Below, piece by piece: positions 1 through 64,000 of a DNA stretch of 64,000 nucleotides. The notes under the pieces were generated by a model, which ran no database searches, had not been told where the DNA came from, and worked only from the letters and a program-made list of their open reading frames with translations. The position numbers were made by a program, and so were the translations under genes. Positions within the stretch are counted from its first letter, which is position 1, and each line of letters starts with the position of its first letter. The stretch comes from Candidatus Bathyarchaeota archaeon (GTDB lineage: Archaea > Thermoproteota > Bathyarchaeia > 40CM-2-53-6 > RBG-13-38-9), in assembly GCA_963807605.1 (NCBI GenBank), contig CAWECG010000001.1:320001-384000 (forward strand), written 5' to 3'.

Positions 1-567
1 ACACACGAGCATAAGAACTTTAGTCGTTGAGTTCGAGATCTTTGATGTTTCAGCATCTCGATGAGGATAGATCGCCACGAGCTTCTCTGAATCCGAGATT
101 ACAACCTCGATTCCGGTTAATTTAATGGGTTTATTCATTCCTATTCCCAGAAATTCCTCGCCTTCCTTAGCCCATCTCATCAGAAGATCGCCTTTGAGTC
201 TGTCTCGAGTGAAGGCTGCAAGTGCTATCTCGGTCTTGATAGATGCCAGGTTATAGGCGTCGACGAGGTTGTTTATCCTTGGCAGCGTTCTCCCTGAGAG
301 AATCCTTCTTATTAGAGCCTCGGCTGCTGGCCTAACTTTCGTAGGGTCTATTCCCACTCTCCAGAAGAAGTCTCTATAGAGCCTGAGGATAGGTACGTCC
401 TTCAAAGAATCGAGAGTATACTTCTGCCTGACCTCAATAGAAAATCCTTCGTAAGCCTTCTGAAACTTGGTACCACTATCTGCAACTTTGACGCCATCGA
501 TATAGGCTACGAGAGCTCGCAGTCCTGGAAACTGCTCTTTCAGATCTTGGCTGGCTTGTAGAAGCAT
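1..567 (-). CDS. B3/B4 (PheT-like tRNA-editing) domain protein, runs off window start
   Basis: Manual translation from ATG at 567: MLLQASQDLKEQFPGL...YRDFFWRVGIDPTKVRPAAEALIRRILSGRTLPRINNLVDAYNLASIKT, typical B3/B4 motifs. Confidence 0.85.
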   Translation of the reverse strand, partial: MLLQASQDLKEQFPGLRALVAYIDGVKVADSGTKFQKAYEGFSIEVRQKYTLDSLKDVPILRLYRDFFWRVGIDPTKVRPAAEALIRRILSGRTLPRINNLVDAYNLASIKTEIALAAFTRDRLKGDLLMRWAKEGEEFLGIGMNKPIKLTGIEVVISDSEKLVAIYPHRDAETSKISNSTTKVLMLVC

Positions 568-644
568 CTTAACCACGAGACGTTAGACTACTCGCAGGTT
601 CAATTTCTTGTGACATCAATGTCTTTTCGTGAAAAACAAGGAAG

Positions 645-2597
645 TCATTTCTTGAGTCGTGTCAGCCTCAATATGTTGAGTAGAGTGAGCAGGGTCACTC
701 CATCGTCACCTGCCACTACTGTAAACCATAATGGTGCGATACCCAGCAGACCCAGTATGCCCAGCGCCACCTTTGTTGCGAGTGATACGGCAGTATTCTG
801 TTTCGCCACTTCCATCGTAAGATCGCTCAATTCTAACAGGTAGGGTATTCTCACTAACTCGTCTTTGACAAGCACCACATCCGCCGATTCAAGCGCAACG
901 TCGACTCCAGAACCTCCCATGGCTATACCAACATCTGAGGCTGCAAGAGCGGGAGCATCATTTATTCCGTCTCCCACCATCGCAACGAGTCCGTATCTTG
1001 CTCTCAGTTCATCGACGATCTTCAGTTTCTCTTCGGGCAGGACCTCTGCCTTATACTCGTCAGGCTGAAGTTGTTGAGCAATCCTCTTGGCAGCCTCTTC
1101 TGTATCGCCAGTTAACATGACAGTGTGTATTCCTTTAGCTTTGAGTAGTTTGATAGCCTCTGCCGCATCGTCTCTAGTCTTGTCTTCTAGACAAATGGTT
1201 CCTGTGAATACTCCGTCCACGGAAACACATATTCTGCTATGCAGATCACATCTTGCTAGGGTGTCAAAGTCAGGTTCCATCTTGGATAGCTTCTCCTTCA
1301 TAAACTCGGTATTCCCGATGGCGATCTTCATTCCGTTCACAAACCCTTCGACCCCCTTTCCCGGCATCTCAACCAATCCCTCGACTTTCGTAGTTGAGAT
1401 GCCCACGCCTTTGTTTACTGCTTGTCTAACTATGGCCTCGGCGACGGGGTGGGTCGAGTATCTTTCTAGAGCTGCTGCATAGTTTAGAACGGACGTGCTC
1501 TTATCGCGAAGCTCGATGTCGGTGACTTCAAGTCTGCCGAGTGTGAGAGTGCCTGTCTTGTCGAAGACCACTGTCTTGACTTTTTGCAGTTTTTCAAGGT
1601 AGACTCCGCCTTTTATTATGACTCCATCTCTTGCCGCCACTGTTGTCGAGGTAAAGATGGTTGCTGGAACAGAAACTATGAACGCACTAGGGCAGGAGAC
1701 GACAAGAAGGATCAAAGCTCGATAGATCCAAGTCGTGGGGTTGCCGTTGAGAAAGATTGGAAAGAGCAGGGCAACGCCCGCGGCCATGACTATCACTATT
1801 GGAACATATATCTTCGCGAATCTGTCCACAAACCTCTCGACATTGGCTTTCCTTCTTCTTGACTGAATTACCAGTTTCACTATTCTAGAGACAAGCGTCT
1901 CTTCAGCTATCTTCGTCACTCTGATCTGTAGAACACTGCCGCTGTTCTGTGAGCCTGCAAATACATCATCACCCGTTCTCTTCAGGACAGGCTTAGATTC
2001 GCCTGTTAAGATTGACTGGTCTACGTGGGAGATGCCACTGACGACTCTACCGTCTAAAGGAATTCTCTCCCCTGGTTTGACCAGAATGATCTCGCCGGGA
2101 AGGATCTCCTTAATGTTGACTTCTTTTTCCATGCCGTCTTTAAGTCTGCTCGCTGTGTCAGGGATATAGCCGGAGAGTGCCTCTACTGTCCTCCTCGCCC
2201 TATCCTCGATGTAGTCTTCAAAATGTTCCGCAAGTGAATAGAAGAATAGCACAATGGCTCCTTCAAGCAGGTAATTGATTAGAGCGGCTCCTATGGCAGC
2301 AATGGCCATTAGAAACTCAACTGAGAAGCGTCTCTCCCAGAGTAACTCTTTCAGCCCAATGTAGCCGACAAAGATTCCGCCGCCAAAGATCGCGCTATAA
2401 TATAACAATGCGGAGACGGTTGCCGGTCTGTACAGAAGAGGTACTGTAAATCCTAAGGGGATACCTTCGAAGAACCAGTTGAAGGCGGTCGATACTAGGA
2501 TGGTCGCGGCGAATATTACCGCGAGATAGAGCCAACTTGGACCTTTTTCTTCGATTGACCCTCTTTCTAGGCTTTTATCTGAATACACGATTAGCAA
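645..2597 (-). CDS. Heavy-metal translocating P1B-type ATPase (ZntA/CadA-like)
   Basis: TGES, DKTGTLT, HP, GDGINDAP motifs; intramembrane CPS instead of CPC; no N-terminal metal-binding domain. Confidence 0.93.
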   Translation of the reverse strand: MLIVYSDKSLERGSIEEKGPSWLYLAVIFAATILVSTAFNWFFEGIPLGFTVPLLYRPATVSALLYYSAIFGGGIFVGYIGLKELLWERRFSVEFLMAIAAIGAALINYLLEGAIVLFFYSLAEHFEDYIEDRARRTVEALSGYIPDTASRLKDGMEKEVNIKEILPGEIILVKPGERIPLDGRVVSGISHVDQSILTGESKPVLKRTGDDVFAGSQNSGSVLQIRVTKIAEETLVSRIVKLVIQSRRRKANVERFVDRFAKIYVPIVIVMAAGVALLFPIFLNGNPTTWIYRALILLVVSCPSAFIVSVPATIFTSTTVAARDGVIIKGGVYLEKLQKVKTVVFDKTGTLTLGRLEVTDIELRDKSTSVLNYAAALERYSTHPVAEAIVRQAVNKGVGISTTKVEGLVEMPGKGVEGFVNGMKIAIGNTEFMKEKLSKMEPDFDTLARCDLHSRICVSVDGVFTGTICLEDKTRDDAAEAIKLLKAKGIHTVMLTGDTEEAAKRIAQQLQPDEYKAEVLPEEKLKIVDELRARYGLVAMVGDGINDAPALAASDVGIAMGGSGVDVALESADVVLVKDELVRIPYLLELSDLTMEVAKQNTAVSLATKVALGILGLLGIAPLWFTVVAGDDGVTLLTLLNILRLTRLKK

Positions 2598-2678
2598 GCC
2601 TTCTCGAATTTGGCTATTAACTCATTGCAGGGCAGACGCGACCCATCACACTGAGTTCGCTAATTCCCTCCGGCGTAT

Positions 2679-3632
2679 TCAAGGGATATTGCAGATTTTC
2701 CTTATCATCTCATGGGTTTGATTGGGGGGCGGTGTTGCATTTACCATGTAGGTCTCAACTCGATCTAACAATTTCTTGTAGAAAACCCTCCTGAGTTCTC
2801 TCTTTCGGTCTGATCTGACTAAGAGATGGGGGTTACAGAAATTCTGCGCTTCTAGGAACTCGAGGGCTTGAGCTGGATCTATTCGTTTCGCCCTTGCTTC
2901 ATCCTTGGGATCTCGCTTGAGAAGTATTATTTTTCTTATCGTTGCGAACGGAACTACCCGACCTTTACCTACGATCCATCGGACATCGAGGATGGCTCGC
3001 CCTTGAGGATCAACTTCTGCGGTCTCAACCAATTCTTTATACTCGTCCCAATTCTGCGCCACATCCGCGGGTGTGTAGAAGTTCTTTTCAGAGCCGTATG
3101 CGAGTGCGTCACCGTCTGAAAATCTTACGAAGAACCAATCGTCCGATAGTATTCTGACCTTAGAAATACGAAGCATGCCGTAAGTGTGTGTTGTCTTTCC
3201 CGTTCCAGGAGGTGCTATTAGGCATATCCCATGGCCGTCTAGGTCCATGCATGCTCCGTGGACGCTGTTTATGTCATGCTCATCCTCCAGTATATCCCCT
3301 GCTGTGGCTAATGCCAAAGATTTGACCCAGCCGTAATAGTCCACATTGATTAGGAAGGCGGTCTTCGAGAGAGGATCGTAGAGGACAGTTAGGGGTCTAT
3401 CTTTCTCCTCGACGACTATTAGTCTACCGTGAGACCTGACGTGTGCGGACATCGGATAGAAGTTATCGTCCCACCTCTCATGGACGTATTTGGAATTTGT
3501 TAGAAGTTTGATGCAACATCCGTAGATGTCGGCCCTCTCCTCATAATGAACCTCTTTAGAGTAGAGGTGCATCAATTCGTCCTTGCGTTCTATACTGATC
3601 AGTTCAACTTCATACTTCGAAGGCAAAACCAT
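2679..3632 (-). CDS. HPr kinase/PEPCK-like P-loop protein
   Basis: VHGAC, GTGKTT Walker A, LSDDW motif. Confidence 0.7.
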   Translation of the reverse strand: MVLPSKYEVELISIERKDELMHLYSKEVHYEERADIYGCCIKLLTNSKYVHERWDDNFYPMSAHVRSHGRLIVVEEKDRPLTVLYDPLSKTAFLINVDYYGWVKSLALATAGDILEDEHDINSVHGACMDLDGHGICLIAPPGTGKTTHTYGMLRISKVRILSDDWFFVRFSDGDALAYGSEKNFYTPADVAQNWDEYKELVETAEVDPQGRAILDVRWIVGKGRVVPFATIRKIILLKRDPKDEARAKRIDPAQALEFLEAQNFCNPHLLVRSDRKRELRRVFYKKLLDRVETYMVNATPPPNQTHEMIRKICNIP

Positions 3633-3822
3633 CTTAGAACAACCTGTTGCGGTGCAGTGCTGAGTCGTGAGAAGACATTCCTACTCATGCCATCCAATTG
3701 ACATGAGCCAAAGAGATATCCCTCTCTTATATCAGATGCTCCTTTACACTCTCAGATAACTGAAAGGATTAATTAATTGTTTCCAAAAAATAGGGAAGTT
3801 TACACGCGCAGGTCAGCGGTTG

Positions 3823-3975
3823 TTATGCCTTGACTAGGTGTCGGCGTAAGGCGTCAGGGCAGGTGCAGGGTCCACCGGACTTTCTGCAATAGACGCCTCT
3901 GCCATCCTTTGTTACTATAAGGGCGAGGCACTCTATCCTCCTAACCCCATTCTGAAGGATACTCACGGTCGCCAA
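3823..3975 (-). CDS. Small Cys-rich protein (50 aa), not in ORF track
   Basis: MATVSILQNGVRRIECLALIVTKDGRGVYCRKSGGPCTCPDALRRHLVKA; TTG start with GGGGGGA RBS-like sequence upstream. Confidence 0.5.
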   Translation of the reverse strand: MATVSILQNGVRRIECLALIVTKDGRGVYCRKSGGPCTCPDALRRHLVKA

Positions 3976-4096
3976 TCGAATCCCCCCGCAAAGACTCTGT
4001 TGGTTAGAGTATTATTCGAGAGAGGAAAGTGAAAGTATTCGACCTCGCACAGTCCGCCGGTTTGTTATAGTAAGCTTGGGAAGCTGCCCGTCTACA

Positions 4097-4888
4097 CTAC
4101 CCTTTCTCATTCTTCTTGTAGGTCTTTAATTCCATCTTTCCCTGATCTATCTTCACGTAGGTGTTCTGGATCGGGGCGTCCGAGACCCAACTTCCAGTGT
4201 TGGCAACTTGTTCTTCCATGAAGGGTCGATGTGTATGGCCGAAGATCAGTTTTCCATTTCGTGGAAGCCCTAGAAACAGATCTTTTACGCTGGATCGGGC
4301 CAGTTGCTCGACTTTGTGCATGTCTCTGCGGCTCTCAGGGACATCGGTTATCGAGGTGATTGTCTGTTGTCGCCTATCTCCTTTTTTAAAGCTGAGATGA
4401 ATTGTATCCCAGAGGATGCTGAGTATATCGCCGACGAAGTCCCCGGTTCTCTGGCAGAGGGAGACGCATAGTGATTCGTATTCTTCGATTGTGAGGGGTT
4501 CGAAGACTGCCAGGGCCTCAAGTTGGTAGCCATGAATGAAGTTATAGACGACGCCATTGTCTTCAAGTCTCAGACTTTTTCTAACATCGAAGAGCTGATT
4601 CTCAGGAAGCTTCAATGTGATTAAGGTGTAGTCGTGATTTCCAACAATGTAATGGATTTTGGCATCGAGAGTCTCCAACATGTTGAATATGAGTTCGTTC
4701 TCAAGGGCAACTGACACATTGGTTCTTCTCCAGAAGTCCAGTATGTCGCCCAGAAGGACGAGATGATCGTTTGAGCCTAGCGGCTTGCAGACTTCTTCGA
4801 TGAAATCTAGGAAGATTTGCCTGTTGGAGCTTTGGTAGCCTAGATGAACATCGGAAGCGACTATTATCAGAAGAATCGCCTTAGCCAA
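4097..4888 (-). CDS. Calcineurin-like metallophosphoesterase
   Basis: SDVHLG, GDILD, GNHD, HG, GHTH motifs. Confidence 0.88.
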   Translation of the reverse strand: MAKAILLIIVASDVHLGYQSSNRQIFLDFIEEVCKPLGSNDHLVLLGDILDFWRRTNVSVALENELIFNMLETLDAKIHYIVGNHDYTLITLKLPENQLFDVRKSLRLEDNGVVYNFIHGYQLEALAVFEPLTIEEYESLCVSLCQRTGDFVGDILSILWDTIHLSFKKGDRRQQTITSITDVPESRRDMHKVEQLARSSVKDLFLGLPRNGKLIFGHTHRPFMEEQVANTGSWVSDAPIQNTYVKIDQGKMELKTYKKNEKG

Positions 4889-5100
4889 AAATAGTGCATC
4901 ATGATTCTTTTAAGTGATTTTTCGCGGAGATCGCGATTACTACCAGCAACATTGCTGAGCTCGCTCAGTCAGAGTGTCTCTAGCTTAAGACAGGCTTAAG
5001 AATTGACAAGCGCGCTCAAAACGTGCTACCGCTGAAAAGATCCTGGAGAAAGGTTTCAATAGACTGACATGTTTCATATTACACGGGAAGTGTATCTTCA

Positions 5101-5760
5101 ATGAGTCTTGACTCTGAACTCATAAGAAGCTTGAGTGTCTTTGACACCTCAAAGCTGTCGGATATCCTGGACGATCTTGGATGCAGAGCATCTATGACAG
5201 CTACGGTTAAGCCTCTTTGGGAAGGCTTGCAGGTGTGTGGTCCTGCAGTCACAGTTGAGGCCGTTCCAAGCACAAGCTCCAGCACTGGACCTAAGCTTTT
5301 TGAAGCCATCGATTCATGTCGCAGAGGCGATGTGATTGTGGTAGGCGTGAACGAGGATATCTCGTGCGACAGCTGGGGAGGGCTTGTCACCCGTTGTGCG
5401 ATGGCCAGGGAAGTTGCCGGTGTCGTAACTGATGGGCCTGCGAGAGACTATAAAGAAATCAAGGAGTCAAGGTTTCCAGTCTTCTCAAAAGGCTTGGTCC
5501 CGACATCACCGAAAGGAAGGAGGATCTATACTGACTTCAACATTCCAATAATATGTGGAGGAGTCAGAGTAAACCCTCAAGATATAATATTAGGCGATGA
5601 CGACGGAGTCGTCGTGATTCCTAGGGAGAAAGTTTCCATCGTAAGAGATATGGCGGTAAGAACGTCGCAAGCCGAGCAAGCAATAATCAAGGCTATAGAG
5701 CAGGGAGCACCAGCTAAAGAAGCCTTGACAATGAAGTTTGAAGGAATAGACATAATATAG
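5101..5760 (+). CDS. RraA family / HMG aldolase
   Basis: GPAVTV, WGGL, DGPARD, GDDDGVVVIP motifs. Confidence 0.88.
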   Translation: MSLDSELIRSLSVFDTSKLSDILDDLGCRASMTATVKPLWEGLQVCGPAVTVEAVPSTSSSTGPKLFEAIDSCRRGDVIVVGVNEDISCDSWGGLVTRCAMAREVAGVVTDGPARDYKEIKESRFPVFSKGLVPTSPKGRRIYTDFNIPIICGGVRVNPQDIILGDDDGVVVIPREKVSIVRDMAVRTSQAEQAIIKAIEQGAPAKEALTMKFEGIDII

Positions 5761-6084
5761 CACAGACCATGTATCGCCCTATCTCGTCTTTATTTGGATG
5801 ATTCATCGTTGCCTAGATCGGCGCCTGGACTGAAGGACATGGGCATCGACTGAGAAACAAAAACACAATCTTATCCTAGAAGGACCTTCAAGACGCTTGA
5901 TTTCGAATTAACGTCTCCGTTGAAAGCTCCATATGGAATCTGACTTGTTCATTGTGAACCTCATGTTTTCGTCAAGTTTTCTTTGCTGTTTTGTCTATCT
6001 TTCGCATGAGGATGTCTCCATCTGTCAGGCTTAGTCCTAGGTAATTGCCTTCTTTGATGTTTAGCTGCTAGGCAACTTGTATGG

Positions 6085-6348
6085 GTGTTTCGCTCTTCTC
6101 TCTGGCTTTTATTCCCTCGAATTCTTGATCAAGGGCTGTTAGAGGTATGGTGTATGAATCCGGATCCGTCGCATAAGATTATCAGAATACCGATTGTGAG
6201 GGACTATGAGGTTGTGTACTGTGACTACTGCGGCATCTTTGCAACTCATCCGGAGATTGAGAGGCCATGCAAGCGTAAGCCTGACCTGCTTGCGAAGCTG
6301 AAACGACTGGAGAGTCTTAACGGTCGGAGTGTCCATCTTATAGTCTAG
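6085..6348 (+). CDS. Small zinc-binding protein (likely start MNPDPSH), paralog of 53202..53711
   Basis: H...CDYC...H...C pattern; strong similarity to the ORF at 53.2-53.5 kb. Confidence 0.6.
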   Translation: MFRSSLWLLFPRILDQGLLEVWCMNPDPSHKIIRIPIVRDYEVVYCDYCGIFATHPEIERPCKRKPDLLAKLKRLESLNGRSVHLIV

Positions 6349-6351
6349 GTT

Positions 6352-7410
6352 TTAGATGTCATTCTGACCTTTTTCGGTTTTGTCTTTGCTTTCGATTGAT
6401 CCATCGTCATCAAGCGTGGTCAAGTTCAGAGAATATATCCCCTTTCCTTGGTTCTGTTGTTTTTGTTTGTATCGTCTTATGAGCTCATCCAAGTCCAATT
6501 TCCACTCGTCCCTTTCGTCGTAGCTATCCCTAGGAAACATCATTCTACTAGGTATGCTCAGGTTAGGGGTCCCCCTATCATTTCTTTCTCTTTCAACGAT
6601 GTCCCAAGGATCGACTAGGCTTTGGAAGTGTGGGTATGATTCGTCCCCTGTGAATTCCATCATCATAATGTTATTCCGCCATTGGGCGTTGTGGTAGATT
6701 AGGTCTTTGCTTTTGACATGTTCCATCTTGCTAAGGACGTATCTATGGTTCTGTGTTAGAAAATGCCCCTTTTCTTTCGCCAGTTTTGCGTCTTCAAGGA
6801 GGGGGTGGGATGGGATCCTTATAATACTCAAGTATGCGTCGTGAGTGAGTCCGATCTTATCACCTATCTCCTTATCGAGATGTTTGCGAAGCTCCTCTTC
6901 AAGTCCTCCTATGAGATCCTCAAAGTCTTCAAGCTTGCCAGCATAATGGAACTCAGTATATGCCAAGTCGAAAGCTTCTACGATGAGGTCTAGCACAAGT
7001 TTAGTCTCTTCGTCAGGTGACTCAGCACGACAGAGAGCTTGAGCTATCTCTTTCAGATGGCCTAATGTGTGGCTTATTCCTAGGATAACTTCGCCTGCTT
7101 TAGTAATGTCCACAAGTTTTACTCCGTATCTGCGAGTTTTCCCCGACTTCTTAGAAGCCCTGGTTATAGCCCCTTTGGCTGTGTCACAGTATCCCTGATT
7201 CCGCAGCCACTTGAATAGAGGGTGGTACCTATGTGGGTCCATCTTGACCTGCTTTCGCAGTTCTGTTGCCTTGAGTTGAACGTGCTTTAGGTTGCACGTC
7301 CGAATGTGTTCTAGAATTTTCAGGGCACTCGACTGTAGCTCTGGTGGCAAGTACCTGATGGAAGATTTGCCCTTTAGAGTGTCGGCGAGTTCCTGAATAT
7401 TAGTTGGCAA
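6352..7410 (-). CDS. Hypothetical protein, possible winged-helix N-terminal region (start moved to TTG 7410 to avoid overlap)
   Basis: Long ORF (ORF track 6352..7554); divergent from AbrB-like gene. Confidence 0.55.
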   Translation of the reverse strand: MPTNIQELADTLKGKSSIRYLPPELQSSALKILEHIRTCNLKHVQLKATELRKQVKMDPHRYHPLFKWLRNQGYCDTAKGAITRASKKSGKTRRYGVKLVDITKAGEVILGISHTLGHLKEIAQALCRAESPDEETKLVLDLIVEAFDLAYTEFHYAGKLEDFEDLIGGLEEELRKHLDKEIGDKIGLTHDAYLSIIRIPSHPLLEDAKLAKEKGHFLTQNHRYVLSKMEHVKSKDLIYHNAQWRNNIMMMEFTGDESYPHFQSLVDPWDIVERERNDRGTPNLSIPSRMMFPRDSYDERDEWKLDLDELIRRYKQKQQNQGKGIYSLNLTTLDDDGSIESKDKTEKGQNDI

Positions 7411-7462
7411 TTGTGTTCCAAACAATAAGTGGAATACAGATATAGATATTCTTTGAATAAAC

Positions 7463-7768
7463 ATGAAAACGAAAGTTCCGAGAATAGTCGAAAGAAAGAT
7501 TATCCAGCTAACAAAGCCGAATGGTCTAAGGCAGTATCTCCTGACCCTTCCCAAGGATTATGCGAGAGACTTGGTTGACCGTAATATACGGAGTCTGATA
7601 GTGATCTCAGATTACGGTCTTGCCGCCTTTCCGAACGAGGGTGAAGACTCTGAGGCAGGCTTGCTAGAATTTCTGAAGGCGCATCCGAAGTTGAAGAGAT
7701 TCTTTGTGAAAAAGACAATGCGGACTTGCAAGATTCGCAGTTCGGATCTAGGTCTGATTGTAAAATGA
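7463..7768 (+). CDS. AbrB/SpoVT-like DNA-binding protein
   Basis: RKIIQL...QYLLTLPKDYA swapped-hairpin signature. Confidence 0.6.
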   Translation: MKTKVPRIVERKIIQLTKPNGLRQYLLTLPKDYARDLVDRNIRSLIVISDYGLAAFPNEGEDSEAGLLEFLKAHPKLKRFFVKKTMRTCKIRSSDLGLIVK

Positions 7769-8243
7769 TTTCCTTAGAGAGATTTAGTTCTAATCCTATC
7801 ATTGTCAAGTCAGACTCTAATCTTATTGTGGAAAGTCTTGGATCGCTTTTAACCGATAGTTCTGACATCATCGCCGAATCTAGTGGCAATTATGACCTTA
7901 GTGGAGGTTGATGCCGTTCTCACATTTGACAACAGCCCCCTCTGCCCGAGAAATAGTTGGGAAGCTCAAGGATCTCGGTAGGAAGGGTGAATCCTACACC
8001 AGGATCAATAACAGGATAATTGAGCGGGTCAGAGTTGAGGCTACTTGACACGGCATCTAACTTTCAGCACGATTCGTCTATGTCAGTATTGCGCTGAGCC
8101 CAACGATACAATCTACATTATCTGCTCGAAGTGTAGGGCTGCCCTATTCGAGAGAAAGCCTAGGAATAATTCAACATGCTAGAATGTAGTCTCGAGAAGG
8201 AGAGCGCCCAAGGCTCGCAACCATAGCGCCCTCCATCATCACG

Positions 8244-8480
8244 GTGACATTAATGAGTTGTGAATCAGAAGTTTTAGGTCTTTCGGAAAATGGTGTCATT
8301 CCAACATCAAGGCGACCAAACGGCCTCGGATTACGGGTTAATCTGCGTCTTAGACCTCGAGAAATGGCTTTCCTCAGGACACTCGCTAAGAACCGCCGCA
8401 AGACTCTGGCTCAAATCACACGTGAAGCCCTACGAGCAGAGTTTGAGAAGGCACGGCAGAGGGGAGAACTTGTCTTCTAG
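8244..8480 (+). CDS. Ribbon-helix-helix (CopG-like) protein
   Basis: RVNLRL...LRTLAKNRRKTLAQITREAL. Confidence 0.6.
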   Translation: MTLMSCESEVLGLSENGVIPTSRRPNGLGLRVNLRLRPREMAFLRTLAKNRRKTLAQITREALRAEFEKARQRGELVF

Positions 8481-9075
8481 GAAACCCTCAACCACGCCCA
8501 CTGCTGAAATGGTAACCAATCAAACTATCAATCAATCAAATCAAACATTCATAAGAAATAATAATAATAATCAGAAAAACACCACTCCCACTTCTAAAAT
8601 TGGTTACCAAATCGCCGAGCGGAAAGCCGGCAAATCCTTCAGCCTACGACCGTCCACGATAAGCCGCTTCTCCAACCTCTGCAGGAGCCTAGAAATAAGC
8701 GAGAGCAAGGCTGCAGACGACCTCCTCACCCTAGTCTGCGACGCCCTGGAGGAAAACCCGGCAGACCACATCATAGGCGAATACCTCCTAGACCAGACAA
8801 TCACCTATCTCCAAGCCAAAACCCCGCCGGAAACCGGGGAACCTGAAGACGGTGACAGATGGATAAACGATAGAAATGCGGCTCTAGTAGAGTTGGAAAA
8901 GACAAACTACTATCTAGACAATCTTAGAGATCAATGGCCAACATTAGAGAAAAACAAGAAGACCAAAGCAATTCAACACTGCAGTAAACACGGCCTATTG
9001 GAAAGACTCAAATCAACTGTGAAAATCACGGCCGAGCTTGAAACTGAGGCGCAACTACAGGAGGACCCCCCGTAA
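8290..9075 (+). CDS. Hypothetical mobile-element protein (true start uncertain, probably downstream of 8480)
   Basis: Long ORF, translationally coupled (TAATG) to next gene. Confidence 0.45.
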   Translation: MVSFQHQGDQTASDYGLICVLDLEKWLSSGHSLRTAARLWLKSHVKPYEQSLRRHGRGENLSSRKPSTTPTAEMVTNQTINQSNQTFIRNNNNNQKNTTPTSKIGYQIAERKAGKSFSLRPSTISRFSNLCRSLEISESKAADDLLTLVCDALEENPADHIIGEYLLDQTITYLQAKTPPETGEPEDGDRWINDRNAALVELEKTNYYLDNLRDQWPTLEKNKKTKAIQHCSKHGLLERLKSTVKITAELETEAQLQEDPP

Positions 9076-9482
9076 TGGCCTCCAATAAGTCGAAACGCCA
9101 AAAGACATCTGACCGTGCACCGCAGAATATCAGCAAGATCAAGGGTCAATGGGGAGGCCCAAGACCTAACAGTGGAGGGGCTAGACCTGGTGCGGGTAAG
9201 CCTCAACGTCAGCCGTCACCTTGGCCAGAGGACTGTGATCTTAAGACTGCTAAGGGTATTGACCGTTTTCTCTCCCAACTCATAGAGACAACATGGAAAA
9301 GCAATGTGTTGGATCCTAGAACAGTCGGATGCTTGAACAACACGGTCAAGCTGCTTCTTGAGCTTCGAGGATGGACTGAACTTGATGATGACCTGGATAT
9401 TCTGCCGGCACGTGATCCTGTCGATTATGAGTCTAAGAAATCATATCGAGACAGCCTATACAAAGAAGAGGATGAAGCATAA
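9075..9482 (+). CDS. Virus-like protein with GGARPGAG motif (terminase small subunit-like N-terminus)
   Basis: WGGPRPNSGGARPGAGKP motif seen in phage small terminase-like proteins. Confidence 0.45.
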   Translation: MASNKSKRQKTSDRAPQNISKIKGQWGGPRPNSGGARPGAGKPQRQPSPWPEDCDLKTAKGIDRFLSQLIETTWKSNVLDPRTVGCLNNTVKLLLELRGWTELDDDLDILPARDPVDYESKKSYRDSLYKEEDEA

Positions 9483-9604
9483 GAATCCCCATTAGATCAC
9501 TGTTTGTAAAGCAAGGACGCTCCATCTTTCAAGTTGGAGAGGAATTGCGTCAGAGCAATGGGGCCGCAAACCCTAGGATTCTGTCGAGGGAGATTCAAAA
9601 GACC

Positions 9605-9631
9605 CGGCAGGCTTTAGCCTGCCGTAGTTCA
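9605..9631 (+). mobile_element. IS200/IS605-type right-end hairpin (orphan)
   Basis: CGGCAGGC-TTTA-GCCTGCCG followed by TAGTTCA, the typical IS605/tnpB right-end layout; no tnpA/tnpB nearby. Confidence 0.5.
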
Positions 9632-10009
9632 GACTTGAAGGGCGGCTAACTACATCGAATATGATTTTGTATCGCTTCGCTCAGTCTTCCTAACAGAACA
9701 GCAAATTTTCTTCTAATAGCTTTTCTCCACAAGACAACCGCAGAGGCCACAACTAGCGCAACCAAACCGACCGTATGGTAGAGGGTTAGTCCTATGAGAC
9801 CCTCTGACTTGATCGCTAAGAGAAGCACTATCATGTAGAATAGGCAAGTTACCATCCAAGTGATCTTTGAGATCTTTAGGTGGAGACATAGATCTGGTGA
9901 TGACATCGAGATTGAGCTGAAAGATGAGAAGGTTGCGTTGAAGGCGTTGCAAGAATGGTGAGCCACTGGTAGTGCTGAGGTTAATTCAAAAGCCTTTGCT
10001 CATGATATT

Positions 10010-10372
10010 ATGTCTTCTAGGGGGAGACTATCCTTGAGTGAAGCAGTCGTTAGGTGCCCAAAGTGCGGCGAGAAGCTTCGAATTACGATAACTTCAACGC
10101 CAGAACAATCGCTCGATAAGCCTGTGGAGGCTGCAAAGCAAATCAAGATGAACGCTCAGGCTGTATCAGAGCCGAAAGTCGAATTGGATATTCAAGCTAT
10201 AGACTGGAAGCCTTGGAAGCGGGGAACAGGGGAGTGGGCGAGCATGCAAGATGCAATGGGGCTTTTCATGAAGCTCCAGAGTGCTGGTGGAAAGCTTGAG
10301 CATGGGGGTTACAGCTATTGGATATTCGGCAGAAACAGGGATATGATTGCGAGGAAAAATATTTTAGATTAA
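10010..10372 (+). CDS. Zinc-ribbon-containing hypothetical protein
   Basis: CPKCGE; WKPWK...GEW C-terminal domain. Confidence 0.55.
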   Translation: MSSRGRLSLSEAVVRCPKCGEKLRITITSTPEQSLDKPVEAAKQIKMNAQAVSEPKVELDIQAIDWKPWKRGTGEWASMQDAMGLFMKLQSAGGKLEHGGYSYWIFGRNRDMIARKNILD

Positions 10373-10650
10373 CGCTTGTTTGAATCCACATCCGTAGGCA
10401 ACAAGCGCTTTGAACGGTCGTTCGCCTATTTTGTGTGTGCATACAAGACGTAGGCACCCACGAGCGGCTACCTACGCATCAACCTTGGTTAGCCCTCTCG
10501 TGTAGCCCTCGATGAACTTCGCCATTTCTTGTGAGAAATCACGCTTCGTGCTTGCGCTGAAAAGCTTGATAACCTCCAGACTAAACACTGTCTCTCGAAC
10601 GAATCTTGTGTAGGTTACTCAGAGCATCTTCCAGTCGTAGGTAGGGACGA

Positions 10651-13470
10651 ATGTCCGCTAGGACTGAACATGAGACAAGAAGAGATCTGATTGATCCTCT
10701 TCTTGAGAAGGCGGGCTGGACTCTTGAGGATAGGACAAAAGTAGTTCTAGAAGTGGATACTAAGCAGTCAGATTTCAGGGTAAGAGACTACAGGACTGTA
10801 GATGAGACCCTGAGAAACGATGCCGATAGTGCGTATGTTGACTATCTCCTTTTGGATGGCACAGGTTCGCCTATTGCAATAGTTGAGGCTAAGCGGACTT
10901 TGCGTGACCCTGTTGTAGGTCAACAACAGGCTGAGATGTATGTTGACGACATTAAGAAGCAGACAGGCAAGGATCTCTTCGTTTTCCTGACCAACGGTTA
11001 TGAGATCTGGTTCTGGAATCGACCTTATGAAGCATTGAGAATGGTGAAAGGATTTCACGGTCGGGAGGCTCTTGAGCGTATCAGGTTCCAGAACGCCGCT
11101 AAGAAGAGCTTTCTGGACGTGCCAATCAGAGGAGAAATAGTGGATAGGCCCTACCAGATTGAAGCCGTTAAACGTGTCCTTGAGGGTTTGGATAAAGGGA
11201 AAAGGAAATTTCTCATTGTGCAGGCGACGGGGACAGGCAAGACACGGGTCGCAATGGCGATCATCGACGTTCTGTTAAGGTCTAACCGGGCACAGAAGAT
11301 ATTGTTTCTCGCTGACCGGAAGGCTCTGAGAGACCAAGCCTATAATGATGGTTTCAAAGTCTTCTTCCCTGATGAATCAAAGATTCGGGTTTACTCAGGT
11401 AACGTTGATAAGAATAAGCGATTGTTCGCTTCGACAATCCAGACCTTTCAGGACTGCTATCAGGACTTCTCATCAGGAGACTTTGACGTAATCATCTCTG
11501 ATGAAGCCCACAGATCAATCTACAACAAGTGGAAAGACGTATTCACCTACTTTGACGCAATTGAGATAGGTCTGACAGCCACGCCTTCAGAACTTATTGA
11601 AAAGAATACCTACCGCTTCTTCGAATGTGAAGAGGGCAATCCCACAGCACATTACGCATACGAGCAAGCTGTCGAGAAGCAATGGCTTTCTCCATTCGAC
11701 ATTTACGAAGCGAGTACACATTTCCAGATCAAAGGCATCAAACCTGAAGATGTCCCATCCGGAGAATTAAGGAAACTTGCTGAGAAAGGAATAGAACAAA
11801 CCGACATCGACTTCGCAGGTACCGACATCGAAAAGAAAGTCGTTGTCATAGGCACCAATGAAGCAATAGTAAAGGAATTTATGGAGATCTGCCTCACTGA
11901 CGAAACTGGCACGCTGCCCGCTAAAACAATCTTCTTTGCAGTCTCAAAGAAACATGCAAAACGTCTCTGGGAAGCATTCAACAGGCTATACCCAGAATAC
12001 AAGGGTGAGCTGGCAAGATATATCACATCTGAAGACCAGAGGGCCCAAGAGCTACTCAAGAAGTTCAAACAAGAAAGTATGCCGAGAATTGCTATCTCAG
12101 TTGATATGCTTGATACTGGAGTGGACATTCCAGAAGTCTGCAACCTAGCGTTCGTTAAACCTGTCTTCTCGAAGATCAAGTTTTGGCAGATGATAGGTAG
12201 AGGCACAAGAGCCGATGCAATCTGTAAGCATAAAGAGTGGCTACCTAACAGGAGAAAGGAAGAGTTTCTTATCTTCGATTTCTGGAAAGTCTTTGACTAT
12301 TTTGACATGCATCCTAGCGGAAGAGAGTATAAGCCTGCCGAGGCTGTGACGTCAAAGATCTTCCTGTTACGACTGCGAGAGCTTGAACACTTCCAGAAAC
12401 GCAAAAACAAAAAGAAAGCTGAACAAGTCAAGGAAAAGATTCGAGCAGACATCAATGAATTGCCAGAAGACTCGGTTGCGGTTAGAGAGGTTTGGAGGGA
12501 TGTTGAGAAAGCTCGGTCACCGGAATTTTGGGCTAGAGTAGGTCTCGAACCTATCGAGTTTCTGCGAAAGCGAATCGCACCTCTAATGAAGTATAAGGTA
12601 GGTGTTGAACCTAACCAAGCGTCTTTTGCACTCAAAACTGAGCAGCTTAGTGTTGCAATTCTTGAGAGGAATAAGGCTGAACTTGAACGGTTGAAAGAGG
12701 ACATAGGCGAGATCATGGACTACTTACCCTTCACAATAAAGGAGGTCAAGATAAAAGAGGAGCTAATCAACAATGTTCAAGGGCCATCTTTCTGGAGGAC
12801 ATTAACATACGAAGATGCCCAGATGTTACTTCAAGAATTGACTCCGTTAATGAGGTACAAGAGGAGCGAGCCACGTATACCAATAATTCTTGACATAGGC
12901 GATATAATACAGGAAAGAGAATACCTCGACTATGGGCCAATTACAGCACCAAGGTCTATGCTTGCCAAGACCTACATGGAGAAAGTGGAGAAAAGGATTA
13001 GAGAACTGGCTGAACGGCACCCCACCATACGAAAAATCATTAGAAACGAGAAGCTGACTGAGAAAGATCTCTTGGAATTGGAGAAGACCCTGAACAGCCC
13101 AGAGCTATACGTGACTGAGGAGGTCTTTCACAAGATCTACAAGCAACATGACGGGACACTTGTCCAGTTCATCAAGAAGATACTTGGTCTCTATGAGTTT
13201 CCTGACCCTAGAAAGAAGATAGAGGAGGCGTTCAAGACCTTCATGATCGAGAAGAACTATCTAAATGCAGATCAAGTCAATTTCCTAAGAACAATACAGA
13301 CAGTTTTCATGGAGAAGCACCACATAGAATATGGCGATCTTTTCGAGCCCCCATTCACAAACTTTGGGCCAAACGCTCCTATACCATTGCTACAGAAGGA
13401 AGATGTTGATACAGTCCTTACCATTTGTAATGGTTTAGAACCGGAGGTTTTCGTGCATGTTGGATCCTGA
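10651..13470 (+). CDS. hsdR: Type I restriction endonuclease subunit R (EcoAI/EcoEI-like)
   Basis: VDYLL...VEAKR nuclease motif, ATGTGKT, DEAH, MLDTGVD, QMIGRGTR. Confidence 0.95.
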   Translation: MSARTEHETRRDLIDPLLEKAGWTLEDRTKVVLEVDTKQSDFRVRDYRTVDETLRNDADSAYVDYLLLDGTGSPIAIVEAKRTLRDPVVGQQQAEMYVDDIKKQTGKDLFVFLTNGYEIWFWNRPYEALRMVKGFHGREALERIRFQNAAKKSFLDVPIRGEIVDRPYQIEAVKRVLEGLDKGKRKFLIVQATGTGKTRVAMAIIDVLLRSNRAQKILFLADRKALRDQAYNDGFKVFFPDESKIRVYSGNVDKNKRLFASTIQTFQDCYQDFSSGDFDVIISDEAHRSIYNKWKDVFTYFDAIEIGLTATPSELIEKNTYRFFECEEGNPTAHYAYEQAVEKQWLSPFDIYEASTHFQIKGIKPEDVPSGELRKLAEKGIEQTDIDFAGTDIEKKVVVIGTNEAIVKEFMEICLTDETGTLPAKTIFFAVSKKHAKRLWEAFNRLYPEYKGELARYITSEDQRAQELLKKFKQESMPRIAISVDMLDTGVDIPEVCNLAFVKPVFSKIKFWQMIGRGTRADAICKHKEWLPNRRKEEFLIFDFWKVFDYFDMHPSGREYKPAEAVTSKIFLLRLRELEHFQKRKNKKKAEQVKEKIRADINELPEDSVAVREVWRDVEKARSPEFWARVGLEPIEFLRKRIAPLMKYKVGVEPNQASFALKTEQLSVAILERNKAELERLKEDIGEIMDYLPFTIKEVKIKEELINNVQGPSFWRTLTYEDAQMLLQELTPLMRYKRSEPRIPIILDIGDIIQEREYLDYGPITAPRSMLAKTYMEKVEKRIRELAERHPTIRKIIRNEKLTEKDLLELEKTLNSPELYVTEEVFHKIYKQHDGTLVQFIKKILGLYEFPDPRKKIEEAFKTFMIEKNYLNADQVNFLRTIQTVFMEKHHIEYGDLFEPPFTNFGPNAPIPLLQKEDVDTVLTICNGLEPEVFVHVGS

Positions 13471-14938
13471 GCTGAAATCGAAGATCAGCAAGTTATGGGA
13501 TGCTTTCTGGGCAGGCGGCCTGAGCAATCCATTGACAGCTATCGAACAGATCTCATATCTAATCTTCATGAAGAGGCTCGACGACCTCGATGTACACCAC
13601 AAGATGGCGGCTCAAGCAAGAAGTCAAGATTACAAGTCTATCTTCCAAGGCAGAGAGAATTGCAGGTGGTCACATTGGAAGAACTTCAATGCCGAAACGA
13701 TGTTCAAACATGTTAACGACGTAGTGTTTCCATTCATCAAGAACCTGCACAATGGGTCTGACGCCTTGTATTCAGAGTACATGAAGGATGCAACCTTCAT
13801 GATTCCAAAAGCCTCACTACTCCAAGAGGCAGTCTCAATAATCGATGAGATCGAGATCGGCGAGAAACCTGACATCCAAGGAGACATCTACGAGCATCTT
13901 CTGGGAGAGCTAAAGACCGCAGGAAAAAATGGGCAATTCAGAACTCCCAGACACATCATTAGAATGATGGTTGAGCTTGTTGACCCAGACATTGGCGACA
14001 AGATATGTGATCCCGCCTGCGGGACAGGTGGCTTCCTAGTTGCTGCCTACCAGCACATTCTAAAGAAGTATACGACGCCAGACATGTTGAAGATAGACGA
14101 TGACGGAACCCCTCACGGGTTAATAGCCGATAAGATCGTCAAAAAGGAACACTGGGATCTCCTCTGGAAAGAAACATTCTATGGCTTTGACTTTGAGATC
14201 ACAATGATCCGAATAACACTCATGAATATGATTCTTCACGGCATAATGCAACCAAACATCAAACAGATGGACACTCTGTCCAAAAGGTTCGAGCAGACAC
14301 CGATCTACGATGTAGTGTTTGCTAATCCCCCATTTGCAGGGTACATAGACAAGTCAGACATCAACGACAATTTCAAGCTGGACACTACAAAGACGGAATT
14401 GCTCTTTCTCGAACTATTCTATAATCTCCTGAATGTTGGCGGAAAGGCCGCAGTAATTGTGCCTAACGGCGTACTATTCGGCTCCTCGAACGCTCATGTA
14501 AAAGGAAGACGTTTGATTCTTGAGAATTGTGACCTCCAAGCCGTTATCTCAATGCCTTCAGGAGTGTTCCAGCCGTATGCCGGTGTAAGTACAGCCGTGC
14601 TTGTCTTTGTGAAGGGGGGCAAGACTGAGAAGGTCTGGTTCTACGAGATGAAAGCGGACGGATATAGTCTTGACCAGAAGCGGGATTTCATTGACGGTAA
14701 AGGAGACATCCCAGATATACTCAAGAAATTCAAGGCAGGAAGAACGGAATCAGACCAGAGCATACTGGTGCCATTTGATGGAATAAAGAAGAATGACTAC
14801 AACCTCTCGATCTCAAGGTACAAGCAAGTTGATCACCCATCAGTCGAATATGAAGAGCCCGAAGTCCTGATCGAGAAAATCTCACAACTAGAAGAAGAGA
14901 TCACCAAGGAATTACAGGAATTGAAAGCGATGATTTGA
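13457..14938 (+). CDS. hsdM: Type I R-M N6-adenine methyltransferase subunit M
   Basis: GQFRTP, DPACGTGGF, NPPF; overlaps hsdR end. Confidence 0.95.
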   Translation: MLDPELKSKISKLWDAFWAGGLSNPLTAIEQISYLIFMKRLDDLDVHHKMAAQARSQDYKSIFQGRENCRWSHWKNFNAETMFKHVNDVVFPFIKNLHNGSDALYSEYMKDATFMIPKASLLQEAVSIIDEIEIGEKPDIQGDIYEHLLGELKTAGKNGQFRTPRHIIRMMVELVDPDIGDKICDPACGTGGFLVAAYQHILKKYTTPDMLKIDDDGTPHGLIADKIVKKEHWDLLWKETFYGFDFEITMIRITLMNMILHGIMQPNIKQMDTLSKRFEQTPIYDVVFANPPFAGYIDKSDINDNFKLDTTKTELLFLELFYNLLNVGGKAAVIVPNGVLFGSSNAHVKGRRLILENCDLQAVISMPSGVFQPYAGVSTAVLVFVKGGKTEKVWFYEMKADGYSLDQKRDFIDGKGDIPDILKKFKAGRTESDQSILVPFDGIKKNDYNLSISRYKQVDHPSVEYEEPEVLIEKISQLEEEITKELQELKAMI

Positions 14939-16216
14939 ATGTGGAAGGGTCTTCCTGAAGACTGGCAATTAACTGAACTCGGGAAGGTGTGCAAGCTCCC
15001 TGATCGACAGGTGCGGCCCAGTGATTTCTCGAAATATGATTGCTATGTTGGATTAGAGGATATAGAAGGTAGTACTGGCAGAATTATCAAATATCAGAAA
15101 GTCGGCGAAAAGAATCTGAAGAGTTCGAAGTTCTTTTTCGACGAGTCCTGTATTTTGTATGGCAAACTCAGGCCTTATCTAAACAAAGTTGCCCTCCCAC
15201 AGTATGTGGGGATATGTAGTACAGACATACTCCCCCTCCGACCAATTACGGAAGTTGCTTTGAGAGAATACCTCTATTTTTTTCTAAAAACGCCCCACTT
15301 CGTTAAGATAGCCACTGGCAAATCGACAGGAGCCAATCTGCCACGGATCGCACCTGAATCGCTTTTGAGCATCGCCATACCGCTCCCCCCCATCGAAACC
15401 CAACGAAAGATATGCCAGATCCTATTGAGAGCAGACCGCCTCAGACAAAGCAGAGAAGAAACGAATCAGCTCACAAGCAAGGTCATCCAGTCAGTCTTCC
15501 TGAAAATGTTTGGAGACCCTGCAGAGAACCCATTCAAGTATCCGGTTTTCAGTTTAGGAAGTCTGGCAAATATGAGCCGTTATGGCCCACGGTTCTACAA
15601 TCAGCCATATTCTGAAGTCGGTATTCCGATCCTGAGAACGACAGATATTACTGAAAATGGAGAATTGTCGCTAGACAAAGCTCCAAAACTGAAAGTCTCG
15701 CCTGATGATCTCCAGAAATATCGTCTACATAGTGGTGATGTTGTAATCTCAAGAAGTGGTAGCCTTGGCAGATGTGCAGTTTATGATATCGGTGACGTTG
15801 ACTGTATTCCCGGTGCGTTTCTCCTTCATTTTCGATTTGGCGACAAGGTTCTCCCCGAATACGTTCAATATTTCATACTTTCCGAGAGTATCCAGAAGAG
15901 AATTCAGAGGATGGGAAAAGTCGTTGCTCAACCTAACGTAAACATGAAAGAATTAGGCAAACTAGAGGTTCCTGTGCCTTCTATACCGAATCAACGAAGA
16001 TTCGTTGAGGCAAAGTCGAAGTATCATCAGCTTAGACAAAGGCAGAATGAATCCTTTGAGGAAATAAGCGAGTTTTTCCAATCTTTGATGCATAAAGCCT
16101 TCAGAGGAGAACTTCGAATAGGAACGAACGACAGTAAGGATATTCGGATTTCTAAACCTGTGAATGTTGAGACAGAGGTTCAGTCCACGCTTGCAAACTA
16201 CATGAGCGACTCCTAG
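14939..16216 (+). CDS. hsdS: Type I R-M specificity subunit S
   Basis: LPEDW, two TRDs, IPLPPIETQ and VPVPSIPNQ repeats, LMHKAFRGEL. Confidence 0.93.
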   Translation: MWKGLPEDWQLTELGKVCKLPDRQVRPSDFSKYDCYVGLEDIEGSTGRIIKYQKVGEKNLKSSKFFFDESCILYGKLRPYLNKVALPQYVGICSTDILPLRPITEVALREYLYFFLKTPHFVKIATGKSTGANLPRIAPESLLSIAIPLPPIETQRKICQILLRADRLRQSREETNQLTSKVIQSVFLKMFGDPAENPFKYPVFSLGSLANMSRYGPRFYNQPYSEVGIPILRTTDITENGELSLDKAPKLKVSPDDLQKYRLHSGDVVISRSGSLGRCAVYDIGDVDCIPGAFLLHFRFGDKVLPEYVQYFILSESIQKRIQRMGKVVAQPNVNMKELGKLEVPVPSIPNQRRFVEAKSKYHQLRQRQNESFEEISEFFQSLMHKAFRGELRIGTNDSKDIRISKPVNVETEVQSTLANYMSDS

Positions 16217-16485
16217 CGTCAGAGGTACAGTGTAAAGATGAAGAATAGCGATCTTGTCAGTAGGATTAGGCTGCTCTCTTCGTTTGCCATCCCCTATTTC
16301 TGACAGCGGGAGGAATCCCTGATGTCTCAAGAAAGGTACGCTACCTAGCTATCACAATTTGAAGTGGATCTCTTGAAAATTGACTCCAATAAAGTGGAAG
16401 GCCCGGGCATAGGGGGAGAGGGATTATTTTTTGACTAATTTCAAAGGCTACCTTGGCCGTGTCCGAGAGAATTTGGAAACCTTGA

Positions 16486-16703
16486 CCAATTCAGCCTCGA
16501 AACACTACAAGACTTGAGTTGAATTTATTGGCCCATGAACCTCCGAAAACAAATGAAATTAAGCCTCAAATTAACGATTATGCTCAAATTGAGGAAATCC
16601 TTCAAAGAGGCCAACTCATTTTGGTGGATAAACGTGGGAAAGCAAGACAGGTCGGAGCTAGAAGAAGGCCATTTCAGCCTTGAAACGCTACAAAACTTGA
16701 GTT
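16486..16703 (+). repeat. Two 35-bp direct repeats (16486-16520, 16669-16703) in a degraded ORF region
   Basis: CCAATTCAGCCTCGAAACACTACAAGACTTGAGTT vs CCATTTCAGCCTTGAAACGCTACAAAACTTGAGTT (31/35). Confidence 0.7.
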
Positions 16704-17344
16704 TCGAGGTAATTACTAATTCCATGAAAATGAGCTTTCGCTTGGTCTCGTATCATCCGTGCCCAGCTTGGACTCATCAGCCTATGATTTGGTCCACTCT
16801 CGCCGCCAACGATAACCCAGGATATGCCTTCTAAATTCAATTCGCCAACCGATTCAAGGAGTGGCTCAAAACTCACAAAGCGAATCTCTGCCGGTACTTC
16901 TCTAAGGATGTCGATTCTATGTTTGTATTCTGGACTTTCCACGGTGACACCCATCCAGATATTGGATGGGATTGATCGTGCGTATTTCTTGGAGAATTCT
17001 AACATCTTGTCAGCTCTCTTCGTTAAGATCTGGTAGATGTGCCAGTTACCCTGTTTCATTACCCTGAAGACTTCCACCAAGAAGTCTTCTGGCATCTCTT
17101 CATGGAAGAGGTCGCTCATCGAGTTGACAAAGACCATTTGTGGCTTACGCCATTTCAAGGGTAAATCAACTGTTTCTGGATGTATCGTGAATCTGAATGC
17201 GTTCTTGTACTTCAGCAAACCCATCTTTTCAAGTCGAAGGGCAAGTCGCTCAGAATAACAGTTTTCACAGCCCACAGAAATCTTCGTGCAACCAGTAGAC
17301 GGATTCCAAGTAGCATCAGTCCACTCGATCGCAGTTCCCCTCAT
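16688..17344 (-). pseudogene. DUF5131 / phage Gp37-Gp68 family radical-SAM-like protein, C-terminus replaced
   Basis: IEWTDATWNPSTGCTKISVGCENCY, FVNSMSDLFH, SFEPLL, IVGGESG; lacks the usual terminal FFKQWGG. Confidence 0.8.
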
Positions 17345-17489
17345 CTCATCATCTTCTTATTATATGTTCAGTGATGCTCAAAAAAGATATCTGAGTACCC
17401 TATATGTATGGGGTGCCACGATTTACTTGACCCGTTTAGCCAGGTCGTCTGATTGCTTTCCTGGCCGTAGATTGAAACGTCGCCGATTC

Positions 17490-17878
17490 TTCCTCCGTGT
17501 ACCTCGATGAATTTCTCGCCCTGAACAAACATTCCTCCCGAACCACAGCACGGGTCAAATATTCTGCCTCTGTAAGGTTCTAACATCTCAACAAGCAACC
17601 TGACAATGCATCTCGGAGTATAGAACTGGCCCCCCTTCTTTCCCTCCGCAGCAGCAAATTGTCCTAGGAAATACTCGTAGACTCTTCCCAGAATGCCCTT
17701 GATTCTGTTTTCTTTGTAGCCCAGGCTAATCGTTCCTACCAGAATCAATTAGTTCTCCAAACCTTTGCTTATCCAGACCGGGCCTTGCGTAATTCTTAAC
17801 AAGAACACCCTTAAGAGAGCGGTTGTCTCTTTCTATTGCGTCCATTGCCTCGTCGATTATTTTTCCGATCTCTGCTTT
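17490..17878 (-). pseudogene. hsdM: Fragment of a second type I methyltransferase, frameshifted near 17745
   Basis: [22 protein letters not shown] / [46 protein letters not shown]. Confidence 0.85.
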
Positions 17879-18037
17879 CTTCTAGTTAAGCCTGAGATGT
17901 AACAGACTAGGGAATAGCACTTTTGGAGAAATTGAAAGCTCAGTATGAGCCTAGTATAACCTATCCATATTCTTCTAGTCTAAGACCTCAGGTACAAAAG
18001 TCTTCATACCTATATTTTAACTAGGTTTAGCTTTCAA

Positions 18038-18334
18038 TTAGCTAATTGACTCTGCCTGTTCCATGAACTTCTTAGCCAGTTCTTTGTCCCCTTGCTCTAA
18101 TGCTTTCATCGAGCTTCGCAGAAGTTCCTCTTTTGTTAATGGTGTTGTTTCACGCTCGTTCGCTTCTTGAATTTGAGGTAGTGCTTTTACTCTCATAATT
18201 GTGGACCGCCACTCTTCTGGGTTAAGGCCCAACTCGCCCCAGACAGAAAACCCGCCAGCCCAATCATATGAGTAGGAAGCCCCGTTTTGAAGTTGGATAA
18301 TCATGCTAAAGACGAAAAAGCCTTCAGAATCCAT
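18038..18334 (-). CDS. Hypothetical protein or gene fragment
   Basis: ORF only. Confidence 0.35.
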   Translation of the reverse strand: MDSEGFFVFSMIIQLQNGASYSYDWAGGFSVWGELGLNPEEWRSTIMRVKALPQIQEANERETTPLTKEELLRSSMKALEQGDKELAKKFMEQAESIS

Positions 18335-18503
18335 CAGAAGGTTGCCAGCAGGCTGAGATAGAAGGCGGAAAGCAAAGGTTTACGGTTGCTCTAAAAACAC
18401 TATGTCGTCTGCATACACTGTAGTTGGCTTCGCAGATGAGTTGATGAGCAAGAAGTCTTAAAAGGATTGACCGAGCAACAGCTTAAGTACCGAGTACACC
18501 TTC

Positions 18504-20615
18504 TTGGCGAGCGTTGTGAAGGCTTCCGGTAAAAATGCGAGATTAACAACTGTTTTCCTATTCCTCACGCTACTCACTTCACTGTACTTTTTGGAGAGTG
18601 GGGTTGTGAATGTTGCTGCCTCCCCAACAGATTGGCCCATGTTTCATCAAAACCTCACTCATACTGGGGTAACACCGGATGTTGTAACACCACCACTCAA
18701 CGTGGCCTGGACTTACACAACAGGCAACGGTGTCTCTTCTCCTGCTGTTTCCGGGGGGGTCGTGTACGTAGGCTCAGAGGATGATAATGTGTATGCGTTG
18801 AATGCTGCTACAGGAGCCAAGGTATGGAGTTACACAACAGGCGGCTTTGTCTTTTCTTCTCCTGCTGTTTCCGGGGGCATCGTGTACATAGGCTCATGGG
18901 ATGGTCGTGTGTATGCTTTGAATGCTACTACAGGAGCCTTCAAATGGAGTTACGCAACAGGCTTCGTTGTCGATTGTTCTCCTGCTGTTTCCAGCGGTAT
19001 CGTGTACATAGGCTCATGGGATCGTAATGTGTATGCGTTGAATGCTACTACAGGAGCCTTCAAATGGAGTTACGCAACAGGCAACTGGGTCCAGTCTGCT
19101 CCTGCTGTTTCCGGGGGTATCGTGTATATAGGCTCATATGATGACAAGGTGTATGCGTTGAATGCTACTACAGGAGCCTTCAAATGGAGTTACGCAACAG
19201 GCAGCTATGTCCAGTCTGCTCCTGCTGTTTCCGGCGGTGTCGTGTACGTAGGCTCAGACGATCATAATGTGTATGCGTTGAATGCTACTACAGGAGCCTT
19301 CAAATGGAGTTACACAACCGGCAGCGGTGTCGAGTCTTCTCCTGCTGTTTCAGGAACCATTGTGTACGTAGGCTCAGATGATCATAATGTGTATGCGTTG
19401 AATGCTACTACAGGAGCCTTCAAATGGAGTTACGCAACAGGCAACTGGGTCCAGTCTTCTCCTGCTGTTTCCGGGGGCATCGTGTATGTAGGCTCATTTA
19501 ATAGTAATGTGTATGCGTTGAATGCTGCTACAGGAGCCAAGGTATGGAATTACACAACAGGCGGCACTGTCTCTTCTTCTCCTGCTGTTTCAGGAACCGT
19601 TGTGTACGTAGGCTCAGAGGATTGGAAGGTGTATGCGTTTGCGCCTGCTTCATCTTCTTCTTCTTCATCATCATCATCAACAACATCAGCAGCAACAACA
19701 ACAGCAACAACAACATCGTCAGCAATATCATCAGGCGGAGAGATAGAAGGGACAGTGTACGTGGAGAACCAGATGGGACATTACAACGCAGTTGGTTGGG
19801 CAAACATCACTGCAACAGGTGGCAGTGTCACCATTACCACCATTGTGGTATCCAATGTTAATGGCAGCTACTACTTTTTCCTCCCGTCCGGCAATTATCT
19901 GGTCACTTGTAGCCTGCCCGGATTCAAGTCACAAAGTGTTTCGGTAGCCATCACTGATGGATCGACGACAACACTAAACTTCAATCTACAGGAGTCTGGC
20001 GTTCCAATATCTTCTTCTTCATCATCAACAACATCAATCCCTGCCACAACAACTATTTCGGGAAGCACGTCGACAACAACTACCTCAACCATTACTACTC
20101 CTCACGCACGTGTCCCCCCAGGATTAGGGGGAGCTTGGGCAACTTCGAATATGAGTGTTGGCGCAAGGGCGGTGACTCAGGCGATATTTCTGAGAGGTTC
20201 CCACGGTGTAGAGCTAGCATCTATAGCCATAACGGCAAACTCTAGCAACCAGATGATCCAGAATGTCGCTTACAACAATACGATTGTCCAAGTAGGGTTT
20301 GATAATAATGCGTCTTGCGAGTTGCTCATCAACTCATCTGCGATGCCAACTGCAGTGTACGCAGATGATATACTGCTCTTGGAGAAGCAATCAACGGCTG
20401 GATTGACGCCTCAGAGTGAGGCATGGGTCTACAACCAGAATAGTGGCGCCATTACAATCTTTGCTGATCCGTCAACCGTAACGATCTTCTATGGCTCAGT
20501 ACCAGTTCCGGAATTTCCTGTCGCTTCAACCAGTCTACTGCTGCTCGTAACCCTCTCTGCAGCCATAATTGTGGCCACACTAACAAGAAGAGATCCTTTC
20601 CCTTTGAACCATTAG
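18504..20615 (+). CDS. Cell-surface PQQ-like beta-propeller repeat protein with carboxypeptidase-regulatory-like domain and PEF-CTERM sorting signal
   Basis: Signal peptide; eight 40-aa SSPAV..G.VYVGS.D..VYALNA.TG...W repeats; Ser/Thr linkers; VPEFP+TM+RR tail. Confidence 0.9.
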   Translation: MASVVKASGKNARLTTVFLFLTLLTSLYFLESGVVNVAASPTDWPMFHQNLTHTGVTPDVVTPPLNVAWTYTTGNGVSSPAVSGGVVYVGSEDDNVYALNAATGAKVWSYTTGGFVFSSPAVSGGIVYIGSWDGRVYALNATTGAFKWSYATGFVVDCSPAVSSGIVYIGSWDRNVYALNATTGAFKWSYATGNWVQSAPAVSGGIVYIGSYDDKVYALNATTGAFKWSYATGSYVQSAPAVSGGVVYVGSDDHNVYALNATTGAFKWSYTTGSGVESSPAVSGTIVYVGSDDHNVYALNATTGAFKWSYATGNWVQSSPAVSGGIVYVGSFNSNVYALNAATGAKVWNYTTGGTVSSSPAVSGTVVYVGSEDWKVYAFAPASSSSSSSSSSTTSAATTTATTTSSAISSGGEIEGTVYVENQMGHYNAVGWANITATGGSVTITTIVVSNVNGSYYFFLPSGNYLVTCSLPGFKSQSVSVAITDGSTTTLNFNLQESGVPISSSSSSTTSIPATTTISGSTSTTTTSTITTPHARVPPGLGGAWATSNMSVGARAVTQAIFLRGSHGVELASIAITANSSNQMIQNVAYNNTIVQVGFDNNASCELLINSSAMPTAVYADDILLLEKQSTAGLTPQSEAWVYNQNSGAITIFADPSTVTIFYGSVPVPEFPVASTSLLLLVTLSAAIIVATLTRRDPFPLNH
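18710..19640 (+). repeat. About 8 x 120-bp intragenic tandem repeats (propeller blades)
   Basis: Near-identical GTGTATGCGTTGAATGCTACTACAGGAGCCTTCAAATGGAGTTAC units every 120 bp. Confidence 0.9.
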
Positions 20616-20616
20616 G

Positions 20617-20964
20617 TTATCTGAGCAGCATCTTCTTCTCAGGATTCCTGGAAGCGTCTAGCTGTGCAGCTCTCAAATCAGCCTTAACAGGCATAGGCGG
20701 AAGAATAGACGAAAATGTTCCATCAAAGTTGAGGATGAAGACTGGTATCTTGTTCTTGGATAGCCAGTGGAATGCTTGAAGAGAGATGTAGCCACTGTGA
20801 TCATCAATAATTATGGAGTCGTAAGGAATCTTTCTAGGTCTGAATCTGTAAGTTGTCCCTTCCTTGAAGTCTTGTCTACCGTCAGATATCACAAGCTCTT
20901 ATCTAGGACGCATATTATCGACTTTGACTCTGATGCCGTATCCAGAAAGATGAAACGGGTTCAA
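20617..20964 (-). pseudogene. cas1: Cas1-solo / casposase-like gene, N-terminal third only, internal stop at codon 22
   Basis: MNPFHLSGYGIRVKV..*ELVISDG..IPYDSIIIDDHSGYISLQAFHWLSKNKIPVFILNFDG..LRAAQ matches the Cas1 N-terminal beta domain; GGGGAGGA RBS. Confidence 0.75.
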
Positions 20965-21195
20965 TCTCTATGTCCTCCCCATTAAGATGGTTTGCTAGGT
21001 TCTTGCAGGAACTCGTCAAGACTCATATTCTTGCCTAACGCAAGCCACAATCTGACTTCTTCAATGCCTTTCTTCTTCCAAAAAGGCAAGAACCATCCCC
21101 ATCACAACCAAAGGTTAGAAGAATAAGAATGATAGAGACTGCGGAAAGTATTCTGCAGAGGTGGACCCGTAGCGGATCCAGATGGGATCCTCATC

Positions 21196-22332
21196 TCAGG
21201 TTGAAGAGATGGTTCTCTCAGCGTTTTCTTCTACGGGCGCTAGTCTGGCGCCTACACGGTCCTCGAGAGCGTCCAATAGCTTCTCGAATGCAGGCTTATT
21301 CTTTATGATTAACTCAATCATCTCGTCAGCATTCTGCAACTGCGGACCCAAGGAGCCTCCGGATACTATGTTCAGGTATTTCTCAGCGATGCGGTACTGC
21401 TTGAGCGCCTTCGCCTTGTCCATGTAGAACTTGTCATACCCATTCGGATCCGTTGTGTGGCCCATCCAATGCTCAACATACTCAAGATCTAATCCGTCGC
21501 CTTTACCCTGCAAGTGCAAAAGAGTCCGGGCGACGTCTCTGAACTCGTGAAGACCGTAACCGTACCTGTTGCCTTTTGAGCCCCCTCCAGTCTTGATGTA
21601 CTTGAGCTTCTCGAGAGTGCGCTTGTGTCTGGCCCAGACTCCATCCTCGGTAATAGGTCCATGTTTGCTCTTGATGATGGGTTCGCCCTTCTTTGGATAG
21701 CCACGGATCCGCTCGAAGTATTCACGCCATGCATCCAGAGCATCATGACCAATGAAGGTGTGGTACTGAACCTTGTTCAGATTCTTCTTTCGACCTGGAA
21801 ACTCCATCCGGAAAGGCTCATCAACTCCCTTGGTCTGGAGATGCTCAGCCAAGGCCCCACCATATCTCTCGTTGAAGTACAGAAACCTCGCAGTGTCCAG
21901 AATCCCCATCCAATAGGTCAAATAGACAGCTTTGAAATCCAGGTCTGCAGCATTCACTAGCTTTCTGATAATCTCAGGCGTGAGGTTGCCCTGCACACAC
22001 TCTTTCGTCGCCTTGATGACAGGTTTGACGTCAGCCGGCAAAGAAGCCCTCGAAGACTTGAAAAACATTACAACAACAGAGTAGTAGGTTCGCTTGCTGT
22101 TGTAGGTTCCCTCACGTAATCCAATAGCCTGCTGCAGATGATCAAGCAGTAGAAACTGATCTTTCTTCTCAGCATCAGCCTGGAACTCTACAAGCTGGGA
22201 GTAACTCAGGCCCTTGAACCGGTCAACACTCTGCAGACTCTCCCAAAACCACTTCAAAATATGGAAACTATTGCTAGACTGATTGTACCTGGACAGAAAC
22301 TTGACTACCGCAGCATCCTCTCTGAGATCCAA
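21196..22332 (-). CDS. Tyrosine recombinase/integrase
   Basis: GLHEFRD (HxxR), EHWMGH, GYDK catalytic Tyr; first catalytic Arg region atypical (MGILDTARF). Confidence 0.8.
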   Translation of the reverse strand: MDLREDAAVVKFLSRYNQSSNSFHILKWFWESLQSVDRFKGLSYSQLVEFQADAEKKDQFLLLDHLQQAIGLREGTYNSKRTYYSVVVMFFKSSRASLPADVKPVIKATKECVQGNLTPEIIRKLVNAADLDFKAVYLTYWMGILDTARFLYFNERYGGALAEHLQTKGVDEPFRMEFPGRKKNLNKVQYHTFIGHDALDAWREYFERIRGYPKKGEPIIKSKHGPITEDGVWARHKRTLEKLKYIKTGGGSKGNRYGYGLHEFRDVARTLLHLQGKGDGLDLEYVEHWMGHTTDPNGYDKFYMDKAKALKQYRIAEKYLNIVSGGSLGPQLQNADEMIELIIKNKPAFEKLLDALEDRVGARLAPVEENAERTISST

Positions 22333-22391
22333 ACTCCACTCCCAAACAGACCCTACAGCACTCTAAGAACTTAACATTATCGTAGAGTTAA

Positions 22392-23483
22392 TCATTGTGA
22401 ACTTGACATTGCCAGCTTTGTTATGATCTTGCCTACTGTTTCTGTACCGGCTTTCCCACCCAGCTCGATTGGCAGCTCATCAGGCTTTGAACTCATGAGG
22501 TATTTTTCGACTGATCGTTCAATAGATTCGGCTGCGTCTTTGAGACGTTCGTCTTCATGATAGGTGCCTAGAAAATCAAGCATTAGGCCTGCCGAGGATA
22601 TTTGCCCCAACGGGTTTGCTTTATTGGTTCCAGCAATGTCGTATGCGCAGCCGTGTGTGGGCTCGAAATATCCGAGACGTTTTTCAGTATTGAAGTTGGT
22701 TGCTGCCGTCATTCCTAATCCTCCGGCTATCTGTCCTGCCAGGTCACTCAGCAGATCCGCGATAAGGTTTTCTGCCACTATAACATCGAATTTTTGTGGT
22801 TCCTTCACGAGTAATGCACATACGGCGTCTGCATACAGATCTCTTGCTTTGATCTCAGGGTAGTCTTTACTCACAGTTCTGAATATGTCTCTGAACATTC
22901 CATGTGTCTTACGGAAGATGTTTGCTTTGTGAGCAAGGACAACATCGCCCTTGCCTCCTCTGCTTAGCCTCTTCTCAGCCAGTTCAAATGAGAAGCGCGA
23001 GACTCTCTCACATGCCTTCTCAGTGTAGACTCCTACAGTCGTCCAGACGCCTGGGATAACCTCGTTTTCAAGGGAACGGTAAAGACCCTCGGTGTTCTCT
23101 CTGATGACCACCATGTCTATATCAGGTCTGAGAGCTGGAGGGGTTATCGATGGATATGATTTGGCCGGCCGAACATTGGCATACAAATCGAGATTGAATC
23201 TCAGCGCTTGAACCAAGTCTCGAGTTGTTTCCCCAACGGGTCCTTTGAGGCCTGCATCAGACTTCAAGAACGTTTCCAGAGATTTCTTGGGTACTGGTTC
23301 TCCAGTTTCTTCCTTGACTTTGTCCCCCATGGGTGCGTCAACGTATTCAAGTCTGAACTTGAATCTCCCCTCAACTGATTTCAGTACCCTCTTAGCCTCT
23401 CTCATAATGTCGGGGCCGATTCCGTCGCCGTCAATCTCAGCTATTACGTAAGTATTCTTCAATTTCATCAACCTCGATTCCAA
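22392..23483 (-). CDS. leuB: Isocitrate/isopropylmalate dehydrogenase family protein
   Basis: GDGIGP, LYANVRP, IRENTEGLY, HKANI, EPTHG, ANPLG; substrate not resolvable from sequence. Confidence 0.8.
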   Translation of the reverse strand: MESRLMKLKNTYVIAEIDGDGIGPDIMREAKRVLKSVEGRFKFRLEYVDAPMGDKVKEETGEPVPKKSLETFLKSDAGLKGPVGETTRDLVQALRFNLDLYANVRPAKSYPSITPPALRPDIDMVVIRENTEGLYRSLENEVIPGVWTTVGVYTEKACERVSRFSFELAEKRLSRGGKGDVVLAHKANIFRKTHGMFRDIFRTVSKDYPEIKARDLYADAVCALLVKEPQKFDVIVAENLIADLLSDLAGQIAGGLGMTAATNFNTEKRLGYFEPTHGCAYDIAGTNKANPLGQISSAGLMLDFLGTYHEDERLKDAAESIERSVEKYLMSSKPDELPIELGGKAGTETVGKIITKLAMSSSQ

Positions 23484-23580
23484 AGATGTTCTAGAGCGCT
23501 ATCATGTGATAAAAATCTGCGTAGTTTTCCTTCTTACACTACATGGTAAGGAATAAGCTTGTAGTCTCCGAATAGCGCGC

Positions 23581-24706
23581 TAGCCTCTTGCAATATTCTT
23601 GGGCTTAACATGAAGATGTATACGTGTTTTTGATCATAAGATCGATGAGCTTTACACCCGCTCATGCCGTTTCTGGTGAAAAAGGAGTGAGCGAGTGTAA
23701 GGCTCTGTATGATCTGTTTCAGGCTTTGGATTTAACGTTTGTAGAACAAGTCTTGGAAAGAAGCTATGGGAGAAGAAGCAGGGTCGGCAGACCCCATAGA
23801 AATTTACTTGGAATGTTCAAAGCAGAGCTCATCAAACGGCTAAGACGCATAGAAAGCTACGAGGAACTATACCGACTTCTATGGAGTGACGGTGAACTCT
23901 GCAGACTCTGCGACATCAAGGAGACCGAGAACCCGTATCACCCATCAATACTTCTGAGGTTTCGACGTAGAATAGGCCCTCAAGGATTTCACCGCCTCAT
24001 GAACCGTCTGATCAAACAGCTCGACCATACAGGTGTCTTGGACAGTGAAACCCTAGCTTTGGATGCGACGTTCATCAAAGCTTACAGTCGAAGAGATCCT
24101 CACAATACCCAGTGTGGATTATCTGATTCTGAAGCCAGATTACGAAAACAAGGTAGAAACGTGATCTTAGGCTACGGTATACACCTAGCTGTAGACACCG
24201 CCAGCGAGATGCCGGTGGCAGTCACAGTGGAGCCTGCAAACGTCAACGAAAAGAAGATCGCATCCCACCTACTCCATAAAACCTTGAAGTACAAACATAG
24301 GTGGAAGAGCGTGACTGCAGACTCACAATACTCCAGCGAATCCTTCAGGGATAAGGCAAGATCCATAAGTGTTGAGCCTGTCATCCCCTACCCCAAGAAC
24401 CAGATGAAAGGCAAAAGAGTTCTACGTGTTGACAGAAGATTCCACACCCACGGACCTGCAAGGCTGAGACGTCTCTACCGAAAACGATCCTCTGTTGAGA
24501 GAACCGTCTCACGATTGAAGACACACTTCGGACTGTGCCAACTTAGAACCCGAGGATTAAGAAACGTCCTGTCACATGTAGTCCTATGCTTGATCGCAAT
24601 GTTGACGGCTGCTCTATCAGCGATCAAACAAGGATACACCCACAGAATGCGGTCACCAGTCCAACTCATGAAATTGACAGGACTAAAGTAATATTGCAAG
24701 AGGCTG
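23581..24706 (+). mobile_element. IS copy 1 (1126 bp, IS4/IS5-superfamily DDE), 17-bp TIRs, GCGCGC target duplication
   Basis: TAGCCTCTTGCAATATT ... AATATTGCAAGAGGCTG flanked by GCGCGC at 23575 and 24707. Confidence 0.92.
23624..24691 (+). CDS. DDE transposase
   Basis: ALDAT / TADSQY / YRKRSSVER catalytic motifs. Confidence 0.92.
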   Translation: MFLIIRSMSFTPAHAVSGEKGVSECKALYDLFQALDLTFVEQVLERSYGRRSRVGRPHRNLLGMFKAELIKRLRRIESYEELYRLLWSDGELCRLCDIKETENPYHPSILLRFRRRIGPQGFHRLMNRLIKQLDHTGVLDSETLALDATFIKAYSRRDPHNTQCGLSDSEARLRKQGRNVILGYGIHLAVDTASEMPVAVTVEPANVNEKKIASHLLHKTLKYKHRWKSVTADSQYSSESFRDKARSISVEPVIPYPKNQMKGKRVLRVDRRFHTHGPARLRRLYRKRSSVERTVSRLKTHFGLCQLRTRGLRNVLSHVVLCLIAMLTAALSAIKQGYTHRMRSPVQLMKLTGLK

Positions 24707-24736
24707 GCGCGCCATGCAATTTGGGGGGCGTTTAAG

Positions 24737-24970
24737 TTACTGGTTGACTAGTTGGAATGCGCCGGTGGGACAAACATTGACACATGCGCCACCAAAGTCG
24801 CATACTTCAGGGTGAGCTATAACAGATTTCCGGCCCTTGCCTTCAATCTCTCGGAGCTCCATCACTTTAGGATCCGTTGGACACACGCTGAAGCATGCGC
24901 CGCAACCTATACATACATCTTCGTCAACGAACGGCCGCATCATATTGCACCGTAGCTGGTGCCATAACAT
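24737..24970 (-). CDS. Dicluster ferredoxin
   Basis: CIGCGAC..CP and CDFGGAC..CP. Confidence 0.85.
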   Translation of the reverse strand: MLWHQLRCNMMRPFVDEDVCIGCGACFSVCPTDPKVMELREIEGKGRKSVIAHPEVCDFGGACVNVCPTGAFQLVNQ

Positions 24971-25193
24971 ACCTCCTTCTATTAAGGATTCATTCCAGTA
25001 AATAAAGAGATGAGAATAATCCAGAAGATCGTGGTCGGATACTGCCGATCTCTCAGGAGGAATTTTCCACTCAAGTATAATGCTTATTCCTTTTGTCCGC
25101 CCAAGTCGATATCACATCAATTGGAACGCGCCCAGCAAGAATTTAGGCCACGTTATCTTACATGACATTTGGACGTCTTCAAGGGGATCCTGC

Positions 25194-26909
25194 ATGAAGA
25201 ATATTGAGGTTGCTAAGATCCTGAAGGAGATCTCTATCATTCTAGATATGGATAATGTTCCATTCAAGCCTAGATCTTACGAGAAAGCTGCCCGGTCGAT
25301 AGAGGCTCAGGAAGAGGATGTTGAGGAAATATACGCGAAAGGCGGAGTAAAAGCCCTCATGGAAATTCCCGGCGTAGGCCAAAGTATTGCTGAGAAGATA
25401 GAGGAGCTCATTCAGACTGGAAAGCTGCGATACTATGAAGAATTGAAAAGAAGGATCCCGGTTGATTTGGAAAGCCTCTCAAAGATAGAAGGCCTCGGAC
25501 CAAAGACGATCAAGGTTCTCTGGGAAAAACTGCAGATCCAAAACATTGATGATTTGGAAAAAGCTGCCCGTGCTCACAAAATCGCTAAATTACCGGGGTT
25601 TAAGGAGAAAACCGAGCAGAATATACTGAAAGGAATCGAATTTGCAAAAAGGAGTAGTGGCAGGCATATTCTCGGATATGCCCTCCCGTTAATTCGCACA
25701 ATAGAAGATCGATTGAAGTCGCTTCCTGACGTAGAGAGCGTTTCGGTAGCAGGCTCAGTGCGACGGATGAAAGAGACTGTGGGAGACGTCGACTTCCTTG
25801 TCATATCAGCCAAGCCTGGAAAGGTGATGGATTATTTCGTTTCAATGCCCGAGGTCGTCGATATCATAGGAAAAGGAGACACTAAATCATCTATCAGACT
25901 GAAGACAGGCATGGACGCTGATATTCGAGTATTACCCGAGGAGAGTTTCGGTGCAGCGCTGCAATATTTCACGGGCAGCAAAGACCACAACATCGCACTA
26001 AGACGAATTGCCCAAGAAGAAGGGATGAAACTGAGTGAATACGGCCTTTTCAAGAACGACAAACAGGTAGCGGGGCGAACTGAGGAGGAGGTTTATCGGA
26101 AATGCGGGCTTGCCTGGATTCCCCCAGAGTTGAGAGAGAATACTGGTGAGATAGAAGCTGCCATCAAGAACAGATTACCCAGATTGATCAATTATGCGGA
26201 TTTGAAGGGCGATCTTCAGGTTAATTCGACATGGACCGATGGCGCTCACTCGATAAGAGAGATGGCTGAAGAAGCGAAGAGGATAGGCATGGAGTATATC
26301 GCCATCACCGACCATGCCAAAACACTTGCTATGACTAGAGGTTTGGATGAGAAACGGTTGATGGAACAAGGGGAGGAGATAGACAAGGTAAACGAAGAGC
26401 TTACGGGAATAAAGATTCTGAAAAGCATAGAACTGAATATTCTGAAAGATGGCAGTGTTGATATCGCCGATGATGTCTTGGAGAAATTAGATGTGGTCGG
26501 GGCGGCGGTTCATTCTTATTTCAACTTAAGCCGGGAAGAGATGACAAAGAGGTTTTTGAGAACTATTGAAAATCCTAATGTCGACATCATCTTTCATCCC
26601 ACGGCTCGACAGATTCAGAGGAGAGATGCGATTCAGCTGGACATTGAAAGAGTCATCGAGGCGTCGAAAGATCAGGGGACAATTCTTGATATAGACTCAT
26701 TTCCCGATAGGTTGGATCTGAAGGATGAGTACATAAGAAAAGGAGTGCAAGCTGGGGTTAAGTTGGATATAAGTTCTGATTCACATAGCAAATCCCACTT
26801 TCGGTTCTTGGAGCTGGGTATAGCTCAGGCTAGAAGAGGATGGGCGACTGCGAAGGATATTGTTAACACTCGTGGAGTGGATGAATTCACAAAACTCTTA
26901 AAATCCTGA
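25194..26909 (+). CDS. polX: DNA polymerase X / PHP domain protein
   Basis: HhH motifs, GSVRR..GDVD, FTGSK.HN, C-terminal PHP (ITDH, SSDSH). Confidence 0.93.
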   Translation: MKNIEVAKILKEISIILDMDNVPFKPRSYEKAARSIEAQEEDVEEIYAKGGVKALMEIPGVGQSIAEKIEELIQTGKLRYYEELKRRIPVDLESLSKIEGLGPKTIKVLWEKLQIQNIDDLEKAARAHKIAKLPGFKEKTEQNILKGIEFAKRSSGRHILGYALPLIRTIEDRLKSLPDVESVSVAGSVRRMKETVGDVDFLVISAKPGKVMDYFVSMPEVVDIIGKGDTKSSIRLKTGMDADIRVLPEESFGAALQYFTGSKDHNIALRRIAQEEGMKLSEYGLFKNDKQVAGRTEEEVYRKCGLAWIPPELRENTGEIEAAIKNRLPRLINYADLKGDLQVNSTWTDGAHSIREMAEEAKRIGMEYIAITDHAKTLAMTRGLDEKRLMEQGEEIDKVNEELTGIKILKSIELNILKDGSVDIADDVLEKLDVVGAAVHSYFNLSREEMTKRFLRTIENPNVDIIFHPTARQIQRRDAIQLDIERVIEASKDQGTILDIDSFPDRLDLKDEYIRKGVQAGVKLDISSDSHSKSHFRFLELGIAQARRGWATAKDIVNTRGVDEFTKLLKS

Positions 26910-27066
26910 CAGCGCGCGCTATTCAAATTTCGTCTGCCAATGAGCTAGAAAGAACTGTTAAAGCACCGTCTGACGGCTGCTCCCTCAGAAGAGGAGGCAT
27001 GATAAACTAATGTATCACAGAAAATCTTGATAAATTCGCGTCTTGATATCTAATGTGTAAAGGCGT

Positions 27067-27897
27067 ATGGTTTCTAGAACTGTTTTAATTGCTGCGGTCA
27101 TTGTTGTACTGTTAGCGGTTGGCGGTTGCATGTACATTCTGAAATCTTTGACACCCGCTCCCGTGTCGACCCCAGCTACAGGAGAAAGCTCCGTATCGAC
27201 ATCTACGCCTGCTTCACCAACAGAATATAACATTACCACAGAAGACGTGACCTATTTTGCCAATACTACTGGCTATCTTGCAAAGCCAGCTGTATCCGGT
27301 AATTATCCCGGTGTGATAATGATTCACGAGTGGTGGGGACTTACAGAGAATATCAAGACGAAGGCTAGGCAACTTGCGTCGCAGGGCTACACTGTCTTAG
27401 CAGTTGACCTCTTCAATGGCGAGATTGCTACAACATCTGAGAGAGCGATGCAGCTTGTCTCTTCTCTCGATCAAAACAAGGCTCTGGAGAACATGAGATC
27501 GGCCATCGTGTATCTGAGAACCAGTGAAAATATCAGCAAGGTAGCCTCATTGGGTTGGTGCTTTGGTGGCGGACAGTCGCTACAGCTCGCTTTAAGCGGT
27601 GAAAGACTTGATGCTACAGTCATTTACTATGGGCAACCAGTTACTGATGAGTCGAAGTTGTCCTCCATAAATTGGCCTGTACTCGGCATTTTTGGCGATA
27701 AAGATATCACTATACCAGTCAGCAAGGTGAAGGAATTCAGTTCTATCTTAGATAAACTTGGAATCGAGAATGAAATCTATATTTATCCAGGTGTCGGCCA
27801 TGCTTTTGCAATCCCTTCTAATCCCAACTATGCTCCGAAAGAGGCTGCGGACGCGTGGGAGAGGACGTTGGTATTCCTCAACAAGTACCTCAAATAG
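27067..27897 (+). CDS. Dienelactone hydrolase family, N-terminal membrane anchor
   Basis: HEWWGL, GWCFGG, GHAF. Confidence 0.9.
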   Translation: MVSRTVLIAAVIVVLLAVGGCMYILKSLTPAPVSTPATGESSVSTSTPASPTEYNITTEDVTYFANTTGYLAKPAVSGNYPGVIMIHEWWGLTENIKTKARQLASQGYTVLAVDLFNGEIATTSERAMQLVSSLDQNKALENMRSAIVYLRTSENISKVASLGWCFGGGQSLQLALSGERLDATVIYYGQPVTDESKLSSINWPVLGIFGDKDITIPVSKVKEFSSILDKLGIENEIYIYPGVGHAFAIPSNPNYAPKEAADAWERTLVFLNKYLK

Positions 27898-28221
27898 CCT
27901 CTTTCTGAAGCAAACGTGAACTGGTCTATGTGATAGTTCATTCTCTCAACGGTTTTGTTGAAGCAGAGGCTAACCTTTAAGGAACGAGTAATAGCGTGTT
28001 AAGAATTCGATTGACTGTGACTTCGCCTAGCGCGCTATGCTGCGACACGCCAATAGCAAAGACTACGCGGACGTTGCATAATGCAGAGTGTCTTAGGTGA
28101 GAGCAGTAGTCGTGGCGATCCGTGTCCATCAACGACCGTTTAAATATGATTGCGCATCGTAATGGTCCGTAAGCTCCCAGAATTAAGGGACGCATCACCC
28201 CACAGCTGGGTTCAGAATCAC

Positions 28222-29421
28222 ATGGATTTGCTCTTAGATATCGCTTCATTCCTGATATATGCTATAGGCTCGATCCTGCTGGCCGCATCGATCTTCTACT
28301 TGATTACGGTGTGGAATGTAAGAAGACCCAAGCTGGAGTATACTTTCTTTCCAAGAGTGAGTTTGATGGCTTATGCTTGGCAGTCAGGGAACGTCATTGA
28401 AAGAAAAATCAACAACTTCCTTGAACAGGACTATCCACGAGACAGGTTTGAAGTCATAATATATGACAATGACTCGACTGATGAGACTAAGGACATTTGT
28501 CTCAAATATGAAAATTTGGGATTGATTAAGTACTATAGGTCGCTGAGAGCTTACGATAGGAAAGCCCCAGTTCTAGATCAAGCGATTGAAGTTGCCACGG
28601 GAGAGATAATAGCATTAACGGATCCGGATGGCGTGTGTGAGAGAGACTGGGTAAAGAAGATAGTTCAACCGTTCAAGGACCCTAAGGTTGGGGGTGTCGC
28701 CGGAATCACGCATTGCGGTAACTATTACGTGAATTTGTTCACGAAGCTGCGGGCGATAGAGGATGAATGGTGGTACAACATATCAGTTCTCGGAAAGAGT
28801 GGGAAGGTGAGGATTAGCAGTTTTGAACCGTTGTGTGGGGCTAACTACGCTTTAAGGAGAGCCGCTTGGGAGAGTGTGGGGAGAACCCATGGAAAAAGCC
28901 TGGTAGAAGACTATGAGATGACGTTGAGACTTTACGGAAAAGGTTGGAAGATGGCATGTGCCGATGCTAATGTTTGGCAGGAAGAGGTTGACGATGTGGG
29001 CGAGTACATAAGACAGAGAAGGAGATGGTATCAGTCCCCTATTCAGAAAATAGTTGAGGGCAAAGGGAAACTCGATAAGACGTTAGGGGCGCTTCCAATC
29101 TCGATGCAGGCGACAGCCTTTCTATCATTACTCTACTTAGTGATAGTATGTGGGTACCAGGCTATTCGTGATGGACTGGGGTTCTTCAGCCTTATCTTTG
29201 CCATGCCTCTCTTGCTCACGTACTTTGCTCTCGCACTTGGACTGATTAAAGTCGGCAAGGCCAGTTTGCTAAGGTATGTACCTCTTTTTTTGGCATTTGA
29301 TAGTGCATTGCAATTGATCATTTTCGCAGAGACAAAACTCAGATTCGGAGAAGAGCGACACTGGGTTCAGCTGGCCAAGGGAGAGTACTATCACTCGGGC
29401 GCCGCGATGAGAACGGACTAA
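28222..29421 (+). CDS. GT2 family membrane glycosyltransferase
   Basis: DNDSTD, TDPD, VED, QRRRW; TM helices. Confidence 0.9.
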   Translation: MDLLLDIASFLIYAIGSILLAASIFYLITVWNVRRPKLEYTFFPRVSLMAYAWQSGNVIERKINNFLEQDYPRDRFEVIIYDNDSTDETKDICLKYENLGLIKYYRSLRAYDRKAPVLDQAIEVATGEIIALTDPDGVCERDWVKKIVQPFKDPKVGGVAGITHCGNYYVNLFTKLRAIEDEWWYNISVLGKSGKVRISSFEPLCGANYALRRAAWESVGRTHGKSLVEDYEMTLRLYGKGWKMACADANVWQEEVDDVGEYIRQRRRWYQSPIQKIVEGKGKLDKTLGALPISMQATAFLSLLYLVIVCGYQAIRDGLGFFSLIFAMPLLLTYFALALGLIKVGKASLLRYVPLFLAFDSALQLIIFAETKLRFGEERHWVQLAKGEYYHSGAAMRTD

Positions 29422-29553
29422 CATCATCAAGCGCACGATGTCAGACCGATGTCATGACCGAATCTAGGCTTTAGTTCAACAATATCCTTGACCGCAATCA
29501 TAAGCTTGACACGGAAAAAAGGAAAAGGGATACTTCGCGCGCGCTAGCTCGTG

Positions 29554-30219
29554 CTAGTCTACCCATGTGGTAGCCTCTGTAACCTTCGGGCGCTCGATTG
29601 GAGGAGGGGTTGCGCTTGCATAGCCTATAAGACACCCGTCCAAAGCGAATTCCCCATACGGAATACTCAGTAAAGCACAAAACTGTCTATCTTCTGCCAT
29701 TTGTGCTGTCACTGAGAACAATCGGAATCCAAGACCTAGCGCGGTTGCCTTCAGCCACATGTTCTGCAGACAGTGTGCAAGAGACTGGAGTTCTACCGCT
29801 GGGATCCCCTTCCGCTCAGCAACTATGACATAGTACGGAGCCCTGCCAATATCGGGGATACCATGCTGACTCATCATTTCCAGTGTTCGTGCGAAAGCTC
29901 GCCCATGTTGTTGCAGGAAAGGATTCTGCTTCATTTGTCTACCAAATTGCTCACTTAGAATTGCTACTCTGCGCTTGATGACTTCGCTCAGCTGTTTTGT
30001 TACCTGACTATCACGCGGGACCACAACGAATCGGCGGTAGTCTTTTCCAGATACAGCCAATCCCGCAAACGGTGCTAGCTGACCAGCTCGAATAATCTGC
30101 TCGATGAGTGTCCTCGGCGGAATGTCGCGTTTGAACTCCCTAATTGTACGTCTTGCCTCAAGAATGTCGTCAAGTGCCTCATTGTGCTCCTTACTGGTAA
30201 CCGAAGCCATGAGTATCAT
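29554..30219 (-). CDS. Nitroreductase family protein
   Basis: RRTIREF, QNMWLKATALGLG. Confidence 0.88.
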   Translation of the reverse strand: MILMASVTSKEHNEALDDILEARRTIREFKRDIPPRTLIEQIIRAGQLAPFAGLAVSGKDYRRFVVVPRDSQVTKQLSEVIKRRVAILSEQFGRQMKQNPFLQQHGRAFARTLEMMSQHGIPDIGRAPYYVIVAERKGIPAVELQSLAHCLQNMWLKATALGLGFRLFSVTAQMAEDRQFCALLSIPYGEFALDGCLIGYASATPPPIERPKVTEATTWVD

Positions 30220-30334
30220 CCTCTAACCCTTACAGTCAGCAGAATAGCGCGTGCTAGTTGAAAAGTTTACCCAACATCAATCACTGTCGGATCTCTTGGT
30301 GCGCGCGCTACAAAGAACCGAGCTTTCAGTCGTT

Positions 30335-30931
30335 TCATAACTGAATATTGCTTGGAGCTGTGCGTTTGTGAGATTGGTTGTAGGCAATCTTCCGCCATCG
30401 CTTCTGCCAGCTCTTCCAACCGGTTTTCACAAGCTGCTCTCGAACCTTAGGGTCCTCGCTAACCCATTGAAGCAACGCCATAAACCTATTTCTTCCACTC
30501 TCTGGATCCAGCACCTTGGCAGGAACTCCCGTCTCCACACACCATTTGACGTAGCTTCTCTCGACCATTTCTTGAGGCTCTCCAGTCACCTCTACTTCTA
30601 CCAGGTTGTAGCCATTCTCATTCAAGTAGGCTCGAACTGCTGATAAAACGTACCCCGAGCAGACTTTGAACCGTGTGTATTTGTCAGCTCTCATCACCTC
30701 GATCATCTTGCGGACAATCTCAACAGCTTTCTCCAGGTACAGCTTTCTCTCGAATAATGGAGGCTGGAAGAATGTCACTGGAATCCTCCTCGCCATATAC
30801 CGTCCAGATGACAGTTTCAAGCCGCCTACAACAACGCCAAGAAGCAGATCTCCCCAGCCGCTGTCATCAATCACTATGTCGTCTGCTGTTCTTCGAAATC
30901 TATCCAAAGTAGTCGTCTTCAGTGCATCCAA
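30335..30931 (-). CDS. Conserved hypothetical protein, possible RNase H-like fold
   Basis: IVIDDSGWGDLLLGVVVG resembles the RNase HII first motif. Confidence 0.55.
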   Translation of the reverse strand: MDALKTTTLDRFRRTADDIVIDDSGWGDLLLGVVVGGLKLSSGRYMARRIPVTFFQPPLFERKLYLEKAVEIVRKMIEVMRADKYTRFKVCSGYVLSAVRAYLNENGYNLVEVEVTGEPQEMVERSYVKWCVETGVPAKVLDPESGRNRFMALLQWVSEDPKVREQLVKTGWKSWQKRWRKIAYNQSHKRTAPSNIQL

Positions 30932-31152
30932 CCAACCTCAGGCTTCGTAGCTTTTCTCGTTGAGGTTGAAACCGAAGATCCTGATTAAAAAAGTGTAAGC
31001 ATACTTTGCCTATTATGCATTGTTTCCTTGGGATTCCAGCTACAGACCAACGCGCGCTAGAGGTACTTCATGTTCTCTTTCAGGAATAGTTTGTCGGCTC
31101 TGTTCGGTTTGTAGCTGTTCGATGAGGTTGTTCGGCATCGGCGGATGTCTAT

Positions 31153-31599
31153 TCAGAGCATCCTGTATCGTGGACCCCAATACAGATAGCTGGCCGCCAT
31201 TACAAGTGCTGTAATAGCGATGATTGGAAAAACCATGGACCATGTCATCCTATGCTCTGGTTTTGCTAATACAAGTATCACCGTCATAATAGATATGGTA
31301 ACGGCGGCTACGATAAGCATTCTAGTAACGAAACTTATCATATGCGCCTTCGGGTTTGTCGAGCGCTGCCCCGCAAACATGGCTAGAGTGAGGACTAGAA
31401 TTACTGCGCCCACGAAGGCAATGCTGTTTCCTGTGGGCGTGATGTAGATGTTTGTTCCCTGAAAAGTGTGATAGTACGTGAGGCTTGAGTTAGCGGGAAT
31501 CATAGGAGTAGAGCCAAAATCGAGAGTTCGAATGTACAACCCGACAAGAATCAAAACACATCCAAGAATTAGGAGTGACGCAACAATTCGTTTGCTCAT
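31153..31599 (-). CDS. Membrane protein (4 TM)
   Basis: Hydrophobic segments; coupled to upstream RHH gene. Confidence 0.6.
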   Translation of the reverse strand: MSKRIVASLLILGCVLILVGLYIRTLDFGSTPMIPANSSLTYYHTFQGTNIYITPTGNSIAFVGAVILVLTLAMFAGQRSTNPKAHMISFVTRMLIVAAVTISIMTVILVLAKPEHRMTWSMVFPIIAITALVMAASYLYWGPRYRML

Positions 31600-31736
31600 T
31601 TCTTTCCCGCCCTCTTGCCGAGATATTCTCGAAGTGCTTCGTTGAAAATCGCGGTGTCCGTTTTGTCATGCTCTATAGCGTAGTGTTGCGTTTCTCGAAG
31701 AAGACTCTTTGGTAATCGGAAGGTTGTTTTCGTCAT
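31596..31736 (-). CDS. Ribbon-helix-helix (CopG-like) protein
   Basis: MTKTTFRLPKSLL...IFNEALREYL. Confidence 0.7.
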   Translation of the reverse strand: MTKTTFRLPKSLLRETQHYAIEHDKTDTAIFNEALREYLGKRAGKK

Positions 31737-31902
31737 TTCCTGCTCAGTAGGCAATTGCGTTTTCCCTATAGTGATAGATAGCATGGCTAGAATATGTGCT
31801 TTGCCATATCGCTGGTTCGCCATACACACTTAAGTATGCCATACTCAGCTCCCTCTAACCTCTAAAGATAAACAGCTTTCCCCAACATTGGGGAAGGAAT
31901 TG

Positions 31903-32145
31903 TGTGTGCTCACCAAGGGACACCACCACACAGAAAAATGACGGTTCAAATTCGCCTGCTCGCACCAATGAAAACACATACAAGTGCTGAAACGAGAGTT
32001 CAATTTCCAGAGCTCGCACCAGTAGTACCACACACAAAGAAATTGTTAGAACGACGGTTCAAATTCAGGCGCTCGCACCATTGATGCCACACACACCACA
32101 TTTTTCGACCGAACGACGACGGCTCAAGTTCACTCGTCTACACCA
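31903..32145 (+). repeat. Tandem array of four tRNA-3'-end-like 27-bp repeats preceded by a core site
   Basis: Units at 31941, 31995, 32054, 32119: GGTTCAAAT-N12-ACCA, period 54-65 bp. Confidence 0.8.
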
Positions 32146-32201
32146 AAAATAAGACCGCAAGTCTCTTATTCGGAGCTCTCAACTTCATGACCGGTTGATC
32201 T

Positions 32202-32738
32202 GTGACCATGACCAATGTTCTAAATAATGTGGACCTTGACAAGATTGCGCAGACAGTTGCAGGCGGGAAGAAAGACAAAAGCACCCTTAGGAAGCCAGTA
32301 AAACTGCAAGGTGAATGGAACCTAGATCCCGCTAAAGGCTACCAGTTCAAAACCGAGCTGTCATACGAGAAGGGCAAACAGGTTATTGAGATAGATTCTC
32401 CTTCGTTTATGGGAGGATCTGGGAACAGACTCGGTCCAATGGCGTATTGCGTAGCAGGCGAAACGTCGTGTTTCATTGCCACGTTCGCAAGCGTTGCAGC
32501 AGAACAAGGCATTAAACTGACCAAACTGGCAGTCGATGCTCAATGCAGCATCAATTGGGCAAAATCATTCGATGTAGCAGATGAACCAATCAATGAGGGT
32601 ATTAGCTTTCAGATCGACGCGCAGAGTGATAATGCAGACAAAGAGCGACTTCAAGAGATAGTGAAGATGACAATGGAGCGATGTCCAGCAATGTACAGCA
32701 TGACCCATGTGATCAAGGTTGATGCCCGAATCAAGTGA
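32202..32738 (+). CDS. OsmC family protein
   Basis: DSPSFMGG..GP..YC...SC and terminal RCP. Confidence 0.85.
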   Translation: MTMTNVLNNVDLDKIAQTVAGGKKDKSTLRKPVKLQGEWNLDPAKGYQFKTELSYEKGKQVIEIDSPSFMGGSGNRLGPMAYCVAGETSCFIATFASVAAEQGIKLTKLAVDAQCSINWAKSFDVADEPINEGISFQIDAQSDNADKERLQEIVKMTMERCPAMYSMTHVIKVDARIK

Positions 32739-32841
32739 ATGATGTCGTTACTCTGCCACAGATCCCTCCTCTCGTCTTCAGTTTTTTTGGTTCTGTTATT
32801 CCCCACGCGGGTCGAGTGGTGCGCGCACTCACGAAACTATG

Positions 32842-32931
32842 CGGTTCAAGTTGGGTGGGCCGCACCGTTGAGAACACACACAAAATTGTAACCCAGCAGT
32901 TCAAATCCGGATGCTCTCACCAAGATGGCAC
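32842..32931 (+). repeat. Two further tandem tRNA-3'-like units
   Basis: CGGTTCAAGT-tgggtgggccgc-ACCG; AGTTCAAAT-ccggatgctctc-ACCAAGATGGCAC. Confidence 0.7.
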
Positions 32932-33125
32932 TGTAAGCGAAACGCACGGCTTCGGATGTCTTGCGTCCGAACATCACGTTAAGTTTTGAAAGGCCGAAGA
33001 AAAAGGAATCATTCTTGTCGATCAGGGTAAGATCGAGGCGGTCGGGGAGCGCCCCCGACAAGATCGAGCTCACTTCCAATCCGCCGAAACCCGCACCCAG
33101 GACAACCACGCGGAGCCCATCATGA
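32932..33125 (-). pseudogene. N-terminal fragment of FAD-dependent oxidoreductase (sulfide:quinone reductase-like)
   Basis: VVVLGAGFGGL..LTLIDKND.F.FG.SKL; similarity stops at the repeat unit. Confidence 0.75.
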
Positions 33126-33760
33126 TTTATCTCCTTTTCAGGCAAGATTCTCTTAACCGTCAGGTAAGTCTGGGTTATGTTGCAAATAAGGGCTTCCAAT
33201 AGCGGTCGATGGCAGTCACATCCCGCTTAACGAATAGTTCTGTCACCGCCTTTAGTACCAGATCTCTGTTGTTCATTTGGATTTCCTCTAGTTCAACTAT
33301 TCGGCATGTTCCTGCTGGGTCTTACTTTGGCTTGTAGGCGGGTGTGAAGATGGCGTGGGTTGGGTAGATTTCTACTTGGGGGTCCCCTTGGATCCCGATC
33401 TGTTTCATGCCTGACATAAGTCTGGTCTTGACGAAGTCGTCGTCGCTCACCATCTATAGCACACACGCATCCGAATCTTCTATAGACGTGAAACCTGAAA
33501 ATATTTAGAACCAAAGTGGATAATGCTGAGACGCGCGCGCGATGCGAAGAGGGCCTGATACGACGTAAGTGGTGGGACAATGATGCAATATAACGCACGC
33601 TCATAGTCATATCCTAGGTTACGCTAAATTTCGACTAGCACGCGAGTGACAGGATAGACCTGAGAAAGCGGCTGAGGCTCCAGCGCTCACTAAATTTAAA
33701 TCCAGAATAGTTGTATTATAAACACCTGCAACTGTAAGCCGCCTTAGGGGGATCCACAAA

Positions 33761-34120
33761 ATGGATAAAACGAAGCACGAACCCACAGAGAAAAAGCAAC
33801 CAGAAGCTACGCGCTTGGTAATATTCTTGCCGGGAATAGAGAGATCGACTGAGAAAACACTTCGAGTCGCCGCTGTGACCGACGAGGGAAAGATCGATAC
33901 TACCAGAGATGACACCGTGGAACTCTCAATAAACAATGAGGGTCGCATGCGCTTCAAGGACTCATCAAAAAATACGCAACTCAAATTGATTAATGGAGAA
34001 GCAAATGCGACGGTTATATCAGATCAGTCACATGGAGTCTCAATCTTCAAAGCCAGGTGGATAGGTGGGAAGACACCCCTTCAGCCAATACAAGTAACTT
34101 CTATCTATGTTCCTGGATGA
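33761..34120 (+). CDS. Hypothetical protein (beta-rich)
   Basis: ORF bounded by GCGCGCGC sites. Confidence 0.5.
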   Translation: MDKTKHEPTEKKQPEATRLVIFLPGIERSTEKTLRVAAVTDEGKIDTTRDDTVELSINNEGRMRFKDSSKNTQLKLINGEANATVISDQSHGVSIFKARWIGGKTPLQPIQVTSIYVPG

Positions 34121-34662
34121 GTATGTTTTGCAGCGCGCGCTTTACGTAATTTCACATGATCTTACACAAAAAGACACAACTTTACACACATAACCCAAAG
34201 AATTTTTTTTGTATTCAAAATTGTGTGTTTTTATGCGTTTTCACATAAAACTTTCCTTACCAATACTGTGAAATTATGTGTCCAATGTTGTAAAGTTATG
34301 TGGTTTTGCGTATTGTATAGGTGCTGTCTTACTGTGCCATGGTCATTACCGTGGACAACATCGAGAAGACGCTATTAGTGCCATGACTCCCTGTACTGTG
34401 TGAGCGCGCGCGAAATATTTCCAATGTGTATAGAGACCCTAATGATCATGCTAGCTTATCCATAGAATGTGTGCCCTAATGGTTGCCATTCATCATTAGA
34501 AACTGATAGTTAGAGTGATTCACGCCTGAAGATCTGAGGCGAGCTTTAGCGAGCAATATTGTGTGTGCGCACCACTAGACACACCTTCCTTGCCCCAGAA
34601 ACTAATACCTGCCTTACGCTATGGCAACTGTTAGATATCCTTGAACCGCAGAACAGCAGTTT

Positions 34663-35859
34663 ATGAAAACTCGATTTAAAGCGGTTCTAATAATTCTCTT
34701 CATCGTCACAGTACTATCAGCTCCAGTTAAAGCCCAAAACGTAAACCCATTGACTCCGTACGACATACGGGCCGCGTATGATGTGAACCCATTACTTCAA
34801 TCCGGCTACACTGGAAAAGGAGTAACCGTCGCCATTGTTGGCGAGAACATTGATGCAACCTACTATTCAGATGTGAACACGTTCAGCAGCAAATACGGAT
34901 TGCCACCCGCCAACATAAAGGCGGTCCAACCATACGCAGGCACAGGAACCGGTAAGACAGATGAAATAGCAGCGGATACGGAGTTTGTTCACGCAATGGC
35001 TCCTGACGCGAAAATTCTGCTTGTCCTAACTGGATCACAAAGCACTCTTAGGGGATTCTCCTACGTTATAGATCATAATGCTGCTGACATAGCGACGATG
35101 AGTTTTTACTGGTATTACTGGGGTAGTGGCGCTAGGGACACGGTTCAATCCTACAATCACGAATATGCCAACTCGGTTCGCAAGAAGATTACACTGATCT
35201 CCGTATCTGGTGACTTTGGATCTAACAATACTGTTCCTTGGGATCCTTCAGGAACTTGGAAAGGCGACTTCTGGGCGTCGCACCTGCCTAACGCGTATCT
35301 GATGCCTCAGTATAGTCCGTACGTCACGATTGTTGGAGGCACTGCTCTAACCTCACAGTCCAGTAATTATTCAGAAGTGGGGTGGAGTCAAAGCGGTGGA
35401 GGCCCAAGCAATCTATTTGCTGAACCAAGCTGGCAGAAGGGTCCCGGAGTTCCGCAGAACCACAGGCGCAATATTCCAGACATAGCGCTTGACGCATCAT
35501 CTAATACTCCCTATGCGTTCGATTGGAATGCAGATCAAGAGACTGAGTTCTGTGGGACTAGTGCGGCTGCACCAATATTCGCAGGGATTATGGCAGATAT
35601 TGATCAGGCTGCTGGAGGGCGAGTGGGCTTCCTGAATCCGCTACTATACTCGATTGCTTCAACAGACCCATCTGTATACCGTGATGTTACTTCAGGGTGT
35701 AGCTTAGTACAGGTAGGGTCTACCAATCAGACTGGATACTGTGCCCAGCCTGGTTGGGATTTCGTCACTGGCTGGGGAAGTATTGACGCATCTAAACTTG
35801 CGAGGCACCTTGCTCCGCACGCCAATATCTCTTACTTCTTGTCCCCAGTTCTTATCTAA
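34663..35859 (+). CDS. S53 (sedolisin-like) peptidase, secreted, no prodomain
   Basis: E..D (DEIAAD), SGD.G, GTSAAAP, GWDFVTGWG. Confidence 0.88.
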   Translation: MKTRFKAVLIILFIVTVLSAPVKAQNVNPLTPYDIRAAYDVNPLLQSGYTGKGVTVAIVGENIDATYYSDVNTFSSKYGLPPANIKAVQPYAGTGTGKTDEIAADTEFVHAMAPDAKILLVLTGSQSTLRGFSYVIDHNAADIATMSFYWYYWGSGARDTVQSYNHEYANSVRKKITLISVSGDFGSNNTVPWDPSGTWKGDFWASHLPNAYLMPQYSPYVTIVGGTALTSQSSNYSEVGWSQSGGGPSNLFAEPSWQKGPGVPQNHRRNIPDIALDASSNTPYAFDWNADQETEFCGTSAAAPIFAGIMADIDQAAGGRVGFLNPLLYSIASTDPSVYRDVTSGCSLVQVGSTNQTGYCAQPGWDFVTGWGSIDASKLARHLAPHANISYFLSPVLI

Positions 35860-36177
35860 CCACTTACTAAACGGCGCATAGAGTTGCGATTCCTCCTCCA
35901 CAATTCCAAGATCCTTAGCTAGATATTCTTGCGGCGCAGTTGATGCTTGTTTTAGCCATATGCTTCCGCCACGGCCGCGTCCGGTCTCAATTAGATTCGC
36001 CTGTTGTAGTTCGTTTACAACTTCCCAGTAAACTTCTTCAGGCCACTTCTCGTTCATGTCTTCAAGGAGGTCACGCAAATGAATGTTCCCGATGTGACCA
36101 ATCGGCGCAACTTTCCTTAGAAGCTGAAGTAGTACCTCCCCATTCCTAGAGAGTTTCCGCTCTGGCTCCGCTGCCAA
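35830..36177 (-). pseudogene. Winged-helix/restriction-related protein N-terminal fragment
   Basis: GRGRGGSIWL, EESQLYAPF; reading frame then runs antisense into the peptidase gene. Confidence 0.45.
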
Positions 36178-36337
36178 GATGAGTCACCACGCGGTAATAC
36201 AATGCCCCATTTCTTAGGCTTTGCCCCACCGGACTAAAATGGAACTTGCCATGAAATTGAGCATACTCAATTCCACCCGGGAATTCACGGGAGCTCATAG
36301 AAAGTAGATCTCAAATGTCACCTTGGCACATTAGCTG

Positions 36338-37348
36338 TTGGAGGCAGCTAGGATGAGTGTTGGACTAGTTCTGGAGAAATGCATACAAGTGTTCGGATCG
36401 GATGCCTTTGTGGAACATGAGAAGATATTCAGTGAACACCTCGCATATGCGCTTTGGTCTGCTTATCACCAAGGATTGCCCGAACCCTCTCTAGTCCAAA
36501 CTGTTGAGAGTGTAGTTAACCACCTCAACAACCTGACCATTACAAACATCAATCCTCATTTTGAGATATCGACAAAATCAATCTTCATTCATGGAAATAG
36601 GTCTCAGGTGAAATTTGACTACTGCGGAGAGACAATTCAAAGAGAGTTAGGGGATTTGATATTCATTGTGTCGATAATACTTGGTCACCAAAAATTCTTT
36701 GAAAAATTCACTATTAATCAATTCAAAAAAGATAACTCTAGATCAAAAGATATCTCATGGGATATTCGTAACAAAGGTCAGCTTTATTTGCTGTCGAGAT
36801 TTCCTAGATTCTCAGGAGCCACGGGGTCCCTGATTCCCCCTAGGAGATACACACTACGTAATATCTCCGGTTGCCTAGGCTCCTATGGGCTACTTCGCAG
36901 GCCGGGCGACATGGTTTTCACTAGTGCCTCCAAGCTCGATTCGATTATCGGTCTTCGAAATATTGTGAGAATAGGTGAGTTTGGTGGCTTGATCAGTGAG
37001 ACTGAATACCCACCTTGGTACATGCCATATCCATACCCTCACATCTTTCCGAATTACCATTATGCAGCAGATGTCTTCGATTTCTCACATAAACACTTGA
37101 TAATGGGCATAGGGGAGCCAACATTCATGAGACTAGGCAATTACAATTCGCAAGCTAGACACTTCCTTCATGAACTATTATTGGCAACAATAAAGAAGAC
37201 GGCCATAGAGACCGACCTAACAAAAGAATACTTCGACTATGATTATGTGGACAGCAAGGGAGAATATGGTCCCAGAGACAATTCAGAATTTGAGCCCGAA
37301 GGGGGAGATATAGGAATCATTAGTACTCTAATCAAGCTTGGAGAATAG
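36338..37348 (+). CDS. Hypothetical protein, possible PD-(D/E)xK-like nuclease
   Basis: ELGDLIF...INQFKK pattern. Confidence 0.5.
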   Translation: MEAARMSVGLVLEKCIQVFGSDAFVEHEKIFSEHLAYALWSAYHQGLPEPSLVQTVESVVNHLNNLTITNINPHFEISTKSIFIHGNRSQVKFDYCGETIQRELGDLIFIVSIILGHQKFFEKFTINQFKKDNSRSKDISWDIRNKGQLYLLSRFPRFSGATGSLIPPRRYTLRNISGCLGSYGLLRRPGDMVFTSASKLDSIIGLRNIVRIGEFGGLISETEYPPWYMPYPYPHIFPNYHYAADVFDFSHKHLIMGIGEPTFMRLGNYNSQARHFLHELLLATIKKTAIETDLTKEYFDYDYVDSKGEYGPRDNSEFEPEGGDIGIISTLIKLGE

Positions 37349-37514
37349 ATCGGACACATTTGGTTCGATCAGAGCATGAATGATTACCACTAAACATGCC
37401 AGAGTTACGCATACCGAAGAGCTCTAGCAAACGTGTTTAATGAGTAGAAACAGTTTGGAGAATATTTTCGCTCCGTGATAGACAGAGCAATTCTATTATC
37501 TTCCCCTTTAAACA

Positions 37515-37920
37515 GGTCATGTTTTGTATGCTATAGTTTGTTTCCTTTGCGCGATTTGCAGCTGGTTTTGTATTAGTTTTGTTTGTCTTTCTTGGGGGCA
37601 TGTCTTTACTACTGTTTATATTCCGTACAGGATTTTCTACTGGTTTTGTTTTCTTATTGATTGTAATGTTTAGGTAAGCTTGCTAGTGTGTTTTGTATTG
37701 TAGGTTTTCTGTTTGCTGTATATGGGGGTTGGTTATGCTATACCTTGTTTCTTCTTCCTGTGAGCTAGGGTAAACTAAAAACCCTGTAAACTATACATAA
37801 CATAAACCATAGAAACCATAACCCACTAACCTTCCACCTGCCGCAAACTGGCCAAACTGTTGCAGATATGCTCTGGCGGCATAGGGAGCACACTATTATG
37901 GTGGTGCTAACCGGCTAAGG
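37515..37920 (+). repeat. Non-coding skewed element copy A (homologous to 51380-51810)
   Basis: T/G-rich then A/C-rich; shared AAACYATACATAACATAAACCAYAGAAACCA block; ends in a degenerate core site. Confidence 0.75.
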
Positions 37921-37922
37921 TT

Positions 37923-38348
37923 CTATGAGGGTGTTTCAAGTTTCGTTCTTATGCTCTTTGCCAGATCAATTAGGAATTGTCTATCAAAGAAATCCTGCTT
38001 TATTGCTTCGTCTAGGAGTTGCAGCAGAGCGTTCTTTCCTATCATAGGAGCAAATTGACCGTATTTCTCCTTCCCCCCTATCTTCACCCAGTATGGAAAC
38101 CAAAACTCGTTCTTGTCTGAGGACGGGGAAATTTCCCACTCTAGCTGTACGATCGTAGGCATGAACTCAACTTCTCCTGCTTGTTTGCTATGACAGAGCA
38201 CTGGCTGTTTCAGCTTGGCAACCTTCTTGACGCAATAATTACCCCAGTATCTCGCTTTCCTTCTCTGCCCCTCAATTATCACTACAATCACCGCGCAGCT
38301 GATGCGATTCTCGACAGAGAAAAATGTTGTTAGGGGAAGTGTATTCAA
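37923..38348 (-). CDS. Hypothetical protein (start uncertain) between two core sites
   Basis: ORF with FWFPYW..KYGQFAP; stop abuts the core site at 37901-37920. Confidence 0.55.
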   Translation of the reverse strand: MNTLPLTTFFSVENRISCAVIVVIIEGQRRKARYWGNYCVKKVAKLKQPVLCHSKQAGEVEFMPTIVQLEWEISPSSDKNEFWFPYWVKIGGKEKYGQFAPMIGKNALLQLLDEAIKQDFFDRQFLIDLAKSIRTKLETPS

Positions 38349-38352
38349 TCCT

Positions 38353-38451
38353 GCGTGCGTAGCGAGCAGTTATCATTGGTGGTGGTGGGTGGTGTGTCCC
38401 TTGGTGAGAGCATCCGAAATTGAACCGTTAGGCTCTACTTTTAGCGCGCGC
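38353..38451 (-). repeat. Composite site: GCGTGCGTAGCGAGC + (GGT)n + tRNA-like core + GCGCGCGC
   Basis: Closely matches 51732-51806. Confidence 0.8.
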
Positions 38452-38767
38452 TAGAACGCACGCGTCTTCTTGGGATACTCTGGTATTCTCTAGACAATTT
38501 CCTTAACTGTCTTATGAGGCTGCCAACTTTCTTTTTTCTGAGTTTGTCTTTTCCAACTGTTTGTTGGACAATCTCTTGGAGGTTGTATTTGAGGAATTTA
38601 CTTATCGAGAGGGTGGGATTTTGTTCGACAAGTGCGTGGAGAGCGCTGTCAACTATGATGAATTTAGCGTCTTTTTTGAAAAGGGGATGCATGACTGAGT
38701 CGATCATCTTGTTTAGCTGGCCTTTCGAGTAAGTTCTACCTTGTGTTTCGTCAGCCAAGAGCAACAC
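38441..38767 (-). CDS. Hypothetical basic protein ending in a GCGCGCGC junction
   Basis: ORF; C-terminus SSAR* is encoded by the junction. Confidence 0.4.
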   Translation of the reverse strand: MLLLADETQGRTYSKGQLNKMIDSVMHPLFKKDAKFIIVDSALHALVEQNPTLSISKFLKYNLQEIVQQTVGKDKLRKKKVGSLIRQLRKLSREYQSIPRRRVRSSAR

Positions 38768-39326
38768 TATTACCTTGACGTTCCTGGCTCCTTTCTCTGA
38801 TTAAGCCGCCTTATGTCTCATTCTGTCTTGCCATGTCCTGCTATGTTCCACATGTCCCACGTGTCCCAAGTACTTTTTAGATGATTAAAAAAATCTTTTT
38901 ATGTGTAAGAGTCTCCGGTTTTCATCAGATTCTAGTGTCCCACTGTCCTCATTGTCCAGATTGTCCCTGTGAGAGGTTATGCGCGCGCGTACGAAAACTA
39001 ATCTTCAACTTAAGAAAGAAGACGACCACAAATAGGCTAGCTACCGGCAGCTAAATCTAGAATAATGATAGGCGAATGGAGGGGCTTAGTGTGTGCTATT
39101 CTTACAGGCACGCTGAAGGTTTTGTATCCCGGCTGAGCAAGCAAGAAAGACTGCTGCAAGAAGAGAGGAGAGTCTAAGATCTTGCCCAATAGGGAATCTT
39201 TCTAATCGTATGACAGAAAGCGCTAAGTTTTGTCCTAAATTGGCAGAGCGATTTCGATAAAACTGTTAAAAACATTCAAGCCATCCGTTGAGGATCGACC
39301 GGCTGTTTCGATAGGTGGACAAGCTC

Positions 39327-39470
39327 ATGATTGGTGAAAACGTCTGTGTCGAGTGTGGAAAGCGGTTTGTGCCCCTTGCTGAAGGGCAAAGAATCTGCGA
39401 TGAGTGCACTCAAATGGACGATTACATAATGGCCCGAAGCAACAGATGGTGCAAAAACTGTCTGCCGTGA
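39327..39470 (+). CDS. Small zinc-finger protein (47 aa), not in ORF track
   Basis: MIGENVCVECGKRFVPLAEGQRICDECTQMDDYIMARSNRWCKNCLP, three CxxC; AGGTGG RBS. Confidence 0.6.
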   Translation: MIGENVCVECGKRFVPLAEGQRICDECTQMDDYIMARSNRWCKNCLP

Positions 39471-39520
39471 ACCCAGTAACCGGATGAAATAAACGCTAAC
39501 CCCTCATCTCTCTCGCGCGC

Positions 39521-40646
39521 GAGCTTCTTGCAATATTATATTTTCTGTGTTAATTTTGTGAACTGGATTGGTGACCGCATTTTATCGATGTGTCCGTGCT
39601 TGATCGCGGATAAGGCAGTTGCCAGTAGAGCCAGCAGACAGAGAAGTACATGTGATATGACGTTTCTTAGGCCGCGTGTTCGAAGCTGAGACAATCCGAA
39701 GTGTGTCTTGAGTCTTGAGAATGTTCTCTCCACTGAGGATCGACGTTTATACAGTTGTTTCAGACGGGCAGGTCCGTGTGAGCGGAACTTCCGGTCGATT
39801 CGTAGAACCTGTTTGCCCTTCATCTGGTTTCTAGGGTAAGGTATGATTGGTTCTATGCCCATAGATCTTGCCTTGTCTCTGAAAGCTTCGCTGGAGTATT
39901 GTGAGTCTGCAGTCATGCTCTTCCACCTATGTTTCTTCTTCAATGCTTTATGGAGGAGGTGGGGTGCAACTTTTTTCTCATTTACATTTGCAGGTTCTAT
40001 GGTGACTGCCCGCGGCATCTCGCTGATGGTGTCTACAGCAAGGTGTATGCCGTAGCCTAAGATCACGTTTCTACCTTGTTTTCGTAATCTGGCTTCAGAA
40101 TCGGATAATCCACACTGGGTATTGTGAGGATCTCTTCGACTGTAAGCTTTGATGAATGTGACGTCTAACGCTAGGATTTCAGAGTCCAGAATGTCCATGT
40201 GGTCAAGCTGTTTGATCAGACGGTTCATGAGGCGGTGAAATCCTTGAGGGCCTATTCTACGTCGAAACCTCAGAAGTATTGATGGGTGATATGGATTCTC
40301 TGATTCCTTGATGTCGCAGAGTTTGCAGAGTTCACCGTCGCTCCATAGAAGTCGGTATAGTTCCTCGTAGCTTTCTATGTGTCTTAGCCGTTTGACAAGC
40401 TCTGCTTTGAACATTCCAAGTAAATTTCTATGGGGTCTGCCGACGCTGCTTCTTCTTCCATAGCTTCTTTCTAAGACTTGTTCTACAAACGTTAAATCCA
40501 AAGCCTGAAACAGATCATACAGAGCCTTACACTCGCTCACTTCTTTTTCACCAGAAACGGCATGAGTGGGTGTAAAGCTCATCGATCTTATGATCAAAAA
40601 CACGTATACATCTTCATGTTAAGCCCAAGAATATTGCAAGAGGCTA
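39521..40646 (-). mobile_element. IS copy 2 (1126 bp), GCGCGC target duplication
   Basis: Same TIRs; GCGCGC at 39515 and 40647; transposase 39536..40603. Confidence 0.92.
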
Positions 40647-40688
40647 GCGCGCGATTACAGATATTTCATTGTGAAAATTGAATCCGCG

Positions 40689-41147
40689 CTAAACCGTCTC
40701 TTCACCAATTACTCTGGTCATTCCGATTTGTCTTGCTTTTCTTACTACTCGTAAGCGTCTCCACCAGTCACGCAGAAAGGTACCTTGATAATCGTATGCC
40801 TTAGCGCGCGCGTGGTCTATTCCTAGGCCACGGAATTCTGCTCGTAACTTCAGAACCGTGATAACCACCTTGAGGGCCTTGCCTCGAGCAGGCGTACCAA
40901 CCTTCTGCGCCTCATAGTTCATCCAGGCAGCGGTCAGAGCCTGATCAACCTGAAGCAGAACTTCCTCACGGACTGATGGTGTCGCAAGTGCGTGGCGGCG
41001 GGCTCGCTCAGCTTTGACCCAACGCTGGACCGTCTTTTCACTAACACCAAACCTCTCAGCTATCCTCGAGGACATCATCTTGAACAGGGCAAGATCGAAA
41101 GATTCCGCCTGCTTCGCTAGGTCAGTGCCCCACTTTGTTCTGGTCAT
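40689..41147 (-). CDS. HTH protein (phage small-terminase-like), probably chimeric after GCGCGCGCG at 40804
   Basis: IAERFGVSEKTVQRWVK HTH. Confidence 0.55.
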   Translation of the reverse strand: MTRTKWGTDLAKQAESFDLALFKMMSSRIAERFGVSEKTVQRWVKAERARRHALATPSVREEVLLQVDQALTAAWMNYEAQKVGTPARGKALKVVITVLKLRAEFRGLGIDHARAKAYDYQGTFLRDWWRRLRVVRKARQIGMTRVIGEETV

Positions 41148-41355
41148 CTCTGAATTCTACCTTACAGGAGCATGCGGAATCAATTAGCGCTCCGATTCAG
41201 CTTATCGGCGCACGCTTCTACTCCCGATTCTTGGTTCGTCCGCAGATCCGATTATCGCTTAAATGACTCTGGGAGCCGAAAGCCACCAGATCGTCAAAGA
41301 CATCTATATATAAGTAGTATTCTAGTATACCACTTTGTGAAGAAGGCTCACCAGT

Positions 41356-41604
41356 ATGAGCGACAAACCACTATCCGGGATCGCTCTCAGAATCCTCCTA
41401 GTCATAGAGACCGGCGAAAGAACAACCTTCAACCAACTAAGACGAACCCCCAAGCAACCCGACGGCTTCAACCCCCGAACCCTAAGCAAACAACTCAAGG
41501 AACTCGAAAAAAAGAGGGCTCACCCAGAAAACCCCCCGAAAAGTAAGAGGAGGAAAACAATACCACTACTCCCTAACCAAAACAGGACGCAAGTGGCTAG
41601 ATGA
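41356..41604 (+). pseudogene. HxlR-type winged-helix regulator, frameshifted in an A-tract near 41510
   Basis: TFNQLRR...NPRTLSKQLKELEK. Confidence 0.6.
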
Positions 41605-41994
41605 ACCAATCAACATCTCCAGACCTGACTACAGCTCAATAGTAGAGATGATTGCCCGGCAAATGGTCCTGCGCCCAGATATTGAAAGCAAAATGGGGGC
41701 ATGGGACATGATCCGAGACAAAAAACCAGCTCACACTCTGGATCTTACGGTCAAGCTGAAAACACAAGTGAATATCTGGGAAATGAATGCAACCTGGATA
41801 ATGGACGGCAAAGACAATCTGAGGAGAAGCGAGCCTAAAATATCAAAATTGTCGCCATAATCAAAAACATAGCCCGAGCTCCATATCCAGAAATTATTCT
41901 CAGAAAAGGACATAATTACGGCTAGTCATGTCCCCAAAAAGACATCACAGACTGTTCAATGTGTTCAGGAGTCTACACAGAACCAAGCGCTATT

Positions 41995-42831
41995 TCAGAT
42001 TCCTTTTAGGGCCAGGACTTCTTTGGCAGGTTTTCTATCTTTGTTGCAGCTGATCAATCGCGGAGCATCCAAGAAACGCAGTTCATATCCCAAGTCCTCG
42101 TAGAGTTTGCATATTCTTGGGGTTGCCTGATTGGAGAGTACAACCGGGCCGGAATGCTCTGTCAACCAATTTGCCAGGCGCACCTGATCGTCCCAGGAGA
42201 ACCCTTCCTTAGAGTACTGGGTAAATATCACATCATAAGGCGGATCCGCATACACAAAATCATCTCGAGAAAGTGAGACCTTCTCGAAATCTCCGGTTGT
42301 AAACTCCCATTCTTGGAAAACCCGTTTGTACGGGGTAAAGTCGTGTGCGTAGTTGATCTTTTGGTATCGACCAAAGGGAACATTAAATTCCCCTGACCGG
42401 TTAAACCGGCAAAGCCCATTATAGCAGGTCCTATTAAGATAATAGAATAACTCAGCCGCTTCTTTGCTGCTGGCTTTTCCAGTCTTTACAAGTTGATTGA
42501 ATCGTCTTCGATGCTGATAGTAGAGTTTTCTATTGTTAGCCAGGGGTATGTCTGTTACAAGGCCCTTCTTGAGCCTTTGAAAGAAGTTTATGGCGTGATT
42601 GTTGATGTCATTAAGAAGAGCCTGAGCAGGCATTAGGCCTAGAACAACAGCAAGACCCCCACACAGCGGCTCAACAAGCCTACGGTCTCTGTAAGGCTCC
42701 CAGATTGGTCTCAGATAAGGAACAAGCCATCTCTTTCCACCAGCCCACTTCAACGGGGGTCTAAGCGATACACTCTCGTAATGGGAACGGTGTGAGGTCT
42801 GGCTCAAGCTTGACTCCATTACGATTGACAC
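41995..42831 (-). CDS. Dam/D12-class N6-adenine DNA methyltransferase (orphan copy)
   Basis: LKWAGGK, YNGLCRFN..GEFNVPFG, DPPY. Confidence 0.92.
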   Translation of the reverse strand: MSIVMESSLSQTSHRSHYESVSLRPPLKWAGGKRWLVPYLRPIWEPYRDRRLVEPLCGGLAVVLGLMPAQALLNDINNHAINFFQRLKKGLVTDIPLANNRKLYYQHRRRFNQLVKTGKASSKEAAELFYYLNRTCYNGLCRFNRSGEFNVPFGRYQKINYAHDFTPYKRVFQEWEFTTGDFEKVSLSRDDFVYADPPYDVIFTQYSKEGFSWDDQVRLANWLTEHSGPVVLSNQATPRICKLYEDLGYELRFLDAPRLISCNKDRKPAKEVLALKGI

Positions 42832-42931
42832 ATCAGCCAGAGATAAAGCACGCTGGCTTTAGCACCTCACCTTAGATTGCACAAGCAGAGAATCGAGTAC
42901 AATTCCAGGTGCTCTCACCAGTCAGAGCCAC

Positions 42932-43231
42932 AATGCCAAGTCTCCGCTGAACCTCTTCACTCTGCACACCCTCAGACCGTGCAAACCTGACAGCCTCACC
43001 CAAAGCACTCGTAATAGTGGAAAGATGATTCTTAGTACAGGGAATACAAGCCACATCCTTCAAGGTTGGGTAGGGATTCTTAACTACTGACACAGGCGCA
43101 ACCACCACTTTGGTATCTGTATACTCACTACGTATCTGTGAAAGCCGTTTTTCAAGCTCTTTTGAAGCAGACTCCAGCTGTCTCTCTAAAGACTCGGACA
43201 TTACGCCTTCACACAGTACCAAGGGTGCCAT
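42932..43231 (-). pseudogene. Hypothetical protein with CxxC, apparently truncated at a tRNA-like site (42895-42931)
   Basis: ACIPCTKNHL; last residues are encoded by the site. Confidence 0.45.
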
Positions 43232-43543
43232 GGCACTAATAGCGTCTTCTCAATGTTGCCCACGATGTTACTCACTATGGAAGATGAAAAGAGTAGAAGT
43301 TACAGCGACAGGCAGTAGAAAACATACGAATCCACTACACGAAAAGACACGAAAACGGTAGAAACCACTAGAAAACAGACGAATTTTACATTCAAAAAAA
43401 TTTTTTTTGGGAGGGAAACAAGTTCGTGTTTTTTCCTATCTTTTCGCCTCTTTTCTACTAAAAAAGGAAGTAAATTCGCATAAATTCGTGTTCTTAGCAA
43501 ACCTTATTCAAGTTCCTAGGACTCAATTTGAATAGCGGTTAAA

Positions 43544-43732
43544 TTGTCAGAAGACAAGAAGAAAACTGGAAAGATAAGCAAGCGCGAGAATATCATTCAA
43601 CTCTTAAAGACTAACAAACTGTCAAATGCACAAATAGCTGCCATGCTTGGTACTGACGAGAAATATGTTTCTCAGGAGCGCGCGCTTCGTACCAGTCTCC
43701 GAATACGGAGAATCGAGTTCAATTCCGGGTAG
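43544..43732 (+). pseudogene. Short HTH protein, cut at GCGCGCGC (43678)
   Basis: KRENIIQLL..LSNAQIAAMLGTDEKYVSQ. Confidence 0.55.
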
Positions 43733-43747
43733 TGGCGCTGCAAGCCT

Positions 43748-44392
43748 TTACTTGTCATAGACCGTGGGATCGGTAACATCTGCATCTTTGAAAGCCTTCT
43801 TGCGGTTCACGCATGATTCGCACATTCCACAGTGATTATTCTTGTTCAGATAGCAGCTCCATGTTAACTCGTAGGGGATGCCGAGTTTCATTCCCAGCTT
43901 GATTATTTGGAATTTCTTCATTTCGTGGAGGGGCGCGTCGATGACTATCTGGGTTTCTGTGCCTTTTCTCGCTGCTGTCTGAAAAGCCTGATAGAATTCC
44001 TCTCTGCAGTCTGGATAATAGGGGGCATCGGATGCTTGTGCTCCGTACAGGATCCTGCTGGCGCCTATTGAAATCGCATAGGCGACAGCTATCGATAGAA
44101 ATATTGCATTTCTGAATGGCACTATGACGACTGGCTTGAATATTGAAGGCATCGGAATTCGATCGTCCATAAGGGCTGTTGCTTCGCCGAAAACGTCTTT
44201 GAGGGAGGCGAGATCGATTATCTTCTGATTAATGCCTAATTTGTCAGCGATCATTTTTGCATGAAGGGTCTCTTTGGATGCGATTTGGCCATAGTTGAAT
44301 GTTATCGAATATACTTCATCCCCTTGTGATTTGGCTTGGTAGGCAACGGTTGCGCTGTCGGGTCCGCCGGAGAGAATAACTACGGTCTTCAT
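43748..44392 (-). CDS. queC: 7-cyano-7-deazaguanine synthase
   Basis: LSGGPDS, VPFRN, YPDC, WSCY...CGMCESC. Confidence 0.95.
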   Translation of the reverse strand: MKTVVILSGGPDSATVAYQAKSQGDEVYSITFNYGQIASKETLHAKMIADKLGINQKIIDLASLKDVFGEATALMDDRIPMPSIFKPVVIVPFRNAIFLSIAVAYAISIGASRILYGAQASDAPYYPDCREEFYQAFQTAARKGTETQIVIDAPLHEMKKFQIIKLGMKLGIPYELTWSCYLNKNNHCGMCESCVNRKKAFKDADVTDPTVYDK

Positions 44393-44396
44393 GGTA

Positions 44397-44897
44397 TCAT
44401 TCTTTCCTTAACGAATTCGGTATTCTGAGTCGTAGGAGGGTTCTGTAGACGAGGTATCCCAGGCCCGTTGTAGCTATTGTCAAACCAACAAAGACATAGA
44501 CGAAGGTGATGAGGTAGGGAAGGTGGAAGACAAGACTCAACAAGAATGCCACCCAGACCGAAACAAGCGTACTGTAGACCTGCAATCCAAGAAGAACACT
44601 CACATGCTTCAACCTGTACACTGCAAGAAGACCAAGTAGCGAAGGCAACACGCTCAACAGATCGATAGGTCCGAGAGGACTGGTCAGGTTGCCAATAAAA
44701 ACTCCAAGCGTCAGTCCGTAAACCGCAGGCAATCCGAACAGAGGAACCATTCCAATCAAAGCATTCGCTATACGAATCTGGATTTGTTGAAAACTTAATG
44801 GAGCAAAAACATTTACCAAAGTAACATAAAGTGCACAACAAACAACAACGAGTGCAATATCAAGAGTTCTGATCTTATCCAAACTGTTTCCTCCCAA
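44397..44897 (-). CDS. queT: QueT family transporter
   Basis: ALYV..APLSFQQIQIRIANAL..GVFIGNL.SPLGPID. Confidence 0.88.
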   Translation of the reverse strand: MGGNSLDKIRTLDIALVVVCCALYVTLVNVFAPLSFQQIQIRIANALIGMVPLFGLPAVYGLTLGVFIGNLTSPLGPIDLLSVLPSLLGLLAVYRLKHVSVLLGLQVYSTLVSVWVAFLLSLVFHLPYLITFVYVFVGLTIATTGLGYLVYRTLLRLRIPNSLRKE

Positions 44898-44945
44898 CCG
44901 GGGTTTCTAAAGCGGAACGGAGGGAGGCCTCCACCCGCTCTCCAC
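44898..44945 (-). promoter_or_regulatory. Candidate structured 5' leader of queT-queC
   Basis: Minus strand GAGCGG-GT-GGAGG-cctc-CCTCC-GTT-CCGCTT nested stem just before the start codon. Confidence 0.4.
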
Positions 44946-45193
44946 TCATTTAGGGACGACGAATGCTAATAAGACCTTGGAGGCTGCTTTGACCAAGTGC
45001 GCGCACCGTGATACTAGAGGTAAGTAGAAGCGCGCGCTTACGTATGACATTTTTCAAATCTATTGCAACCTAGAACGTATGTTGTTTGCTTCCGTTCTAT
45101 GATTCATCAGGGTGAAGCGAACTCGGCGCTACACTCCGCGGGGAATCTATATTTGGAAGTAGGACTAGGGCTACCGTAGTTCAACTCGGGCTT

Positions 45194-45548
45194 CTAGTCC
45201 TGTTTACTTCCGCATTTTCTGCAGAAATGTACGGTTACAGGTATGCGGGCTCCGCAGTTTAGACAGAATTTGGTTTCTTCCGCCGTAGTAACTGGTGCGG
45301 GAGACGGCCCACTCGCTTGTCCTTCTGCTGCTGTTCCACCTTTTCTCTTACCTTTCCTGCGTCGAACAAAAAAGACGACTCCAATAATTATGATTAGTCC
45401 AATAATCACGATAAAAGAGAATGCGGTTACTGAAAGACCCAATATGCTCATTGATGTCGATGCAGCCGTAGTCGTTATAGTCTCGTTCGAGGATTCTGAG
45501 GTTGTGATTTGTGAGGTTGTGGTTTGCGGGTTTGTTGGAACAGTTTGA
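45194..45548 (-). pseudogene. C-terminal fragment: Ser/Thr linker, TM helix, double zinc ribbon; begins at GCGCGC 45549
   Basis: FCLNCG..FCRKCG; frame open with no start codon up to the junction. Confidence 0.6.
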
Positions 45549-45754
45549 GCGCGCCCGGGCGTTACAAGGTTGCGAATAATTTACCGGACAACATTAGACT
45601 TAGGCACCTCAGGGTCACACTAGCCACTCAATAAAGTGAAGGCTCCAGAACAACGGATACAAAGCAAAATATGAGTTCTCCTAAACATATGTGATCAATC
45701 AAGGAGCTCCAGTGGTGGTCCGAACCGATGGAGTAAAGAAGAGATTATGTCAGC

Positions 45755-46621
45755 ATGAAACATGTGGTTAAATTCCAAGTCTTAACTGAAAGGCAGGAGT
45801 CGAGATTGCGTCAAACCTTAGGTATAACTCGTTTCGACACTACTGTTTCACTTAGACCCCCGCTTAAATGGGCTGGTGGTAAGAGATGGCTTGTTCCTCA
45901 CCTCAGGCCAATTTGGGAACCTCATAGAAATCGTCGGCTCGTTGAACCTCTGTGCGGCGGGCTTGCTGTTACCTTGGGCTTGATGCCTACTAGCGCTCTT
46001 CTTAATGACATCAACAATCACGCCATAAACTTCTTTCAAAGGCTCAAGAAGGGACTTGTGATAACCGTTCCCATGGAGAATAATCAAAAACTCTACTATC
46101 AGCATCGAAAACGATTTAATGAGCTTATCAAGACTGGCAGAGCTAACAGTCAAGAATCTGCCGAGTTATTTTATTATCTTAATAGAACTTGTTACAATGG
46201 ACTATGTCGTTTCAACCGGTCTGGAGAATTTAACGTACCTTTTGGACGGTACAAGAAAATCAATTACGTACGCGATTTCACCCCCTATAAACAAGTTTTC
46301 AAGGAATGGCTGTTCACAACAGGAGATTTCGAGGATGTCTCTTTAGATCCGAATGATTTTGTGTACGCAGACCCACCTTACGATGTGGAATTCACCCAAT
46401 ACTCCAAAGAAGGATTCTCATGGGAGGACCAAGTGCGTCTGGCTAAGTGGCTCACAAAACATTCTGGCCCAGTTGTACTTTCCAATCAAGCCACTCAGAG
46501 GATATGTGGACTGTATGGTGAGTTGGGGTACAGCTTGCGTTTCTTGAACGCGCCTCGAATGATTAGTTGTAAGGGAGATAGAACTCCCGCTAGGGAAGTC
46601 TTGGCTCTGAGAGGTATTTGA
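45755..46621 (+). CDS. Dam/D12-class N6-adenine DNA methyltransferase
   Basis: Same motifs; roughly 80% identical to 41995..42831. Confidence 0.92.
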   Translation: MKHVVKFQVLTERQESRLRQTLGITRFDTTVSLRPPLKWAGGKRWLVPHLRPIWEPHRNRRLVEPLCGGLAVTLGLMPTSALLNDINNHAINFFQRLKKGLVITVPMENNQKLYYQHRKRFNELIKTGRANSQESAELFYYLNRTCYNGLCRFNRSGEFNVPFGRYKKINYVRDFTPYKQVFKEWLFTTGDFEDVSLDPNDFVYADPPYDVEFTQYSKEGFSWEDQVRLAKWLTKHSGPVVLSNQATQRICGLYGELGYSLRFLNAPRMISCKGDRTPAREVLALRGI

Positions 46622-46794
46622 AATATGTCTCCTCGTGACCCAGGGACTGAGAGTGTGTTAGAAAAAAGATGCTTTCAGGTGAAGGCCCCTAGAGTCATAA
46701 GTTGCGTGGGTACTGGATGTGGCATGATTTCGGAGTTTGTTATTGGTAACTATTTGACACCAAAAGCCAAGCACAATCCATTGGTTGACATTGG

Positions 46795-48081
46795 TTGATG
46801 AAGATGCCTCGAAAGGTCGAGAAGTGGGCAGACATAGTCCGACAGCTTGGGCTAGACATATCAAAACCAGTCAATCCCGTGACTGCGAAACAAATCAAGG
46901 AAATCACTCACGAAGAACCTAGGCTCATGGCTAAGATGGATACTATAGAAAGCCTTCCATCGATTTTCAGAGAGAATGGGCTTTTCTTACTACCCGCAAG
47001 CAGAACCGAGTATTTAATTGTGAAAGGCAAAGGCTACCACAAGTTAGAAGATTTGCCCACCAATGTCTTGGTACATGAGACTCGTTATCTCTTTCCGTCA
47101 TCTGCATTAGGTGTTCAAAGCGAGGGAATTTACCTTGATTATGCGTACTCTTCTGGGTTGATAGGAAAGATCAGCGGTGGCGGCAACCTGATACTCGCGT
47201 TCCGCGGGAGAAGAACGACTCCAAGATTCAGTTTCAATGTAAGCGAACAGGTCATTAGGGTCGATGGGGCGCAAATCGAGGTAGATGGCGCATATGAGAG
47301 TTCTGAAGAAGTTGTGCTGGTGGAATCCAAACTCGGTATCCCCAGCTCGTTCAATATCCGACAGCTTTACTATCCCTACAGGACGTTTAACGATAGAAAA
47401 CATCCAAGGAACTTTTTCTTCTGTTTCGAGCAGATCCGAAATGAGTACTTGTTTTGGGAGTATGATTTTAGACCACATACGAGTTTCGAGTCTATCGAAC
47501 TTTTGCGCGCGTTAAGATGTCAAGTGAAAGTAACAAATCCCGTTACTGCGGATGATTACAGGGATGTAATGCCTGCCAGAAAAATCATCCCGCCTCAGGC
47601 CGACTCCGTCGATAAGATAATTGAGCTTCCATTCAGAATTTCCGAAGGATACGACACATCTGAGAAGATGACAAGAGCCTTTGGATTTGTTCAACGACAG
47701 AGTTCGTATTACCGACAAGCCGCTGAATTGTTGGGACTGGTGGAGTCAAAAGATGACAGGTACGCGCTCACTGACTCGGGAGAGCGCTATATCAAGTTGC
47801 TGCCAGAAGAAAGGAACAACTACATCTGCCGCCTGCTACTCAAGTTTCCCATTATGAATGATATATTCCTCCAATTATCTATCAAACGGGGCAGCCATGT
47901 CACCAAGCAGAAAATTATAGAGATCATTAGGGAACGTTCACAGTTGACGGGCACGACCCTCACAAGACGTGCCCAGACGATTATCTCGTGGTTTAAGTGG
48001 ATAAGAAACAATTTAGGAATCGTTGAAGTCGACAGAAAAGGCAATGTTTGGATCTCGAAGCAATTACCACAGTCTCAATGA
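46795..48081 (+). CDS. Probable type II restriction endonuclease partner of the methylase
   Basis: EPRLMAKMD, QIEVDGAYE...VESK, FNIRQLYYPYR, C-terminal winged helix (RQSSYYRQAA). Confidence 0.75.
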   Translation: MMKMPRKVEKWADIVRQLGLDISKPVNPVTAKQIKEITHEEPRLMAKMDTIESLPSIFRENGLFLLPASRTEYLIVKGKGYHKLEDLPTNVLVHETRYLFPSSALGVQSEGIYLDYAYSSGLIGKISGGGNLILAFRGRRTTPRFSFNVSEQVIRVDGAQIEVDGAYESSEEVVLVESKLGIPSSFNIRQLYYPYRTFNDRKHPRNFFFCFEQIRNEYLFWEYDFRPHTSFESIELLRALRCQVKVTNPVTADDYRDVMPARKIIPPQADSVDKIIELPFRISEGYDTSEKMTRAFGFVQRQSSYYRQAAELLGLVESKDDRYALTDSGERYIKLLPEERNNYICRLLLKFPIMNDIFLQLSIKRGSHVTKQKIIEIIRERSQLTGTTLTRRAQTIISWFKWIRNNLGIVEVDRKGNVWISKQLPQSQ

Positions 48082-48290
48082 AATAACGCCCTTATGGTAT
48101 AGGAAGTCTCAGACTCGGGCAGTCCATCGTGTCAGCTCTGAGGAAGTGGTTGAATGAAATCCCTCCACATCGCATTCGCGGTCTCTAGCGGCTGTATGTG
48201 CTCACCATGTATCGCACACATAATAGATATGGCTCGCTGTCACTCATCTCACCCGAAATGATCCATTAGAAACCTACTTGGGGTCGCGGT

Positions 48291-48821
48291 ATGACGAATC
48301 TTGACGACGGCAGAAGATCCACTGAGTTAGAGATCAAGTTTCAATCGGACAAGTGGTCAAAGAGATGGACAAAAATTGGACGCGTTATTTTCGGGTACAT
48401 GCCCGATCGGTCATTTGAGTATTGGTCTGAAGCCACCTTTTGCTACGTTCACGGTCTCTTTAATGGGTGCATAATACTTTCAGGTATGGCCATCGAAACA
48501 GCCCTTAAGCAGGTTCTTGAAAAAAAAGGGAAGAAATTGAGACACTTCTCCCGCATGGAAATACTGGCCAAACAGATGAATTTAGTGAGTAGAGAATCTC
48601 TGGAGAGAATCAGTTGGATTAGAGAATGCAGAAATATGTATGTTCACTCTGACATTGGGCAAATTATCAAGAATATTGAGGGGCTTGTTGAAATTCCCAA
48701 GAGAGCTTTGGAGACACCTGAACAAAGTTGGGCGATTGCATCTCTGGAAGCAGAGGATACCGCATACAGAGCGCTATCAAAGGCAAAGGAAGTTCTTCTG
48801 GAAATGTTTCCTCCGAAGTAG
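48291..48821 (+). CDS. HEPN/DUF4145-like protein
   Basis: EA..C...G...AIE..L and RNMYVH (Rx4H). Confidence 0.65.
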   Translation: MTNLDDGRRSTELEIKFQSDKWSKRWTKIGRVIFGYMPDRSFEYWSEATFCYVHGLFNGCIILSGMAIETALKQVLEKKGKKLRHFSRMEILAKQMNLVSRESLERISWIRECRNMYVHSDIGQIIKNIEGLVEIPKRALETPEQSWAIASLEAEDTAYRALSKAKEVLLEMFPPK

Positions 48822-48893
48822 GTTCTTAAGATCACTCTCTATTACATGGGTTTCCTCGTCGCTCACCAGCTATGGCTCACATCAACTAGCGAA

Positions 48894-50093
48894 CTAAACG
48901 ATCTTTGAAATATGGCTCATGCTCCACACATCTCCTTGCGGAAACCGAGAATCCAGAAACCTTCTGATATTCGGATCTGCCTCGTCCTTGTCGATCCGTG
49001 CGTAGAAGGATTGAAGGGTTATGCCTTTGTCTTCGAACGCTTTCCAAGCATAAGTAAAGTACAACATGCTTTGGAAGGTGCTTGAGTTGACGTGTTCTTT
49101 TAGAGGGGGCAATGCTTTGTCTTTGTCTGCTAAGAACTTAGTGCAAGCCTCGTGACCCTCGTGAAAAAGCAGATTGGAAACATCTATCGCTAGGATGTTG
49201 CTTGCAGTTTTGTACTTGAAATCTGTCTTCTCGTCTATTGCGCGGATTACCTTGTACACAACTTGGCTTGGCTCGGTAGTGTTTTGTAGGCTCAAATGTG
49301 CGCTTGTGCATTCAATCTCAGTGCTTTGTAAGTCGGTGAGAATAAAATCCGGAGTCTCTGCTTTGCGAAATGCAGTGTTACTAGAGATTAGCGAGGCGGC
49401 AATCCTAATCTCTAGACGAAGCCCGTAATAGTTGTCAACGGAAGTGCGCCGCAATTCTTTCTTGAAATGTTTGAACAAATCGATTTTCCTTTTCCGGACG
49501 ACTTCGAGATCTTCGATCGCGAATTTTACGTAAGCGGCTTCAGCGGAACCGAGTAGCCTATTGCTACTGTAATTCTGCTCAGCAGAAATCAGGTGACTGA
49601 CTAGTGGATGGGCAGTATCTTTCAGTGTTAGCCCTGTTTGCGTCTTAAGCTGATCGAGTAATTTTTGGAGATTTCTCTTGAACGCTGCCTCGCTTTCGGC
49701 TGTTGCAGTTCGTAAGGGGCTGTTCACGTCGGTTCCTGTTGCCGTTTGCGATCTGGTCGGGTTTTCCGCGTCAACTACACCTAGCCCAATTGTCTCTGGA
49801 GACCATATCAAAGTGATCCTCAGCGCAGCACTTCCAACAAAGTGACTTAATTCTATTGTAGCCACACGTGTTCCGTACTTGGAGGAAGAATGGATGAGGT
49901 GTAGACGCGATTTCGAGTCTCGGACTAGCTTTAAGAGGACACTATCTGAGATTGCTTGGACCAACACACCGGAAGGAATACTGGTGTCGAATAGTTCTGG
50001 AGATCTGTATCGAAACTCAATTGTCCCTTCAGGAAGACGCAGAGCTTCCTTCGCTTGTTCAATTTGATCTTTATTGAGATCAGGAAGAAACAT
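48894..50093 (-). CDS. Hypothetical protein with C-terminal PD-(D/E)xK-like domain
   Basis: LEIRIAASL...TPDF...EIECTS. Confidence 0.55.
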   Translation of the reverse strand: MFLPDLNKDQIEQAKEALRLPEGTIEFRYRSPELFDTSIPSGVLVQAISDSVLLKLVRDSKSRLHLIHSSSKYGTRVATIELSHFVGSAALRITLIWSPETIGLGVVDAENPTRSQTATGTDVNSPLRTATAESEAAFKRNLQKLLDQLKTQTGLTLKDTAHPLVSHLISAEQNYSSNRLLGSAEAAYVKFAIEDLEVVRKRKIDLFKHFKKELRRTSVDNYYGLRLEIRIAASLISSNTAFRKAETPDFILTDLQSTEIECTSAHLSLQNTTEPSQVVYKVIRAIDEKTDFKYKTASNILAIDVSNLLFHEGHEACTKFLADKDKALPPLKEHVNSSTFQSMLYFTYAWKAFEDKGITLQSFYARIDKDEADPNIRRFLDSRFPQGDVWSMSHISKIV

Positions 50094-50227
50094 AGACCTT
50101 CCCGCGAGGCGCCACCTTTCTCATCTAACAACCGTGTCTCATTCATTTTGTGGTGGAGGTGCTCACCAAGGGACACATAGCGAAGAACCTAAGGGAATCC
50201 GGCAATGCCGTCATAACATCCAGCCTA

Positions 50228-51151
50228 CTAGTCAAGTAACCTAGTCAGTTTCTGAAGGCTGAACTTCAGATTTAGGTCCTCCAAGGATTTCTTTCTTTCT
50301 CTAAGGTTTTCTTTTGGCTGAACTTTCTCAATCCAGTCAGCCAAAATGTTCAATTCGACAACTATTCCTATGTCAATTATATTATGTAGAATTCTCAGTA
50401 GCTCATCAAGTTCCGCATAAATGATGTTAGTCTTGAAGAGATTATTTTCCTGTAGAAGCCTTCTACCGATATCAGTCCTATCAGGAATTACATGAACGTC
50501 CTTAGATAGTTTGTTGTACAAACCTGCATACACGACCTGGTATGCTTCGGGGATGTCTATAATCTTCCAGTCTATCAATTGCTTAATGAGCACAGAGAAT
50601 GCTGGCATCCGTATGTATTCTCTCTGAAAATCTGCGTCTTCAAAAAGCACCGATGTTTTGTCAAAGATTGATGCGGATGTCTCTTCTAGATCTTTCACTA
50701 TTGATGGATCTCTTGCTATCAGATCTTCTATCCAATTCTTTACCGATTTACGGTTATGCTTGTCTGAGTCTTGCTCAATTATGCCAGCATTGTCTCTAAA
50801 CCTCTTGTGTGCCAAGCACTCCCAGAAAGCCCCTCTTACCAATAGCTCCAGCGTATTCCTGGAGAGACTATATGCGGAATTGTAGAAACCAGCGAGTCCT
50901 TCCAGAAGTGCTCTATGAGCCGAGTTAAAAGTTTCCCAATGATAAAGGAGAAAGGCAGACTTTTGCTTCCAAGATGCCTCTTTTGGGTATGAAAGCGAAG
51001 CCAAAAGCATAAACTCATGGATAGAGTCATGAGTTTTGACTGTTTCTGGATACGCTATTTTCAGGGATTCTAGTATGTTTAATATTTCAAGCTCTTTGAG
51101 AGTGTAATAGAATGTGTTGCTTATCTCTTCTCCACGTTCCGAACCCGTCAA
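50228..51151 (-). CDS. Hypothetical helical protein, HEPN-like
   Basis: GFYNSAYSLSRNTLE and YNKLSKDVH. Confidence 0.55.
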   Translation of the reverse strand: MTGSERGEEISNTFYYTLKELEILNILESLKIAYPETVKTHDSIHEFMLLASLSYPKEASWKQKSAFLLYHWETFNSAHRALLEGLAGFYNSAYSLSRNTLELLVRGAFWECLAHKRFRDNAGIIEQDSDKHNRKSVKNWIEDLIARDPSIVKDLEETSASIFDKTSVLFEDADFQREYIRMPAFSVLIKQLIDWKIIDIPEAYQVVYAGLYNKLSKDVHVIPDRTDIGRRLLQENNLFKTNIIYAELDELLRILHNIIDIGIVVELNILADWIEKVQPKENLRERKKSLEDLNLKFSLQKLTRLLD

Positions 51152-51379
51152 TGATAGTCATTATTCTCTAGATGCTAATCACATATATCGGCTTTTGCAG
51201 TTCTACGCACGCGTAGTAAGAGTAGCCAGAGTTTATCAACAGTTGTACGGGTTAAGAGAACAAGTTAGCTTATACGAACTCTTCTCCGGTATCCTTGCCT
51301 TAATCATCCTGGGTCTGTTTCCGTTAGTAAAGTAATTATACAACTCATGGTTCTGCTATGCGAAAACTGTTAACATCCT

Positions 51380-51872
51380 CCATATTTTGTATGTTGCAGT
51401 TTATTGTTTGTTACTTTCTATGCTGCTTACTGCCAGTTTTGTATTAGTTTTAATTGTTTTTTAGGTCAAGTTATGTCTTTCTTTATGTCTTTGTTTGTTT
51501 TGTTCTAAGTTGGTTTGTATTGTTTAGGTTCAAGTTTCCCAGCATGTTTGGTATTGTGGATTTTCCGGTTTTTCCATGTGTTGATTTAGGTTTGAAATAA
51601 GGCATTGTCTATTCCTGTATTGTATGGTAAACCAAAAACCCCGCAAACCATACATAACATAAACCACAGAAACCAGGAACCGGTAAACTTCCAACTATCA
51701 CTGCTATACCATGCTGCTGCTGGTATGTTCTGCGAGCGTAGCGAGCAGTTATTTTGGTGGTGGTGGTGGTGTGTCCCTTGGTGAGAGCATCGTGATTTGA
51801 ACCGTTAGAGCAGACTATTTTTTTGTGTGTGTGTGCCATAGCTGGTGAGCACCACCACCACCACCACCACCA
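51380..51872 (+). repeat. Non-coding skewed element copy B plus composite sites, (GGT)5 and (CAC)7 tracts
   Basis: Homology to 37515-37920 and 38353-38429. Confidence 0.8.
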
Positions 51873-51929
51873 AGGAAAGGCGCGGAACACTAAGACAAAA
51901 CCCCTCACATCCCGCCTCTAATGGGGAAG

Positions 51930-52175
51930 CCTTCGTGCTTTCAGATCTTTTGCATACTGGAATCTTACTGTATCCGCTGTTCAAGATTGTGTTGAGGATA
52001 CGCGTATGGGCTCAGCGACTGGGATTACGCAAGGCATAGCAACTATGAGTGGAGCAGCAGCACCTACTGTTTCAGGTTTCATGATAACAAATTACGGCTT
52101 TAATTTGGCGTTAATCTTGTCGATAGCTTTGCCTGAGCTGATTTACGTTGCTCTAGCTTGGAAAGCTACACAATG
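51930..52175 (+). pseudogene. MFS transporter C-terminal fragment
   Basis: RMGSATGITQGIATMSGAAAPTVSGFMITNYG. Confidence 0.6.
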
Positions 52176-52189
52176 AGTGCGTGTGCGCA

Positions 52190-52858
52190 TTATTCTTTCG
52201 GATACCCAACTGCTTGAGCAAAAACGATTGGTTGATCTTCCCCCAGTTTCAAGCTGTCTTTCAGTGAAGCTCGGTCAATGTTAGCATAGAAGTGGGCGCC
52301 TAGCCCTTCGGAGGCGCAGTACAGGTACACATTCTGGCCGATAAACCCCGTGTGAGCGGCAGAATAAAGCTCCTTCTGGGACTGAGGAATCATTCCAAAT
52401 TTGGCGTAGTCCGCAACAAAGAGTAGATGTACCGGCGCTTCTTTCAAAAATTCCTCATTCGTCGCCTTTGTCCGAAGGTCTTCAGCCAGCACGGGTGTTA
52501 GCTGATTCCCTTTCGCATCATACAGATAAACCCCTTCAGGGAGGAGGACATAAATGTCAATCGCTTGAGTATTCATGGCTGTTGGAGCAGTACGCTTACC
52601 TGAATCCTGACGATTAATACCCCACGCTGCCCATAGCAGATCCAGAAGTTTTTCATTGGACAGTGGTTGCGGTTGAAACGCGTTTGTTGACTTTCTGTTT
52701 CTTAATGCTTCCGATAAGGTAGCAACCTTGGCTACCTGTCCGGAGGGCTGCCCATAGTATTGGTAAGCTTCATATCCAGCAATGGCTACAGCGCCTGCAG
52801 CAACAGCAGCGCCAGCATATTTCAGATACTTGCGACGACTAATCTTACGCTCACTCAA
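52190..52858 (-). CDS. SagB/nitroreductase family protein with Tat signal
   Basis: SRRKYLK, RKS, LLWAAWG, RTAPTA, QNVYL. Confidence 0.88.
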   Translation of the reverse strand: MSERKISRRKYLKYAGAAVAAGAVAIAGYEAYQYYGQPSGQVAKVATLSEALRNRKSTNAFQPQPLSNEKLLDLLWAAWGINRQDSGKRTAPTAMNTQAIDIYVLLPEGVYLYDAKGNQLTPVLAEDLRTKATNEEFLKEAPVHLLFVADYAKFGMIPQSQKELYSAAHTGFIGQNVYLYCASEGLGAHFYANIDRASLKDSLKLGEDQPIVFAQAVGYPKE

Positions 52859-53034
52859 TTAACATAACCTCATGTCTGGTTAGTCCATCTCTGGGGCTTA
52901 TTTAGCTTGATTGAATTCTTCTGGTTTCAGCTTAGGATGGGTTCTCTTTTCTATTCTTCCCATGATACTTCTATTTGGGGGGGCTTTCTTCGCTCCCAGT
53001 GGCTAGCGGAGCGTATTCCAGCTTCTTCTCGCCG

Positions 53035-53117
53035 GCGAGCGTAGCGAGCCATTAGATTATGTTGTGTGTGTGTGTGTGTGTGTGTGTGTGCTCACCAAGG
53101 GACACGATGCGCGCGCG
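53035..53117 (+). repeat. Composite site: GCGAGCGTAGCGAGC + (TG)14 + GTGTGCTCACCAAGGGACAC + GCGCGCGCG
   Basis: Direct reading. Confidence 0.85.
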
Positions 53118-53201
53118 TGATAGACCAGATAAAACCACCTTTGAACAAAATGTGCAAACCATGGAATCACAATCACCTTCCCAAATATCGATCGTTGCTA
53201 G

Positions 53202-53711
53202 CTAAGCTCTTGGAGTCACCAATGCTGGTCGTAGATCAAATGGACAGCAAACAAACCGGACCGGGCGTCTACGTCTTCTATCATCAACAAAGGCCTTCTC
53301 ATTCACATCTTGATCACTGAATCTTGACAACCAAGTCTGAGACATGCGCGTGCATTGCTGAAGCTGGTTCTGAAGGTTTTCTAGTCTCTTCAATTTCTCC
53401 AGCAAATTAGGTCTGCACCTGCAAGGCTGCTCAATCTCACGATGAGTTGCGAATAGACTACAATAATCACAATACATTATCTCAATATCCACACCCTTCA
53501 ATCTCGTAATCTTGTGTGACGGATGAGGATTCATCAAGACAACCTCCGGCGTAACTATCAACTGAGAGATCATAGGGAATAAAAGATAGAGAGAACAGCG
53601 AAAAGCCTCCAGCCAGTTTTCGACCGACTCAACATCAAAAAGGTGATTTCCTAGCTGGACAAGGGGAGAAATCGTCATGCACAAGCTAGACAAGACCACT
53701 GCAAAGCGCAA
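53202..53711 (-). CDS. Zinc-binding protein, paralog of 6085..6348 (likely start MNPHPSH)
   Basis: HKI...YCDYC..FATH.EIE.PC. Confidence 0.55.
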   Translation of the reverse strand: MRFAVVLSSLCMTISPLVQLGNHLFDVESVENWLEAFRCSLYLLFPMISQLIVTPEVVLMNPHPSHKITRLKGVDIEIMYCDYCSLFATHREIEQPCRCRPNLLEKLKRLENLQNQLQQCTRMSQTWLSRFSDQDVNEKAFVDDRRRRRPVRFVCCPFDLRPALVTPRA

Positions 53712-53732
53712 GATATGACGGATTCAAAAGTT

Positions 53733-53936
53733 CTATAGCGAGGGCGTGTGCGCGTGTCTTTCTGAATGCAATTGTCCACCCGTTGCCCAATTGCTCTTTG
53801 GCGCCTCATAAATGACGATCTCGACTGCTTCCTTGGGAACCCCTAAATCTTCAAAAACTTTAGTTATCCCTTCGACTGTTTTCTTCTTGTTCTCAGGGCG
53901 AATGCCCTCCCAAACAGAAACTTGAACTATTGGCAT
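53733..53936 (-). CDS. 4-oxalocrotonate tautomerase family
   Basis: N-terminal Pro, NWATGG; GGTGA RBS. Confidence 0.9.
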   Translation of the reverse strand: MPIVQVSVWEGIRPENKKKTVEGITKVFEDLGVPKEAVEIVIYEAPKSNWATGGQLHSERHAHTPSL

Positions 53937-54108
53937 TTCATTTTCACCTAAAATAACACTTTGCTATTTGGCCTAATCAATATGTTCCCTCAATAAAGCG
54001 CACGCGTAGACGGAGAGATCATCATGCACAAACTAGACAAGACCACAGCGAGCGCTCAACAAATATAAGTATGCGAAGTAAAAGCTGTAAAAATAGAAGG
54101 CTGATAGA

Positions 54109-55083
54109 ATGGAAACAAAACGTCCTGAACATGTGCGAACCATTAGTATTGAAGAGCATTTCTTTTCCACAGCGTTCAGTAGCACCATTAATAGTAGCAC
54201 GCCCATTGGATTACCATGGGCGCAGCTGACCGACTTGGGTGCTGGCCGCTTGAAAGACATGGATGCGGGTGGAATCGATCTCCAGGTCGTTTCCCATAAT
54301 GTGTTTTCTTTTGAGGGGGGCGACATCGTGCAGCGTGTTCAGGAAACAAATGATCAACTGGCTGCCGCGGTTAGAAAATATCCGACTCGTTTCGCAGGTT
54401 TTGCCACCCTGCCTATGACCAACCCGGAGGATGCGGCCAATGAACTGGAAAGGACAGTACGCTCGTTTGGATTTAAAGGCGCTATGATTAACGGCATAAC
54501 GAATGGACTTTTTCTAGATGATCCTTCATTCCTGCCTATTTTTGAGCGCGCCATCGCACTAAGCGTACCAATTTACCTGCATCCTGGTTTTCCACCCGCG
54601 CCAGTACGAGAGGTATACTATGCAGGTCCATTTGATCCTAGTGTGAACTTCATCTTATCGAGGCAAGGCTGGGGCTGGCATTCCGAGGTCGGACTGCATG
54701 CACTGCGGCTGATCATATCAGGTATCTTTGACCGCTTGCCAACATTGCAGATCATTATCGGACACATGGGAGAGATGATTCCTTTTATGCTCAGTCGTAT
54801 TGATGATACCCTTACACCAGTCGCTAAGCATCTGAAACACAAGGTATCAGAATACATCCACGGGAATTTTTATATCACGACCAGCGGTTTCTTTACGAAT
54901 CCGCCACTCTTGACTGCTCTACAAACTATAGGCTCCGATCGCATAATCTTCTCAGTTGATTATCCTTATAGCTCCAATGAGCAAGGGCGAGCGTTCCTGG
55001 ATAATGCTCCAATCAGTCCGGACGATAAGGCGAAAATCAGTCATCTCAATGCAGAGCGACTTCTGGGGCTCGCGAGAGAATAA
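54109..55083 (+). CDS. Amidohydrolase-2 family (aromatic acid decarboxylase-like)
   Basis: EEH, YLHP, GHMGE, FSVDYP. Confidence 0.9.
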   Translation: METKRPEHVRTISIEEHFFSTAFSSTINSSTPIGLPWAQLTDLGAGRLKDMDAGGIDLQVVSHNVFSFEGGDIVQRVQETNDQLAAAVRKYPTRFAGFATLPMTNPEDAANELERTVRSFGFKGAMINGITNGLFLDDPSFLPIFERAIALSVPIYLHPGFPPAPVREVYYAGPFDPSVNFILSRQGWGWHSEVGLHALRLIISGIFDRLPTLQIIIGHMGEMIPFMLSRIDDTLTPVAKHLKHKVSEYIHGNFYITTSGFFTNPPLLTALQTIGSDRIIFSVDYPYSSNEQGRAFLDNAPISPDDKAKISHLNAERLLGLARE

Positions 55084-55228
55084 TTGGACCAACGTGAGGA
55101 TTCGAACAGCGCGCGCTAGCCGTATTGGGCGCTGACGCCCGCGGGACAGAAGGAGTAGGCGTTCACCCTATGAAGAATATTCTTCTGAACCCTGACAGCG
55201 CGCGCTCACCCATTTTTATTCTCTATCT

Positions 55229-55879
55229 TTAAGGCCCACCTGTGAAATATGCCATGACAGTGTGATCATAGTTCATCACGATTGTAACCGAGGCAGAGGG
55301 GGCGTAATTAACACCGTCAATAGTCCAGTAGCTTAAGGCATAGCCGTTATTGGGGTAGGCGGTTACCGTCACAACTGATCCAGCAGAATACGAGTAAGTC
55401 CCAATTGATGGAGAGGTAACACCCTGTCCGCTAGTGTATATCGTAAGCTGAGCCGTTACCATTAAGCCGTTGTTATAGAGGTTCCAATTGTAAGGGTGAT
55501 GAGTAACGCGCGTGCGCGCTAAACTGGGGGTAGCCCCGCCAATTGTTGCTTGGGCCTGCGTCGGAGTCGTTATCACGTTCCAAGACTTGGTCCCGCTCAA
55601 AGACTTGGTTCCGCTCCAATGTGTGGGTGCGGAGAAGTTTCCATGCGTGGGATAGGTCGTGTTAAGGATTCTACCCTCGTTTGGTTTCGTTTTATCTGGC
55701 GCTGCATTTACTGTCGCTACAAGTGTGGCGCTCGTCGCTAGCGCCGAACCTATAACTACTACGATCATCACTGCTACCGTAAGTGGGGCGATCTTAATTT
55801 TTGCTCTCATTTTTCCCACCATACTGTAATAATAATGGATATCTAGGTATGTGGGTTGTGGAACTTTGTGAGTGAACAA
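55229..55879 (-). CDS. Secreted protein with InlB B-repeat-like C-terminal domain, possibly chimeric at 55507-55519
   Basis: Signal-like segment; GSVVTVTAYPNNGY..SYWTIDG. Confidence 0.55.
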   Translation of the reverse strand: MFTHKVPQPTYLDIHYYYSMVGKMRAKIKIAPLTVAVMIVVVIGSALATSATLVATVNAAPDKTKPNEGRILNTTYPTHGNFSAPTHWSGTKSLSGTKSWNVITTPTQAQATIGGATPSLARTRVTHHPYNWNLYNNGLMVTAQLTIYTSGQGVTSPSIGTYSYSAGSVVTVTAYPNNGYALSYWTIDGVNYAPSASVTIVMNYDHTVMAYFTGGP

Positions 55880-55980
55880 TGTTAACTTACTAGTTATGTA
55901 AGAGTGCGCGCGTCCACAAAGAACCGGCGTCTCCTAGACTTCTTATGGGTCTTTCCGGTATCCTTTCGATCTTCTTGATT

Positions 55981-56036
55981 GTGTGTGCCTTAGCTGGTGA
56001 GCACACACACTAAAACGACTGGCTCGCTACACTCGC
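55981..56036 (-). repeat. Composite site (GCGAGTGTAGCGAGC...GTGTGCTCACCAGCTAAGGCACAC)
   Basis: Direct reading. Confidence 0.8.
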
Positions 56037-56090
56037 CGTCGATACTCAGACAAAGAACAGACTCTGAAGTTTTTCTAATAAGCCCCAAGC

Positions 56091-57545
56091 TTATCCAGTT
56101 TGTTTTGTGCCACATTGACTGCAGAATTCAGAGCCAGGAGATAATTCGGCTCCACACTTGACGCAGGAAGTGGGAACTTCTACAAACTGCTGACTTAGCG
56201 TCGCTTGTTTGGGTCTATGCGTGATTCTTGATTCTCGTCTCCGAAGGAAAACCAAAACGACAACAGCAGCTACAACTACTCCCACGATTCCATAAATGTA
56301 TAAGTTGTCAATCACGAACCCCCCAATCGCTACGGCAGGAACATCCTCTCCGTTAGCGATTGCTTCTTGTGACAGTTTGATGTACCTGTCCGCGTAAGGG
56401 CTGCCAGGATACAGTGTCTGGACCTCTTGAAATTGCTGGATCGCTAGTGAGTAGTGCTGATTCCAGTAGTAATTGAGCCCCTGCGCCCAGTAAGTATCTA
56501 TTGGTCCTCTGGTATTCTGCACGTTTACCTGGCTCATGAAGATTTTTGCAACATTTATTGGTATTAAAAAGTTCACGTTGCTCAGTTCGCCCCCTCCCAC
56601 AGGGTTTCCCGTTCCAAGGGTAGCTATTCCGATAACGTTTCCTTGAGCGTCGATTACCGGTCCGCCGCTGTTCCCATGATGGATTGATGCGTCAGTCTGA
56701 ATGAAGGTGATTTGGCCCTGACTCGTCTGGGCTGGCTTCAATGCGCTGACGGTTCCCTGAGTTATCGTCGGTTCAAGGCTCTCCAGCGAATTTCCTGAAG
56801 ATTGGGCTTGAGACACTATGCCGGGGTATCCGATGACCACTAATGGTTCTCCAACTTGGACTGTTTCCGAGTCTCCGAGACGTATAGTCGGCAAGCTGTA
56901 ATCTACATTTACCTTGATAATGGCTACATCCATCGCACCGACTTGGCCGTTGGTTACTACATTCGCGATAGCTGCATTAGCTACGATCTTTGTAATGGGC
57001 CCGTTGGATTGGGAAAGCGGGAACACGACAGCGTCGAGCACCTGCTCGTTGGTGAATTTCCCATTTGTAAGAAAGTACTGTTCAAAGGCTGCTTCAATGT
57101 TGTTGTACTGGTCTTGAGTAATCTGCCCGTTCGTCACAAGAGACTGGTAATTCTGGGCACATTGTTGGGCGAGAGAACTTATGTACTCTGCCTGGCTTTC
57201 TTGGGAGGTTGCAACATGGGCGTTTGTTACTATGTAACCGTCTGGCGTGACTATGAAGCCTGACCCCCAGGCCCCCCGTTTGAGACTGGGAGGTTAAATA
57301 CTTCAGCTGGTGAATATGGTTTCACAACATAATTACCCTGGCTGTCCGTACTGAGGGCGGTGTCATATTTGGGACCTGTGAAGTTGGCTGTATACTGATT
57401 GTAGATTAGGACCACAGCCGGTTCGTTCAGATTGGCAATCATCTCCGTGGTCGTAGGCTCGGAGCGGTTTTGGGCAGAGACTTGCCCGACCGCTGAGAAA
57501 TACGTGAGCGTTAAACCCAGCAGTACTATTAATGCAACTTTCAGT
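56091..57545 (-). pseudogene. Trypsin-like (HtrA-type) membrane serine protease, frameshifted in G6/G5 tracts near 57270
   Basis: GSGFIV..TNAHV, DVAIIK, GNSGGP, TM and zinc ribbon; split into ORFs 57251..57442 and 56091..57137. Confidence 0.8.
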
Positions 57546-57870
57546 CTTAGCGTATCGAGACGATCCTTTGAAGATTTAGTTTGATATTTGTACTTAACCT
57601 TCCCATGAAATTAGTATTATGTTTTATCCCCAACATCTTTCAGTATGTTTAGGTCTTTGAAGTATACGTCAGCTGGGTAGAGATAACCTACCCCTTGGCG
57701 TGGTCGCTGGTAGTTCCAGTAGTTCACGAACTGTTGATGGGTCGGATACATCCAGGCTTCGTATTGGTAGGCTTTGGAAGGCTTCTATCTTTCCTATGGT
57801 TGATGGCGCGCGCGTAAAGACTATAATACGCGTCAAGGGCGAATCACAGCCACAAGGAAGTAAAAGCAAG

Positions 57871-58712
57871 ATGAACTGGAAAATCCATGTCTTGTATTTA
57901 GGAGAGCTAACCACTCCTAAAGGGCTTTTCACACCAGGCCTCGACGCGAACCTACTTCTTAAAGTGCCATACCTTGGATATCTACTAGTTTCCGGGTCGA
58001 GAAAGAATTCCTTGTGGACACCGGTATCAACTCGCGTTTCGTCATCGAAAAAGCATGGGCCGGAGCTCCTGCAAAAGGGGGAGAGAAATTTCTCCTCGAT
58101 GCATTGGAGAAAAATGTTGCCCGCACTGAAGAGATCGAGGCAGTAATCTACACTCATCTACACAACGATCATGCGGGGAACTGCCATCTCTTCCCTATGG
58201 CCCGACATGTTTTTCATTACGACGAATGGGGTGAATTAGTAGACCCACTTCCCTCGATGCGGATCCGAAAACTCTTCGACCCCGACGTCATTCCTGTTCT
58301 TCAAAAATCTCGCTGCCTCAAAATAACTGATGACGGCGAGTTTACAGAAGGTATTCGACTTTACCACACCCCCGGTCACACCATCGGGGGACTGACCGTA
58401 GCAGTGGATACTTCCAATGGGACATACATCATCCCCGGAGATATCGTGAATATCTATCAGAATCTCTTCCCCAAAATGTCGTGGATGTTAGATCTTCAAG
58501 CAAAACGCATCAAGACAACACCCGCTCCAGAACCTTACGGCCCATTAGGCGTCCCCTCTGGGCTTGTGTACGATCACTATGCATGGTATCGGAGTATCTG
58601 GAAAATCCGCGGTATGCTCAAAAGCCCAAAGCACCTGTTGCCCTGCCACGAACCCGCAATATCAGGCAAAACCTTCCCAGGCGATTCAATAGACCTCGAG
58701 ATTCCTGAATGA
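57871..58712 (+). pseudogene. MBL-fold N-acyl homoserine lactonase family, 1-bp frameshift near 58010
   Basis: MNWKIHVL..PYLGYLL / VDTG..THLHNDHAGN..TPGHT..PGD. Confidence 0.8.
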
Positions 58713-58957
58713 GAGAAAACATAGGGAGCGCTGAATTAATCATCAACACGATCAGTTTCAAGATTCCATATCGTTTGAAGCCTGAAGATCTATGGTGCAT
58801 TTGAATTAGCTTCTGCGTGAGAGCAGCGCGCGCTACGCTAAGAAATAGTGGAATCAGTCCCTTGGTGGGCACACACCAACTAATCCAATCTGTCGCTAGT
58901 GCTTATTACGCGCACAAGTTTGTTCTCACCGACATGGCAGCAAAGACACGAATACTC

Positions 58958-59773
58958 TCATAGGCCATCAGAACGCCCACCGTTTAATGGGATTACTGAG
59001 CCATTCATGTATGATGATTCTTCGCTGCATAAGAATAATATGACATTGGCAACATCTTTCGGCTTACCAATTCCTAGTGGGATGCGTGATTCATAGTACT
59101 TCATCCATTTTCCATCATCTTTGAGGCGCAAATCATCATTCATAGGGGTATCAATTATAGTAGGCATCACCACATGTGTTTTTACGTTGTATTGAATCAG
59201 TTCTTTCGCAGCGGTCTTAGCCATTCCTATAACTCCTGCTTTTGATGCGCTGTATGCAATTTGACCTATATTTCCCTCGGCAGCTGTACTGCTAATACAG
59301 ATAATGCGTTTGTCAGGAAATGTTCGCGGAGGCGGAACTGGTTTTCCACTAGCCTTTGAGGTTTTTATCTGAGCGTCAGGCTCCTTGATCCACTTCTTCA
59401 CACACGTTTGCATGAACAAGAAGAGACCTTTAAGATTTGTATCGACCACATCACCAAAAGTCTCTTCCGAAATCTTGGCAATCATACCATCCTTCCTGAT
59501 GCCAGCACAGGCGACAAGATAATCAAGGTCACCAAACCTATCAAATACCTTATCCACACAAGCTTCAACATCGTCTTTTTTCCTTACGTCACCAGTAAAT
59601 GCGATGCATTCGCTGCAGTGTTTTTTTATTTCTCTGCGGGCTGATTCAACAGTTTCACCATTTACATCAAATATGGCAACTTTCGCTCCTCTCATCGCAA
59701 ACTGGATAGCTGTCTCTTTTCCTATGCCGCTGGCCCCACCTGTGATTAGAACAACTTTATTCTCAAAGCCCAT
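58958..59773 (-). CDS. SDR family oxidoreductase (FabG-like)
   Basis: TGGASGIG, YSASK. Confidence 0.9.
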   Translation of the reverse strand: MGFENKVVLITGGASGIGKETAIQFAMRGAKVAIFDVNGETVESARREIKKHCSECIAFTGDVRKKDDVEACVDKVFDRFGDLDYLVACAGIRKDGMIAKISEETFGDVVDTNLKGLFLFMQTCVKKWIKEPDAQIKTSKASGKPVPPPRTFPDKRIICISSTAAEGNIGQIAYSASKAGVIGMAKTAAKELIQYNVKTHVVMPTIIDTPMNDDLRLKDDGKWMKYYESRIPLGIGKPKDVANVILFLCSEESSYMNGSVIPLNGGRSDGL

Positions 59774-60134
59774 TGGTTTGGCCTCCCGTCTTAATGCATC
59801 GATTGAAGTATGCTTATCCGTATTTATTATCACTCTTTCACTCGTCTCTCTCGTTTATGCTGGAAGGATGCTGTTCTTCAGTGTTTGTCCCATAGCTGGT
59901 GCGACTAGAAACTTTCAGGTAAATGTTTACGATTTCAAGAAGAAATACTATGGGAGAACTGCAAGGCCCTAGAAGTTAGTTTGACGAACTATCCCACTGT
60001 GTTATGAATCACCAGAAGCAAACCAAGGAATCGCACATCTAATCTCATAATGTAGAGAGGAGAGAGGGGTTTCAGGAGATTCTTCCCTGACATGCATGAG
60101 AGGGATACCTGAGCAGGATAGGGATAGGATATTC

Positions 60135-60220
60135 TGTGTGTGTGCCTTATCTGGTGAGAGCATCCGGATTTGAACCTTTAGAGCAGGTTAATTTTCTTGT
60201 GATGCTGGAAAATAGCGCGC
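60135..60220 (-). repeat. tRNA-like core site followed by GCGCGC
   Basis: Minus strand GGTTCAAAT-ccggatgctctc-ACCAGATAAGGCACAC. Confidence 0.8.
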
Positions 60221-60472
60221 TCTACACCGGCCATTAAGATGGTTTTGAAGAAGCGAGGTCATCGGACTTACCCATACATGTTCTCGCTTCTCAGATTCTT
60301 AGCGCGTCGCTATGTTTTCATCGCCTTTAAGGGCTCAGGGCAAGCGTAAATCATGTCTTACAGATATTGTGTGAGTCAGCCCGCGCTGCACAAGGGATAA
60401 ATGATTGCGGGAACCTTTTGGATTTGACTAGAAAGCGCGCGTCGAGACCGTGACTTCGCTAATAGGAGGTTT

Positions 60473-61123
60473 GTGATGGAAGTTCTTGAGGCAATTAAAA
60501 AGAGAAGAACAATACGAGCGTTCACGAAAAGAGCTACCGAAGAGCAAGTGCGAAGGTTGCTACTTGCTGGTGTGCAAGCACCCTCCGGTTCGAATGTTCA
60601 GCCCTGGGAATTTATAATCATTGATGATCCCACGATTATTGAACAAATCGCGGAGGCTAAATATCAACAGACTCTAAAAATGGATATTGACGATGCGGTA
60701 CTCGAAAACCCGGCTGCCATTGAACAGATTCATCAGCAGTCTCTCAAGACTCCTCTTTCGCTAGTTAGAGCAACAAGACAGAAAAACGCTTATCAAAACT
60801 GTGCAGTGATCGCGGTCTGCAACAAAAAGGGGCACGGTATCGGACGAAAACCCTGGATGAATGTTGAGAATATAGCCAGCACGTGGATGTGCATCCAGAA
60901 TATCGCTTTGGCAGCAACCGCTGAGGGATTGGGTGTTCAGATTTCTATTCTTCGCGAGGAACACCAGATAGCCGTGGAAAAGCTCTTGGGCATCCCTGAT
61001 GACCACGAACTGGCCACTATGATAATGATAGGCGTGCCGGCAGGAATCCCCAACCGAAGAGAGTTTGGAGCGGATCGGCCGGAGTTTAGCTGGCTTCACC
61101 GGAATCGCTTCAGCACAGATTAA
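60473..61123 (+). CDS. Nitroreductase family protein
   Basis: RRTIRAF, APSGSNVQPWEF, QNIALAATAEGLG. Confidence 0.9.
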   Translation: MMEVLEAIKKRRTIRAFTKRATEEQVRRLLLAGVQAPSGSNVQPWEFIIIDDPTIIEQIAEAKYQQTLKMDIDDAVLENPAAIEQIHQQSLKTPLSLVRATRQKNAYQNCAVIAVCNKKGHGIGRKPWMNVENIASTWMCIQNIALAATAEGLGVQISILREEHQIAVEKLLGIPDDHELATMIMIGVPAGIPNRREFGADRPEFSWLHRNRFSTD

Positions 61124-61541
61124 AGTTTACCTGCGTCAATGGTTTAGGTGAAAATCTGACGGCATGCTTGACGCAGTATTTCTTAAGCTCTCTACCATTA
61201 AGCCTGTTTTCAAACCTGTTCAGCTTAACCCACAGGTGATTCAAAGTTTCAAGCCGGAAGTGCTTTCTTGAGAAATTCCAGATTTTCCCCCTAAACATCA
61301 TTTTCCTGTAGAACGCCCGGATCTCTGAAGTCTGCACTTCCAGCTCAGACCATCATGGATCCTTCCTCGAATAAGAAACAGAGAGGAGAATGAATGTCCA
61401 GAGAGGGAAAAGTGTACGTCTACTCTCAGCTGGCGGTTTGACGGTCAAAACTGCTGGATGCTAGGTGTTCAAGCGGCCATTCTTAGGGCATTTGCAAATC
61501 GAGGATGTCGGCGAGGTTGTAATGCCAACAAGTAAGCGCGC

Positions 61542-62667
61542 TAGCCTCTTGCAATATTCTTGGGCTTAACATGAAGATGTATACGTGTTTTTGATCATAA
61601 GATCGATGAGCTTTACACCCACTCATGCCGTTTCTGGTGAAAAAGAAGTGAGCGAGTGTAAGGCTCTGTATGATCTGTTTCAGGCTTTGGATTTAACGTT
61701 TGTAGAACAAGTCTTAGAAAGAAGCTATGGAAGAAGAAGCAGCGTCGGCAGACCCCATAGAAATTTACTTGGAATGTTCAAAGCAGAGCTTGTCAAACGG
61801 CTAAGACACATAGAAAGCTACGAGGAACTATACCGACTTCTATGGAGCGACGGTGAACTCTGCAAACTCTGCGACATCAAGGAATCAGAGAATCCATATC
61901 ACCCATCAATACTTCTGAGGTTTCGACGTAGAATAGGCCCTCAAGGATTTCACCGCCTCATGAACCGTCTGATCAAACAGCTTGACCACATGGACATTCT
62001 GGACTCTGAAATCCTAGCGTTAGACGTCACATTCATCAAAGCTTACAGTCGAAGAGATCCTCACAATACCCAGTGTGGATTATCCGATTCTGAAGCCAGA
62101 TTACGAAAACAAGGTAGAAACGTGATCTTAGGCTACGGCATACACCTTGCTGTAGACACCATCAGCGAGATGCCGCGGGCAGTCACCATAGAACCTGCAA
62201 ATGTAAATGAGAAAAAAGTTGCACCCCACCTCCTCCATAAAGCATTGAAGAAGAAACATAGGTGGAAGAGCATGACTGCAGACTCACAATACTCCAGCGA
62301 AGCTTTCAGAGACAAGGCAAGATCTATGGGCATAGAACCAATCATACCTTACCCTAGAAACCAGATGAAGGGCAAACAGGTTCTACGAATCGACCGGAAG
62401 TTCCGCTCACACGGACCTGCCCGTCTGAAACAACTGTATAAACGTCGATCCTCAGTGGAGAGAACATTCTCAAGACTCAAGACACACTTCGGATTGTCTC
62501 AGCTTCGAACACGCGGCCTAAGAAACGTCATATCACATGTACTTCTCTGTCTGCTGGCTCTACTGGCAACTGCCTTATCCGCGATCAAGCACGGACACAT
62601 CGATAAAATGCGGTCACCAATCCAGTTCACAAAATTAACACAGAAAATATAATATTGCAAGAAGCTC
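61542..62667 (+). mobile_element. IS copy 3 (1126 bp); transposase 61585..62652 identical in protein to copy 2
   Basis: TIRs; flanks GCGCGC / ACGCGC. Confidence 0.92.
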
Positions 62668-62673
62668 ACGCGC

Positions 62674-63073
62674 GTTCGCTTCGGATTTTCGTGGTGCATT
62701 GTTCAGAGGAGAACATCATGGTTTCTATTTGAGCGATATCTGGGTGTGGCTTCGTAGGCCACTCGAAGAAACTTGTCTCTTTGAGGAAGGCTCCCATCAA
62801 CATAATGCCCATCAGGAAGAGTATTACATTGAAGCTTGCAAACCAAGGAATTTTTCTTATTCAGTATGTTTGCGCCTACGAGTAGAACGGTGAGGGCAAG
62901 GACGAAGAAAAGTCTGAAACGTCAGAATGGTATGGTACCATAGACGATAGATAGAAGGCTGCGGTCGCAACCGCCTGGAGTACGTAGCCCAAGCAGTGAT
63001 AGCAGAGCGCGAGGCACCATGAGGAAAACGAATGTTGCCGCAGCTCTCCTTTCGGTCGAGGTCTTCGACAACA
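62674..63073 (-). pseudogene. Degraded ArsB/NhaD/SLC13-type permease N-terminus, interrupted by the IS
   Basis: FNVILFLMGIMLMGAFLKETSFFEW in a shifted frame. Confidence 0.5.
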
Positions 63074-63427
63074 CTATATGGCCTGTATATTTCTTTCGTT
63101 GGTTCTTATTTTGATTATGTCTTCTATTGGATATACAATGATCTTGCCGTCGCCAACTTCTCCTGTCAATGTTGCCTCACGTATAGCCGTGCAGACTTTT
63201 TCCGTGTCCTTATCCTCGAGGTAGAGTTCTATCTTGATCTTTGGAAGAAAGTCCACCTTTATGACTGATCCGTCATGTCTTTGAAGCAAACCTTTCTGTC
63301 GGCCTCTGCCCTCAACTCTTGTGACTGTCATTCCGATTACGCCAATCTTCTCAAGTTCGGCGCTGGCAAGCCCAAGCATCTCTGGCCGGATTATGGCCTC
63401 AATTTTTCTCAGGTTAGACTCAGACAT
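63074..63427 (-). CDS. glnK: P-II family nitrogen regulator
   Basis: KIEAIIRP, GRGRQKG, GEVGDGKI, IRTNE. Confidence 0.9.
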   Translation of the reverse strand: MSESNLRKIEAIIRPEMLGLASAELEKIGVIGMTVTRVEGRGRQKGLLQRHDGSVIKVDFLPKIKIELYLEDKDTEKVCTAIREATLTGEVGDGKIIVYPIEDIIKIRTNERNIQAI

Positions 63428-64000
63428 TTCTTTTACCTCTCATCACCTGCAAAGAAAAACAGGAAACGCAGTTAGCCAAGTACGGTCCTCGCCTTAATAT
63501 ATCATAATTACACCTGGAAACGATTTCTGGTTACAGCAAAGATATGTTTTACAGATATTCTGCTCACAAATATCAAAAATCATAGTTTCTGTTCACAGCT
63601 ATGTCATGAAATAGTGGATTCGTGGCCGAAGATTAGTGCTGCCAAGAGATGTACGTTTCGCGCCTAAAGGTTGCTAGGCTGCAAAGAACGGTGAGAAGAA
63701 ACGGATGGATTCGCATGCCAGCTGGATCCCTAGCAACGGTGGAACCAATCTTGAAGCCCATGAATTGAGGATTGGCCGGCGTTTAGTAGAGAGCAAATTT
63801 TGTAAACATTTGTAAGTGGCTAATCATAAGGTTGGATCTGCTAGCGAAAAGCAAGTATATGTTATAAAAATGAATTATAGGGCAGATTTTTCTATTATTT
63901 CTAACATTTTTTCCCTACCTCTGTTATAAAGATGATATATATTGTAGATACCTCACTACTTGCGAACATTAATGATGAGAATGACGAAAATAACTAACAA

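Follow-up and report, generated by a model that had tools for sequence, protein, structure and literature searches.

The window, by which we mean the entire 64,000-nucleotide stretch of DNA analysed here, from an uncultured sediment archaeon (Candidatus Bathyarchaeota), carries three full copies of a 1126-bp insertion sequence (IS), all of them intergenic and each bounded on both sides by a short alternating run of G and C. The relevant features, in order of position, are as follows:

23575..23580, no strand: left GC run of copy 1 (ata-GCGCGC) and the earliest such run in the motif-rich island
23581..24706, + strand: IS copy 1, B type, 1126 bp, sharing 86% identity with copies 2 and 3; its 17-bp terminal inverted repeats are imperfect
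23624..24691, + strand: transposase ORF of copy 1, 355 aa, with DDE_Tnp_1 (PF01609) and DUF772 (PF05598)
24707..24712, no strand: right GC run of copy 1 (GCGCGC-catg)
39514..39520, no strand: GC run bordering copy 2 on its right (outer) side; the + strand reads CGCGCGC
39521..40646, - strand: IS copy 2, A type, 1126 bp; identical to copy 3 and to three other genomic copies
39536..40603, - strand: transposase ORF of copy 2, 355 aa; best NCBIfam matches IS1182 (127.7 bits, cut-off 270) and IS5_4 (110 bits, cut-off 140)
40647..40653, no strand: GC run bordering copy 2 on its left (inner) side; the + strand reads GCGCGCG
55507..55520, no strand: interrupted GC tract CGCGCGTGCGCGCT, whose reverse complement equals the joined flanks of copy 3
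61536..61541, no strand: left GC run of copy 3 (taa-GCGCGC)
61542..62667, + strand: IS copy 3, A type, 1126 bp
61585..62652, + strand: transposase ORF of copy 3, 355 aa
62668..62674, no strand: ACGCGCG, flanking copy 3 on the right; copy C3:246507 has the same flank beginning with A

Anatomy and classification of the insertion sequence

The original prediction of three 1126-bp copies with 17-bp inverted repeats was borne out by a repeat search of the window and by direct reading of the ends. The flanks that it listed, namely GCGCGC/GCGCGC (23575-80 and 24707-12), GCGCGC/GCGCGC (40647-52 and 39515-20) and GCGCGC/ACGCGC (61536-41 and 62668-73), were likewise recovered. As read in the three window copies, the left inverted repeat is TAGCCTCTTGCAATATT; the right repeat, given as its reverse complement, is GAGCTTCTTGCAATATT in copies 2 and 3 (15 of 17 positions matching the left) and CAGCCTCTTGCAATATT in copy 1 (16 of 17). 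The repeat search reported the arms 39514-40652 and 61536-62674, each 1139 nt long, as 100% complementary, their sole visible difference being G/A at 39520 versus 62668, and the arms 23571-24712 and 39515-40656 as 86% alike.

In its 17-bp inverted repeats, single transposase ORF of 355 aa and several identical copies the element agrees with a classical IS. The transposase matches DDE_Tnp_1 (PF01609) with 90.7 and 102.1 bits against a cut-off of 23, with PF13751 also above its cut-off, and DUF772 (PF05598) with 33.4 and 29.7 bits against 23.1 over residues 55-128. Among the NCBIfam profiles, the IS1182 model NF033551 is reached below its cut-off (127.7 against 270) and in three pieces only, the element (1126 bp, 355 aa) being shorter than this 488-position model. 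The IS5 model NF033581 is also matched below its cut-off (110 against 140), in an end-to-end alignment of residues 29-325 on positions 3-281 of 285, and the other NCBIfam IS5 models score lower. The element is a DDE insertion sequence of the IS5/IS1182 superfamily, of the cut-and-paste type. A search with the single transposase protein returned one near-identical record.

GC runs at IS ends and free GC tracts

In the genome as a whole there are seven full copies of this IS, five of them 100% identical and two at 86%, and seven copies of a second IS lineage, whose transposase is 41% identical and whose inverted repeats are different. The identical copies lie at C1:359521-360646, C1:381542-382667, C3:246507-247632, C3:1079171-1080296 and C4:41602-42727, the first two being window copies 2 and 3. 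All 28 ends of the two lineages adjoin a (GC)n run. The target specificity originally proposed holds as a strict tie to the GC motif (7 of 7 copies of this IS, 7 of 7 of the second lineage, and relatives in other genera and across the class), but not as a 6-bp GCGCGC duplication, which fits 3 of the 7 copies in the genome and is absent from the 16 best models. Run lengths at the five identical copies are 9, 6, 6, 6-7 and 3 nt on the left and 5, 5, 7, 7 and 7 nt on the right; since identical copies differ in the amount of run beside them, the run is not carried as a fixed end, and GCGCGC is not a part of the inverted repeat; the finding originally named as one that would refute the proposal was thus not borne out. 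In the second lineage all 14 junctions read as exactly 6 nt. An automatic count gave 5 nt for two of them, which we attribute to end coordinates one base off.

Free tracts of the same kind abound. Shuffles of the window predict 6.9 occurrences of GCGCGC (maximum 15); 49 are observed, 48 of them in 23575-61541. The genome holds about 450 GC tracts of at least 7 nt, clustered in accessory islands and mostly intergenic; their commonest lengths are 8 nt (n=198), 7 nt (n=127), 9 nt (n=74) and 10 nt (n=36), and runs of at least 12 nt number 6 of 640. An A precedes 69% of the free tracts and a T follows 72%, and no direct repeats outside the GC runs were detected in 447 tracts beyond those in shuffled pairs. 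The outer edges of the IS-flanking runs retain this free-tract signature, with A before 12 of 14 (p = 8e-6 versus base composition) and T after 9 of 14, or 10 of 14 if the opening A of copy 3's right flank is counted with the run. On the inner side, the base adjoining the IS is constant within each IS lineage and therefore belongs to the element; this first flank base goes with the element, being A in two sister copies and C in G012. The trinucleotide TAG, which had been noticed after empty motifs and linked to the left end of the IS, is indeed present at 29545, 31058, 38452 and 55117, but it is the motif's own consensus and not an IS trace: genome-wide, the base after a run of at least 7 nt is T in 71% of flanks, while TA and TAG follow in 30% and 10%. 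The TAGCCG flanks of free motifs have at most 5 nt in common with the IS.

The association of the IS with GC runs is class-wide. Transposase homologues (28-55% identity) are present in 57 of 301 Bathyarchaeia genomes, and among the copies with definable ends nearly every end adjoins a GC run, the exceptions being L230 and L232. GC-flanked copies occur even in genomes with only 5-9 GCGCGCGC (G018, G069, G163, G164 and G209), which points to a property of the transposase and not of the host. The motif is in turn independent of the IS: no transposase homologue was found in G003, G004, G007 and G010, which belong to the same family and have 120-227 GCGCGCGC, nor in G107, G113 and G136, which have 300-601. 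Flanks in genus g39 are longer, at 6-10 nt per side with sums up to 18, and the tracts of 12-14 nt that a 4-nt gain demands there are rare (about 9 sites per genome), which counts against the targeting reading set out below. One copy in G092 has the variant flank CGTGC/GCACG; this was rejected as a motif of the host's own, CGTGCACG occurring 7 times versus 5 for the control. A scan of metagenome contigs with the inverted-repeat 16-mer gained two real ends, 118 of its 120 matches being due to chance.

Probable insertion into (GC)n tracts and competing readings

We consider it probable that these elements constitute a Bathyarchaeia-wide IS clade that targets (GC)n tracts, which would serve as landing pads and would not be of the elements' making. 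Of the two possibilities originally raised, an IS parasitising the junction motif is the best fit among the readings, and the alternative, an IS that makes the motif, is unsupported. The transposase would select an alternating (GC)n tract as its insertion site, and the element would enter a tract already in place, as a rule 6 nt from one of its edges. This would split the tract, leaving its two halves as flanks of the element, and four alternating bases would be gained per insertion. This gain would represent either a 4-bp GCGC duplication or, as the better fit, a 2-bp CG duplication plus one terminal base of the element on each side, these terminal bases then being C...G, or C...A in two copies. 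We infer the exact duplication length, as well as the greater age of the tract relative to the IS and the residence of site choice in the transposase.

The 13 full copies used to compare duplication models came from 5 genomes and one metagenome contig. A 2-bp CG duplication to which the element adds one base at either end accommodates 13 of 13 copies, and the 4-bp GCGC duplication 11 of 13; the repeat nature of the target hides the duplication length. Of the two copies with an A-first right flank, just one is compatible with a 4-bp duplication, a point against the targeting reading. In a set of 35 copies, the runs on the two sides together measure 12 nt (15 copies), 13 nt (9) or 14 nt (5), and left and right lengths are negatively correlated (r = -0.38, p ~0.02, with one outlier left out), as would be expected if one tract of 8-10 nt were split at varying points. 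Two other models were rejected: a zero-length duplication would require targets of 11-14 nt, which are rare, and duplication of the whole tract would require equal left and right lengths, which are unequal in many copies.

Alleles lacking the IS were sought in several ways. The flanks of six of the seven copies, each compared with five relatives, gave no orthologous empty site, only the IS itself or distant genes; locus C5:37846 gave none against 40 relatives. The DNA around the seven copies is accessory. A comparison of the relatives' flanks with this genome, G012, G014, G002 and G001 yielded only comparators of 70-78%, none with a GC run. The best public read runs contain 5-6% of the words of 35000-44900, and four of these runs showed IS relatives and a patch-sealed deletion, with no allele of the source strain.

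The IS-less comparators bear on a different reading, which we regard as unlikely, namely that the GC runs were written at insertion. An excised linear IS would have been joined to a chromosome break by a host process that writes (GC)n at other joints, and the IS would be one more stitched-in module instead of a site-specific inserter. Comparators at three collinear sites (the 72% paralogue of C5:37846, and the G000 orthologues of G008:C6 and of the left junction of G001:C166) have no GC run, their flanks being collinear with few bases lost or duplicated, and the run is also absent at the junction from a 90% paralogue of the right flank of copy 2. Targeting would therefore need two events at one spot in each of these cases. 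GC patches do arise at joints, since three other metagenomes have AGCGCGCGCCT in place of the 722-bp stretch 42046-42767, and insertion of IS into existing breaks without duplication has been documented in bacteria (bioRxiv 10.1101/2024.06.02.596822). Truncated IS copies also terminate in GC patches, but the IS termini are exact in every copy, and the IS side of the junctions lacks the A/T seen at both edges of free patches. The g39 junctions are each 6-10 nt long, like a free patch, whereas in this genome the junctions are about 6 nt each and their two sides amount to one patch plus 4. Those of the second lineage all look exactly 6 nt long, against 6 to 10 for free tracts. Finally, GC flanks are also found in genomes almost without GC runs.

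Another reading, in our estimate quite unlikely, would make GCGCGC the outermost part of the element itself, with insertion showing no preference for GC. It would account for the GC runs found throughout the clade, including lineages with only about 30% transposase identity and with inverted repeats that are otherwise unrelated, as well as for their presence in run-poor genomes and for the inheritance of the first flank base with the element. At G008:C6, moreover, the 6-nt sequence AGTCTA is repeated on the far side of both GC runs, as would result from insertion of GC-IS-GC as a unit, an observation that also counts against targeting. However, a consistent duplication outside the runs was not found, and free tracts too are without flanking repeats. 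Identical copies carry 3-9 nt on the left and 5-7 nt on the right, which limits any element-borne part to at most CGC and 5 nt, respectively; the remainder must be GC-rich target, whose outer bases follow the free-tract signature and not base composition.

It is highly improbable that the genome-wide (GC)4 motifs are products of the transposase, whether left behind on excision or generated while the mosaic is built. In favour, the tract at 55507-55520 equals the joined flanks of copy 3, and four such tracts and about 6 (GC)6 sites exist. However, about 450 tracts stand against 14 full IS copies, joined flanks would be 12-14 nt long, a length class that is rare in the genome, the TAG after tracts is a general consensus, and the many genomes with 120-601 GCGCGCGC and no transposase homologue contradict the suggestion. 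The IS can thus be dropped as the source of the GC motif, which removes a wrong lead. The tract at 55507-55520, one of the four of the form GCGCGC-A-CGCGC, may be an excision footprint or else a plain variant of the motif.

A wider interpretation of targeting, which we put forward as doubtful, is that the clade homes on scars, being specialised on sequence written by host break repair. The break left by excision would be resealed with a new (GC)n patch, renewing the landing pad, with 55507-55520 as such a footprint; IS activity and patch writing would in this way be mutually reinforcing, and rearrangement would be focused on the accessory islands. If the tracts are repair scars, a mobile element would be exploiting a by-product of host DNA joining, and this would help explain mosaic accessory islands.

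Comparison with known elements and the interval between copies 2 and 3

The E. coli element IS5 (IS5 group, IS5 family) has a length of about 1.1-1.2 kb with a single DUF772 + DDE_Tnp_1 transposase, inverted repeats of about 16 bp and the target YTAR (CTAG-like). The present element resembles it in size, in its one transposase of about 330-355 aa, in inverted-repeat length and in a short, here putative, duplication of a palindromic tetranucleotide, but differs in its target, which would be GCGC or CG within a longer GC tract, and reaches no NCBIfam IS5 cut-off. Elements of the IS1111 type target integron attC sites. Those of the IS1202 group target dif or XerCD sites (PMC10132070; bioRxiv 10.1101/2022.12.17.520857). 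Like the present element, both are dedicated to a host site that is linked to recombination and marks the borders of modules; unlike here, they have transposases of other families and an oriented insertion beside a protein-binding site, and no GC tract is involved.

IS1397, ISKpn1, ISPpu9, ISPpu10 and others insert into REP or BIME palindromes (Tobes and Pareja 2006, PMC1525189; PMC12288879). In these systems too, the copies of a multicopy IS are confined to a host repeat that is short, dispersed, palindromic, mostly intergenic and independent of the IS, and genes are avoided. They are, however, bacterial elements of the IS3 and IS110 families that use structured REP of 30-40 nt, in contrast to the IS5/IS1182-like element of an archaeon and its alternating GC tract of 6-10 nt. 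IS1272 (IS1182 family) of Staphylococcus aureus targets inverted-repeat structures and replaces them, with no duplication (PMC5678879). It belongs to a related superfamily, IS1182 being the best NCBIfam match of our element, below cut-off, and it shares a palindromic or inverted-repeat target in place of a fixed asymmetric sequence; its target inverted repeat is replaced, whereas here both halves of the palindrome would stay and 4 bases would be gained.

Although site-specific IS are already known, we found no report in the literature of an IS targeting alternating GC tracts, nor of a whole archaeal IS clade doing so. Exact ends mark the target of the element, and the length of a tract prior to insertion could be read from filled and empty alleles. 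As a tool, the transposase may offer a simple, short target that is programmable by placement.

Copies 2 and 3 are identical and, as predicted, inverted around about 21 kb, bracketing 20,883 nt in the arrangement of a composite transposon. The intervening DNA had no match in the relatives searched. Since each flank of this 20.9-kb unit is a GC run, no pairing of its outer ends is possible. Contigs with IS-like sequence, drawn from other sediment metagenomes, match as far as 40652 and diverge beyond. Joint movement or inversion of the 21 kb between the two copies is possible.

Boundaries and genomic copies of the insertion sequence

A repeat search and the reading of element ends bore out the original prediction that three insertion sequences (IS) of the window lie at GC motifs. 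The search reported two arms of 1139 nt each, 39514-40652 and 61536-62674, as 100% complementary, the sole difference seen being a G/A at 39520 versus 62668, and a third copy, 23571-24712, that is 86% alike. All three copies are intergenic, with the following ends as read from the sequence:

IS copies of the window and their neighbours
Copy 1: 23581-24706, + strand, 1126 bp; isopropylmalate or isocitrate dehydrogenase and family-X polymerase
Copy 2: 39521-40646, - strand, 1126 bp; small ORFs and an HTH protein
Copy 3: 61542-62667, + strand, 1126 bp; nitroreductase and P-II protein

The left end bears the inverted repeat TAGCCTCTTGCAATATT, which the right end matches imperfectly (15/17 or 16/17 positions). 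Each element holds a single ORF of 355 aa with the domains PF01609 (DDE_Tnp_1) and PF05598 (DUF772). The transposase exceeds the curated cut-off of no NCBIfam model; the closest is IS1182 (127.7 bits, cut-off 270), and IS5_4 aligns end to end (110 bits, cut-off 140). Because these are the nearest models and all scores fall below the curated cut-offs, the element is, judging by its protein sequence, a divergent IS5/IS1182-like IS. Copies 2 and 3 might invert or mobilise the 20.9 kb that they enclose.

The source genome (G000; 2.65 Mb in 5 contigs, C1-C5, the window being C1:320001-384000) contains seven full copies, five of the A type (100% identical) and two of the B type (86%), along with 3 fragments. 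It also has a lone 50-nt IS left end at C1:440985-441034, which is 96-98% identical to the type found in the related genomes G008 and G012 but not to the genome's own copies.

Flanks of the full copies (left / right)
C4:41602: CGCGCGCGC / GCGCGtt
C3:1079171: GCGCGC / GCGCGgg
Copy 3: GCGCGC / ACGCGCGtt
Copy 2: GCGCGC / GCGCGCGag
C3:246507: ccaACGC / ACGCGCGgt
Both B copies: GCGCGC / GCGCGC

Among the circumstances that would undo it, the original prediction had named GCGCGC belonging to the inverted repeat. Identical copies, however, differ in their alternating runs, which measure 3-9 nt at the left end and 5-7 nt at the right, and this means that the element does not carry the run as a constant part. 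A 6-bp GCGCGC target duplication is not upheld. Each combination of boundary and duplication length was scored over 13 full copies (the 7 of the source genome, 5 from G001, G002, G008 and G012, and 1 from a metagenome contig); the 6-bp duplication accounts for three of the seven copies of the source genome and is outside the 16 best models for the 13. A 4-bp GCGC duplication fits 11/13, and a 2-bp CG duplication with one extra element base per side fits all 13 and also explains why the base that immediately follows the right end is A in two sister copies and C in a G012 copy. Under either of these two models an insertion would add four alternating bases.

Alternating GC runs with and without insertions

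The window has 49 occurrences of GCGCGC where 6.9 are expected, and the whole genome has 640 alternating runs of at least 6 nt, clustered in islands. Their lengths are mostly 6 (n=193), 7 (n=127), 8 (n=198), 9 (n=74) or 10 nt (n=36); just 12 runs reach at least 11 nt, six of these being at least 12 nt long. Among runs of at least 7 nt, 69% have an A immediately before them and 72% a T immediately after. This edge consensus itself predicts TAG, which follows the run in 10% of their flanks, and so replaces the proposal that TAG after four empty motifs is a trace of the IS.

The suggestion that the transposase builds the motif or leaves it as a footprint was likewise rejected, since the joining of two flanks should produce runs of 12-14 nt, rare among the 640, and since several motif-rich genomes show no match to the transposase. 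In the family of the source genome, GCGCGCGC occurs 120, 158, 165 and 227 times in G003, G004, G007 and G010, and in the class 601, 373 and 300 times in G107, G113 and G136, all without a transposase match.

Contigs from three further sediment metagenomes skip the 722 nt at 42046-42767 and have AGCGCGCGCCT instead, a patch-sealed deletion; this segment forms one arm of an inverted repeat of 782 nt (41991-42772 / 45844-46625, 77% alike). GCGCGC is found once in the first 23.5 kb of the window (1-23500) and 48 times in the following 38 kb (23575-61541). Copy 1 stands exactly at this border, ~90 nt upstream of the dehydrogenase gene, at which synteny with G003 stops. Its immediate neighbour, on the margin of the GC-run island, is a family-X DNA polymerase (25080-26909, + strand) with pol beta thumb, HhH and PHP domains. 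A polymerase of DNA repair is encoded here beside a region rich in presumed repair scars. Eight tandem 120-nt units (18615-19754; 62-84% identity to a reference copy) lie within a 703-aa ORF, 18504-20615.

A second lineage and the spread across Bathyarchaeia

A protein search of the source genome recovered seven copies of a second IS of ~1.1 kb, with inverted repeats GGGYTTGTCCCGATATT and a transposase 41% identical to that of the window:

C1:531285-532389
C1:587492-588596
C3:162633-163737
C3:256831-257935
C3:458336-459440
C3:701725-702830
C3:1082192-1083297

By alignment GCGCGC stands at 14/14 of its junctions, with TA before it in 6/7 and T after it in 7/7; an automatic count gave 5 nt for two left runs, which we attribute to end coordinates one base off. 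In all seven copies a single in-frame TGA separates the N-terminal part from a 208-aa DDE part, which could reflect read-through, a two-part protein or decay; the G001 homologue is free of it. One copy (C1:587486-588610) lies inside a perfect palindrome of 24 nt, TTCGGATA-(GC)n-TATCCGAA, and TATTTGAA follows the run in two others; some tracts may be palindromes that extend beyond A(GC)nT.

Transposase homologues were detected in 57 of 301 Bathyarchaeia genomes. Inverted repeats could be defined at 18 of 25 new loci, at G018:C168 and in 9 further copies from genus g39, and a GC run abuts nearly every end of such copies. The exceptions are the right end of locus L230, which has no run, and the L232 copy, flanked by CGTGC/GCACG, which by motif count is not a motif of its host. 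GC-flanked copies are present even in genomes with just 5-9 GCGCGCGC (G018, G069, G163, G164, G209). With the second lineage and nearly all class-wide ends also abutting GC runs, the part of the original interpretation in which the IS parasitises the motif is upheld.

In functional type the element resembles the REP-targeting IS (PMC1525189; ISPpu9, PMC12288879). Nearest in protein and in preference for palindromes is IS1272 of the IS1182 family, which takes the place of its target without duplicating it (PMC5678879). Full-text literature searches on transposases or IS linked to GCGCGC returned nothing relevant; what is added here is the link between IS and GC run, the second lineage and the class-wide spread.

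Tract before the insertion or with it

We consider it probable that this is an archaeal, class-wide clade of IS that targets alternating GC tracts. An element would land in a pre-existing tract of 8-10 nt and split it, with a gain of four bases. Several lines of evidence favor such a tract. The summed left and right runs of 35 copies (12 in 15, 13 in 9 and 14 in 5) match one 8-10 nt tract plus 4, and left and right lengths correlate negatively (r = -0.38, p ~0.02, one outlier removed). The outer edges of IS-flanking runs retain the A...T signature of tracts free of IS (A in 12/14; T in 9/14, or 10/14 if the A opening the right flank of copy 3 counts with the run); the base adjoining the element is fixed within each lineage. 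Furthermore, GC flanks persist in genomes almost free of runs.

Against a pre-existing tract counts that comparison of the IS flanks with relatives' genomes and public metagenome runs yielded no empty allele of the source strain. The IS-less comparators, without a GC run at the spot, were a 72% paralogue, a 70% and a 78% orthologue and, for one flank, a 90% paralogue. At G008:C6 (L172 2750-3925) AGTCTA is repeated directly outside both IS-flanking runs, and the G000 orthologue, C3:1022486-1022907, has neither IS nor GC run; free tracts of G000 show no such outer repeats. In g39, flanks measure 6-10 nt per side and tracts of at least 12 nt are rare. Two alternatives are retained on these grounds. 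Capture of an excised IS at breaks, by a host end joining that writes GC patches, has a precedent in bacterial IS insertion into breaks (bioRxiv 10.1101/2024.06.02.596822); we regard it as unlikely, since the junctions of the second lineage, exactly 6+6, are too regular for two independent patches. That the element itself carries the GC ends appears likewise unlikely, given the unequal runs at identical copies.

Four interrupted tracts of the form A-GCGCGC-A-CGCGC-T (55507-55520, C3:722844, C3:824721 and C5:28648) equal the joined flanks of copy 3, and may be excision footprints or a patch variant; GCGC-A-CGCG recurs in patch-like context in 28 tracts. A non-coding repeat of ~220 nt without transposase, in at least 6 copies (including C1:251567-251776, C3:445742-445905, C3:1001395-1001617, C4:3244-3470 and C4:74548-74759), opens with CTATGTGAAG directly after a GCGCGC run and is often followed by a ~110-nt piece resembling a tRNA 3' end.

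Follow-up and report, generated by a model that had tools for sequence, protein, structure and literature searches.

The run of alternating G and C that recurs in the 64-kb window analysed here (G000:C1:320001-384000, from the 2.65-Mb, five-contig Bathyarchaeia genome G000) occurs where DNA was deleted, duplicated in tandem or replaced over a short stretch, and where unrelated pieces were joined. It is probably, at a likelihood of roughly 0.6, filler sequence that arises when broken ends are rejoined through GC tails complementary to themselves, a process for which a candidate enzyme can be named. Each broken end, which would end in A by preference or first be given an A, would be extended by a few alternating G and C letters; since these tails are self-complementary, any two tailed ends could anneal and then be sealed, and the joint would leave a run of 6–12 nt, most often of 8. 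A joint would survive where it left whole genes undamaged, giving the look of gene modules, and a clade of insertion sequences (IS) would afterwards use the scars as safe targets. The tailing, annealing and sealing steps are deduced from the end products visible in genomic sequence.

Distribution of the motif in the window and the genome

The initial annotation had recognised 16 (GC)4 octamers from position 26,912 onwards and none upstream in the window, together with ten hexamers or variants. Every octamer lies exactly where it had been placed, nine of the ten shorter motifs are GCGCGC, and the tenth, at 30247..30256, is AGCGCGTGCT, one change away from the scar. The accompanying estimate that chance would supply fewer than one octamer per 64 kb is also correct, the window having a GC content of 46% and an order-3 Markov model giving about 0.4 per 64 kb. 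Across the genome, no 8-mer of G000 is more strongly over-represented than (GC)4, with 298 occurrences against 17.5 expected under a genome-wide order-3 Markov model, and it forms 269 separate runs, 246 of which have exactly four GC units. Rfam and ARAGORN gave no matches in the window.

As had been reported, the first octamer (26912..26919) stands two bases past the polX stop, which ends at 26909, and the motif occurs on both sides of DLH, of GT2, of the nitroreductase gene and of queC-queT. A hexamer in a TA..TA context is positioned in the sequence between DLH and GT2 (28030..28035), an octamer between GT2 and the nitroreductase gene (29537..29544), another downstream of queC (43678..43685), and a hexamer at 44999 together with an octamer at 45030 upstream of queT (44999..45037). 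A hexamer variant lies at 32821..32826, the octamers at 55109 and 55198 bound an 81-bp piece (55109..55205), and two shorter runs (60215 and 60435; 60215..60441) are located upstream of a second nitroreductase gene. The description of the motif as marking nearly every gene module is too strong, since by hand count it occurs at about two thirds of the gene boundaries between 26.9 and 62 kb, and the block from 46 to 52 kb contains almost no motifs. Nor is it special to this island, the 269 runs being spread across low-coding-density regions of G000 (Spearman correlation between run density and coding density, -0.41). With crude ORF calls, only 10 of the 269 runs lie deep in long ORFs (148 expected), 46 follow a stop by no more than 50 nt (7.7 expected), and 185 are far from stops and starts alike, between genes. 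Neither an equal density in the core genome, nor homology running on across the motif, nor junctions lacking support, the three outcomes named beforehand as counting against a junction mark, was found.

Structure of the joints

The proposal that the motif is an insertion scar at junctions is borne out by intact copies in the same genome, in a congeneric genome and in an independent sequencing run, in all of which homology ends at the motif. Along 61 arms, namely scar flanks with a close paralogue inside G000, identity to the donor is 0.79–0.98 up to position -2, falls to 0.49 at -1 and is 0.20–0.34, the level of chance, inside the run. The intact paralogues lack the GC run at the breakpoint, and therefore the motif was added at the joint; the companion idea of a symmetric crossover site as its origin does not survive this comparison. 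The palindromic nature of the motif would allow joining in either orientation. In cases with both arms matching a single paralogue, the run stands in place of 4, 5, 8, 17, 46, 252 or 1422 nt, or it connects the copies of a tandem duplication, of 11 nt in one case and of 46 nt in another; the 46-nt case preserves a 441-aa frame. The scar is shared with the paralogue in 7 of 52 arms, and existing scars may at times be re-used.

Several joints of the window show this directly. A 10-nt alternating run (33532..33541) takes the place of about 6 nt in a paralogue (C3:584.9 kb) that is collinear apart from this, a 97% paralogue without the motif ends at the octamer at 34133..34140, and three paralogues, all of them without the motif, end at a 9-nt run (34404..34412). 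The octamer at 38444..38451 cuts off ORF 38441-38767, its two arms matching different paralogues, and the scar at 38981..38989 is the other end of a 530-bp piece homologous to C3:795.6-796.1 kb. At a 9-nt run (53109..53117) the paralogues stop a few bases short, a compound run (55506..55519) lies within the chimeric ORF 55229-55879, with three paralogues starting right after it, a 7-nt run (55906..55912) is spanned by one paralogue with a one-base variant, a 9-nt run (57806..57814) joins arms matching different paralogues, and paralogue homology ends at the octamer at 58826..58833. The suggestion that the ORFs at 38444 and 55514 are cut off or chimeric is consequently upheld, paralogue homology stopping at the motif in both. 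For three further sites about which the same had been suggested, the run within ORF 40689-41147 (40804..40812), the octamer at 43678 and the hexamer immediately past the stop of ORF 45243-45548 (45549..45554), no informative paralogue was found.

The congeneric genome G001 matches window positions 30310-31049 at 95% identity, and both ends of this module lie within 2 nt of motifs, an octamer on the left (30301..30308) and a 7-nt run on the right (31051..31057; hexamer at 31052). An independent contig of 3.8 kb from a public run, X1, which is about 98% alike, runs through the scar at 26912 before being joined to the GT2 region, bridges the junctions at 29537 and 30301, and stops at 31051, where the G001 homology ends as well. 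In this contig, 515 bp of the nitroreductase gene that is intact in the window (29652..30166) are gone, and a fresh 10-nt scar (A followed by alternating C/G) stands in their place. Since an independent contig bridges two window junctions and carries a fresh scar, the joints are no assembly artefact, and scar formation is biological and ongoing.

Runs of at least 7 nt were found at 10 of 34 paralogue breakpoints at 97% identity or more, and at 12 of 86 and 16 of 118 in the further sets, against 0.6–1.4% of random places. GC-run joining is therefore common, about 14–30% of recent breakpoints carrying a run, yet it is one route among several, since most recent breakpoints have none.

The letters at the scar ends bear on how the run was made. 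In G000, A precedes 77% of G-first ends and 62% of C-first ends (31–36% for short runs), whereas in the Brockarchaeota genome G097 the bias is present at G-first ends only (81%). G-G, C-C and mixed runs, of odd and even lengths, are all common in G000, roughly as independent ends would predict. Of 32 arms whose scar has A at -1, 20 have A in the donor too and 12 have a different base, and among 45 arms extra letters are missing in 22, number one in 14 (11 A and 3 C) and two to six in 9. The flanks are unique beyond the adjacent 1–2 nt, where A is favoured and T more weakly so; clustering of the flanks in search of hidden element ends revealed none, and neighbouring scars share flanks in 35 of 134 cases (29.9 expected, p 0.17). 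The two ends thus look as if they had been tailed independently, with A and then alternating G/C, and this end-letter pattern, together with the unshared neighbour flanks, is fitted better by separate tailing and annealing of self-complementary tails than by a constant linker or by target duplication.

Known ways of assembling gene islands were also compared with the joints. A gene-cassette system was rejected, the breakpoints being at arbitrary places and some of them inside genes. Site-specific recombination or an integron-like array would call for a site with conserved arms in both parents, and here the donors lack the motif and the arms are unique. Units of whole genes with fixed ends are likewise not what is seen, given breaks in genes, pieces of 80–500 bp and in-place replacements; the whole-gene modules are probably joints spared by selection. 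The joints do have the features of end joining with filler, that is, untemplated letters between arbitrary ends and loss or duplication at the joint.

Insertion sequences and other explanations

An IS5/IS1182-like element of 1126 bp is present in three copies in the window: at 23581..24706 (plus strand), with GCGCGC flanks that are read as a 4-bp target duplication within a scar; at 39521..40646 (minus strand), in a scar; and at 61542..62667 (plus strand), with one mismatch in the right-hand duplication. Genome-wide there are two groups of seven copies, all but one flanked by GC runs, and homologues across Bathyarchaeia have the same ends. In the group to which the window copies belong, a 4-bp duplication inside the octamer fits six of seven copies, one of them with ACGC on both sides, and a 2-bp duplication also fits six of seven. 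The element has a DDE transposase, terminal inverted repeats and a target duplication, as in IS5/IS1182, and the best scores of its transposase are below the cut-off of every NCBIfam family model. Some IS elements direct their insertion to repeats, for instance REP or attC sites. These elements and the IS5/IS1182 families resemble the present one in being DDE elements with a 4-bp duplication within a recurrent non-coding word; they differ from it in that the target here is a repair scar and the transposase falls below the NCBIfam family cut-offs. Most likely, this clade uses the scars as targets and does not make them.

The converse, in which the octamer is an excision footprint of such elements consisting of two leftover GCGC duplications, would agree with the GCGC-run flanks of both IS groups of G000 and of most Bathyarchaeia homologues. 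It would need the target word in the donor or empty site, where it is absent; for the C5 copy, the paralogue shows 5 unrelated bases where scar and IS stand, with no target. Moreover, the element was not found in the scar-rich genomes G003, G004, G007, G009, G010, G013 and G015 and is present in the scar-poor G008 and G012, so that it does not track scar counts in searches with one transposase query over incomplete genomes, and the footprint explanation is hardly tenable. An integrase or Cas1-like enzyme that inserts arbitrary fragments at an existing (GC)4, duplicating the site and building arrays, is nearest to what the initial annotation had envisaged, and scars do cluster, bracket pieces and in some cases occur in paralogues as well. 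This is nevertheless improbable in view of the in-place replacements and tandem duplications at places without a prior site and of the flank sharing between neighbours, which does not exceed chance. Pre-existing terminators, regulatory sites or fragile Z-DNA tracts that attract breaks would explain the excess of runs just after stops and their scarcity deep in ORFs; with 185 of 269 runs far from stops and starts, intact copies free of runs, few runs in gene-dense stretches and a patchy occurrence within a genus, they are very improbable as the origin of the motif.

Copying or capture of a palindromic oligonucleotide or RNA as a bridge (a primase-made 9–12-mer, or an existing scar), in place of template-free tailing, would account for the narrow length of the runs, with its strong prevalence of four GC units, and for the donor bases T at -2 (19 of 45 arms) and A at -1 (25 of 45), which would correspond to 1–2 base pairs with a TA-flanked template. 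However, C-first ends in G000 are also preceded by A, which one fixed template would not give, the phase preference differs by lineage and there are no recurring copied flanks, all of which makes this bridge an unlikely source. As for library or assembly chimeras, the exact strain is in no public run (best share 0.18), which leaves some room for them, but independent contigs bridge window junctions, the motif occurs lineage-bound in genomes from many other projects, ORFs are strongly avoided and IS copies sit inside runs, and their probability is negligible. End joining through self-complementary GC tails thus continues to be preferred.

Range across archaea and search for the writing enzyme

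The range of the scar was measured as the number of copies of the A-flanked 10-mer per genome. Many genomes of the family of G000, and scattered ones of other families, contain 16–131 copies; 20 of 251 Bathyarchaeia genomes are scar-rich, and most others have 0–5 copies. Outside Bathyarchaeia, the 10-mer reaches high numbers in 7 of the 14 genomes of a genus that includes named Brockarchaeota, where the runs have flanks as in G000 and are likewise missing from intact paralogues. In 0.65 Mb of G005, which is poor in GCGC generally, no run longer than 6 was found. The same scar recurs in two archaeal classes.

G000 encodes Ku, LigD-Pol and a split ligase cassette. Reverse transcriptase, PolX, LigD-Pol and DinB were rejected as the writer, none of them tracking the scar. 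Reverse transcriptase was found in 2 of 61 genomes and not in G000; PolX is present in 4 of 61 genomes and was not found in G001, G002 or G003, and the polX gene of the window (25080..26909, plus strand), which is not found in most scar-rich genomes searched, is a neighbour only. In small samples, LigD-Pol was found only in G000 among five genomes and not in the scar-rich G004 and G052, and DinB was present in the scar-poor G082 and G090 and not found in the scar-rich G002, G395 and G204. Ligase and PolB counts showed no pattern with the scar, a second small family of AEPs was set aside, being in scar-rich and scar-poor genomes alike, and in a quick tree the replicative PriS of the scar-rich genomes groups by host lineage. 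Subtraction of proteomes (covering 71% of G097 and 41% of G005) left 208 shared genes, and the accessory DNA enzymes recognised among them were a PriS paralogue, DinB, a uracil glycosylase and an SplB-like protein.

The PriS paralogue is a stand-alone protein of 297 aa, intact at G000:C3:72234-73127, with the AEP motifs DxD, SGxRGFH and hD and a Zn site, and its predicted structure (pLDDT 85.9) matches archaeal PriS structures, in keeping with a PriS-like AEP fold. It was rejected as the replicative PriS, forming a separate clade and scoring under the PriS cut-offs, with the true PriS-PriL pair encoded elsewhere. In Brockarchaeota its gene overlaps the end of radA, as in an operon, and in G097 it lies behind dinB. 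A 5' remnant of the gene (about 60 codons) is located in the window at 61110..61337 (minus strand); its break, at 61.16 kb, lacks a GC run and illustrates locally the breakpoints that have none.

Eight of 301 genomes of the phylum carry the PriS paralogue, seven of them scar-rich, and in the Brockarchaeota genus it is present in 6 of 7 scar-rich and 0 of 7 scar-poor genomes (Fisher p 0.005, the genomes being kin and not independent). Among 18 genomes reached via the PriS paralogue, 13 have 11–118 scars, three of them already in the Brockarchaeota genus count. Within Bathyarchaeia, it is found at E 1e-12 in 4 of 20 scar-rich genomes against 8 of 231 scar-poor ones, in which it is whole or broken; at that cut-off the other 16 scar-rich genomes, including the single-contig G395, gave no match, and fragments appear in G003, G007 and G013 at looser cut-offs. 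The gene may simply travel as a passenger in the same pool of mobile genes. A one-to-one correspondence with the scar was seen for none of the enzymes, and for the PriS paralogue the correspondence is partial. We know of no AEP that writes alternating GC, and none was found in the literature searched. Tentatively, the writer could be an AEP-family (primase-like) nucleotidyl transferase, with the stand-alone PriS paralogue as the best candidate. A wider view, which is equally speculative, is that a primase-like enzyme, dedicated to this task and spreading horizontally, puts a self-complementary alternating GC tail on any end without a template, as a universal sticky end, in a form of sequence-programmed joining that would stitch foreign and native fragments into the mosaic islands of Bathyarchaeia and Brockarchaeota, with a transposon clade specialised on the scars.

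Comparison with known systems and biological meaning

Ku-LigD non-homologous end joining and the N-nucleotides of TdT/Pol mu likewise add letters without a template where arbitrary ends are joined. What they add is random or a single base, unlike the near-constant GC run described here. The nearest system is the microhomology joining by PriSL(X) of Saccharolobus, which is also archaeal, primase-linked and accompanied by GC-biased insertions; there, PriSL performs terminal transfer and anneals ends by 2–4 G:C pairs, in the repair of breaks in vivo (PMC3333859, PMC12019639). The Saccharolobus insertions are mostly of 1–2 bp with no fixed word, whereas the scar consists of about 8 alternating G/C and is palindromic. 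HIP1 of cyanobacteria is an over-represented palindromic octamer conserved within and between ORFs (PMC5861425), whereas the scar is scarce in ORFs, is not kept from copy to copy and arises anew at breakpoints; a HIP1-like palindrome was accordingly rejected, conservation at orthologous sites, including those inside ORFs, not being observed. DRT3 is reported to produce poly(GT/AC) under the direction of protein, an alternating dinucleotide made without a nucleic-acid template (PMC13314766, PMC13174585); it is a reverse-transcriptase defence making free repeat DNA, whereas the run studied here is a genomic joint and no reverse transcriptase was found in G000. In the open literature, of which coverage was partial, no description of a near-fixed palindromic GC filler or of the PriS paralogue was found.

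The scar points to an undescribed end-joining route in Bathyarchaeia and Brockarchaeota, with an enzyme at the level of a candidate. It could be regarded as a variant of filler end joining, and, were a dedicated writer to be demonstrated, possibly as a system in its own right. It bears on the question of how most archaea repair DNA breaks without Ku-LigD. The PriS paralogue makes the mechanism testable in vitro, and an enzyme that renders arbitrary ends cohesive would also be of interest to DNA assembly. As a near-constant signature of repair, the scar seems to make hundreds of past joins per genome mappable, and the share of such joins in gene loss, duplication and capture could thus be counted in uncultured archaea that are abundant in sediment and soil.

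Other genes of the window and genome-wide word counts

A block of type I restriction-modification-like genes with a second hsdM fragment (window positions 10651-17748) contains no (GC)4 octamer. It is followed by a 703-aa protein comprising eight repeats of 40 aa and a low-complexity stretch (18504-20615), which has many paralogues in the genome, and by a 378-aa ORF (21196-22332) that has no match in Pfam or NCBIfam and which, by its look, we take to be a putative tyrosine recombinase. Moreover, two D12-class adenine methyltransferases lie in opposite orientations (41995-42831 and 45755-48081), one of them followed by a DUF6996/6997/7226 protein. Genome-wide, CCWGG is under-represented and ARAGORN finds only nine tRNA genes. 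In another family, the A-flanked 10-mer is in excess by word count in genomes G148 and G333 (22 vs. 0 and 90 vs. 29, respectively).

A second dispersed repeat

The scar, the (GC)4-type run at DNA joints, is not the only repeat dispersed through the genome: another, roughly 55 bp long, occurs in some 45 copies, often in tandem. In this repeat, a tRNA 3'-end-like part (a T-loop-like word and CCA) precedes a CA run, and the repeat accounts for the over-representation of CA-repeat 8-mers. In the window, it occurs at 31900-32100, 32837-32924, 38388-38431, 51765-51870, 53083-53105, 55969-56019, and 60129-60208. It is also present in three other Bathyarchaeia genomes (G001-G003) and sequencing runs X1-X4, and no copy was found in the searched portions of G005 (41%) and the Brockarchaeota genome G097 (71%).

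Primase-like and DNA-joining genes, and a scar within a reading frame

Bathyarchaeia contain a second family of small primase-like (AEP) proteins of about 260-270 aa, with members at contig C3 of this genome (316900-317700) and loci L117, L119, L121, L126, and L130; an ATP-dependent ligase adjoins the gene in one family, and the C3 copy has its first catalytic Asp replaced by Asn. A scar-rich region (L023; contig C1, 589600-592300) encodes Ku, the polymerase domain of LigD, and, in two pieces, an ATP-dependent ligase.

At C5:32982, within a 441-aa ORF, a 15-codon tandem duplication has a scar at its join and keeps the frame; therefore, proteins can be extended by the scar route.

Follow-up and report, generated by a model that had tools for sequence, protein, structure and literature searches.

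Sites bounding accessory cassettes in a Bathyarchaeia genome as probable targets, duplications and end tips of casposons

Described casposons and related systems

Casposons, transposons whose integration is carried out by a casposase of the Cas1 type, are thought to be ancestral to CRISPR adaptation, and natural examples are few, large and low-copy. Family-2 casposons target the 3' end of tRNA genes, with a 14-bp duplication starting from CGCA four bases before the tRNA end (PMC6977970, PMC4779613). In M. mazei, the first 4 bp of the duplication, CGCA, are the last four of tRNA-Leu, about 30 bp upstream are required in the target, and the casposon ends read TATATCCC (PMC6977970). Also published are tandem insertions with a shared duplication, solo ends and elements in either orientation (PMC4779613), as well as mini-casposons that are mobile in trans and an element able to bring its own target copy (PMC10359463).

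The DNA analysed here, termed the window, is a stretch of 64,000 nucleotides from a Candidatus Bathyarchaeota archaeon. The M. mazei family-2 casposons (MetMaz-C1, MetMaz1FA1A3-C2; 6OPM) resemble what was found here in a casposase that is homologous over its full length, in a 14-bp duplication from C-G/T-C-A, four bases before the tRNA discriminator end, in some 20-30 bp of the upstream tRNA 3' region being conserved or needed, and in some ends of the form GGGGATATA as well as tandem insertions with one duplication, solo ends and both orientations. They differ in that PolB is absent here from the intact element, that the tips here are mostly hypervariable simple repeats as opposed to inverted repeats of 31-59 bp, that the target, there one tRNA-Leu and two intergenic sites, is copied about 100 times here as pseudo-tRNA ends, and that the inserts here are mostly cassettes of one to few genes without Cas1, the flanking 14-mers often being unequal. 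The engineered mini-casposons and the excision model of M. mazei Go1 are similar in that ends and target copies suffice around a cargo with the casposase acting in trans, and an element in that strain inserted at a new tRNA-Leu-like site together with a target copy that it had brought along (PMC10359463), which would yield unequal flanks as in the present genome; those mini-casposons are laboratory constructs, whereas the Cas1-less cassettes here are natural and presumed to move.

CRISPR arrays (Cas1-Cas2) are comparable in that a Cas1-family integrase duplicates the leader-proximal repeat and inserted DNA separates the repeats; here, however, 14-bp repeats alternate with gene-sized inserts that have tips of their own and are in mixed orientation, and no Cas2 or effector genes are adjacent. 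Mobile integrons (IntI, attI, attC) likewise pile single-gene accessory cassettes at a recombination site, whereas here IntI linkage and attC hairpins are missing and direct duplications replace conservative site-specific exchange. An earlier note on this DNA had called the locus a candidate new system, a label that is too strong because published family-2 casposons already have the target, the 14-bp duplication and the tandem insertions (PMC6977970, PMC4779613).

The site family in the window and across the genome

The core GCTC[T/G]CACCA was found eight times in the window as compared to 0.23 expected from shuffles, with none of 100 shuffles attaining eight. The sites follow a common grammar, in which an optional 18-nt leader (a T-loop box, six free bases and GCT) is combined with a 14-mer opening with CTCA or CGCA and then CCA, and with tips of simple repeats, e.g., (CA)n or (CGA)n. 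About 20 related sites had been claimed; a reading of the 21 coordinates given for them revealed a clear signature for 16, on the plus strand at 31909, 31961, 32015, 32074, 32916, 34568, 48201, 48862, 50162 and 53091 and on the minus strand at 38408, 51785, 51849, 56001, 58869 and 60158, while the other five (32119, 32842, 37901, 42895 and 59881) were degenerate. One more good site, at 33446-33459, had been absent from that list. The sites of the window are the following:

31901-31922 (+): junction, (GT)n tip and 14-mer 31909-31922 (AGGGACA class)
31943-31974 (+): landing pad, leader 31943-31960 and CGCA-type 14-mer 31961-31974, CA-rich tip after
31997-32028 (+): landing pad, leader and CGCA-type 14-mer 32015-32028, (CA)n tip after
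32056-32087 (+): landing pad, leader and CGCA-type 14-mer 32074-32087, (CA)n tip after
32121-32152 (+): degenerate landing pad, unit 5 of the tandem row
32843-32874 (+): degenerate landing pad, leader and 14-mer 32861-32874, (CA)n tip after
32898-32929 (+): landing pad, leader and 14-mer 32916-32929, tipless, adjoining the truncated flavoprotein-like ORF 32846-33199(-)
33436-33467 (+): junction, (GTC)n tip, 14-mer 33446-33459 and (CA)n tip opening element E1
34560-34581 (+): junction, (GT)n tip and 14-mer 34568-34581
37907-37920 (+): 14-mer-like site, weak, degenerate
38370-38426 (-): landing pad, leader 38409-38426, 14-mer 38395-38408, (CAC/CCA)n tip, element body starting ATAACTGCTCGC
42896-42927 (+): degenerate leader and 14-mer 42914-42927, upstream of a D12 methyltransferase cassette; homology to G001:C364 and G001:C301 ends exactly at the leader/14-mer border
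48194-48221 (+): junction, GT-rich tip, 14-mer 48201-48214, CA tip
48855-48875 (+): junction, (GTC)-type tip and 14-mer 48862-48875
50150-50175 (+): junction, (GTG)-type tip and 14-mer 50162-50175
51772-51870 (-): compound, (GGT)n tip, 14-mer 51836-51849, (CA)n A-rich leader unit 51786-51835, 14-mer 51772-51785
53060-53104 (+): junction, (GT)n tip of about 30 nt and 14-mer 53091-53104, then a GCGCGCGCG run
55988-56009 (-): junction, (GT)n tip, 14-mer 55988-56001, (CA)n tip
58856-58877 (-): junction, (GT)n tip and variant 14-mer 58856-58869
59890-59903 (-): 14-mer-like site, weak, tips not clear
60145-60176 (-): landing pad, leader 60159-60176 and 14-mer 60145-60158, (CA)n tip after

The location of the sites at gene boundaries was confirmed, every clear site lying between ORFs with Pfam support. 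The view that two genes had been cut was confirmed only in part. ORF 32846-33199(-) starts with a Rossmann-type N-terminal part and ceases to make sense precisely where the 14-mer lies, but its match to Pyr_redox_2 is weak (E 0.03); no family was assigned to ORF 42872-43231.

The site family is spread over the genome beyond the stretch at 31.9-60.2 kb. An iterated nhmmer model retrieved 97 leader-bearing copies on four of five contigs (about 100 genome-wide), which are clumped rather than evenly scattered, with 22 of them in C1 350-450 kb, corresponding to 3.8% of the genome. The family is also present in sister genera. In MAGs, its copies are often located at contig ends.

The distance of 12 nt from the box to ACCA had been reported correctly and is equal to that in the real tRNA genes of the genome, which encode CCA; the exact 9-mer T-loop-like box is present in only four copies in the window, the remaining copies being one or two bases off. 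The pseudo-tRNA copies in the window share the target geometry of family 2, and outside the site family the pattern was matched by real tRNA ends only. Real tRNA anchors for the target were found in the relatives G004, G010 and G007; in G004:C68, a 14-mer identical to that of G038 (see below), with a (CA)n tip after it, overlaps the terminus of a genuine tRNA gene that contains an intron, and G010:C75 has a pseudo-leader and a GGGGATATA-type end behind a real tRNA. T-stem pairing was at chance frequency among 72 copies with no covarying column pair, neither pairing or covariation nor a conserved hairpin was seen in any stem register tried, and Rfam and ARAGORN searches for a tRNA or known RNA at the sites gave no match. 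Because T-stem pairing is not kept, the proposed tRNA mimicry is limited to spacing and sequence boxes, and the site acts as DNA and not as a folded tRNA mimic. A tRNA-like structured element of the t-element or mascRNA type was ruled out on the basis of the T-stem, covariation and Rfam/ARAGORN results.

It is very unlikely that the family is a free-standing small repeat that has no relation to Cas1 and just happens to be abundant in accessory DNA, whether of the MITE/REP type with a DDE or Y1 transposase as its mover or a tRNA-like RNA element for transcript processing. The approximately 100 short copies do split into subfamilies and are frequent at MAG contig ends, and their box-spacer-box conservation would fit a protein- or RNA-binding site; however, stem pairing, covariation and Rfam or tRNA matches are lacking, the units possess neither inverted ends nor duplications of their own, and the 14-mers on both sides of a leader unit are mostly unlike. 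Candidate movers are at hand in a three-copy DDE IS in the window and four Y1 transposases in the genome, but the ends of the IS (GCGCGCTAGCC...) are unrelated to the motif and the Y1 genes lie away from the sites with one loose exception. Furthermore, the exact fit to the published casposase target geometry would have to be coincidence. A MITE or REP element was excluded, given a short unit without inverted ends and mostly unequal flanking 14-mers.

Casposase-bearing elements, integrase genes and flanking 14-mers

One intact Cas1 is encoded in the genome (C3:803495-804700, 402 aa), with a full-length match to PDB 6OPM, the casposase of M. mazei (residues 4-397, E 6e-72). Its element comprises 8,979 bp and has 14-nt inverted (CGA)n tips, these simple repeats being its only terminal inverted repeats; it is flanked by a perfect 15-nt direct repeat, which contains a rare variant of the 14-mer with GCTAAAG as its final bases, and a leader is present at one of the two flanks. 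The cargo includes SIR2-like, ATPase and DUF5677 genes, and none of the ten ORFs with 90 aa or more encodes PolB, in which respect the element differs from canonical casposons. In G038:C14, from another family, a casposase of 67% identity is enclosed by a 14-mer pair identical in 14/14 positions, with leader, 14-mer and (CA)n tip at 2640 and (GT)n followed by the same 14-mer at 12060. In L031, a third Bathyarchaeia MAG, a 9-kb tip-bounded unit containing a Cas1 of 80% identity carries an identical rare 14-mer at either end. The perfect 14-bp duplications around these three casposase-bearing units imply recent integration, and they support casposases, which had been named earlier as a possible class. 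In the window, one fragment was read from the sequence:

20601-20892 (-): fragment of a casposase (Cas1) covering residues 25-111, with a leader-like stretch (20601-20616) as its end

Its part at 20617-20892 is 90% identical to the intact C3 casposase (Pfam Cas_Cas1, E 1e-4). Five of the six Cas1 copies are fragments, and the single intact casposase compares with about 170 junctions in the genome. Three of the six Cas1 genes or fragments are located at most 1 kb from a site versus 10% of random positions.

Archaeal tyrosine integrases have tRNA genes as targets, and ORF 21196-22332, which the earlier note had proposed as driver, is plausibly a divergent tyrosine recombinase (PHROG_1 E 2e-6; atlas 0.98). 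An integron-like platform with CTCACCA as crossover core and att-type hybrid arms exchanged by this integrase is nonetheless extremely improbable. Left and right arms are indeed mixed and matched as had been described, and identical rare 14-mers occur nearby in opposite orientation too; however, the integrase, which some 9.6 kb separate from the first site, and three full-length paralogues of it are 9-27 kb from any site, as would be random positions, whereas casposase genes and fragments adjoin sites. Moreover, the perfect 14-bp direct duplications at the three casposase units are a mark of staggered-cut transposition, the seven variable bases of the 14-mer do not travel with the adjoining element, and attC-like hairpins and integron parts were not seen. 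An integron proper was rejected, with no linked IntI-type recombinase and no conserved hairpin at the sites.

The E1-type left end follows unlike 14-mers at window position 33446 and at C3:584973, and both the ends of the ATAACTGCTCGC element family and about 13 GGGGATATAG-type ends likewise abut different 14-mers; thus, the elements do not include the 14-mer. Long ends of the GGGGATATAG type are solo, with no paired partner found, and the tips are hypervariable simple repeats, unlike ordinary inverted repeats. Same-orientation 14-mer pairs (at least 13/14 identical, at most 20 kb apart) numbered 52 versus 35 ± 7 upon permutation (5 of 500 attained 52), and opposite-orientation pairs were not in excess over permutations. 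In the window, none of the tip-bounded segments has identical flanking 14-mers, the top pair (56001/51849) agreeing in 13/14 positions, and genome-wide only 7 of 35 adjacent tip-facing pairs agree in 13-14/14 against a background of 10.5%. At an orthologous locus in G000, G003 and G015, leader, 14-mer and tip are kept and the cargo differs.

Strain comparison did not place breakpoints in the core, where the earlier note would have had them looked for: the only well-supported deletion, which skips 55108-60433 in soil contigs (three runs, one study), breaks at GCGCGCGC runs, with AGCGCGCG at both breakpoints. Among the compared contigs of relatives and soil, no empty/filled allele pair split at the 14-mer was found. 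The octamer GCGCGCGC exceeds other 8-mers of equal composition roughly 10-50-fold in frequency and is located at cassette borders, its runs bounding several shared cassettes, which together with the deletion points to a second process shaping the island. The GCGCGCGC excess and the AGCGCGCG breakpoints would fit an island of casposon-made sites that is now inert and reshuffled solely by homologous or GC-run-associated recombination, with current cassette turnover unrelated to the sites. We consider this unlikely but worth weighing, as the fragmentary state of five of six Cas1 copies is offset by the intact one, and the mismatch of flanking 14-mers in the window by the perfect 14/14 duplications of the three casposase units. 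In addition, conservation is far higher in the leader boxes than in the 6-nt spacer, suggesting that selection for recognition is ongoing.

A casposon-based explanation of the cassette island

Probably, casposons and smaller relatives that lack Cas1 account for the sites, which represent their target sites, target-site duplications and end tips, and most likely the sites extend known casposon behaviour without constituting a new integrase system. Their description as DNA integration or recombination sites modelled on tRNA 3' ends and bounding accessory cassettes is thereby upheld. Leader and 14-mer would be a copy of the final 32 bp or so of a tRNA gene. A family-2 casposase, for which this is the natural target, would read it as double-stranded DNA and cut 14 bp apart, from four bases before the tRNA discriminator end. 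Insertion would leave a segment between two 14-mer copies. Short simple-repeat tips would form the insert ends, C(A/GA/CA)n at one and its complement at the opposite one, and some inserts would instead have a GGGGATATAG-type end as in M. mazei casposons. Pads may have spread firstly by repeated insertion beside a leader, secondly by mobilisation of composite units through any two outward tips, and thirdly by leader units carried inside elements; in combination, these processes would give rise to about 100 pseudo-tRNA pads and the cassette island at 31.9-60.2 kb. The intact C3 casposase presumably mobilises gene cassettes in trans, non-matching flanks may be due to a donor 14-mer brought along by an element or to recombination at a later time, and the system may still be active.

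More tentatively, a PolB-less casposase lineage of Bathyarchaeia could have multiplied a single tRNA target to give about 100 pads that are portable and self-propagating, and could mobilise ordinary single-gene cassettes in trans, the leader-anchored 14-bp-repeat arrays with gene-sized inserts being a living intermediate of transposon, integron and CRISPR array, where elements carrying a donor target copy would integrate in a partly site-specific-like manner; this is possible, although we would not favour it at present.

A casposase target multiplied to about 100 leader-plus-repeat pads would set this genome apart from known casposon cases. If the pads hold rows of small cassettes, a Cas1 integrase would be seen building repeat-insert arrays and serving as a gene-capture system. 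The pads would further supply natural substrates (leader, 14-mer and minimal tips) for probing casposase requirements, and, for the annotation of Bathyarchaeia MAGs, a major cause of contig breaks and non-syntenic accessory islands would be explained.

Repeat sites in the window and in related genomes

The repeat sites listed in the earlier note exist; all 21 were read, 16 of them being clear and 5 degenerate, and an additional good site was located at 33446. The core 10-mer GCTC[T/G]CACCA was present in eight copies in the window, against 0.23 expected. An optional 18-nt leader, composed of a T-loop-like 9-mer, six variable bases and GCT, precedes a 14-mer that starts with CTCACCA (CGCACCA instead in the tandem row at 31.9-32.1 kb) and mostly ends in either of two 7-mers, GCTAWGG or AGGGACA. 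On one or both sides, the 14-mer is flanked by a tip, i.e., the simple repeat at the end of an insert, which is (GT)n, (GTC)n or (GGT)n with a final G on the left and (CA)n, (CGA)n or (CCA)n with an initial C on the right. The two cores described previously are reconciled by this grammar, with GCTCTCACCA being the leader GCT plus the 14-mer, and GCTCACCA the last G of a tip plus the 14-mer.

Leader units are often preceded by a tip and a further 14-mer (15 forward, 10 reversed), which implies a nested and rearranged history. For the tandem row, matching 14-mers farther right, as predicted by nested insertion, were not found. The leader units were also considered as mini-elements, each with a duplication of its own, and this interpretation was rejected.

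A motif scan of the genome and its relatives, as proposed in the earlier note, revealed the family to be genome-wide, yet clumped: 50 exact cores and 97 nhmmer matches were distributed over four of the five contigs, with 22 of the nhmmer matches lying within 100 kb around the window. A looser genome scan yielded 173 junctions, that is, 14-mers bearing a leader or a tip. Sister genera from the same family (G001, G002, G003 and others) also showed the strict leader pattern, for which a reversed control gave zero hits. No synteny was found with G001, G002, G003 and G008, to which single cassettes alone are common. A literature search found no account of such arrays in Bathyarchaeia.

tRNA likeness and origin of the probable landing pads

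The mimicry of a tRNA 3' end claimed for the sites holds for the spacing between T-loop box and CCA, which equals that of the genome's real tRNA genes (CCA encoded, acceptor stems GC-rich), but not for the T-stem, which is unpaired and without covariation. In an alignment of 72 copies, the five T-stem positions paired at chance frequency. When the alignment was scanned for stems by mutual information and pairing, no column pair covaried in any register, and the sole mutual information reflected two alternative tail variants. The chance-level T-stem pairing and the lack of covariation rule out a folded tRNA mimic. Two strongly conserved boxes around a free 6-nt spacer fit protein recognition of double-stranded DNA.

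ARAGORN and Rfam scans of the window returned no tRNA or Rfam match. The host tRNA ending in GCTC[T/G]CACCA that the earlier note had suggested looking for was absent among the detected tRNAs, a set left incomplete by the abundance of introns in the genes. Real tRNA genes with the ends ...CCCCGCACCA (three genes) and ...GGCCGCACCA (one gene) are present, each of them unoccupied. The tRNA gene tally of this unusually intron-rich genome was 9 without and 31 with intron search, and 22 by Rfam; three tRNA loci have one 3' half in common, ending in ...CCCCGCACCA.

In genomes outside the family, a looser pattern finds true tRNA 3' ends only. Within it, genera g4 and g7 carry multi-copy pseudo-leaders ending in ...GCCCGCACCA or ...GCTCGCACCA, and the ending is ...GCTCTCACCA in the source genome and three relatives (G000-G003). 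On contig G004:C68, the 14-mer that flanks the casposon of genome G038 also forms the end of an intron-bearing tRNA gene and is followed by a (CA)n tip. On G010:C75, a pseudo-leader and a GGGGATATA-type end come after a tRNA; the orthologue of this tRNA in the source genome is unoccupied.

Casposase-bearing elements and the 14-mer as target

The genome contains one intact Cas1 gene and five fragments. The intact Cas1, encoded on contig C3 (L014:7996-9204), matches the Methanosarcina mazei casposase (structure 6OPM) along its entire length. It lies inside an element of 8,979 bp (L014:935-9913) whose inverted (CGA)n tips are 14 nt long. This element is flanked by a perfect 15-nt direct repeat with a rare 14-mer variant, with a leader on one side; its cargo comprises SIR2-like, ATPase and DUF5677 proteins, and PolB was not found in it. 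In five relatives searched for an empty site, the locus was either filled or the pad (leader plus 14-mer) absent. Casposase units in another family (G038:C14) and in another MAG (L031) have their own rare 14-mers, identical at 14/14 positions, and tips of the (CA)n/(GT)n type. Both contain inner junctions, implying that composite units can be mobilised through their outermost tips. For the L030 casposon, no left end was found within 10 kb.

Casposase remnant in the window and the adjoining gene
20617-20892: casposase fragment sharing 90% identity with the intact enzyme, terminating in a leader-like piece
18504-20615 (+): 703-aa PQQ/beta-propeller protein with a 120-nt unit repeated eight times in tandem (18615-19754) and a simple-repeat tail; the 3' end of the gene abuts the casposase fragment

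Duplications produced by the M. mazei casposase are 14 bp long, and tRNA-Leu ends in the four bases (CGCA) with which the duplications begin; the enzyme requires about 30 bp upstream, and the casposon ends are TATATCCC (PMC6977970). In family-2 casposons, one duplication is common to tandem copies, and solo ends and both orientations occur (PMC4779613). Engineered mini-casposons are mobile in trans and leave one target copy after excision, and an element carrying along its own target copy has been observed (PMC10359463). The 14-bp CGCA duplication, tandem copies, solo ends and movement in trans are all published for family-2 casposons, and the GGGGATATAGATAACTGG end of the present genome matches the published M. 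mazei end tip. This conserved end of at least 60 nt is found in about 15 genome copies (e.g., C1:397035, C3:51887, C3:586625 and C4:723060), abutting a 14-mer in either orientation, and all of these look like solo ends. Ends of the GGGGATATAG type look solo because no pair forming a complete element was found.

The 14-mer belongs to the target rather than to the element. The left end of the element starting at window position 33460 recurs at C3:584973, where both the preceding 14-mer and the neighbour are different, and varied 14-mers precede the ATAACTGCTCGC family and about 13 GGGGATATAG-type ends. In a D12 methyltransferase cassette common to G001, homology ends exactly at the leader/14-mer border, and at an orthologous locus in G000, G003 and G015, leader, 14-mer and tip are kept, with the cargo differing. 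Tips are hypervariable even inside a single element family. Identical flanking 14-mers were found for none of the window cassettes; genome-wide, nearby matching 14-mers showed a modest excess (52 versus 35 ± 7), and a simple adjacency test gave a weak signal. Unequal flanks could result from a donor target copy carried by the element (PMC10359463) or from recombination afterwards.

Other recombination processes and cassette cargo

The earlier note had named an integrase as the possible driver of the system.

Candidate integrase in the window
21196-22332 (-): probably a divergent tyrosine recombinase (PHROG_1 match, E 2e-6; no Pfam or PDB match)

Three full-length paralogues plus fragments are present in the genome, one beside a tRNA-Ala gene (C3, ~1,145.8 kb), and the ORF looks like an ordinary integrated-element integrase. 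A driving role is not supported by location: any site is 9-27 kb away from the integrase and from each of the three full-length paralogues, whereas half of the Cas1 loci (three of six) are within 1 kb of a site. The Y1 transposases of the genome are unlinked to the sites.

Of the sampled words, only 5-7% occur in public runs, where they belong to contigs from related soil strains; most of the window is without coverage. Apart from some motif-only loose ends, they provide a single solid joint, where soil-metagenome contigs (three runs, one study) connect 55107 to 60434 and omit 5,326 bp (55108-60433). Both breakpoints carry AGCGCGCG; thus, the break does not fall at the tRNA-like core. GCGCGCGC is strongly over-represented genome-wide (298 copies, with other 8-mers of equal composition at 6-35), sits at many cassette borders and opens the ends of a three-copy DDE IS. 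A second process thus also shapes the cassette island; the DDE IS ends may be related to the GC-run joints.

GC runs and IS copies in the window
30301-62675: about 27 alternating GC runs, intergenic at cassette borders, typically A-GCGCGCGC-T; examples at 30301, 31051, 34133, 38444, 43678, 45030, 53109, 55109, 55198, 58826 and 60435
23575-24715, 39515-40655 (-) and 61536-62676: copies of the 1.14-kb IS, encoding a 355-aa DDE_Tnp_1 transposase; inverted ends start with GCGCGC(T/G)AGC

Cassette cargo between the sites
OsmC, subtilase-like protein, two D12 methyltransferases, QueC/QueT, DUF6997/DUF7226 protein
Three nitroreductases, amidohydrolase, trypsin-like peptidase, metallo-beta-lactamase-fold protein, short-chain dehydrogenase

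QueC, QueT, the second D12 adenine methyltransferase and a DUF6996/DUF6997/DUF7226 protein are grouped at 43748-48081 and may represent DNA-modification or defence cassettes. The repeat system itself is real and striking, and its best explanation, which we consider probable, is that of casposon landing pads, duplications and tips, together with cassettes lacking Cas1.

Follow-up and report, generated by a model that had tools for sequence, protein, structure and literature searches.

A row of tRNA-end-like repeats in a Bathyarchaeota genome, probably a nest of casposon-like element ends

How does a row of tRNA-like repeats come to stand beside ordinary genes in an archaeal chromosome? In the window, the 64,000 nucleotides of a Candidatus Bathyarchaeota archaeon analyzed here, four 27-bp units occupy 31941-31967, 31995-32021, 32054-32080 and 32119-32145, separated by 27, 32 and 38 nt, and two further units follow downstream at about 32841-32867 and 32896-32922 (window positions, except where a contig or locus is named). 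A sequence-only reading had placed the four units, their gaps and the additional pair (about 32842-32922) correctly, and had proposed either empty attachment (att) sites or a proto-CRISPR-like array made by a casposase. By comparing sequences across the genome and its relatives, we arrive at the view that the array is probably a nest of ends of casposon-like elements, in which each decoy tRNA end served the next insertion and the far ends were later lost.

The division into 27-bp repeats and spacers describes sequences that do exist, but the meaningful register is a 17-nt leader, a 14-bp segment (14-mer) and a (CA)n tip. That is, the reported unit is the leader plus the first half of the 14-mer, and the reported spacer is the second half plus the tip and a linker. 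A fifth 14-mer (31909-31922) and a reversed one (32810-32823) had been missed. The features are listed below; a target-carrying end is an element end that holds a leader and a 14-mer, and f2 is another family of Bathyarchaeia.

31876-31908, minus strand: end of the left-hand element, with a hairpin (31876-31897) and a (CA)n tip; this end family recurs at about eight other ends in the genome
31909-31922, plus strand: the stack's outermost site, a resident-type 14-mer (CTCACC class)
31923-31960, plus strand: target-carrying end 1, with tip, A-rich linker and leader (31944-31960)
31961-31974, plus strand: 14-mer 1 (CGCACC class); the genome has no closing copy of it, and a site on viral contig L106 differs at one position
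31975-32014, plus strand: target-carrying end 2, leader 31998-32014
32015-32028, plus strand: 14-mer 2, unique in its own genome, identical to the f2 sites L064:7924, L077:2352 and L118:151
32029-32073, plus strand: target-carrying end 3, leader 32057-32073
32074-32087, plus strand: 14-mer 3, differing at one position from an f2 site type (L064:5721)
32088-32138, plus strand: target-carrying end 4, leader decayed; f2-type linker, 78% to L094 and at best 66% in its own genome
32139-32152, plus strand: innermost 14-mer, with positions +1 and +2 decayed (by the motif requirements in PMC6614799 and PMC6977970) and no tip behind
32202-32738, plus strand: OsmC-family gene (cargo)
32810-32823, minus strand: reversed 14-mer, CGCACC class
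32824-32874, plus strand: target-carrying end whose tip has decayed; leader at 32844-32860, followed by 14-mer 32861-32874 (CGCACC class)
32875-32923, plus strand: resident-type target-carrying end (leader 32899-32915), with 8 nt of its 14-mer present before the fusion to the SQR gene
32924-33403, minus strand: 5' piece of an SQR-like oxidoreductase gene with its upstream DNA
33436-33466, plus strand: junction of a (CGA)n tip, 14-mer 33446-33459 and a (CA)n tip
34560-34581, plus strand: tip and 14-mer 34568-34581, CGCACC class
20617-20964, minus strand: remnant of a casposase N terminus, covering residues 1-113 with one stop; 87% to the full-length C3 copy

Since the innermost 14-mer has lost C at +1 and has no tip behind it, we read it as probably an unused, dead target. 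At the other end, the SQR-like gene carries a frameshift just after its start codon and is cut at 32924, where it is fused to the last 14-mer 8 nt into that segment; gene and resident site have 7 bases in common at this point. Elsewhere in the neighborhood, a (GC)n palindrome recurs at many gene borders (29535-29550, 30245-30310, 31051-31060, 33533-33543, 34134-34141 and 34405-34413), one of these borders being the left-hand limit of the cassette that adjoins the array. AC-rich repeats with a period of about 10 bp and inverted arms lie between two tipped junctions (34160-34312), and the segment 31595-31753, upstream of the membrane-protein gene to the left of the array, has an 85% identical second copy at G000 C3:444598-444749.

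The site so delimited can be compared with the targets of two casposases for which insertion with duplication of the 14-mer has been demonstrated (PMC6614799, PMC6977970). The Aciduliprofundum boonei enzyme needs TCAAATC 8 bp upstream and C at +1, the far half of the 14-mer being dispensable (PMC6614799); the Methanosarcina mazei enzyme needs bases -17 to -12 together with CGCA at the start of the 14-bp duplication (PMC6977970). Here, TCAAATY occupies -15 to -9, the 14-mer starts 8 bp after it and C stands at +1, as the former enzyme requires, while GTTCAA at -17 to -12 and CGCA at +1 to +4 correspond to the requirement of the latter. The conserved columns of the site are those required positions; -8 to -5 and +8 to +13 are variable. 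Because the T-loop-like motif of the units (GTTCAAAT) and the first bases of the 14-mer match the published mutagenesis, the site has the geometry of a casposase target. Furthermore, about 17 ends beginning GGGGATAT adjoin the 14-bp segment exactly, on either side of it, and at most other junctions a tip of (CA)n, (CAC)n or (CGA)n meets the segment at these positions, +1 and +14. The target geometry, the tips and ends at the 14-mer and the genome's own casposase thus support the earlier suggestion that a casposase was the likely maker.

The descent of the units from a tRNA 3' end, also suggested from the letters alone, is borne out as well. Host tRNA-Gly and tRNA-Leu genes end CGCACCA, alignment to the host tRNAs finds similar 3' ends (15-19 of 24 positions match) and the units have precisely the tRNA spacing between T loop and CCA (7+5+7+1+3). 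Two leader positions, the G at -3 (98% conserved) and the G at -6, agree with tRNA-Gly and not with tRNA-Leu, and the latter appears the less likely ancestor. In one relative, G007, a site stands 200 bp behind a tRNA-Gly gene. Among the tRNA ends listed for the present genome, none has a tip or casposon end at +14, and neither ARAGORN nor Rfam found a tRNA gene or RNA family in the window.

The array had been taken as a local feature; it turns out to be one cluster of a genome-wide family. A profile built from the unit finds 73 non-tRNA copies of the site in the 2.65-Mb genome and no match above 18 bits in two shuffled genomes. Of 105 genomes of the order, 38 contain the site and 30 the casposase, largely in the same genera, and both are absent from all 22 genomes of genus g9; related genomes are not independent, so we treat this co-occurrence as supporting rather than statistical. 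The array locus was not found in 15 family members, which have single units only. The site with tips is also present on three viral contigs (L106:9226-9312, L107:13738-13773 and L108:876-957), records in which no casposase was found; on L106 it stands before a restriction-modification-like gene pair. Viruses may carry cassettes between hosts. Two contigs binned as a Nitrospiraceae bacterium (L151:758-2749) and a betaproteobacterium (L202:401-438) hold it too, which may reflect binning error or cross-domain transfer. As to form, very long (CA)n tips, up to about 120 bp, occur at L013:3700-3822 (G000 C3:39700-39822) and at 53064-53090 of the window, and may be true expansions or long-read errors. 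Minimal inverted junctions, in which two facing 14-mers enclose a single 8-9-bp (CGA)n tip, are seen at G000 C3:49787-49823, C3:386181-386217 and C4:721491, and simple insertion does not explain them.

The genome encodes one full-length casposase, a stand-alone Cas1 of 402 aa on contig C3 (L011:15496-16704) with a C-terminal HTH, whose closest solved structure is the M. mazei casposase (PDB 6OPM, E 6e-72, residues 4-397); it is family-2-like. Its gene lies inside a 9-kb element with (CGA)n tips, bounded by identical direct 14-mers (junctions 93 and 94). This copy has Pro for the catalytic His (codon 236), a residue that is His in all relatives surveyed, and may be dead or misread. The cas1-solo remnant previously noticed 11 kb from the array (20617-20964, minus strand) is rightly positioned, but it is a broken fragment that no site adjoins or brackets. 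An integrase-like gene (21196-22332, minus strand) lies just upstream of it, and target sites surround neither. No PolB of either family was found in the casposase element: the search gave no PF03175 match, the two PF00136 genes of the genome are both far from the casposase, and the casposase elements in L011 and L074 contain no ORF of PolB length; given this and the short tips, we call the elements casposon-like and not classical casposons. In the place of PolB, casposase elements have a common small divergent gene cluster (L011:12829-14496, L074:9206-10752 and L034:6882-8875, all on the minus strand), whose genes look ATPase-like and primase-like by eye and which fall in no Pfam family and match unnamed PHROGs weakly at best. 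No reverse transcriptase, a conceivable maker of the tips, was found in the genome, and no protein-primed PolB either. Family-2 casposons have terminal inverted repeats of at least 25 bp that finish in TCCCC-3'; about 17 ends of this type (GGGGATAT) exist here but are mostly unpaired, and short (CA)n or (CGA)n tips close off the casposase elements examined.

The proposed course of events is as follows. A stand-alone Cas1 integrase, the casposase, would recognize the T-loop-like motif and the first bases of the 14-bp target and insert a piece of DNA there, duplicating the 14-mer, as the shared geometry suggests. In this lineage, roughly one element end in four holds a decoy of a tRNA 3' end, most like that of tRNA-Gly, 40-50 bp inside the tip. 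Insertion would then bring a fresh target, on which the next element could land, as matching 14-mers in relatives indicate. Four rounds, each with the target-carrying end first, would yield the row 31909-32152, oldest on the left and with the decayed, unused target last. Later, excision between non-matching sites, or else rearrangement, would have removed or displaced the far ends with their closing 14-mers.

The evidence for nesting comes from the relatives. Among 267 distinct leader sites in their loci (chosen for holding sites, at most 20 kb each, and from kin that are not independent), 14 are followed downstream, on the same strand, by a tip and an identical closing 14-mer, and none has such a copy upstream; shuffles gave a mean of 1.6 and a maximum of 7. 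The 14 inserts measure 0.7 to 9.4 kb and often contain one to three ordinary genes. Seven of them are flagged with a target-carrying end, its new leader and 14-mer lying some 50 bp inside, and L095 looks alike by eye; one target-carrying insert encodes a casposase (L074:5154-14559), and in L097 the inner target has in turn been used and duplicated. Moreover, target-carrying ends make up 77 of 311 tipped ends (25%) on the far side of the 14-mer and, inverted, 45 of 163 (28%) on the near side. Such near-equal frequencies are expected of a mobile end, whereas local duplication would place these ends on the far side only. The supposed spacers are, in fact, a conserved class of element ends.

Stack lengths numbered 129, 27 and 5, as against 131, 24.5 and 4.6 under a geometric law (p about 0.19), by which about one run of four is expected among 161; runs of three exist in six of the relatives' loci, and L118 has a cut-off fourth end. 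For the array itself, no closing copies of its own 14-mers were found in the genome, where closing copies are at chance level (2 of 49), so its history is drawn from the relatives, about 95% of whose sites lack a closing copy inside the stretch read. The earlier phrase, scars of serial integration and deletion, holds in broad terms, through the nested closing 14-mers of relatives, and as a history of this particular row we infer it. Identical 14-mers on opposite strands (9 of 267 in the relatives) are not accounted for by simple nesting and suggest inversions, and the 3' end of the tips is G, as opposed to the C residues in TCCCC needed by the A. boonei enzyme. Excision of the M. mazei casposon leaves a single empty target (PMC10359463); by extension, excision between non-matching sites would leave such a row of ends.

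Where did the inner part of the row come from? Base +2 of the 14-mer is T in 120 of 125 entries of this genome's junction list and G in 172 of 174 at the loci of families f2 and f10; nevertheless, between 31961 and 34581 there are six G-type 14-mers. The cargo tells the same story. The OsmC gene has a close relative in only one of 104 other genomes, G081 (f2), at 84% nucleotide identity and with no sites around it, and the SQR piece has relatives in five genomes, all f2, reaching 90% nucleotide identity over 480 bp with G078 (f2), non-coding DNA included. Together, the flanking OsmC and SQR sequences are 84-95% identical to f2 genomes at the nucleotide level, compared with 66-68% for core genes. 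Cargo identity so far above that of core genes, along with the f2-type 14-mer and linker, makes import the simplest reading; the CGCACC-type part, with the OsmC gene and the SQR piece, was most likely brought in from the other Bathyarchaeia family. G007 and G004, of the present genome's own family, also use G-type 14-mers, and the G-type is probably the older state. Since it may be older, the direction of import is one that we infer.

Four other explanations deserve weighing against the nest of element ends. The units could be empty att sites of a tyrosine integrase that acts at tRNA 3' ends, the enzyme being the product of the integrase gene at 21196-22332 (minus strand; PHROG 1, E 2e-6, no Pfam match). 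Their tRNA-like sequence, the start of some islands near tRNA-Gly genes and the use of one tRNA-Leu target by both integrative elements and casposons of M. mazei fit this idea, which was among those first put forward. However, att copies match the host tRNA end, whereas these agree with it at only 15-19 of 24 positions and have lost the T stem; junctions at +1 and +14 against transposon-type ends indicate target duplication, not crossover; and no site is near the integrase gene, which is 10 kb from the array. We regard att sites as improbable, although an att copy could be the distant ancestor of the decoy.

Slightly less probable still is local tandem duplication or slippage of a REP-like repeat of 55-65 bp, with no enzyme acting on the array. 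Tips are microsatellites of varying length, as slippage would have it, and an exact 70-bp tandem duplication does exist in the relative L021. Yet the whole units are pairwise only 57-75% alike, no closer among themselves than to units elsewhere; this speaks against the simple duplication of a 55-65-bp sequence that had been named as the outcome able to overturn the tRNA-based account. For four of the five, the match to units in other genomes is as good as that to units in their own, or better, and the same ends are found inverted on the other side of 14-mers.

The proto-CRISPR idea, in which a casposase adds 40-50-bp pieces serially at a single leader, every addition copies the repeat, and the pieces are stored in the array or expressed from it, is largely refuted, and we give it a very low probability. 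Unit and gap sizes are CRISPR-like, casposase chemistry is that of spacer insertion, and the relatives L070 and L091 have polarized stacks with identical 14-mers around kb-sized inserts. Against this, adjacent 14-mers in a row differ like random pairs, only 1 of 36 tandem pairs being identical, and stack lengths are geometric with no long arrays. The spacers belong to the conserved class of element ends and have no exact match in viral contigs and none in phage records. Two isolated 21-nt metagenome matches to spacers look like chance and have no other feature of the site. Finally, no Cas2 was found in the genome (94% complete), nor a CRISPR-type Cas1, the aligned Cas1 matches being of the casposase type.

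An RNA role, with unit transcripts cleaved in the manner of tRNA 3' ends to give small functional RNAs or to process the OsmC message, is hardly credible: the T-loop-to-CCA spacing is preserved in all units, but this is the casposase's own requirement, there is no 5' acceptor strand or Rfam match, and the loss of T-stem pairing (2.38 versus 2.42 with shuffled partners, 144 sites) with an array fold z-score of +0.57, no better than shuffles, makes a DNA decoy likelier than an RNA mimic and leaves the suggested tRNA-like processing without backing.

Having argued for nested element ends, we would note a wider and more tentative reading, namely integron-like gene capture run by a casposase, whereby chromosomal genes would be given (GT)n-type tips, inserted at decoys and passed between host families, the cassettes themselves spreading decoys. 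The OsmC gene without sites in G081, some 60 tipped ends alike in the tip only, and 1-kb single-gene inserts with clean 14-bp duplications are consistent with it, but we think it rather unlikely. If true, it would present a living intermediate, a Cas1 enzyme without strict end recognition, a stage called for in models of how CRISPR arose. CRISPR spacer acquisition has been proposed to descend from casposons, with the target site as the presumed origin of repeats and leader (PMC6452270, PMC6977970). The present lineage would offer a natural case in which the target has left the tRNA gene, has been multiplied by elements whose ends have little common sequence, and forms short arrays; the array illustrates how rows of repeats may arise without being a memory. 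The shared site also points to gene exchange among archaeal families. In a search of mostly freely available papers, we found no literature on casposons in Bathyarchaeia or on self-carried targets.

Among known systems, the closest is the target of the family-2 casposon of A. boonei at tRNA-Pro (PMC5137440, PMC6614799), which resembles the present site in TCAAATY 8 bp before the duplicated segment, C at +1, a 14-bp duplication with a tolerant far half and GGGGATA-type ends beside some sites. It differs in that A. boonei uses one real tRNA gene, whereas here about 70 decoys lie outside tRNA genes, inside element ends, the majority of ends are tipped with (CA)n, (CAC)n or (CGA)n, and the host tRNA genes examined are free of insertions. 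The M. mazei casposase (PDB 6OPM; PMC6977970, PMC4779613, PMC10359463) shares closest structure, C-terminal HTH and the CGCA that starts the 14-bp duplication. In that species, too, elements insert in tandem, use intergenic targets and leave solo ends; there, however, the elements encode PolB, have 31-59-bp inverted repeats and form tandem copies at one target, which is not so here, and these papers are not known to describe ends that carry their own target, nested stacks or small enzyme-less gene cassettes. CRISPR arrays and mini-arrays (PMC6452270; viral mini-arrays of Bathyarchaeia, PMC10848311) have in common with the row Cas1-family chemistry, a leader beside the duplicated segment and a similar period. 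Unlike them, it has non-identical repeats, spacers that are not foreign and a leader for every unit, with no Cas2 found in the genome. Integrons and tRNA-gene islands are rows of one- to three-gene cassettes between short sites, exchanged between distant hosts. Cassettes of one to three genes, short sites and exchange across hosts are seen here as well, the difference from integrons being a Cas1-type transposase that makes target duplications in place of a tyrosine recombinase, and no attC-like hairpin. Taken together, the array appears to work like a family-2 casposon target, and to be neither a classical casposon system nor a CRISPR array.

What the first reader, a model, noticed from the sequence alone, without database searches (positions are those of the whole stretch)
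48194..51806. Three consecutive single-gene defence-like cassettes, each delimited by a core site
Seen: site 48194, HEPN-like ORF, site 48858, PD-(D/E)xK-like ORF, site 50150, HEPN-like ORF, then the skewed element and site 51771. The first three sites are directly oriented, so recombination between neighbours would excise exactly one gene. The block follows a dam/REase pair. Inference: a stockpile of exchangeable, possibly undescribed antiviral genes, organised like an integron array.
Basis: partly seen in the sequence, partly recalled or inferred. Interest (0 to 1): 0.8.

Follow-up and report, generated by a model that had tools for sequence, protein, structure and literature searches.

The report
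Defence-like genes between casposon landing sites
Three small nuclease-type genes that look like antiviral weapons each sit between copies of a 14-base landing site used by Cas1-driven jumping elements (casposons) in an uncultured Bathyarchaeia archaeon; the row looks like an integron but was most likely built by CRISPR-like insertion chemistry.

Summary
Three co-oriented core sites (cores 48201-48214, 48862-48875, 50161-50174) and a fourth, inverted one (51772-51785) each bound exactly one substantial ORF, downstream of a dam/type II REase pair.

The sites are not integron attC sites. They belong to a genome-wide family of about 76 sites and 42 tRNA-3'-end-like "pads". Each site is CTCACCA plus 7 nt, flanked by simple-repeat element tips. 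The same 14-mer is perfectly duplicated around an 8,980-bp element elsewhere in the genome. That element encodes a family-2-type casposase (best PDB match 6OPM) and carries DitA/SIR2 defence cargo.

The ORF2 cassette recurs in at least three other independent places. Its homology breaks exactly at such sites, in both orientations relative to the site, and the tips differ between copies.

- ORF1 is a HEPN/DUF4145 protein with an R-N-x3-H motif.
- ORF2 has a LamG-like domain plus a restriction-endonuclease-like domain.
- ORF3 is HEPN-like, and its homologues sit inside R-M operons in other phyla.

None of the three matches a known defence system, and neighbouring cassettes carry metabolic genes. 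The sites flanking each of the three cassettes are not matched duplications, so their individual histories are unresolved.

The scan has reported the same casposon-scar arrays before, elsewhere in this genome and in other Bathyarchaeia.

The parts
45755..46621 (+). dam-type N6-adenine DNA methyltransferase, part of the R-M module that ends at site 1
   Evidence: Pfam MethyltransfD12 1.7e-41, TIGR00571 6e-55, PADLOC MTase
46795..48081 (+). Type II restriction endonuclease (DUF6996/DUF6997/DUF7226)
   Evidence: PADLOC REase_II 5.1e-39 over the full length
48193..48220 (+). Site 1: degenerate (TG)n right tip of the R-M module, 14-bp core 48201-48214, then (CA)3 left tip of cassette 1
   Evidence: passes the genome-wide site grammar
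48215..48861 (+). Cassette 1: left tip, a subterminal motif like other element ends (about 48229-48250), ORF1, and a TCG-type right tip
   Evidence: the motif shares 10 identical bases with the consensus subterminal motif seen at about 10 other element ends
48291..48821 (+). ORF1, 176 aa, HEPN (DUF4145-type) predicted RNase
   Evidence: DUF4145 in 18 of 27 family members. Invariant E69, N115, H119 and near-invariant R114, giving R-N-x3-H. No PADLOC hit.
48853..48887 (+). Site 2: core 48862-48875 between the right tip of cassette 1 and the decayed left tip of cassette 2
   Evidence: cassette 2 loses homology to L008/L009/L010 just inside this point
48894..50093 (-). ORF2, 399 aa: N-terminal LamG-like beta-sandwich, helical linker, C-terminal restriction-endonuclease-like domain
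   Evidence: AF2 pLDDT 81. VIA: 3pve Z 8.6 for residues 1-120; BsmI Z 7.9, CdiA-CT Z 7.2 and NucC Z 6.2 for residues about 150-390. Invariant E228, D249, E261, K289. No Pfam, PADLOC or PHROG hit.
50149..50179 (+). Site 3: (GGT)-like right tip of cassette 2, core 50161-50174, then short CAC-type tip
   Evidence: (family D6)
50228..51151 (-). ORF3, 307 aa, all-helical, HEPN-like fold; member of a widespread family embedded in R-M operons
   Evidence: AF2 pLDDT 91. VIA top hits are HEPN domains: 3o10 Z 9.0, 1ufb Z 8.5, 4nqf Z 8.4. Atlas suggests DUF5677/DUF6988-like. Homologues sit between hsdM and hsdS or beside Eco57I-type, HsdR or OLD genes. GC 40% against 46% for the window.
51244..51729 (-). 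Skewed non-coding end module of about 430-490 nt that follows the subterminal motif of this element type
   Evidence: Copies at C1:418427-418829 (71%), window 37643-38413, C1:394979-395093 and G087 C216. No fold signal, z 0.5 and 0.0.
51730..51771 (-). Subterminal motif (51730-51752) plus (CAC/ACC)n left tip of the minus-oriented element that holds ORF3
   Evidence: repeat families D7 and D17
51772..51803 (-). Site 4 (core 51772-51785, identical to site 3 but inverted) with its tRNA-3'-end-like pad (51786-51803)
   Evidence: the pad has the same 25-nt spacing as real tRNA 3' ends of this genome
51804..51849 (-). Spacer and (CA)5 tip of the pad unit, then site 5 (51836-51849, identical to site 2 but inverted). 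This is where the minus-oriented array anchored at pad 60158 meets the finding.

Best explanation
The three 'cassettes' are Cas1-less cargo modules, either mini-casposons or pieces of larger ones, lying in a mosaic of stacked casposon insertions.

The 'core site' is the 14-bp unit (CTCACCA plus 7 nt) that a family-2-type casposase duplicates when it integrates an element beside a tRNA-3'-end-like leader ('pad'). The short simple repeats on either side of each site are element termini: (CA)n, (CAC)n or (CGA)n on one side and their complements on the other.

Element ends themselves carry pad-plus-site units, so new elements land in the ends of old ones. This produces site-gene-site rows in both orientations. 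The enzyme would act in trans from an autonomous element such as the 8,980-bp one on contig 3.

The cargo here is three nuclease-type genes (HEPN RNase; LamG plus REase-like nuclease; R-M-associated HEPN-like protein). They most likely serve in virus or plasmid defence or as addiction toxins.

Shown:
- the site family and its flanking grammar;
- a 14-bp TSD around a casposase-bearing element;
- the ORF2 module bounded by sites in independent loci and in both orientations;
- the protein folds and motifs.

Inferred:
- that a casposase moved these particular three modules;
- that the modules are still mobile;
- that the genes defend the cell.
For: 1. Site family. About 76 sites pass the strict grammar and 42 pads match, against 0 for the reversed-pattern control. 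Pads occur only in this taxonomic family: 9 of 15 genomes, against 0 of 15 in other families of the order.

2. Link to Cas1. The element at C3:796447-805413 has a pad, a perfect 14-bp direct duplication of the same site type, and (CGA)5/(TCG)4 tips. It encodes a 402-aa Cas1 matching the M. mazei casposase 6OPM at 5.7e-72 over its full length. It has no PolB and no tyrosine integrase.

3. Agreement with published casposons. The 14-bp length, the tRNA-3'-end position and the need for an upstream leader match family-2 casposons (PMC6614799, PMC4779613). Only the last 5 nt of the casposon 3' end matter for integration (PMC6614799 abstract), which fits the very short tips.

4. Younger neighbours in the same window. 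The sites at 60158 (with pad), 56001 and 51849 differ by 1 nt from each neighbour and bracket elements of 4.13 and 4.15 kb with clean tips.

5. The ORF2 module. Its 77-79% nucleotide homology to L008, L009 and L010 stops within about 35 nt of a site at both ends in every locus. A remnant in G311 also abuts a site. The orientation relative to the pad-site is opposite in L008. Seven of 13 ORF2-family loci have such sites adjacent.

6. Defence flavour of the cargo.
- ORF1 has the HEPN motif.
- ORF2 has a REase-like fold, and a short ORF2 homologue lies beside a type I R-M system in L015.
- ORF3 homologues sit inside R-M or OLD loci in 6 of 7 loci tested.
- The autonomous Cas1 element itself carries DitA (1.3e-75) and SIR2 (5.8e-29).
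- An R-M pair lies directly upstream.
Against: - The sites flanking each of the three cassettes are not identical. Sites 1 and 2 agree at 11 of 14 positions and sites 2 and 3 at 8 of 14, so none is a demonstrable single insertion with its own TSD.
- None of the three + strand sites has a pad.
- The tips of cassettes 1-3 are short, degenerate and of mixed type.
- Cassette 3 has both tips against the variable side of convergent sites, which a simple insertion does not give.
- Across the genome, neighbouring sites are direct and inverted equally often (20 and 20), and matched neighbours are only weakly enriched: 6 of 20 against about 3.5 expected.
- Within the family, the presence of Cas1 and of pads does not clearly correlate. 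For example, G146 has 21 pads and no Cas1 hit, though these are fragmented MAGs.
- ORF3 homologues in 23 other genomes have no such sites.
- No PADLOC model hits any of the three ORFs.
- ORF3's HEPN match (Z up to 9) is below the caution level for helical bundles, and no Rx4-6H motif is evident.
Confidence: 0.6

Rival explanations
1. An integron-like platform. A site-specific recombinase exchanges single-gene cassettes by conservative recombination within the conserved CTCACCA core, and neighbouring direct sites allow excision of one gene as a circle.
For: Three co-oriented sites, one gene per interval, and different variable halves at successive sites, which crossover in the conserved half would allow. 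Two of the five tyrosine integrases in the genome lie beside pad-like sites elsewhere. Integrase elements sharing a casposon tRNA target are known (PMC4779613).
Against: No tyrosine recombinase is detected in the window. There are no attC-type structured sites. Gene orientation is mixed. The ORF2 module occurs in both orientations relative to the pad-site. The variable half of a site does not travel with the DNA on its 3' side: sites 2 and 5 are identical but have different neighbours. The only autonomous element with this site type uses Cas1.
Confidence: 0.1
2. The simple-repeat tips and perhaps the joints are written de novo at DNA ends by a separate end-processing or end-joining system, the primase-plus-RNA 'telomerase-like' idea raised by earlier notes for GC joints in this genome. 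On this view cassettes are captured by joining, and casposase is only one of several users of the sites.
For: Homologous ORF2 cores carry different tip repeat units in different loci: CA, CGA, CAC or none. A bare (CGA)3 lies between two head-to-head sites in L009 and L010. GC-alternating joints sit at several module borders in this window, at about 45000-45040, 53106-53115 and 38430. The 3' ends of the elements are G/T-rich, as in telomeres.
Against: Not tested here. Clean TSDs and tips around the Cas1 element are explained fully by ordinary casposition. Tip differences could also come from slippage and decay at 77-79% overall divergence.
Confidence: 0.15
3. An invertible switch. The nested, inverted, identical site pairs (48862 with 51836-51849, and 50161 with 51772-51785) let the ORF2/ORF3 segment flip, giving phase-variable expression of defence genes.
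For: Both pairs are 14 of 14 identical and nested. ORF3 and ORF2 are co-directional behind the skewed end module.
Against: The two variable parts are the two commonest in the genome, 11 of 76 and about 12 of 76 sites, so identity by chance is about 2% per double pair and there are many possible pairings. No invertase is nearby. No read-level evidence could be examined.
Confidence: 0.05
4. The sites are inert dispersed repeats or old scars (REP/MITE-like) that merely happen to lie between genes. The three genes are an ordinary, immobile part of a genomic island.
For: The tips are degenerate and the flanks unmatched. None of the three cassettes has a paralogue in the genome, and no DNA-level match was found in 30 relatives.
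Against: The ORF2 module's homology breakpoints coincide with sites in three other independent loci plus one remnant, where the background density is about one site per 35 kb. The sites have a strict flanking grammar.
Confidence: 0.1

Closest known systems
Family-2 casposons (Aciduliprofundum boonei AciBoo-C1; Methanosarcina mazei MetMaz elements, casposase PDB 6OPM)
   Same: The Cas1-family integrase in this genome matches 6OPM at 5.7e-72 over its full length. The target duplication is 14 bp. The target overlaps a tRNA-type 3' end and has an upstream leader-like motif. Short terminal sequences are sufficient (PMC6614799, PMC4779613).
   Different: There is no PolB in the autonomous element. 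The inverted ends are reduced to simple repeats of about 6-20 nt plus a short subterminal motif. The target is a pseudo-tRNA end carried on element termini, not a real tRNA gene. There are many small Cas1-less single-gene units. The three cassettes studied here lack Cas1, a matched TSD and a pad.
Tandem casposon arrays sharing a TSD (Methanosarcina sp. 2.H.T.1A.3 and 2.H.A.1B.4; Krupovic et al. 2016, PMC4779613)
   Same: The same target is used repeatedly, so elements are separated only by a copy of the 14-bp site. Solo ends occur next to conserved site starts. That paper reports a conserved CGCA start, which the related metagenomic loci here also show.
   Different: The published arrays hold two full-size, Cas1/PolB-bearing casposons. 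Here there are rows of many 0.65-4 kb enzyme-less units in both orientations, nested in each other's ends.
Integrons (IntI, attI, attC cassettes)
   Same: A row of mostly single-gene, promoter-poor accessory modules separated by a recurring short site, with exchangeable cargo that includes defence-type genes.
   Different: There is no IntI-type recombinase, no attC hairpin sites and no uniform orientation. The sites are duplications made by insertion, not recombination products.
CRISPR arrays (Cas1-Cas2 spacer integration at the leader-proximal repeat)
   Same: Cas1-family chemistry. A leader-like pad directs insertion, and the target unit is duplicated at each event. The series 60158, 56001, 51849 behaves like leader-proximal stacking.
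   Different: The 'spacers' are 0.05-9 kb elements with genes. There is no Cas2, no effector and no evidence that the array is transcribed as a guide.
HEPN and PD-(D/E)xK stand-alone defence or toxin proteins, and genes embedded in R-M operons
   Same: ORF1 has the Rx4-6H HEPN signature. ORF2's C-terminal domain resembles REase, NucC and CdiA-CT nuclease folds. The ORF3 family sits between hsdM and hsdS, as many Abi/HEPN genes do.
   Different: None matches a PADLOC model. No partner antitoxin or sensor gene lies within the cassettes. Activity is untested.

Membership tests
Casposon (the three cassettes as casposons) | Encodes a Cas1-family casposase | tested here: not met
   No Cas1 lies in 48.2-51.8 kb. 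The only Cas1 signal in the window is a weak remnant at about 20.6 kb (19 bits). Full genes are on contig 3. At best the cassettes are non-autonomous derivatives.
Casposon (the three cassettes as casposons) | Flanked by a direct target-site duplication (14-15 bp in family 2) | tested here: not met
   Flanking cores agree at 11 of 14 (cassette 1) and 8 of 14 (cassette 2). For cassette 3 they are identical but inverted. The feature is met for the reference element on C3 (14 of 14) and for the 4.1-kb neighbours in the window (13 of 14).
Casposon (the three cassettes as casposons) | Terminal inverted repeats | tested here: inconclusive
   Every cassette starts with a CAC-type end and finishes with a GTG- or TCG-type end. 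The repeat units of the two ends differ and are degenerate. In the reference element the TIR is only 12 nt of (CGA)n.
Casposon family 2 (the site system as a whole) | Target at a tRNA 3' end with an upstream leader motif required for integration | tested here: inconclusive
   The pad plus the first 7 nt of the site reproduce the 25-nt layout of real tRNA 3' ends in this genome. No real tRNA is present. The requirement for the pad cannot be tested in silico.
Casposon family 2 (the site system as a whole) | Casposase with C-terminal HTH, related to the M. mazei and A. boonei enzymes | tested here: met
   The 402-aa Cas1 of the C3 element aligns to 6OPM residues 21-407 at E 5.7e-72. Pfam Cas_Cas1 2.7e-49.
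Casposon (self-synthesising) | Family B DNA polymerase in the element | tested here: not met
   No PolB domain was found in any of the 10 ORFs of the 8,980-bp element. Six ORFs remain unassigned.
Integron | IntI-type tyrosine recombinase next to the array | tested here: not met
   PF00589 gives 5 hits in the genome and none in the window.
Integron | attC sites (imperfect palindromes of about 60-140 bp) and uniform cassette orientation | tested here: not met
   The sites are 14 bp plus simple repeats. ORF1 is on the + strand and ORF2/ORF3 on the - strand. The ORF2 module is found in both orientations relative to the pad-site.
HEPN superfamily (ORF1) | Rx4-6H catalytic motif in a helical domain | tested here: met
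   R114-N115-x3-H119 is conserved in the 27-member alignment (N115 and H119 invariant, R114 in at least 90%). DUF4145 matches 18 of 27 members, and HEPN or HEPN_Apea match 2 each. The structure was not predicted.
HEPN superfamily (ORF3) | HEPN four-helix fold with the Rx4-6H motif | tested here: inconclusive
   HEPN domains take ranks 1-3 and many more of the top 30 (Z 9.0-6.9), covering residues 63-271. This is below the tool's caution level for helical proteins. Conserved R98, E102 and H220 do not form a canonical motif. Foldseek found nothing.
PD-(D/E)xK nuclease superfamily (ORF2 C-terminal domain) | Restriction-endonuclease-like alpha/beta core with D...(D/E)xK residues | tested here: inconclusive
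   VIA: BsmI Z 7.9, PA4535 Z 7.5, CdiA-CT Z 7.2, NucC Z 6.2. Invariant E228, D249, E261 and K289, but E261 is followed by C-T rather than x-K. Foldseek found nothing.
Known anti-phage defence systems (PADLOC-DB 2.0) | Match to a system protein model | tested here: not met
   No hit at E up to 0.1 for ORF1, ORF2 or ORF3. The dam/REase neighbours and the cargo of the C3 element do hit.

The most novel reading that the evidence does not exclude
Bathyarchaeia of this family use a PolB-less, family-2-type casposase as a gene-capture machine. Element ends carry their own pseudo-tRNA 'leader plus repeat', so any DNA given short simple-repeat tips, possibly written anew at each move, is stacked into arrays of single-gene cassettes, many of them undescribed defence nucleases. 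That would be a living intermediate between a transposon, an integron and a CRISPR array.
Probability: 0.3. Interest if true: 0.85.

Novelty: new variant of a known kind. Interest (0 to 1): 0.62.

Why it matters
Casposons are thought to be the ancestors of the CRISPR adaptation machinery. So far they are known as rare, large, self-replicating elements that sit singly or in pairs.

Rows of small enzyme-less gene cassettes separated by copies of the casposase target, with leader-like pads carried on the elements themselves, would show that Cas1 chemistry can build repeat-insert-repeat arrays of cargo genes. That is one concrete route from transposon to CRISPR array.

It would also be a second, non-integron way for archaea to stockpile and exchange accessory genes. 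It further flags three uncharacterised nuclease-type families as candidate archaeal defence genes, above all the widespread ORF3 family embedded in R-M operons.

Tried and rejected
- **Real tRNA or known RNA at the sites:** ARAGORN and Rfam found none in the window. No tRNA of the genome has this acceptor end.
- **Structured RNA in the skewed element:** fold z-scores were 0.5 and 0.0. Rejected as shown, not excluded.
- **Foldseek against the PDB for ORF2 and ORF3:** nothing at E up to 0.001. Only the VIA wide search gave leads.
- **ORF3 against the DUF5677/DitA protein of the Cas1 element:** hhalign probability 0.1, so they are unrelated.
- **Viral contigs for ORF2:** no relative found. The ORF1 alignment was too divergent to scan.
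- **PHROGs:** nothing useful.
- **Flanks of ORF3 homologues:** no sites in 23 loci, so ORF3 is not intrinsically tied to the sites.
- **Co-occurrence of Cas1 and pads in 30 relatives:** inconclusive, because the MAGs are fragmented and CRISPR Cas1 is included.
- **Single insertion history:** I tried leader-proximal stacking, nested insertion into element-borne pads, block inversion between the inverted identical sites, and one 2.9-kb element spanning 50175-53082. None reproduces all junction orientations.
- **Empty-site comparison with the same-genus genome:** not possible. None of the three cassettes has a DNA-level match in 30 relatives.

Full report
**Setting.** The window is G000:C1:320001-384000 of a 2.65-Mb, five-contig genome. 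Earlier notes of this scan assign it to Bathyarchaeia.

**1. The observation**

The sequence at 48194, 48858, 50150 and 51771 is as described. The pattern (core, 9 free bases, CACA) occurs 14 times in the window at up to 2 mismatches, against 4.8 +/- 2.3 in shuffles, and no shuffle reached 14.

- The three left-hand sites are on the + strand, with cores at 48201-48214, 48862-48875 and 50161-50174.
- The fourth (51772-51785) is on the - strand, and a fifth (51836-51849) lies just beyond it.
- Each interval has one long ORF.
- The preceding genes are a dam methylase and a type II restriction enzyme.

**2. What the sites are**

Each site is CTCACCA followed by 5-7 variable bases. A (TG)n, (GGT)n or (TCG)n run lies on its 5' side, and a (CA)n, (CAC)n or (CGA)n run on its 3' side.

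About half of the sites are preceded by a motif that copies the layout of a tRNA 3' end: T-loop, 5 nt, 7-nt acceptor strand, ACCA. Real tRNA genes of this genome have exactly this 25-nt spacing and encode CCA. Even so, there is no tRNA at any site.

Genome-wide, about 76 sites pass a strict flanking grammar. There are 42 pads, against 0 for the reversed-pattern control. Pads are confined to this taxonomic family: 9 of 15 genomes, and 0 of 15 genomes from other families of the order. The window is one of a few hot spots, holding 12 of the 76 sites.

**3. Link to Cas1**

On contig 3 an 8,980-bp element is bounded by a pad, a perfect 14-bp direct duplication of this site type, and (CGA)5/(TCG)4 ends.

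- It encodes a 402-aa Cas1 that matches the Methanosarcina mazei casposase 6OPM over its whole length at E 5.7e-72.
- It has no PolB and no tyrosine integrase.
- Its cargo is defence-type: PADLOC DitA 1.3e-75, SIR2 5.8e-29, and an ATPase_2/HTH protein.

Published family-2 casposons share several of these features. They make 14-15-bp duplications at tRNA 3' ends, need a leader motif upstream of the duplicated segment, and need only the last five 3' residues of the element end (PMC6614799). They can also stack in tandem separated by a shared duplication, with solo ends left behind (PMC4779613).

In the right half of the window the same logic is visible. Pad and site at 60158(-), then 56001(-), then 51849(-) differ by one base from each neighbour. 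They bracket units of 4.13 and 4.15 kb with clean tips and metabolic cargo: protease, MBL, SDR, amidohydrolase, nitroreductase.

**4. Are the three cassettes discrete mobile modules?**

*ORF2: yes.* Metagenomic loci L008, L009 and L010 carry a 76-79% identical gene.

- The nucleotide homology to the window begins about 70 nt upstream of the start codon and ends about 30 nt after the stop.
- In every locus a site with tips lies directly outside both breakpoints.
- The flanks beyond the sites are unrelated.
- The tips differ between loci: CA-type, CGA-type, CAC-type or none.
- In L008 the pad-site faces the start-proximal end. In L010 it faces the stop-proximal end, and in the window the stop-proximal end likewise faces the 3' side of a site that has no pad. 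The module therefore inserts in either orientation.
- A truncated remnant in G311, a different family of the order, again abuts a site.
- A 45%-identical homologue in L011 lies between two pad-sites and a stack of pad units.

*ORF3: no evidence.* Its homologues (38-55% identity) in 23 genomes of many phyla are not flanked by sites. The gene was therefore captured here rather than being tied to the system.

**5. What does not fit a simple story**

- The sites on either side of cassettes 1 and 2 are different: 11 of 14 and 8 of 14 positions agree.
- The + strand sites have no pad, and their tips are degenerate.
- Cassette 3 lies between two identical but convergent sites.
- Sites 2 and 5, and sites 3 and 4, form nested inverted identical pairs. 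Their variable parts are the two commonest in the genome, so chance identity is not negligible.
- Genome-wide, neighbouring sites are direct and inverted equally often (20:20), and matched direct neighbours are only mildly enriched.
- Pad units (tip, spacer, pad) are regularly flanked by different site types. The site after a pad therefore belongs to the pad unit and is not a duplication of the site before it.

The best reading is that element ends carry their own pad-plus-site. Later elements land there in either orientation, splitting earlier ones. The 48.2-51.8 kb stretch would then be the older, decayed zone where a + oriented and a - oriented series meet. I could not reconstruct a unique history.

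**6. The skewed element**

The region 51244-51729 is a recurrent end module. It follows the tip and a conserved subterminal motif at several element ends:

- C1:418427-418829 (71%);
- window 37643-38413;
- C1:394979-395093;
- G087 C216.

It shows no fold signal. In two of three copies it lies upstream of co-directional cargo. Its role is open; it could be a promoter or leader, or an expanded and degenerated tip.

**7. The proteins**

*ORF1 (176 aa).* DUF4145 matches 18 of 27 family members. E69, N115 and H119 are invariant and R114 is nearly so, giving the HEPN R-N-x3-H signature. The family is small: 31 relatives at E up to 1e-3 among 1.8 billion representatives.

*ORF2 (399 aa, model pLDDT 81).*
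- An N-terminal LamG-like sandwich (3pve Z 8.6).
- A helical linker.
- A C-terminal alpha/beta domain resembling BsmI (Z 7.9), CdiA-CT (Z 7.2) and NucC (Z 6.2), with invariant E228, D249, E261 and K289.
- A short homologue lies next to a type I R-M system in L015.

*ORF3 (307 aa, pLDDT 91).*
- It is all-helical, and HEPN domains head the structural hit list at Z 9.0-8.4. This is below the caution level for helical folds, and no canonical motif is present.
- The Atlas suggests a DUF5677/DUF6988-like protein.
- Homologues lie between hsdM and hsdS (L047, L054), beside Eco57I/MmeI-type enzymes (L043, L049), beside HsdR (L059), or beside an OLD-type ATPase-TOPRIM (L057). That is 6 of 7 loci tested.
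- Some members are fused to RusA.

None of the three matches PADLOC, NCBIfam or PHROG models. None has DNA-level matches in 30 related genomes. ORF3 has 40% GC, against 46% for the window.

"Defence-like" is therefore a reasonable but untested label. The array as a whole is not defence-specific.

**8. Verdict**

The integron analogy holds for the look of the locus but not for its mechanism.

The most likely mechanism is casposase-mediated stacking of Cas1-less cargo units at pseudo-tRNA landing sites (confidence about 0.6). Tip rewriting and the unmatched or inverted flanks remain unexplained.

This is a new variant of a known kind (casposons). The same phenomenon has already been reported by this scan at other places in this genome and in other Bathyarchaeia genomes. 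My tests agree with those notes on the site anatomy and on the Cas1 element.

New for this locus:
- the ORF2-module breakpoint and orientation evidence;
- the characterisation of the three proteins;
- the R-M context of the ORF3 family.

Noticed in passing
L047:3001-3936, L054:3001-3903, L043, L049, L057, L059 (ORF3 homologues): The ORF3 family (about 305 aa, all-helical, no Pfam) is an uncharacterised gene embedded in R-M operons across bacteria and archaea. It lies between hsdM and hsdS, or beside Eco57I/MmeI-type, HsdR or OLD genes. Some members are fused to RusA (PF05866).
   Followed up: partly
G000:C3:796447-805413 (L065): The autonomous 8,980-bp Cas1 element has no PolB. It carries PADLOC DitA, SIR2 and an ATPase_2/HTH gene, plus six ORFs with no family hit.
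   Followed up: partly
window 52743-52872: A segment of about 117 nt at the start of the nitroreductase gene and just upstream recurs at 73-88% identity on many contigs of more than 10 related genomes. Its nature is unknown.
   Followed up: no
window 41991-42772 and 45844-46625: Two dam methylase genes, 77% alike and in inverted orientation, flank the conserved queT-queC pair. A degenerate pad lies at 42896-42920.
   Followed up: no
G000:C1:288226-288994 and G000:C2:55947-57421: Two of the five tyrosine integrases of the genome lie beside pad-like sites. At the first of them, and at two other sites in the genome (C1:397019, C4:85334), the site is followed by a different, GGGGATAT-type element end. 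This suggests a second kind of element sharing the same landing site.
   Followed up: no
window 31903-32145 and L011:3210-3450: Mini-arrays of 3-4 tandem pad units (tip, spacer, pad, site; period about 54-59 nt) occur both here and in a distant metagenomic lineage. Each unit has a different site variant.
   Followed up: partly
window 44996-45040, 53106-53115, 38430-38440: Alternating-GC joints sit at borders of modules next to or in place of element tips, as earlier notes of this scan describe genome-wide.
   Followed up: no
window 39514-40652 and 61536-62674 (also 23571-24712): IS copies with a DDE_Tnp_1 transposase. Two copies are 100% identical and inverted, 20.9 kb apart, bracketing the whole region studied.
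   Followed up: no
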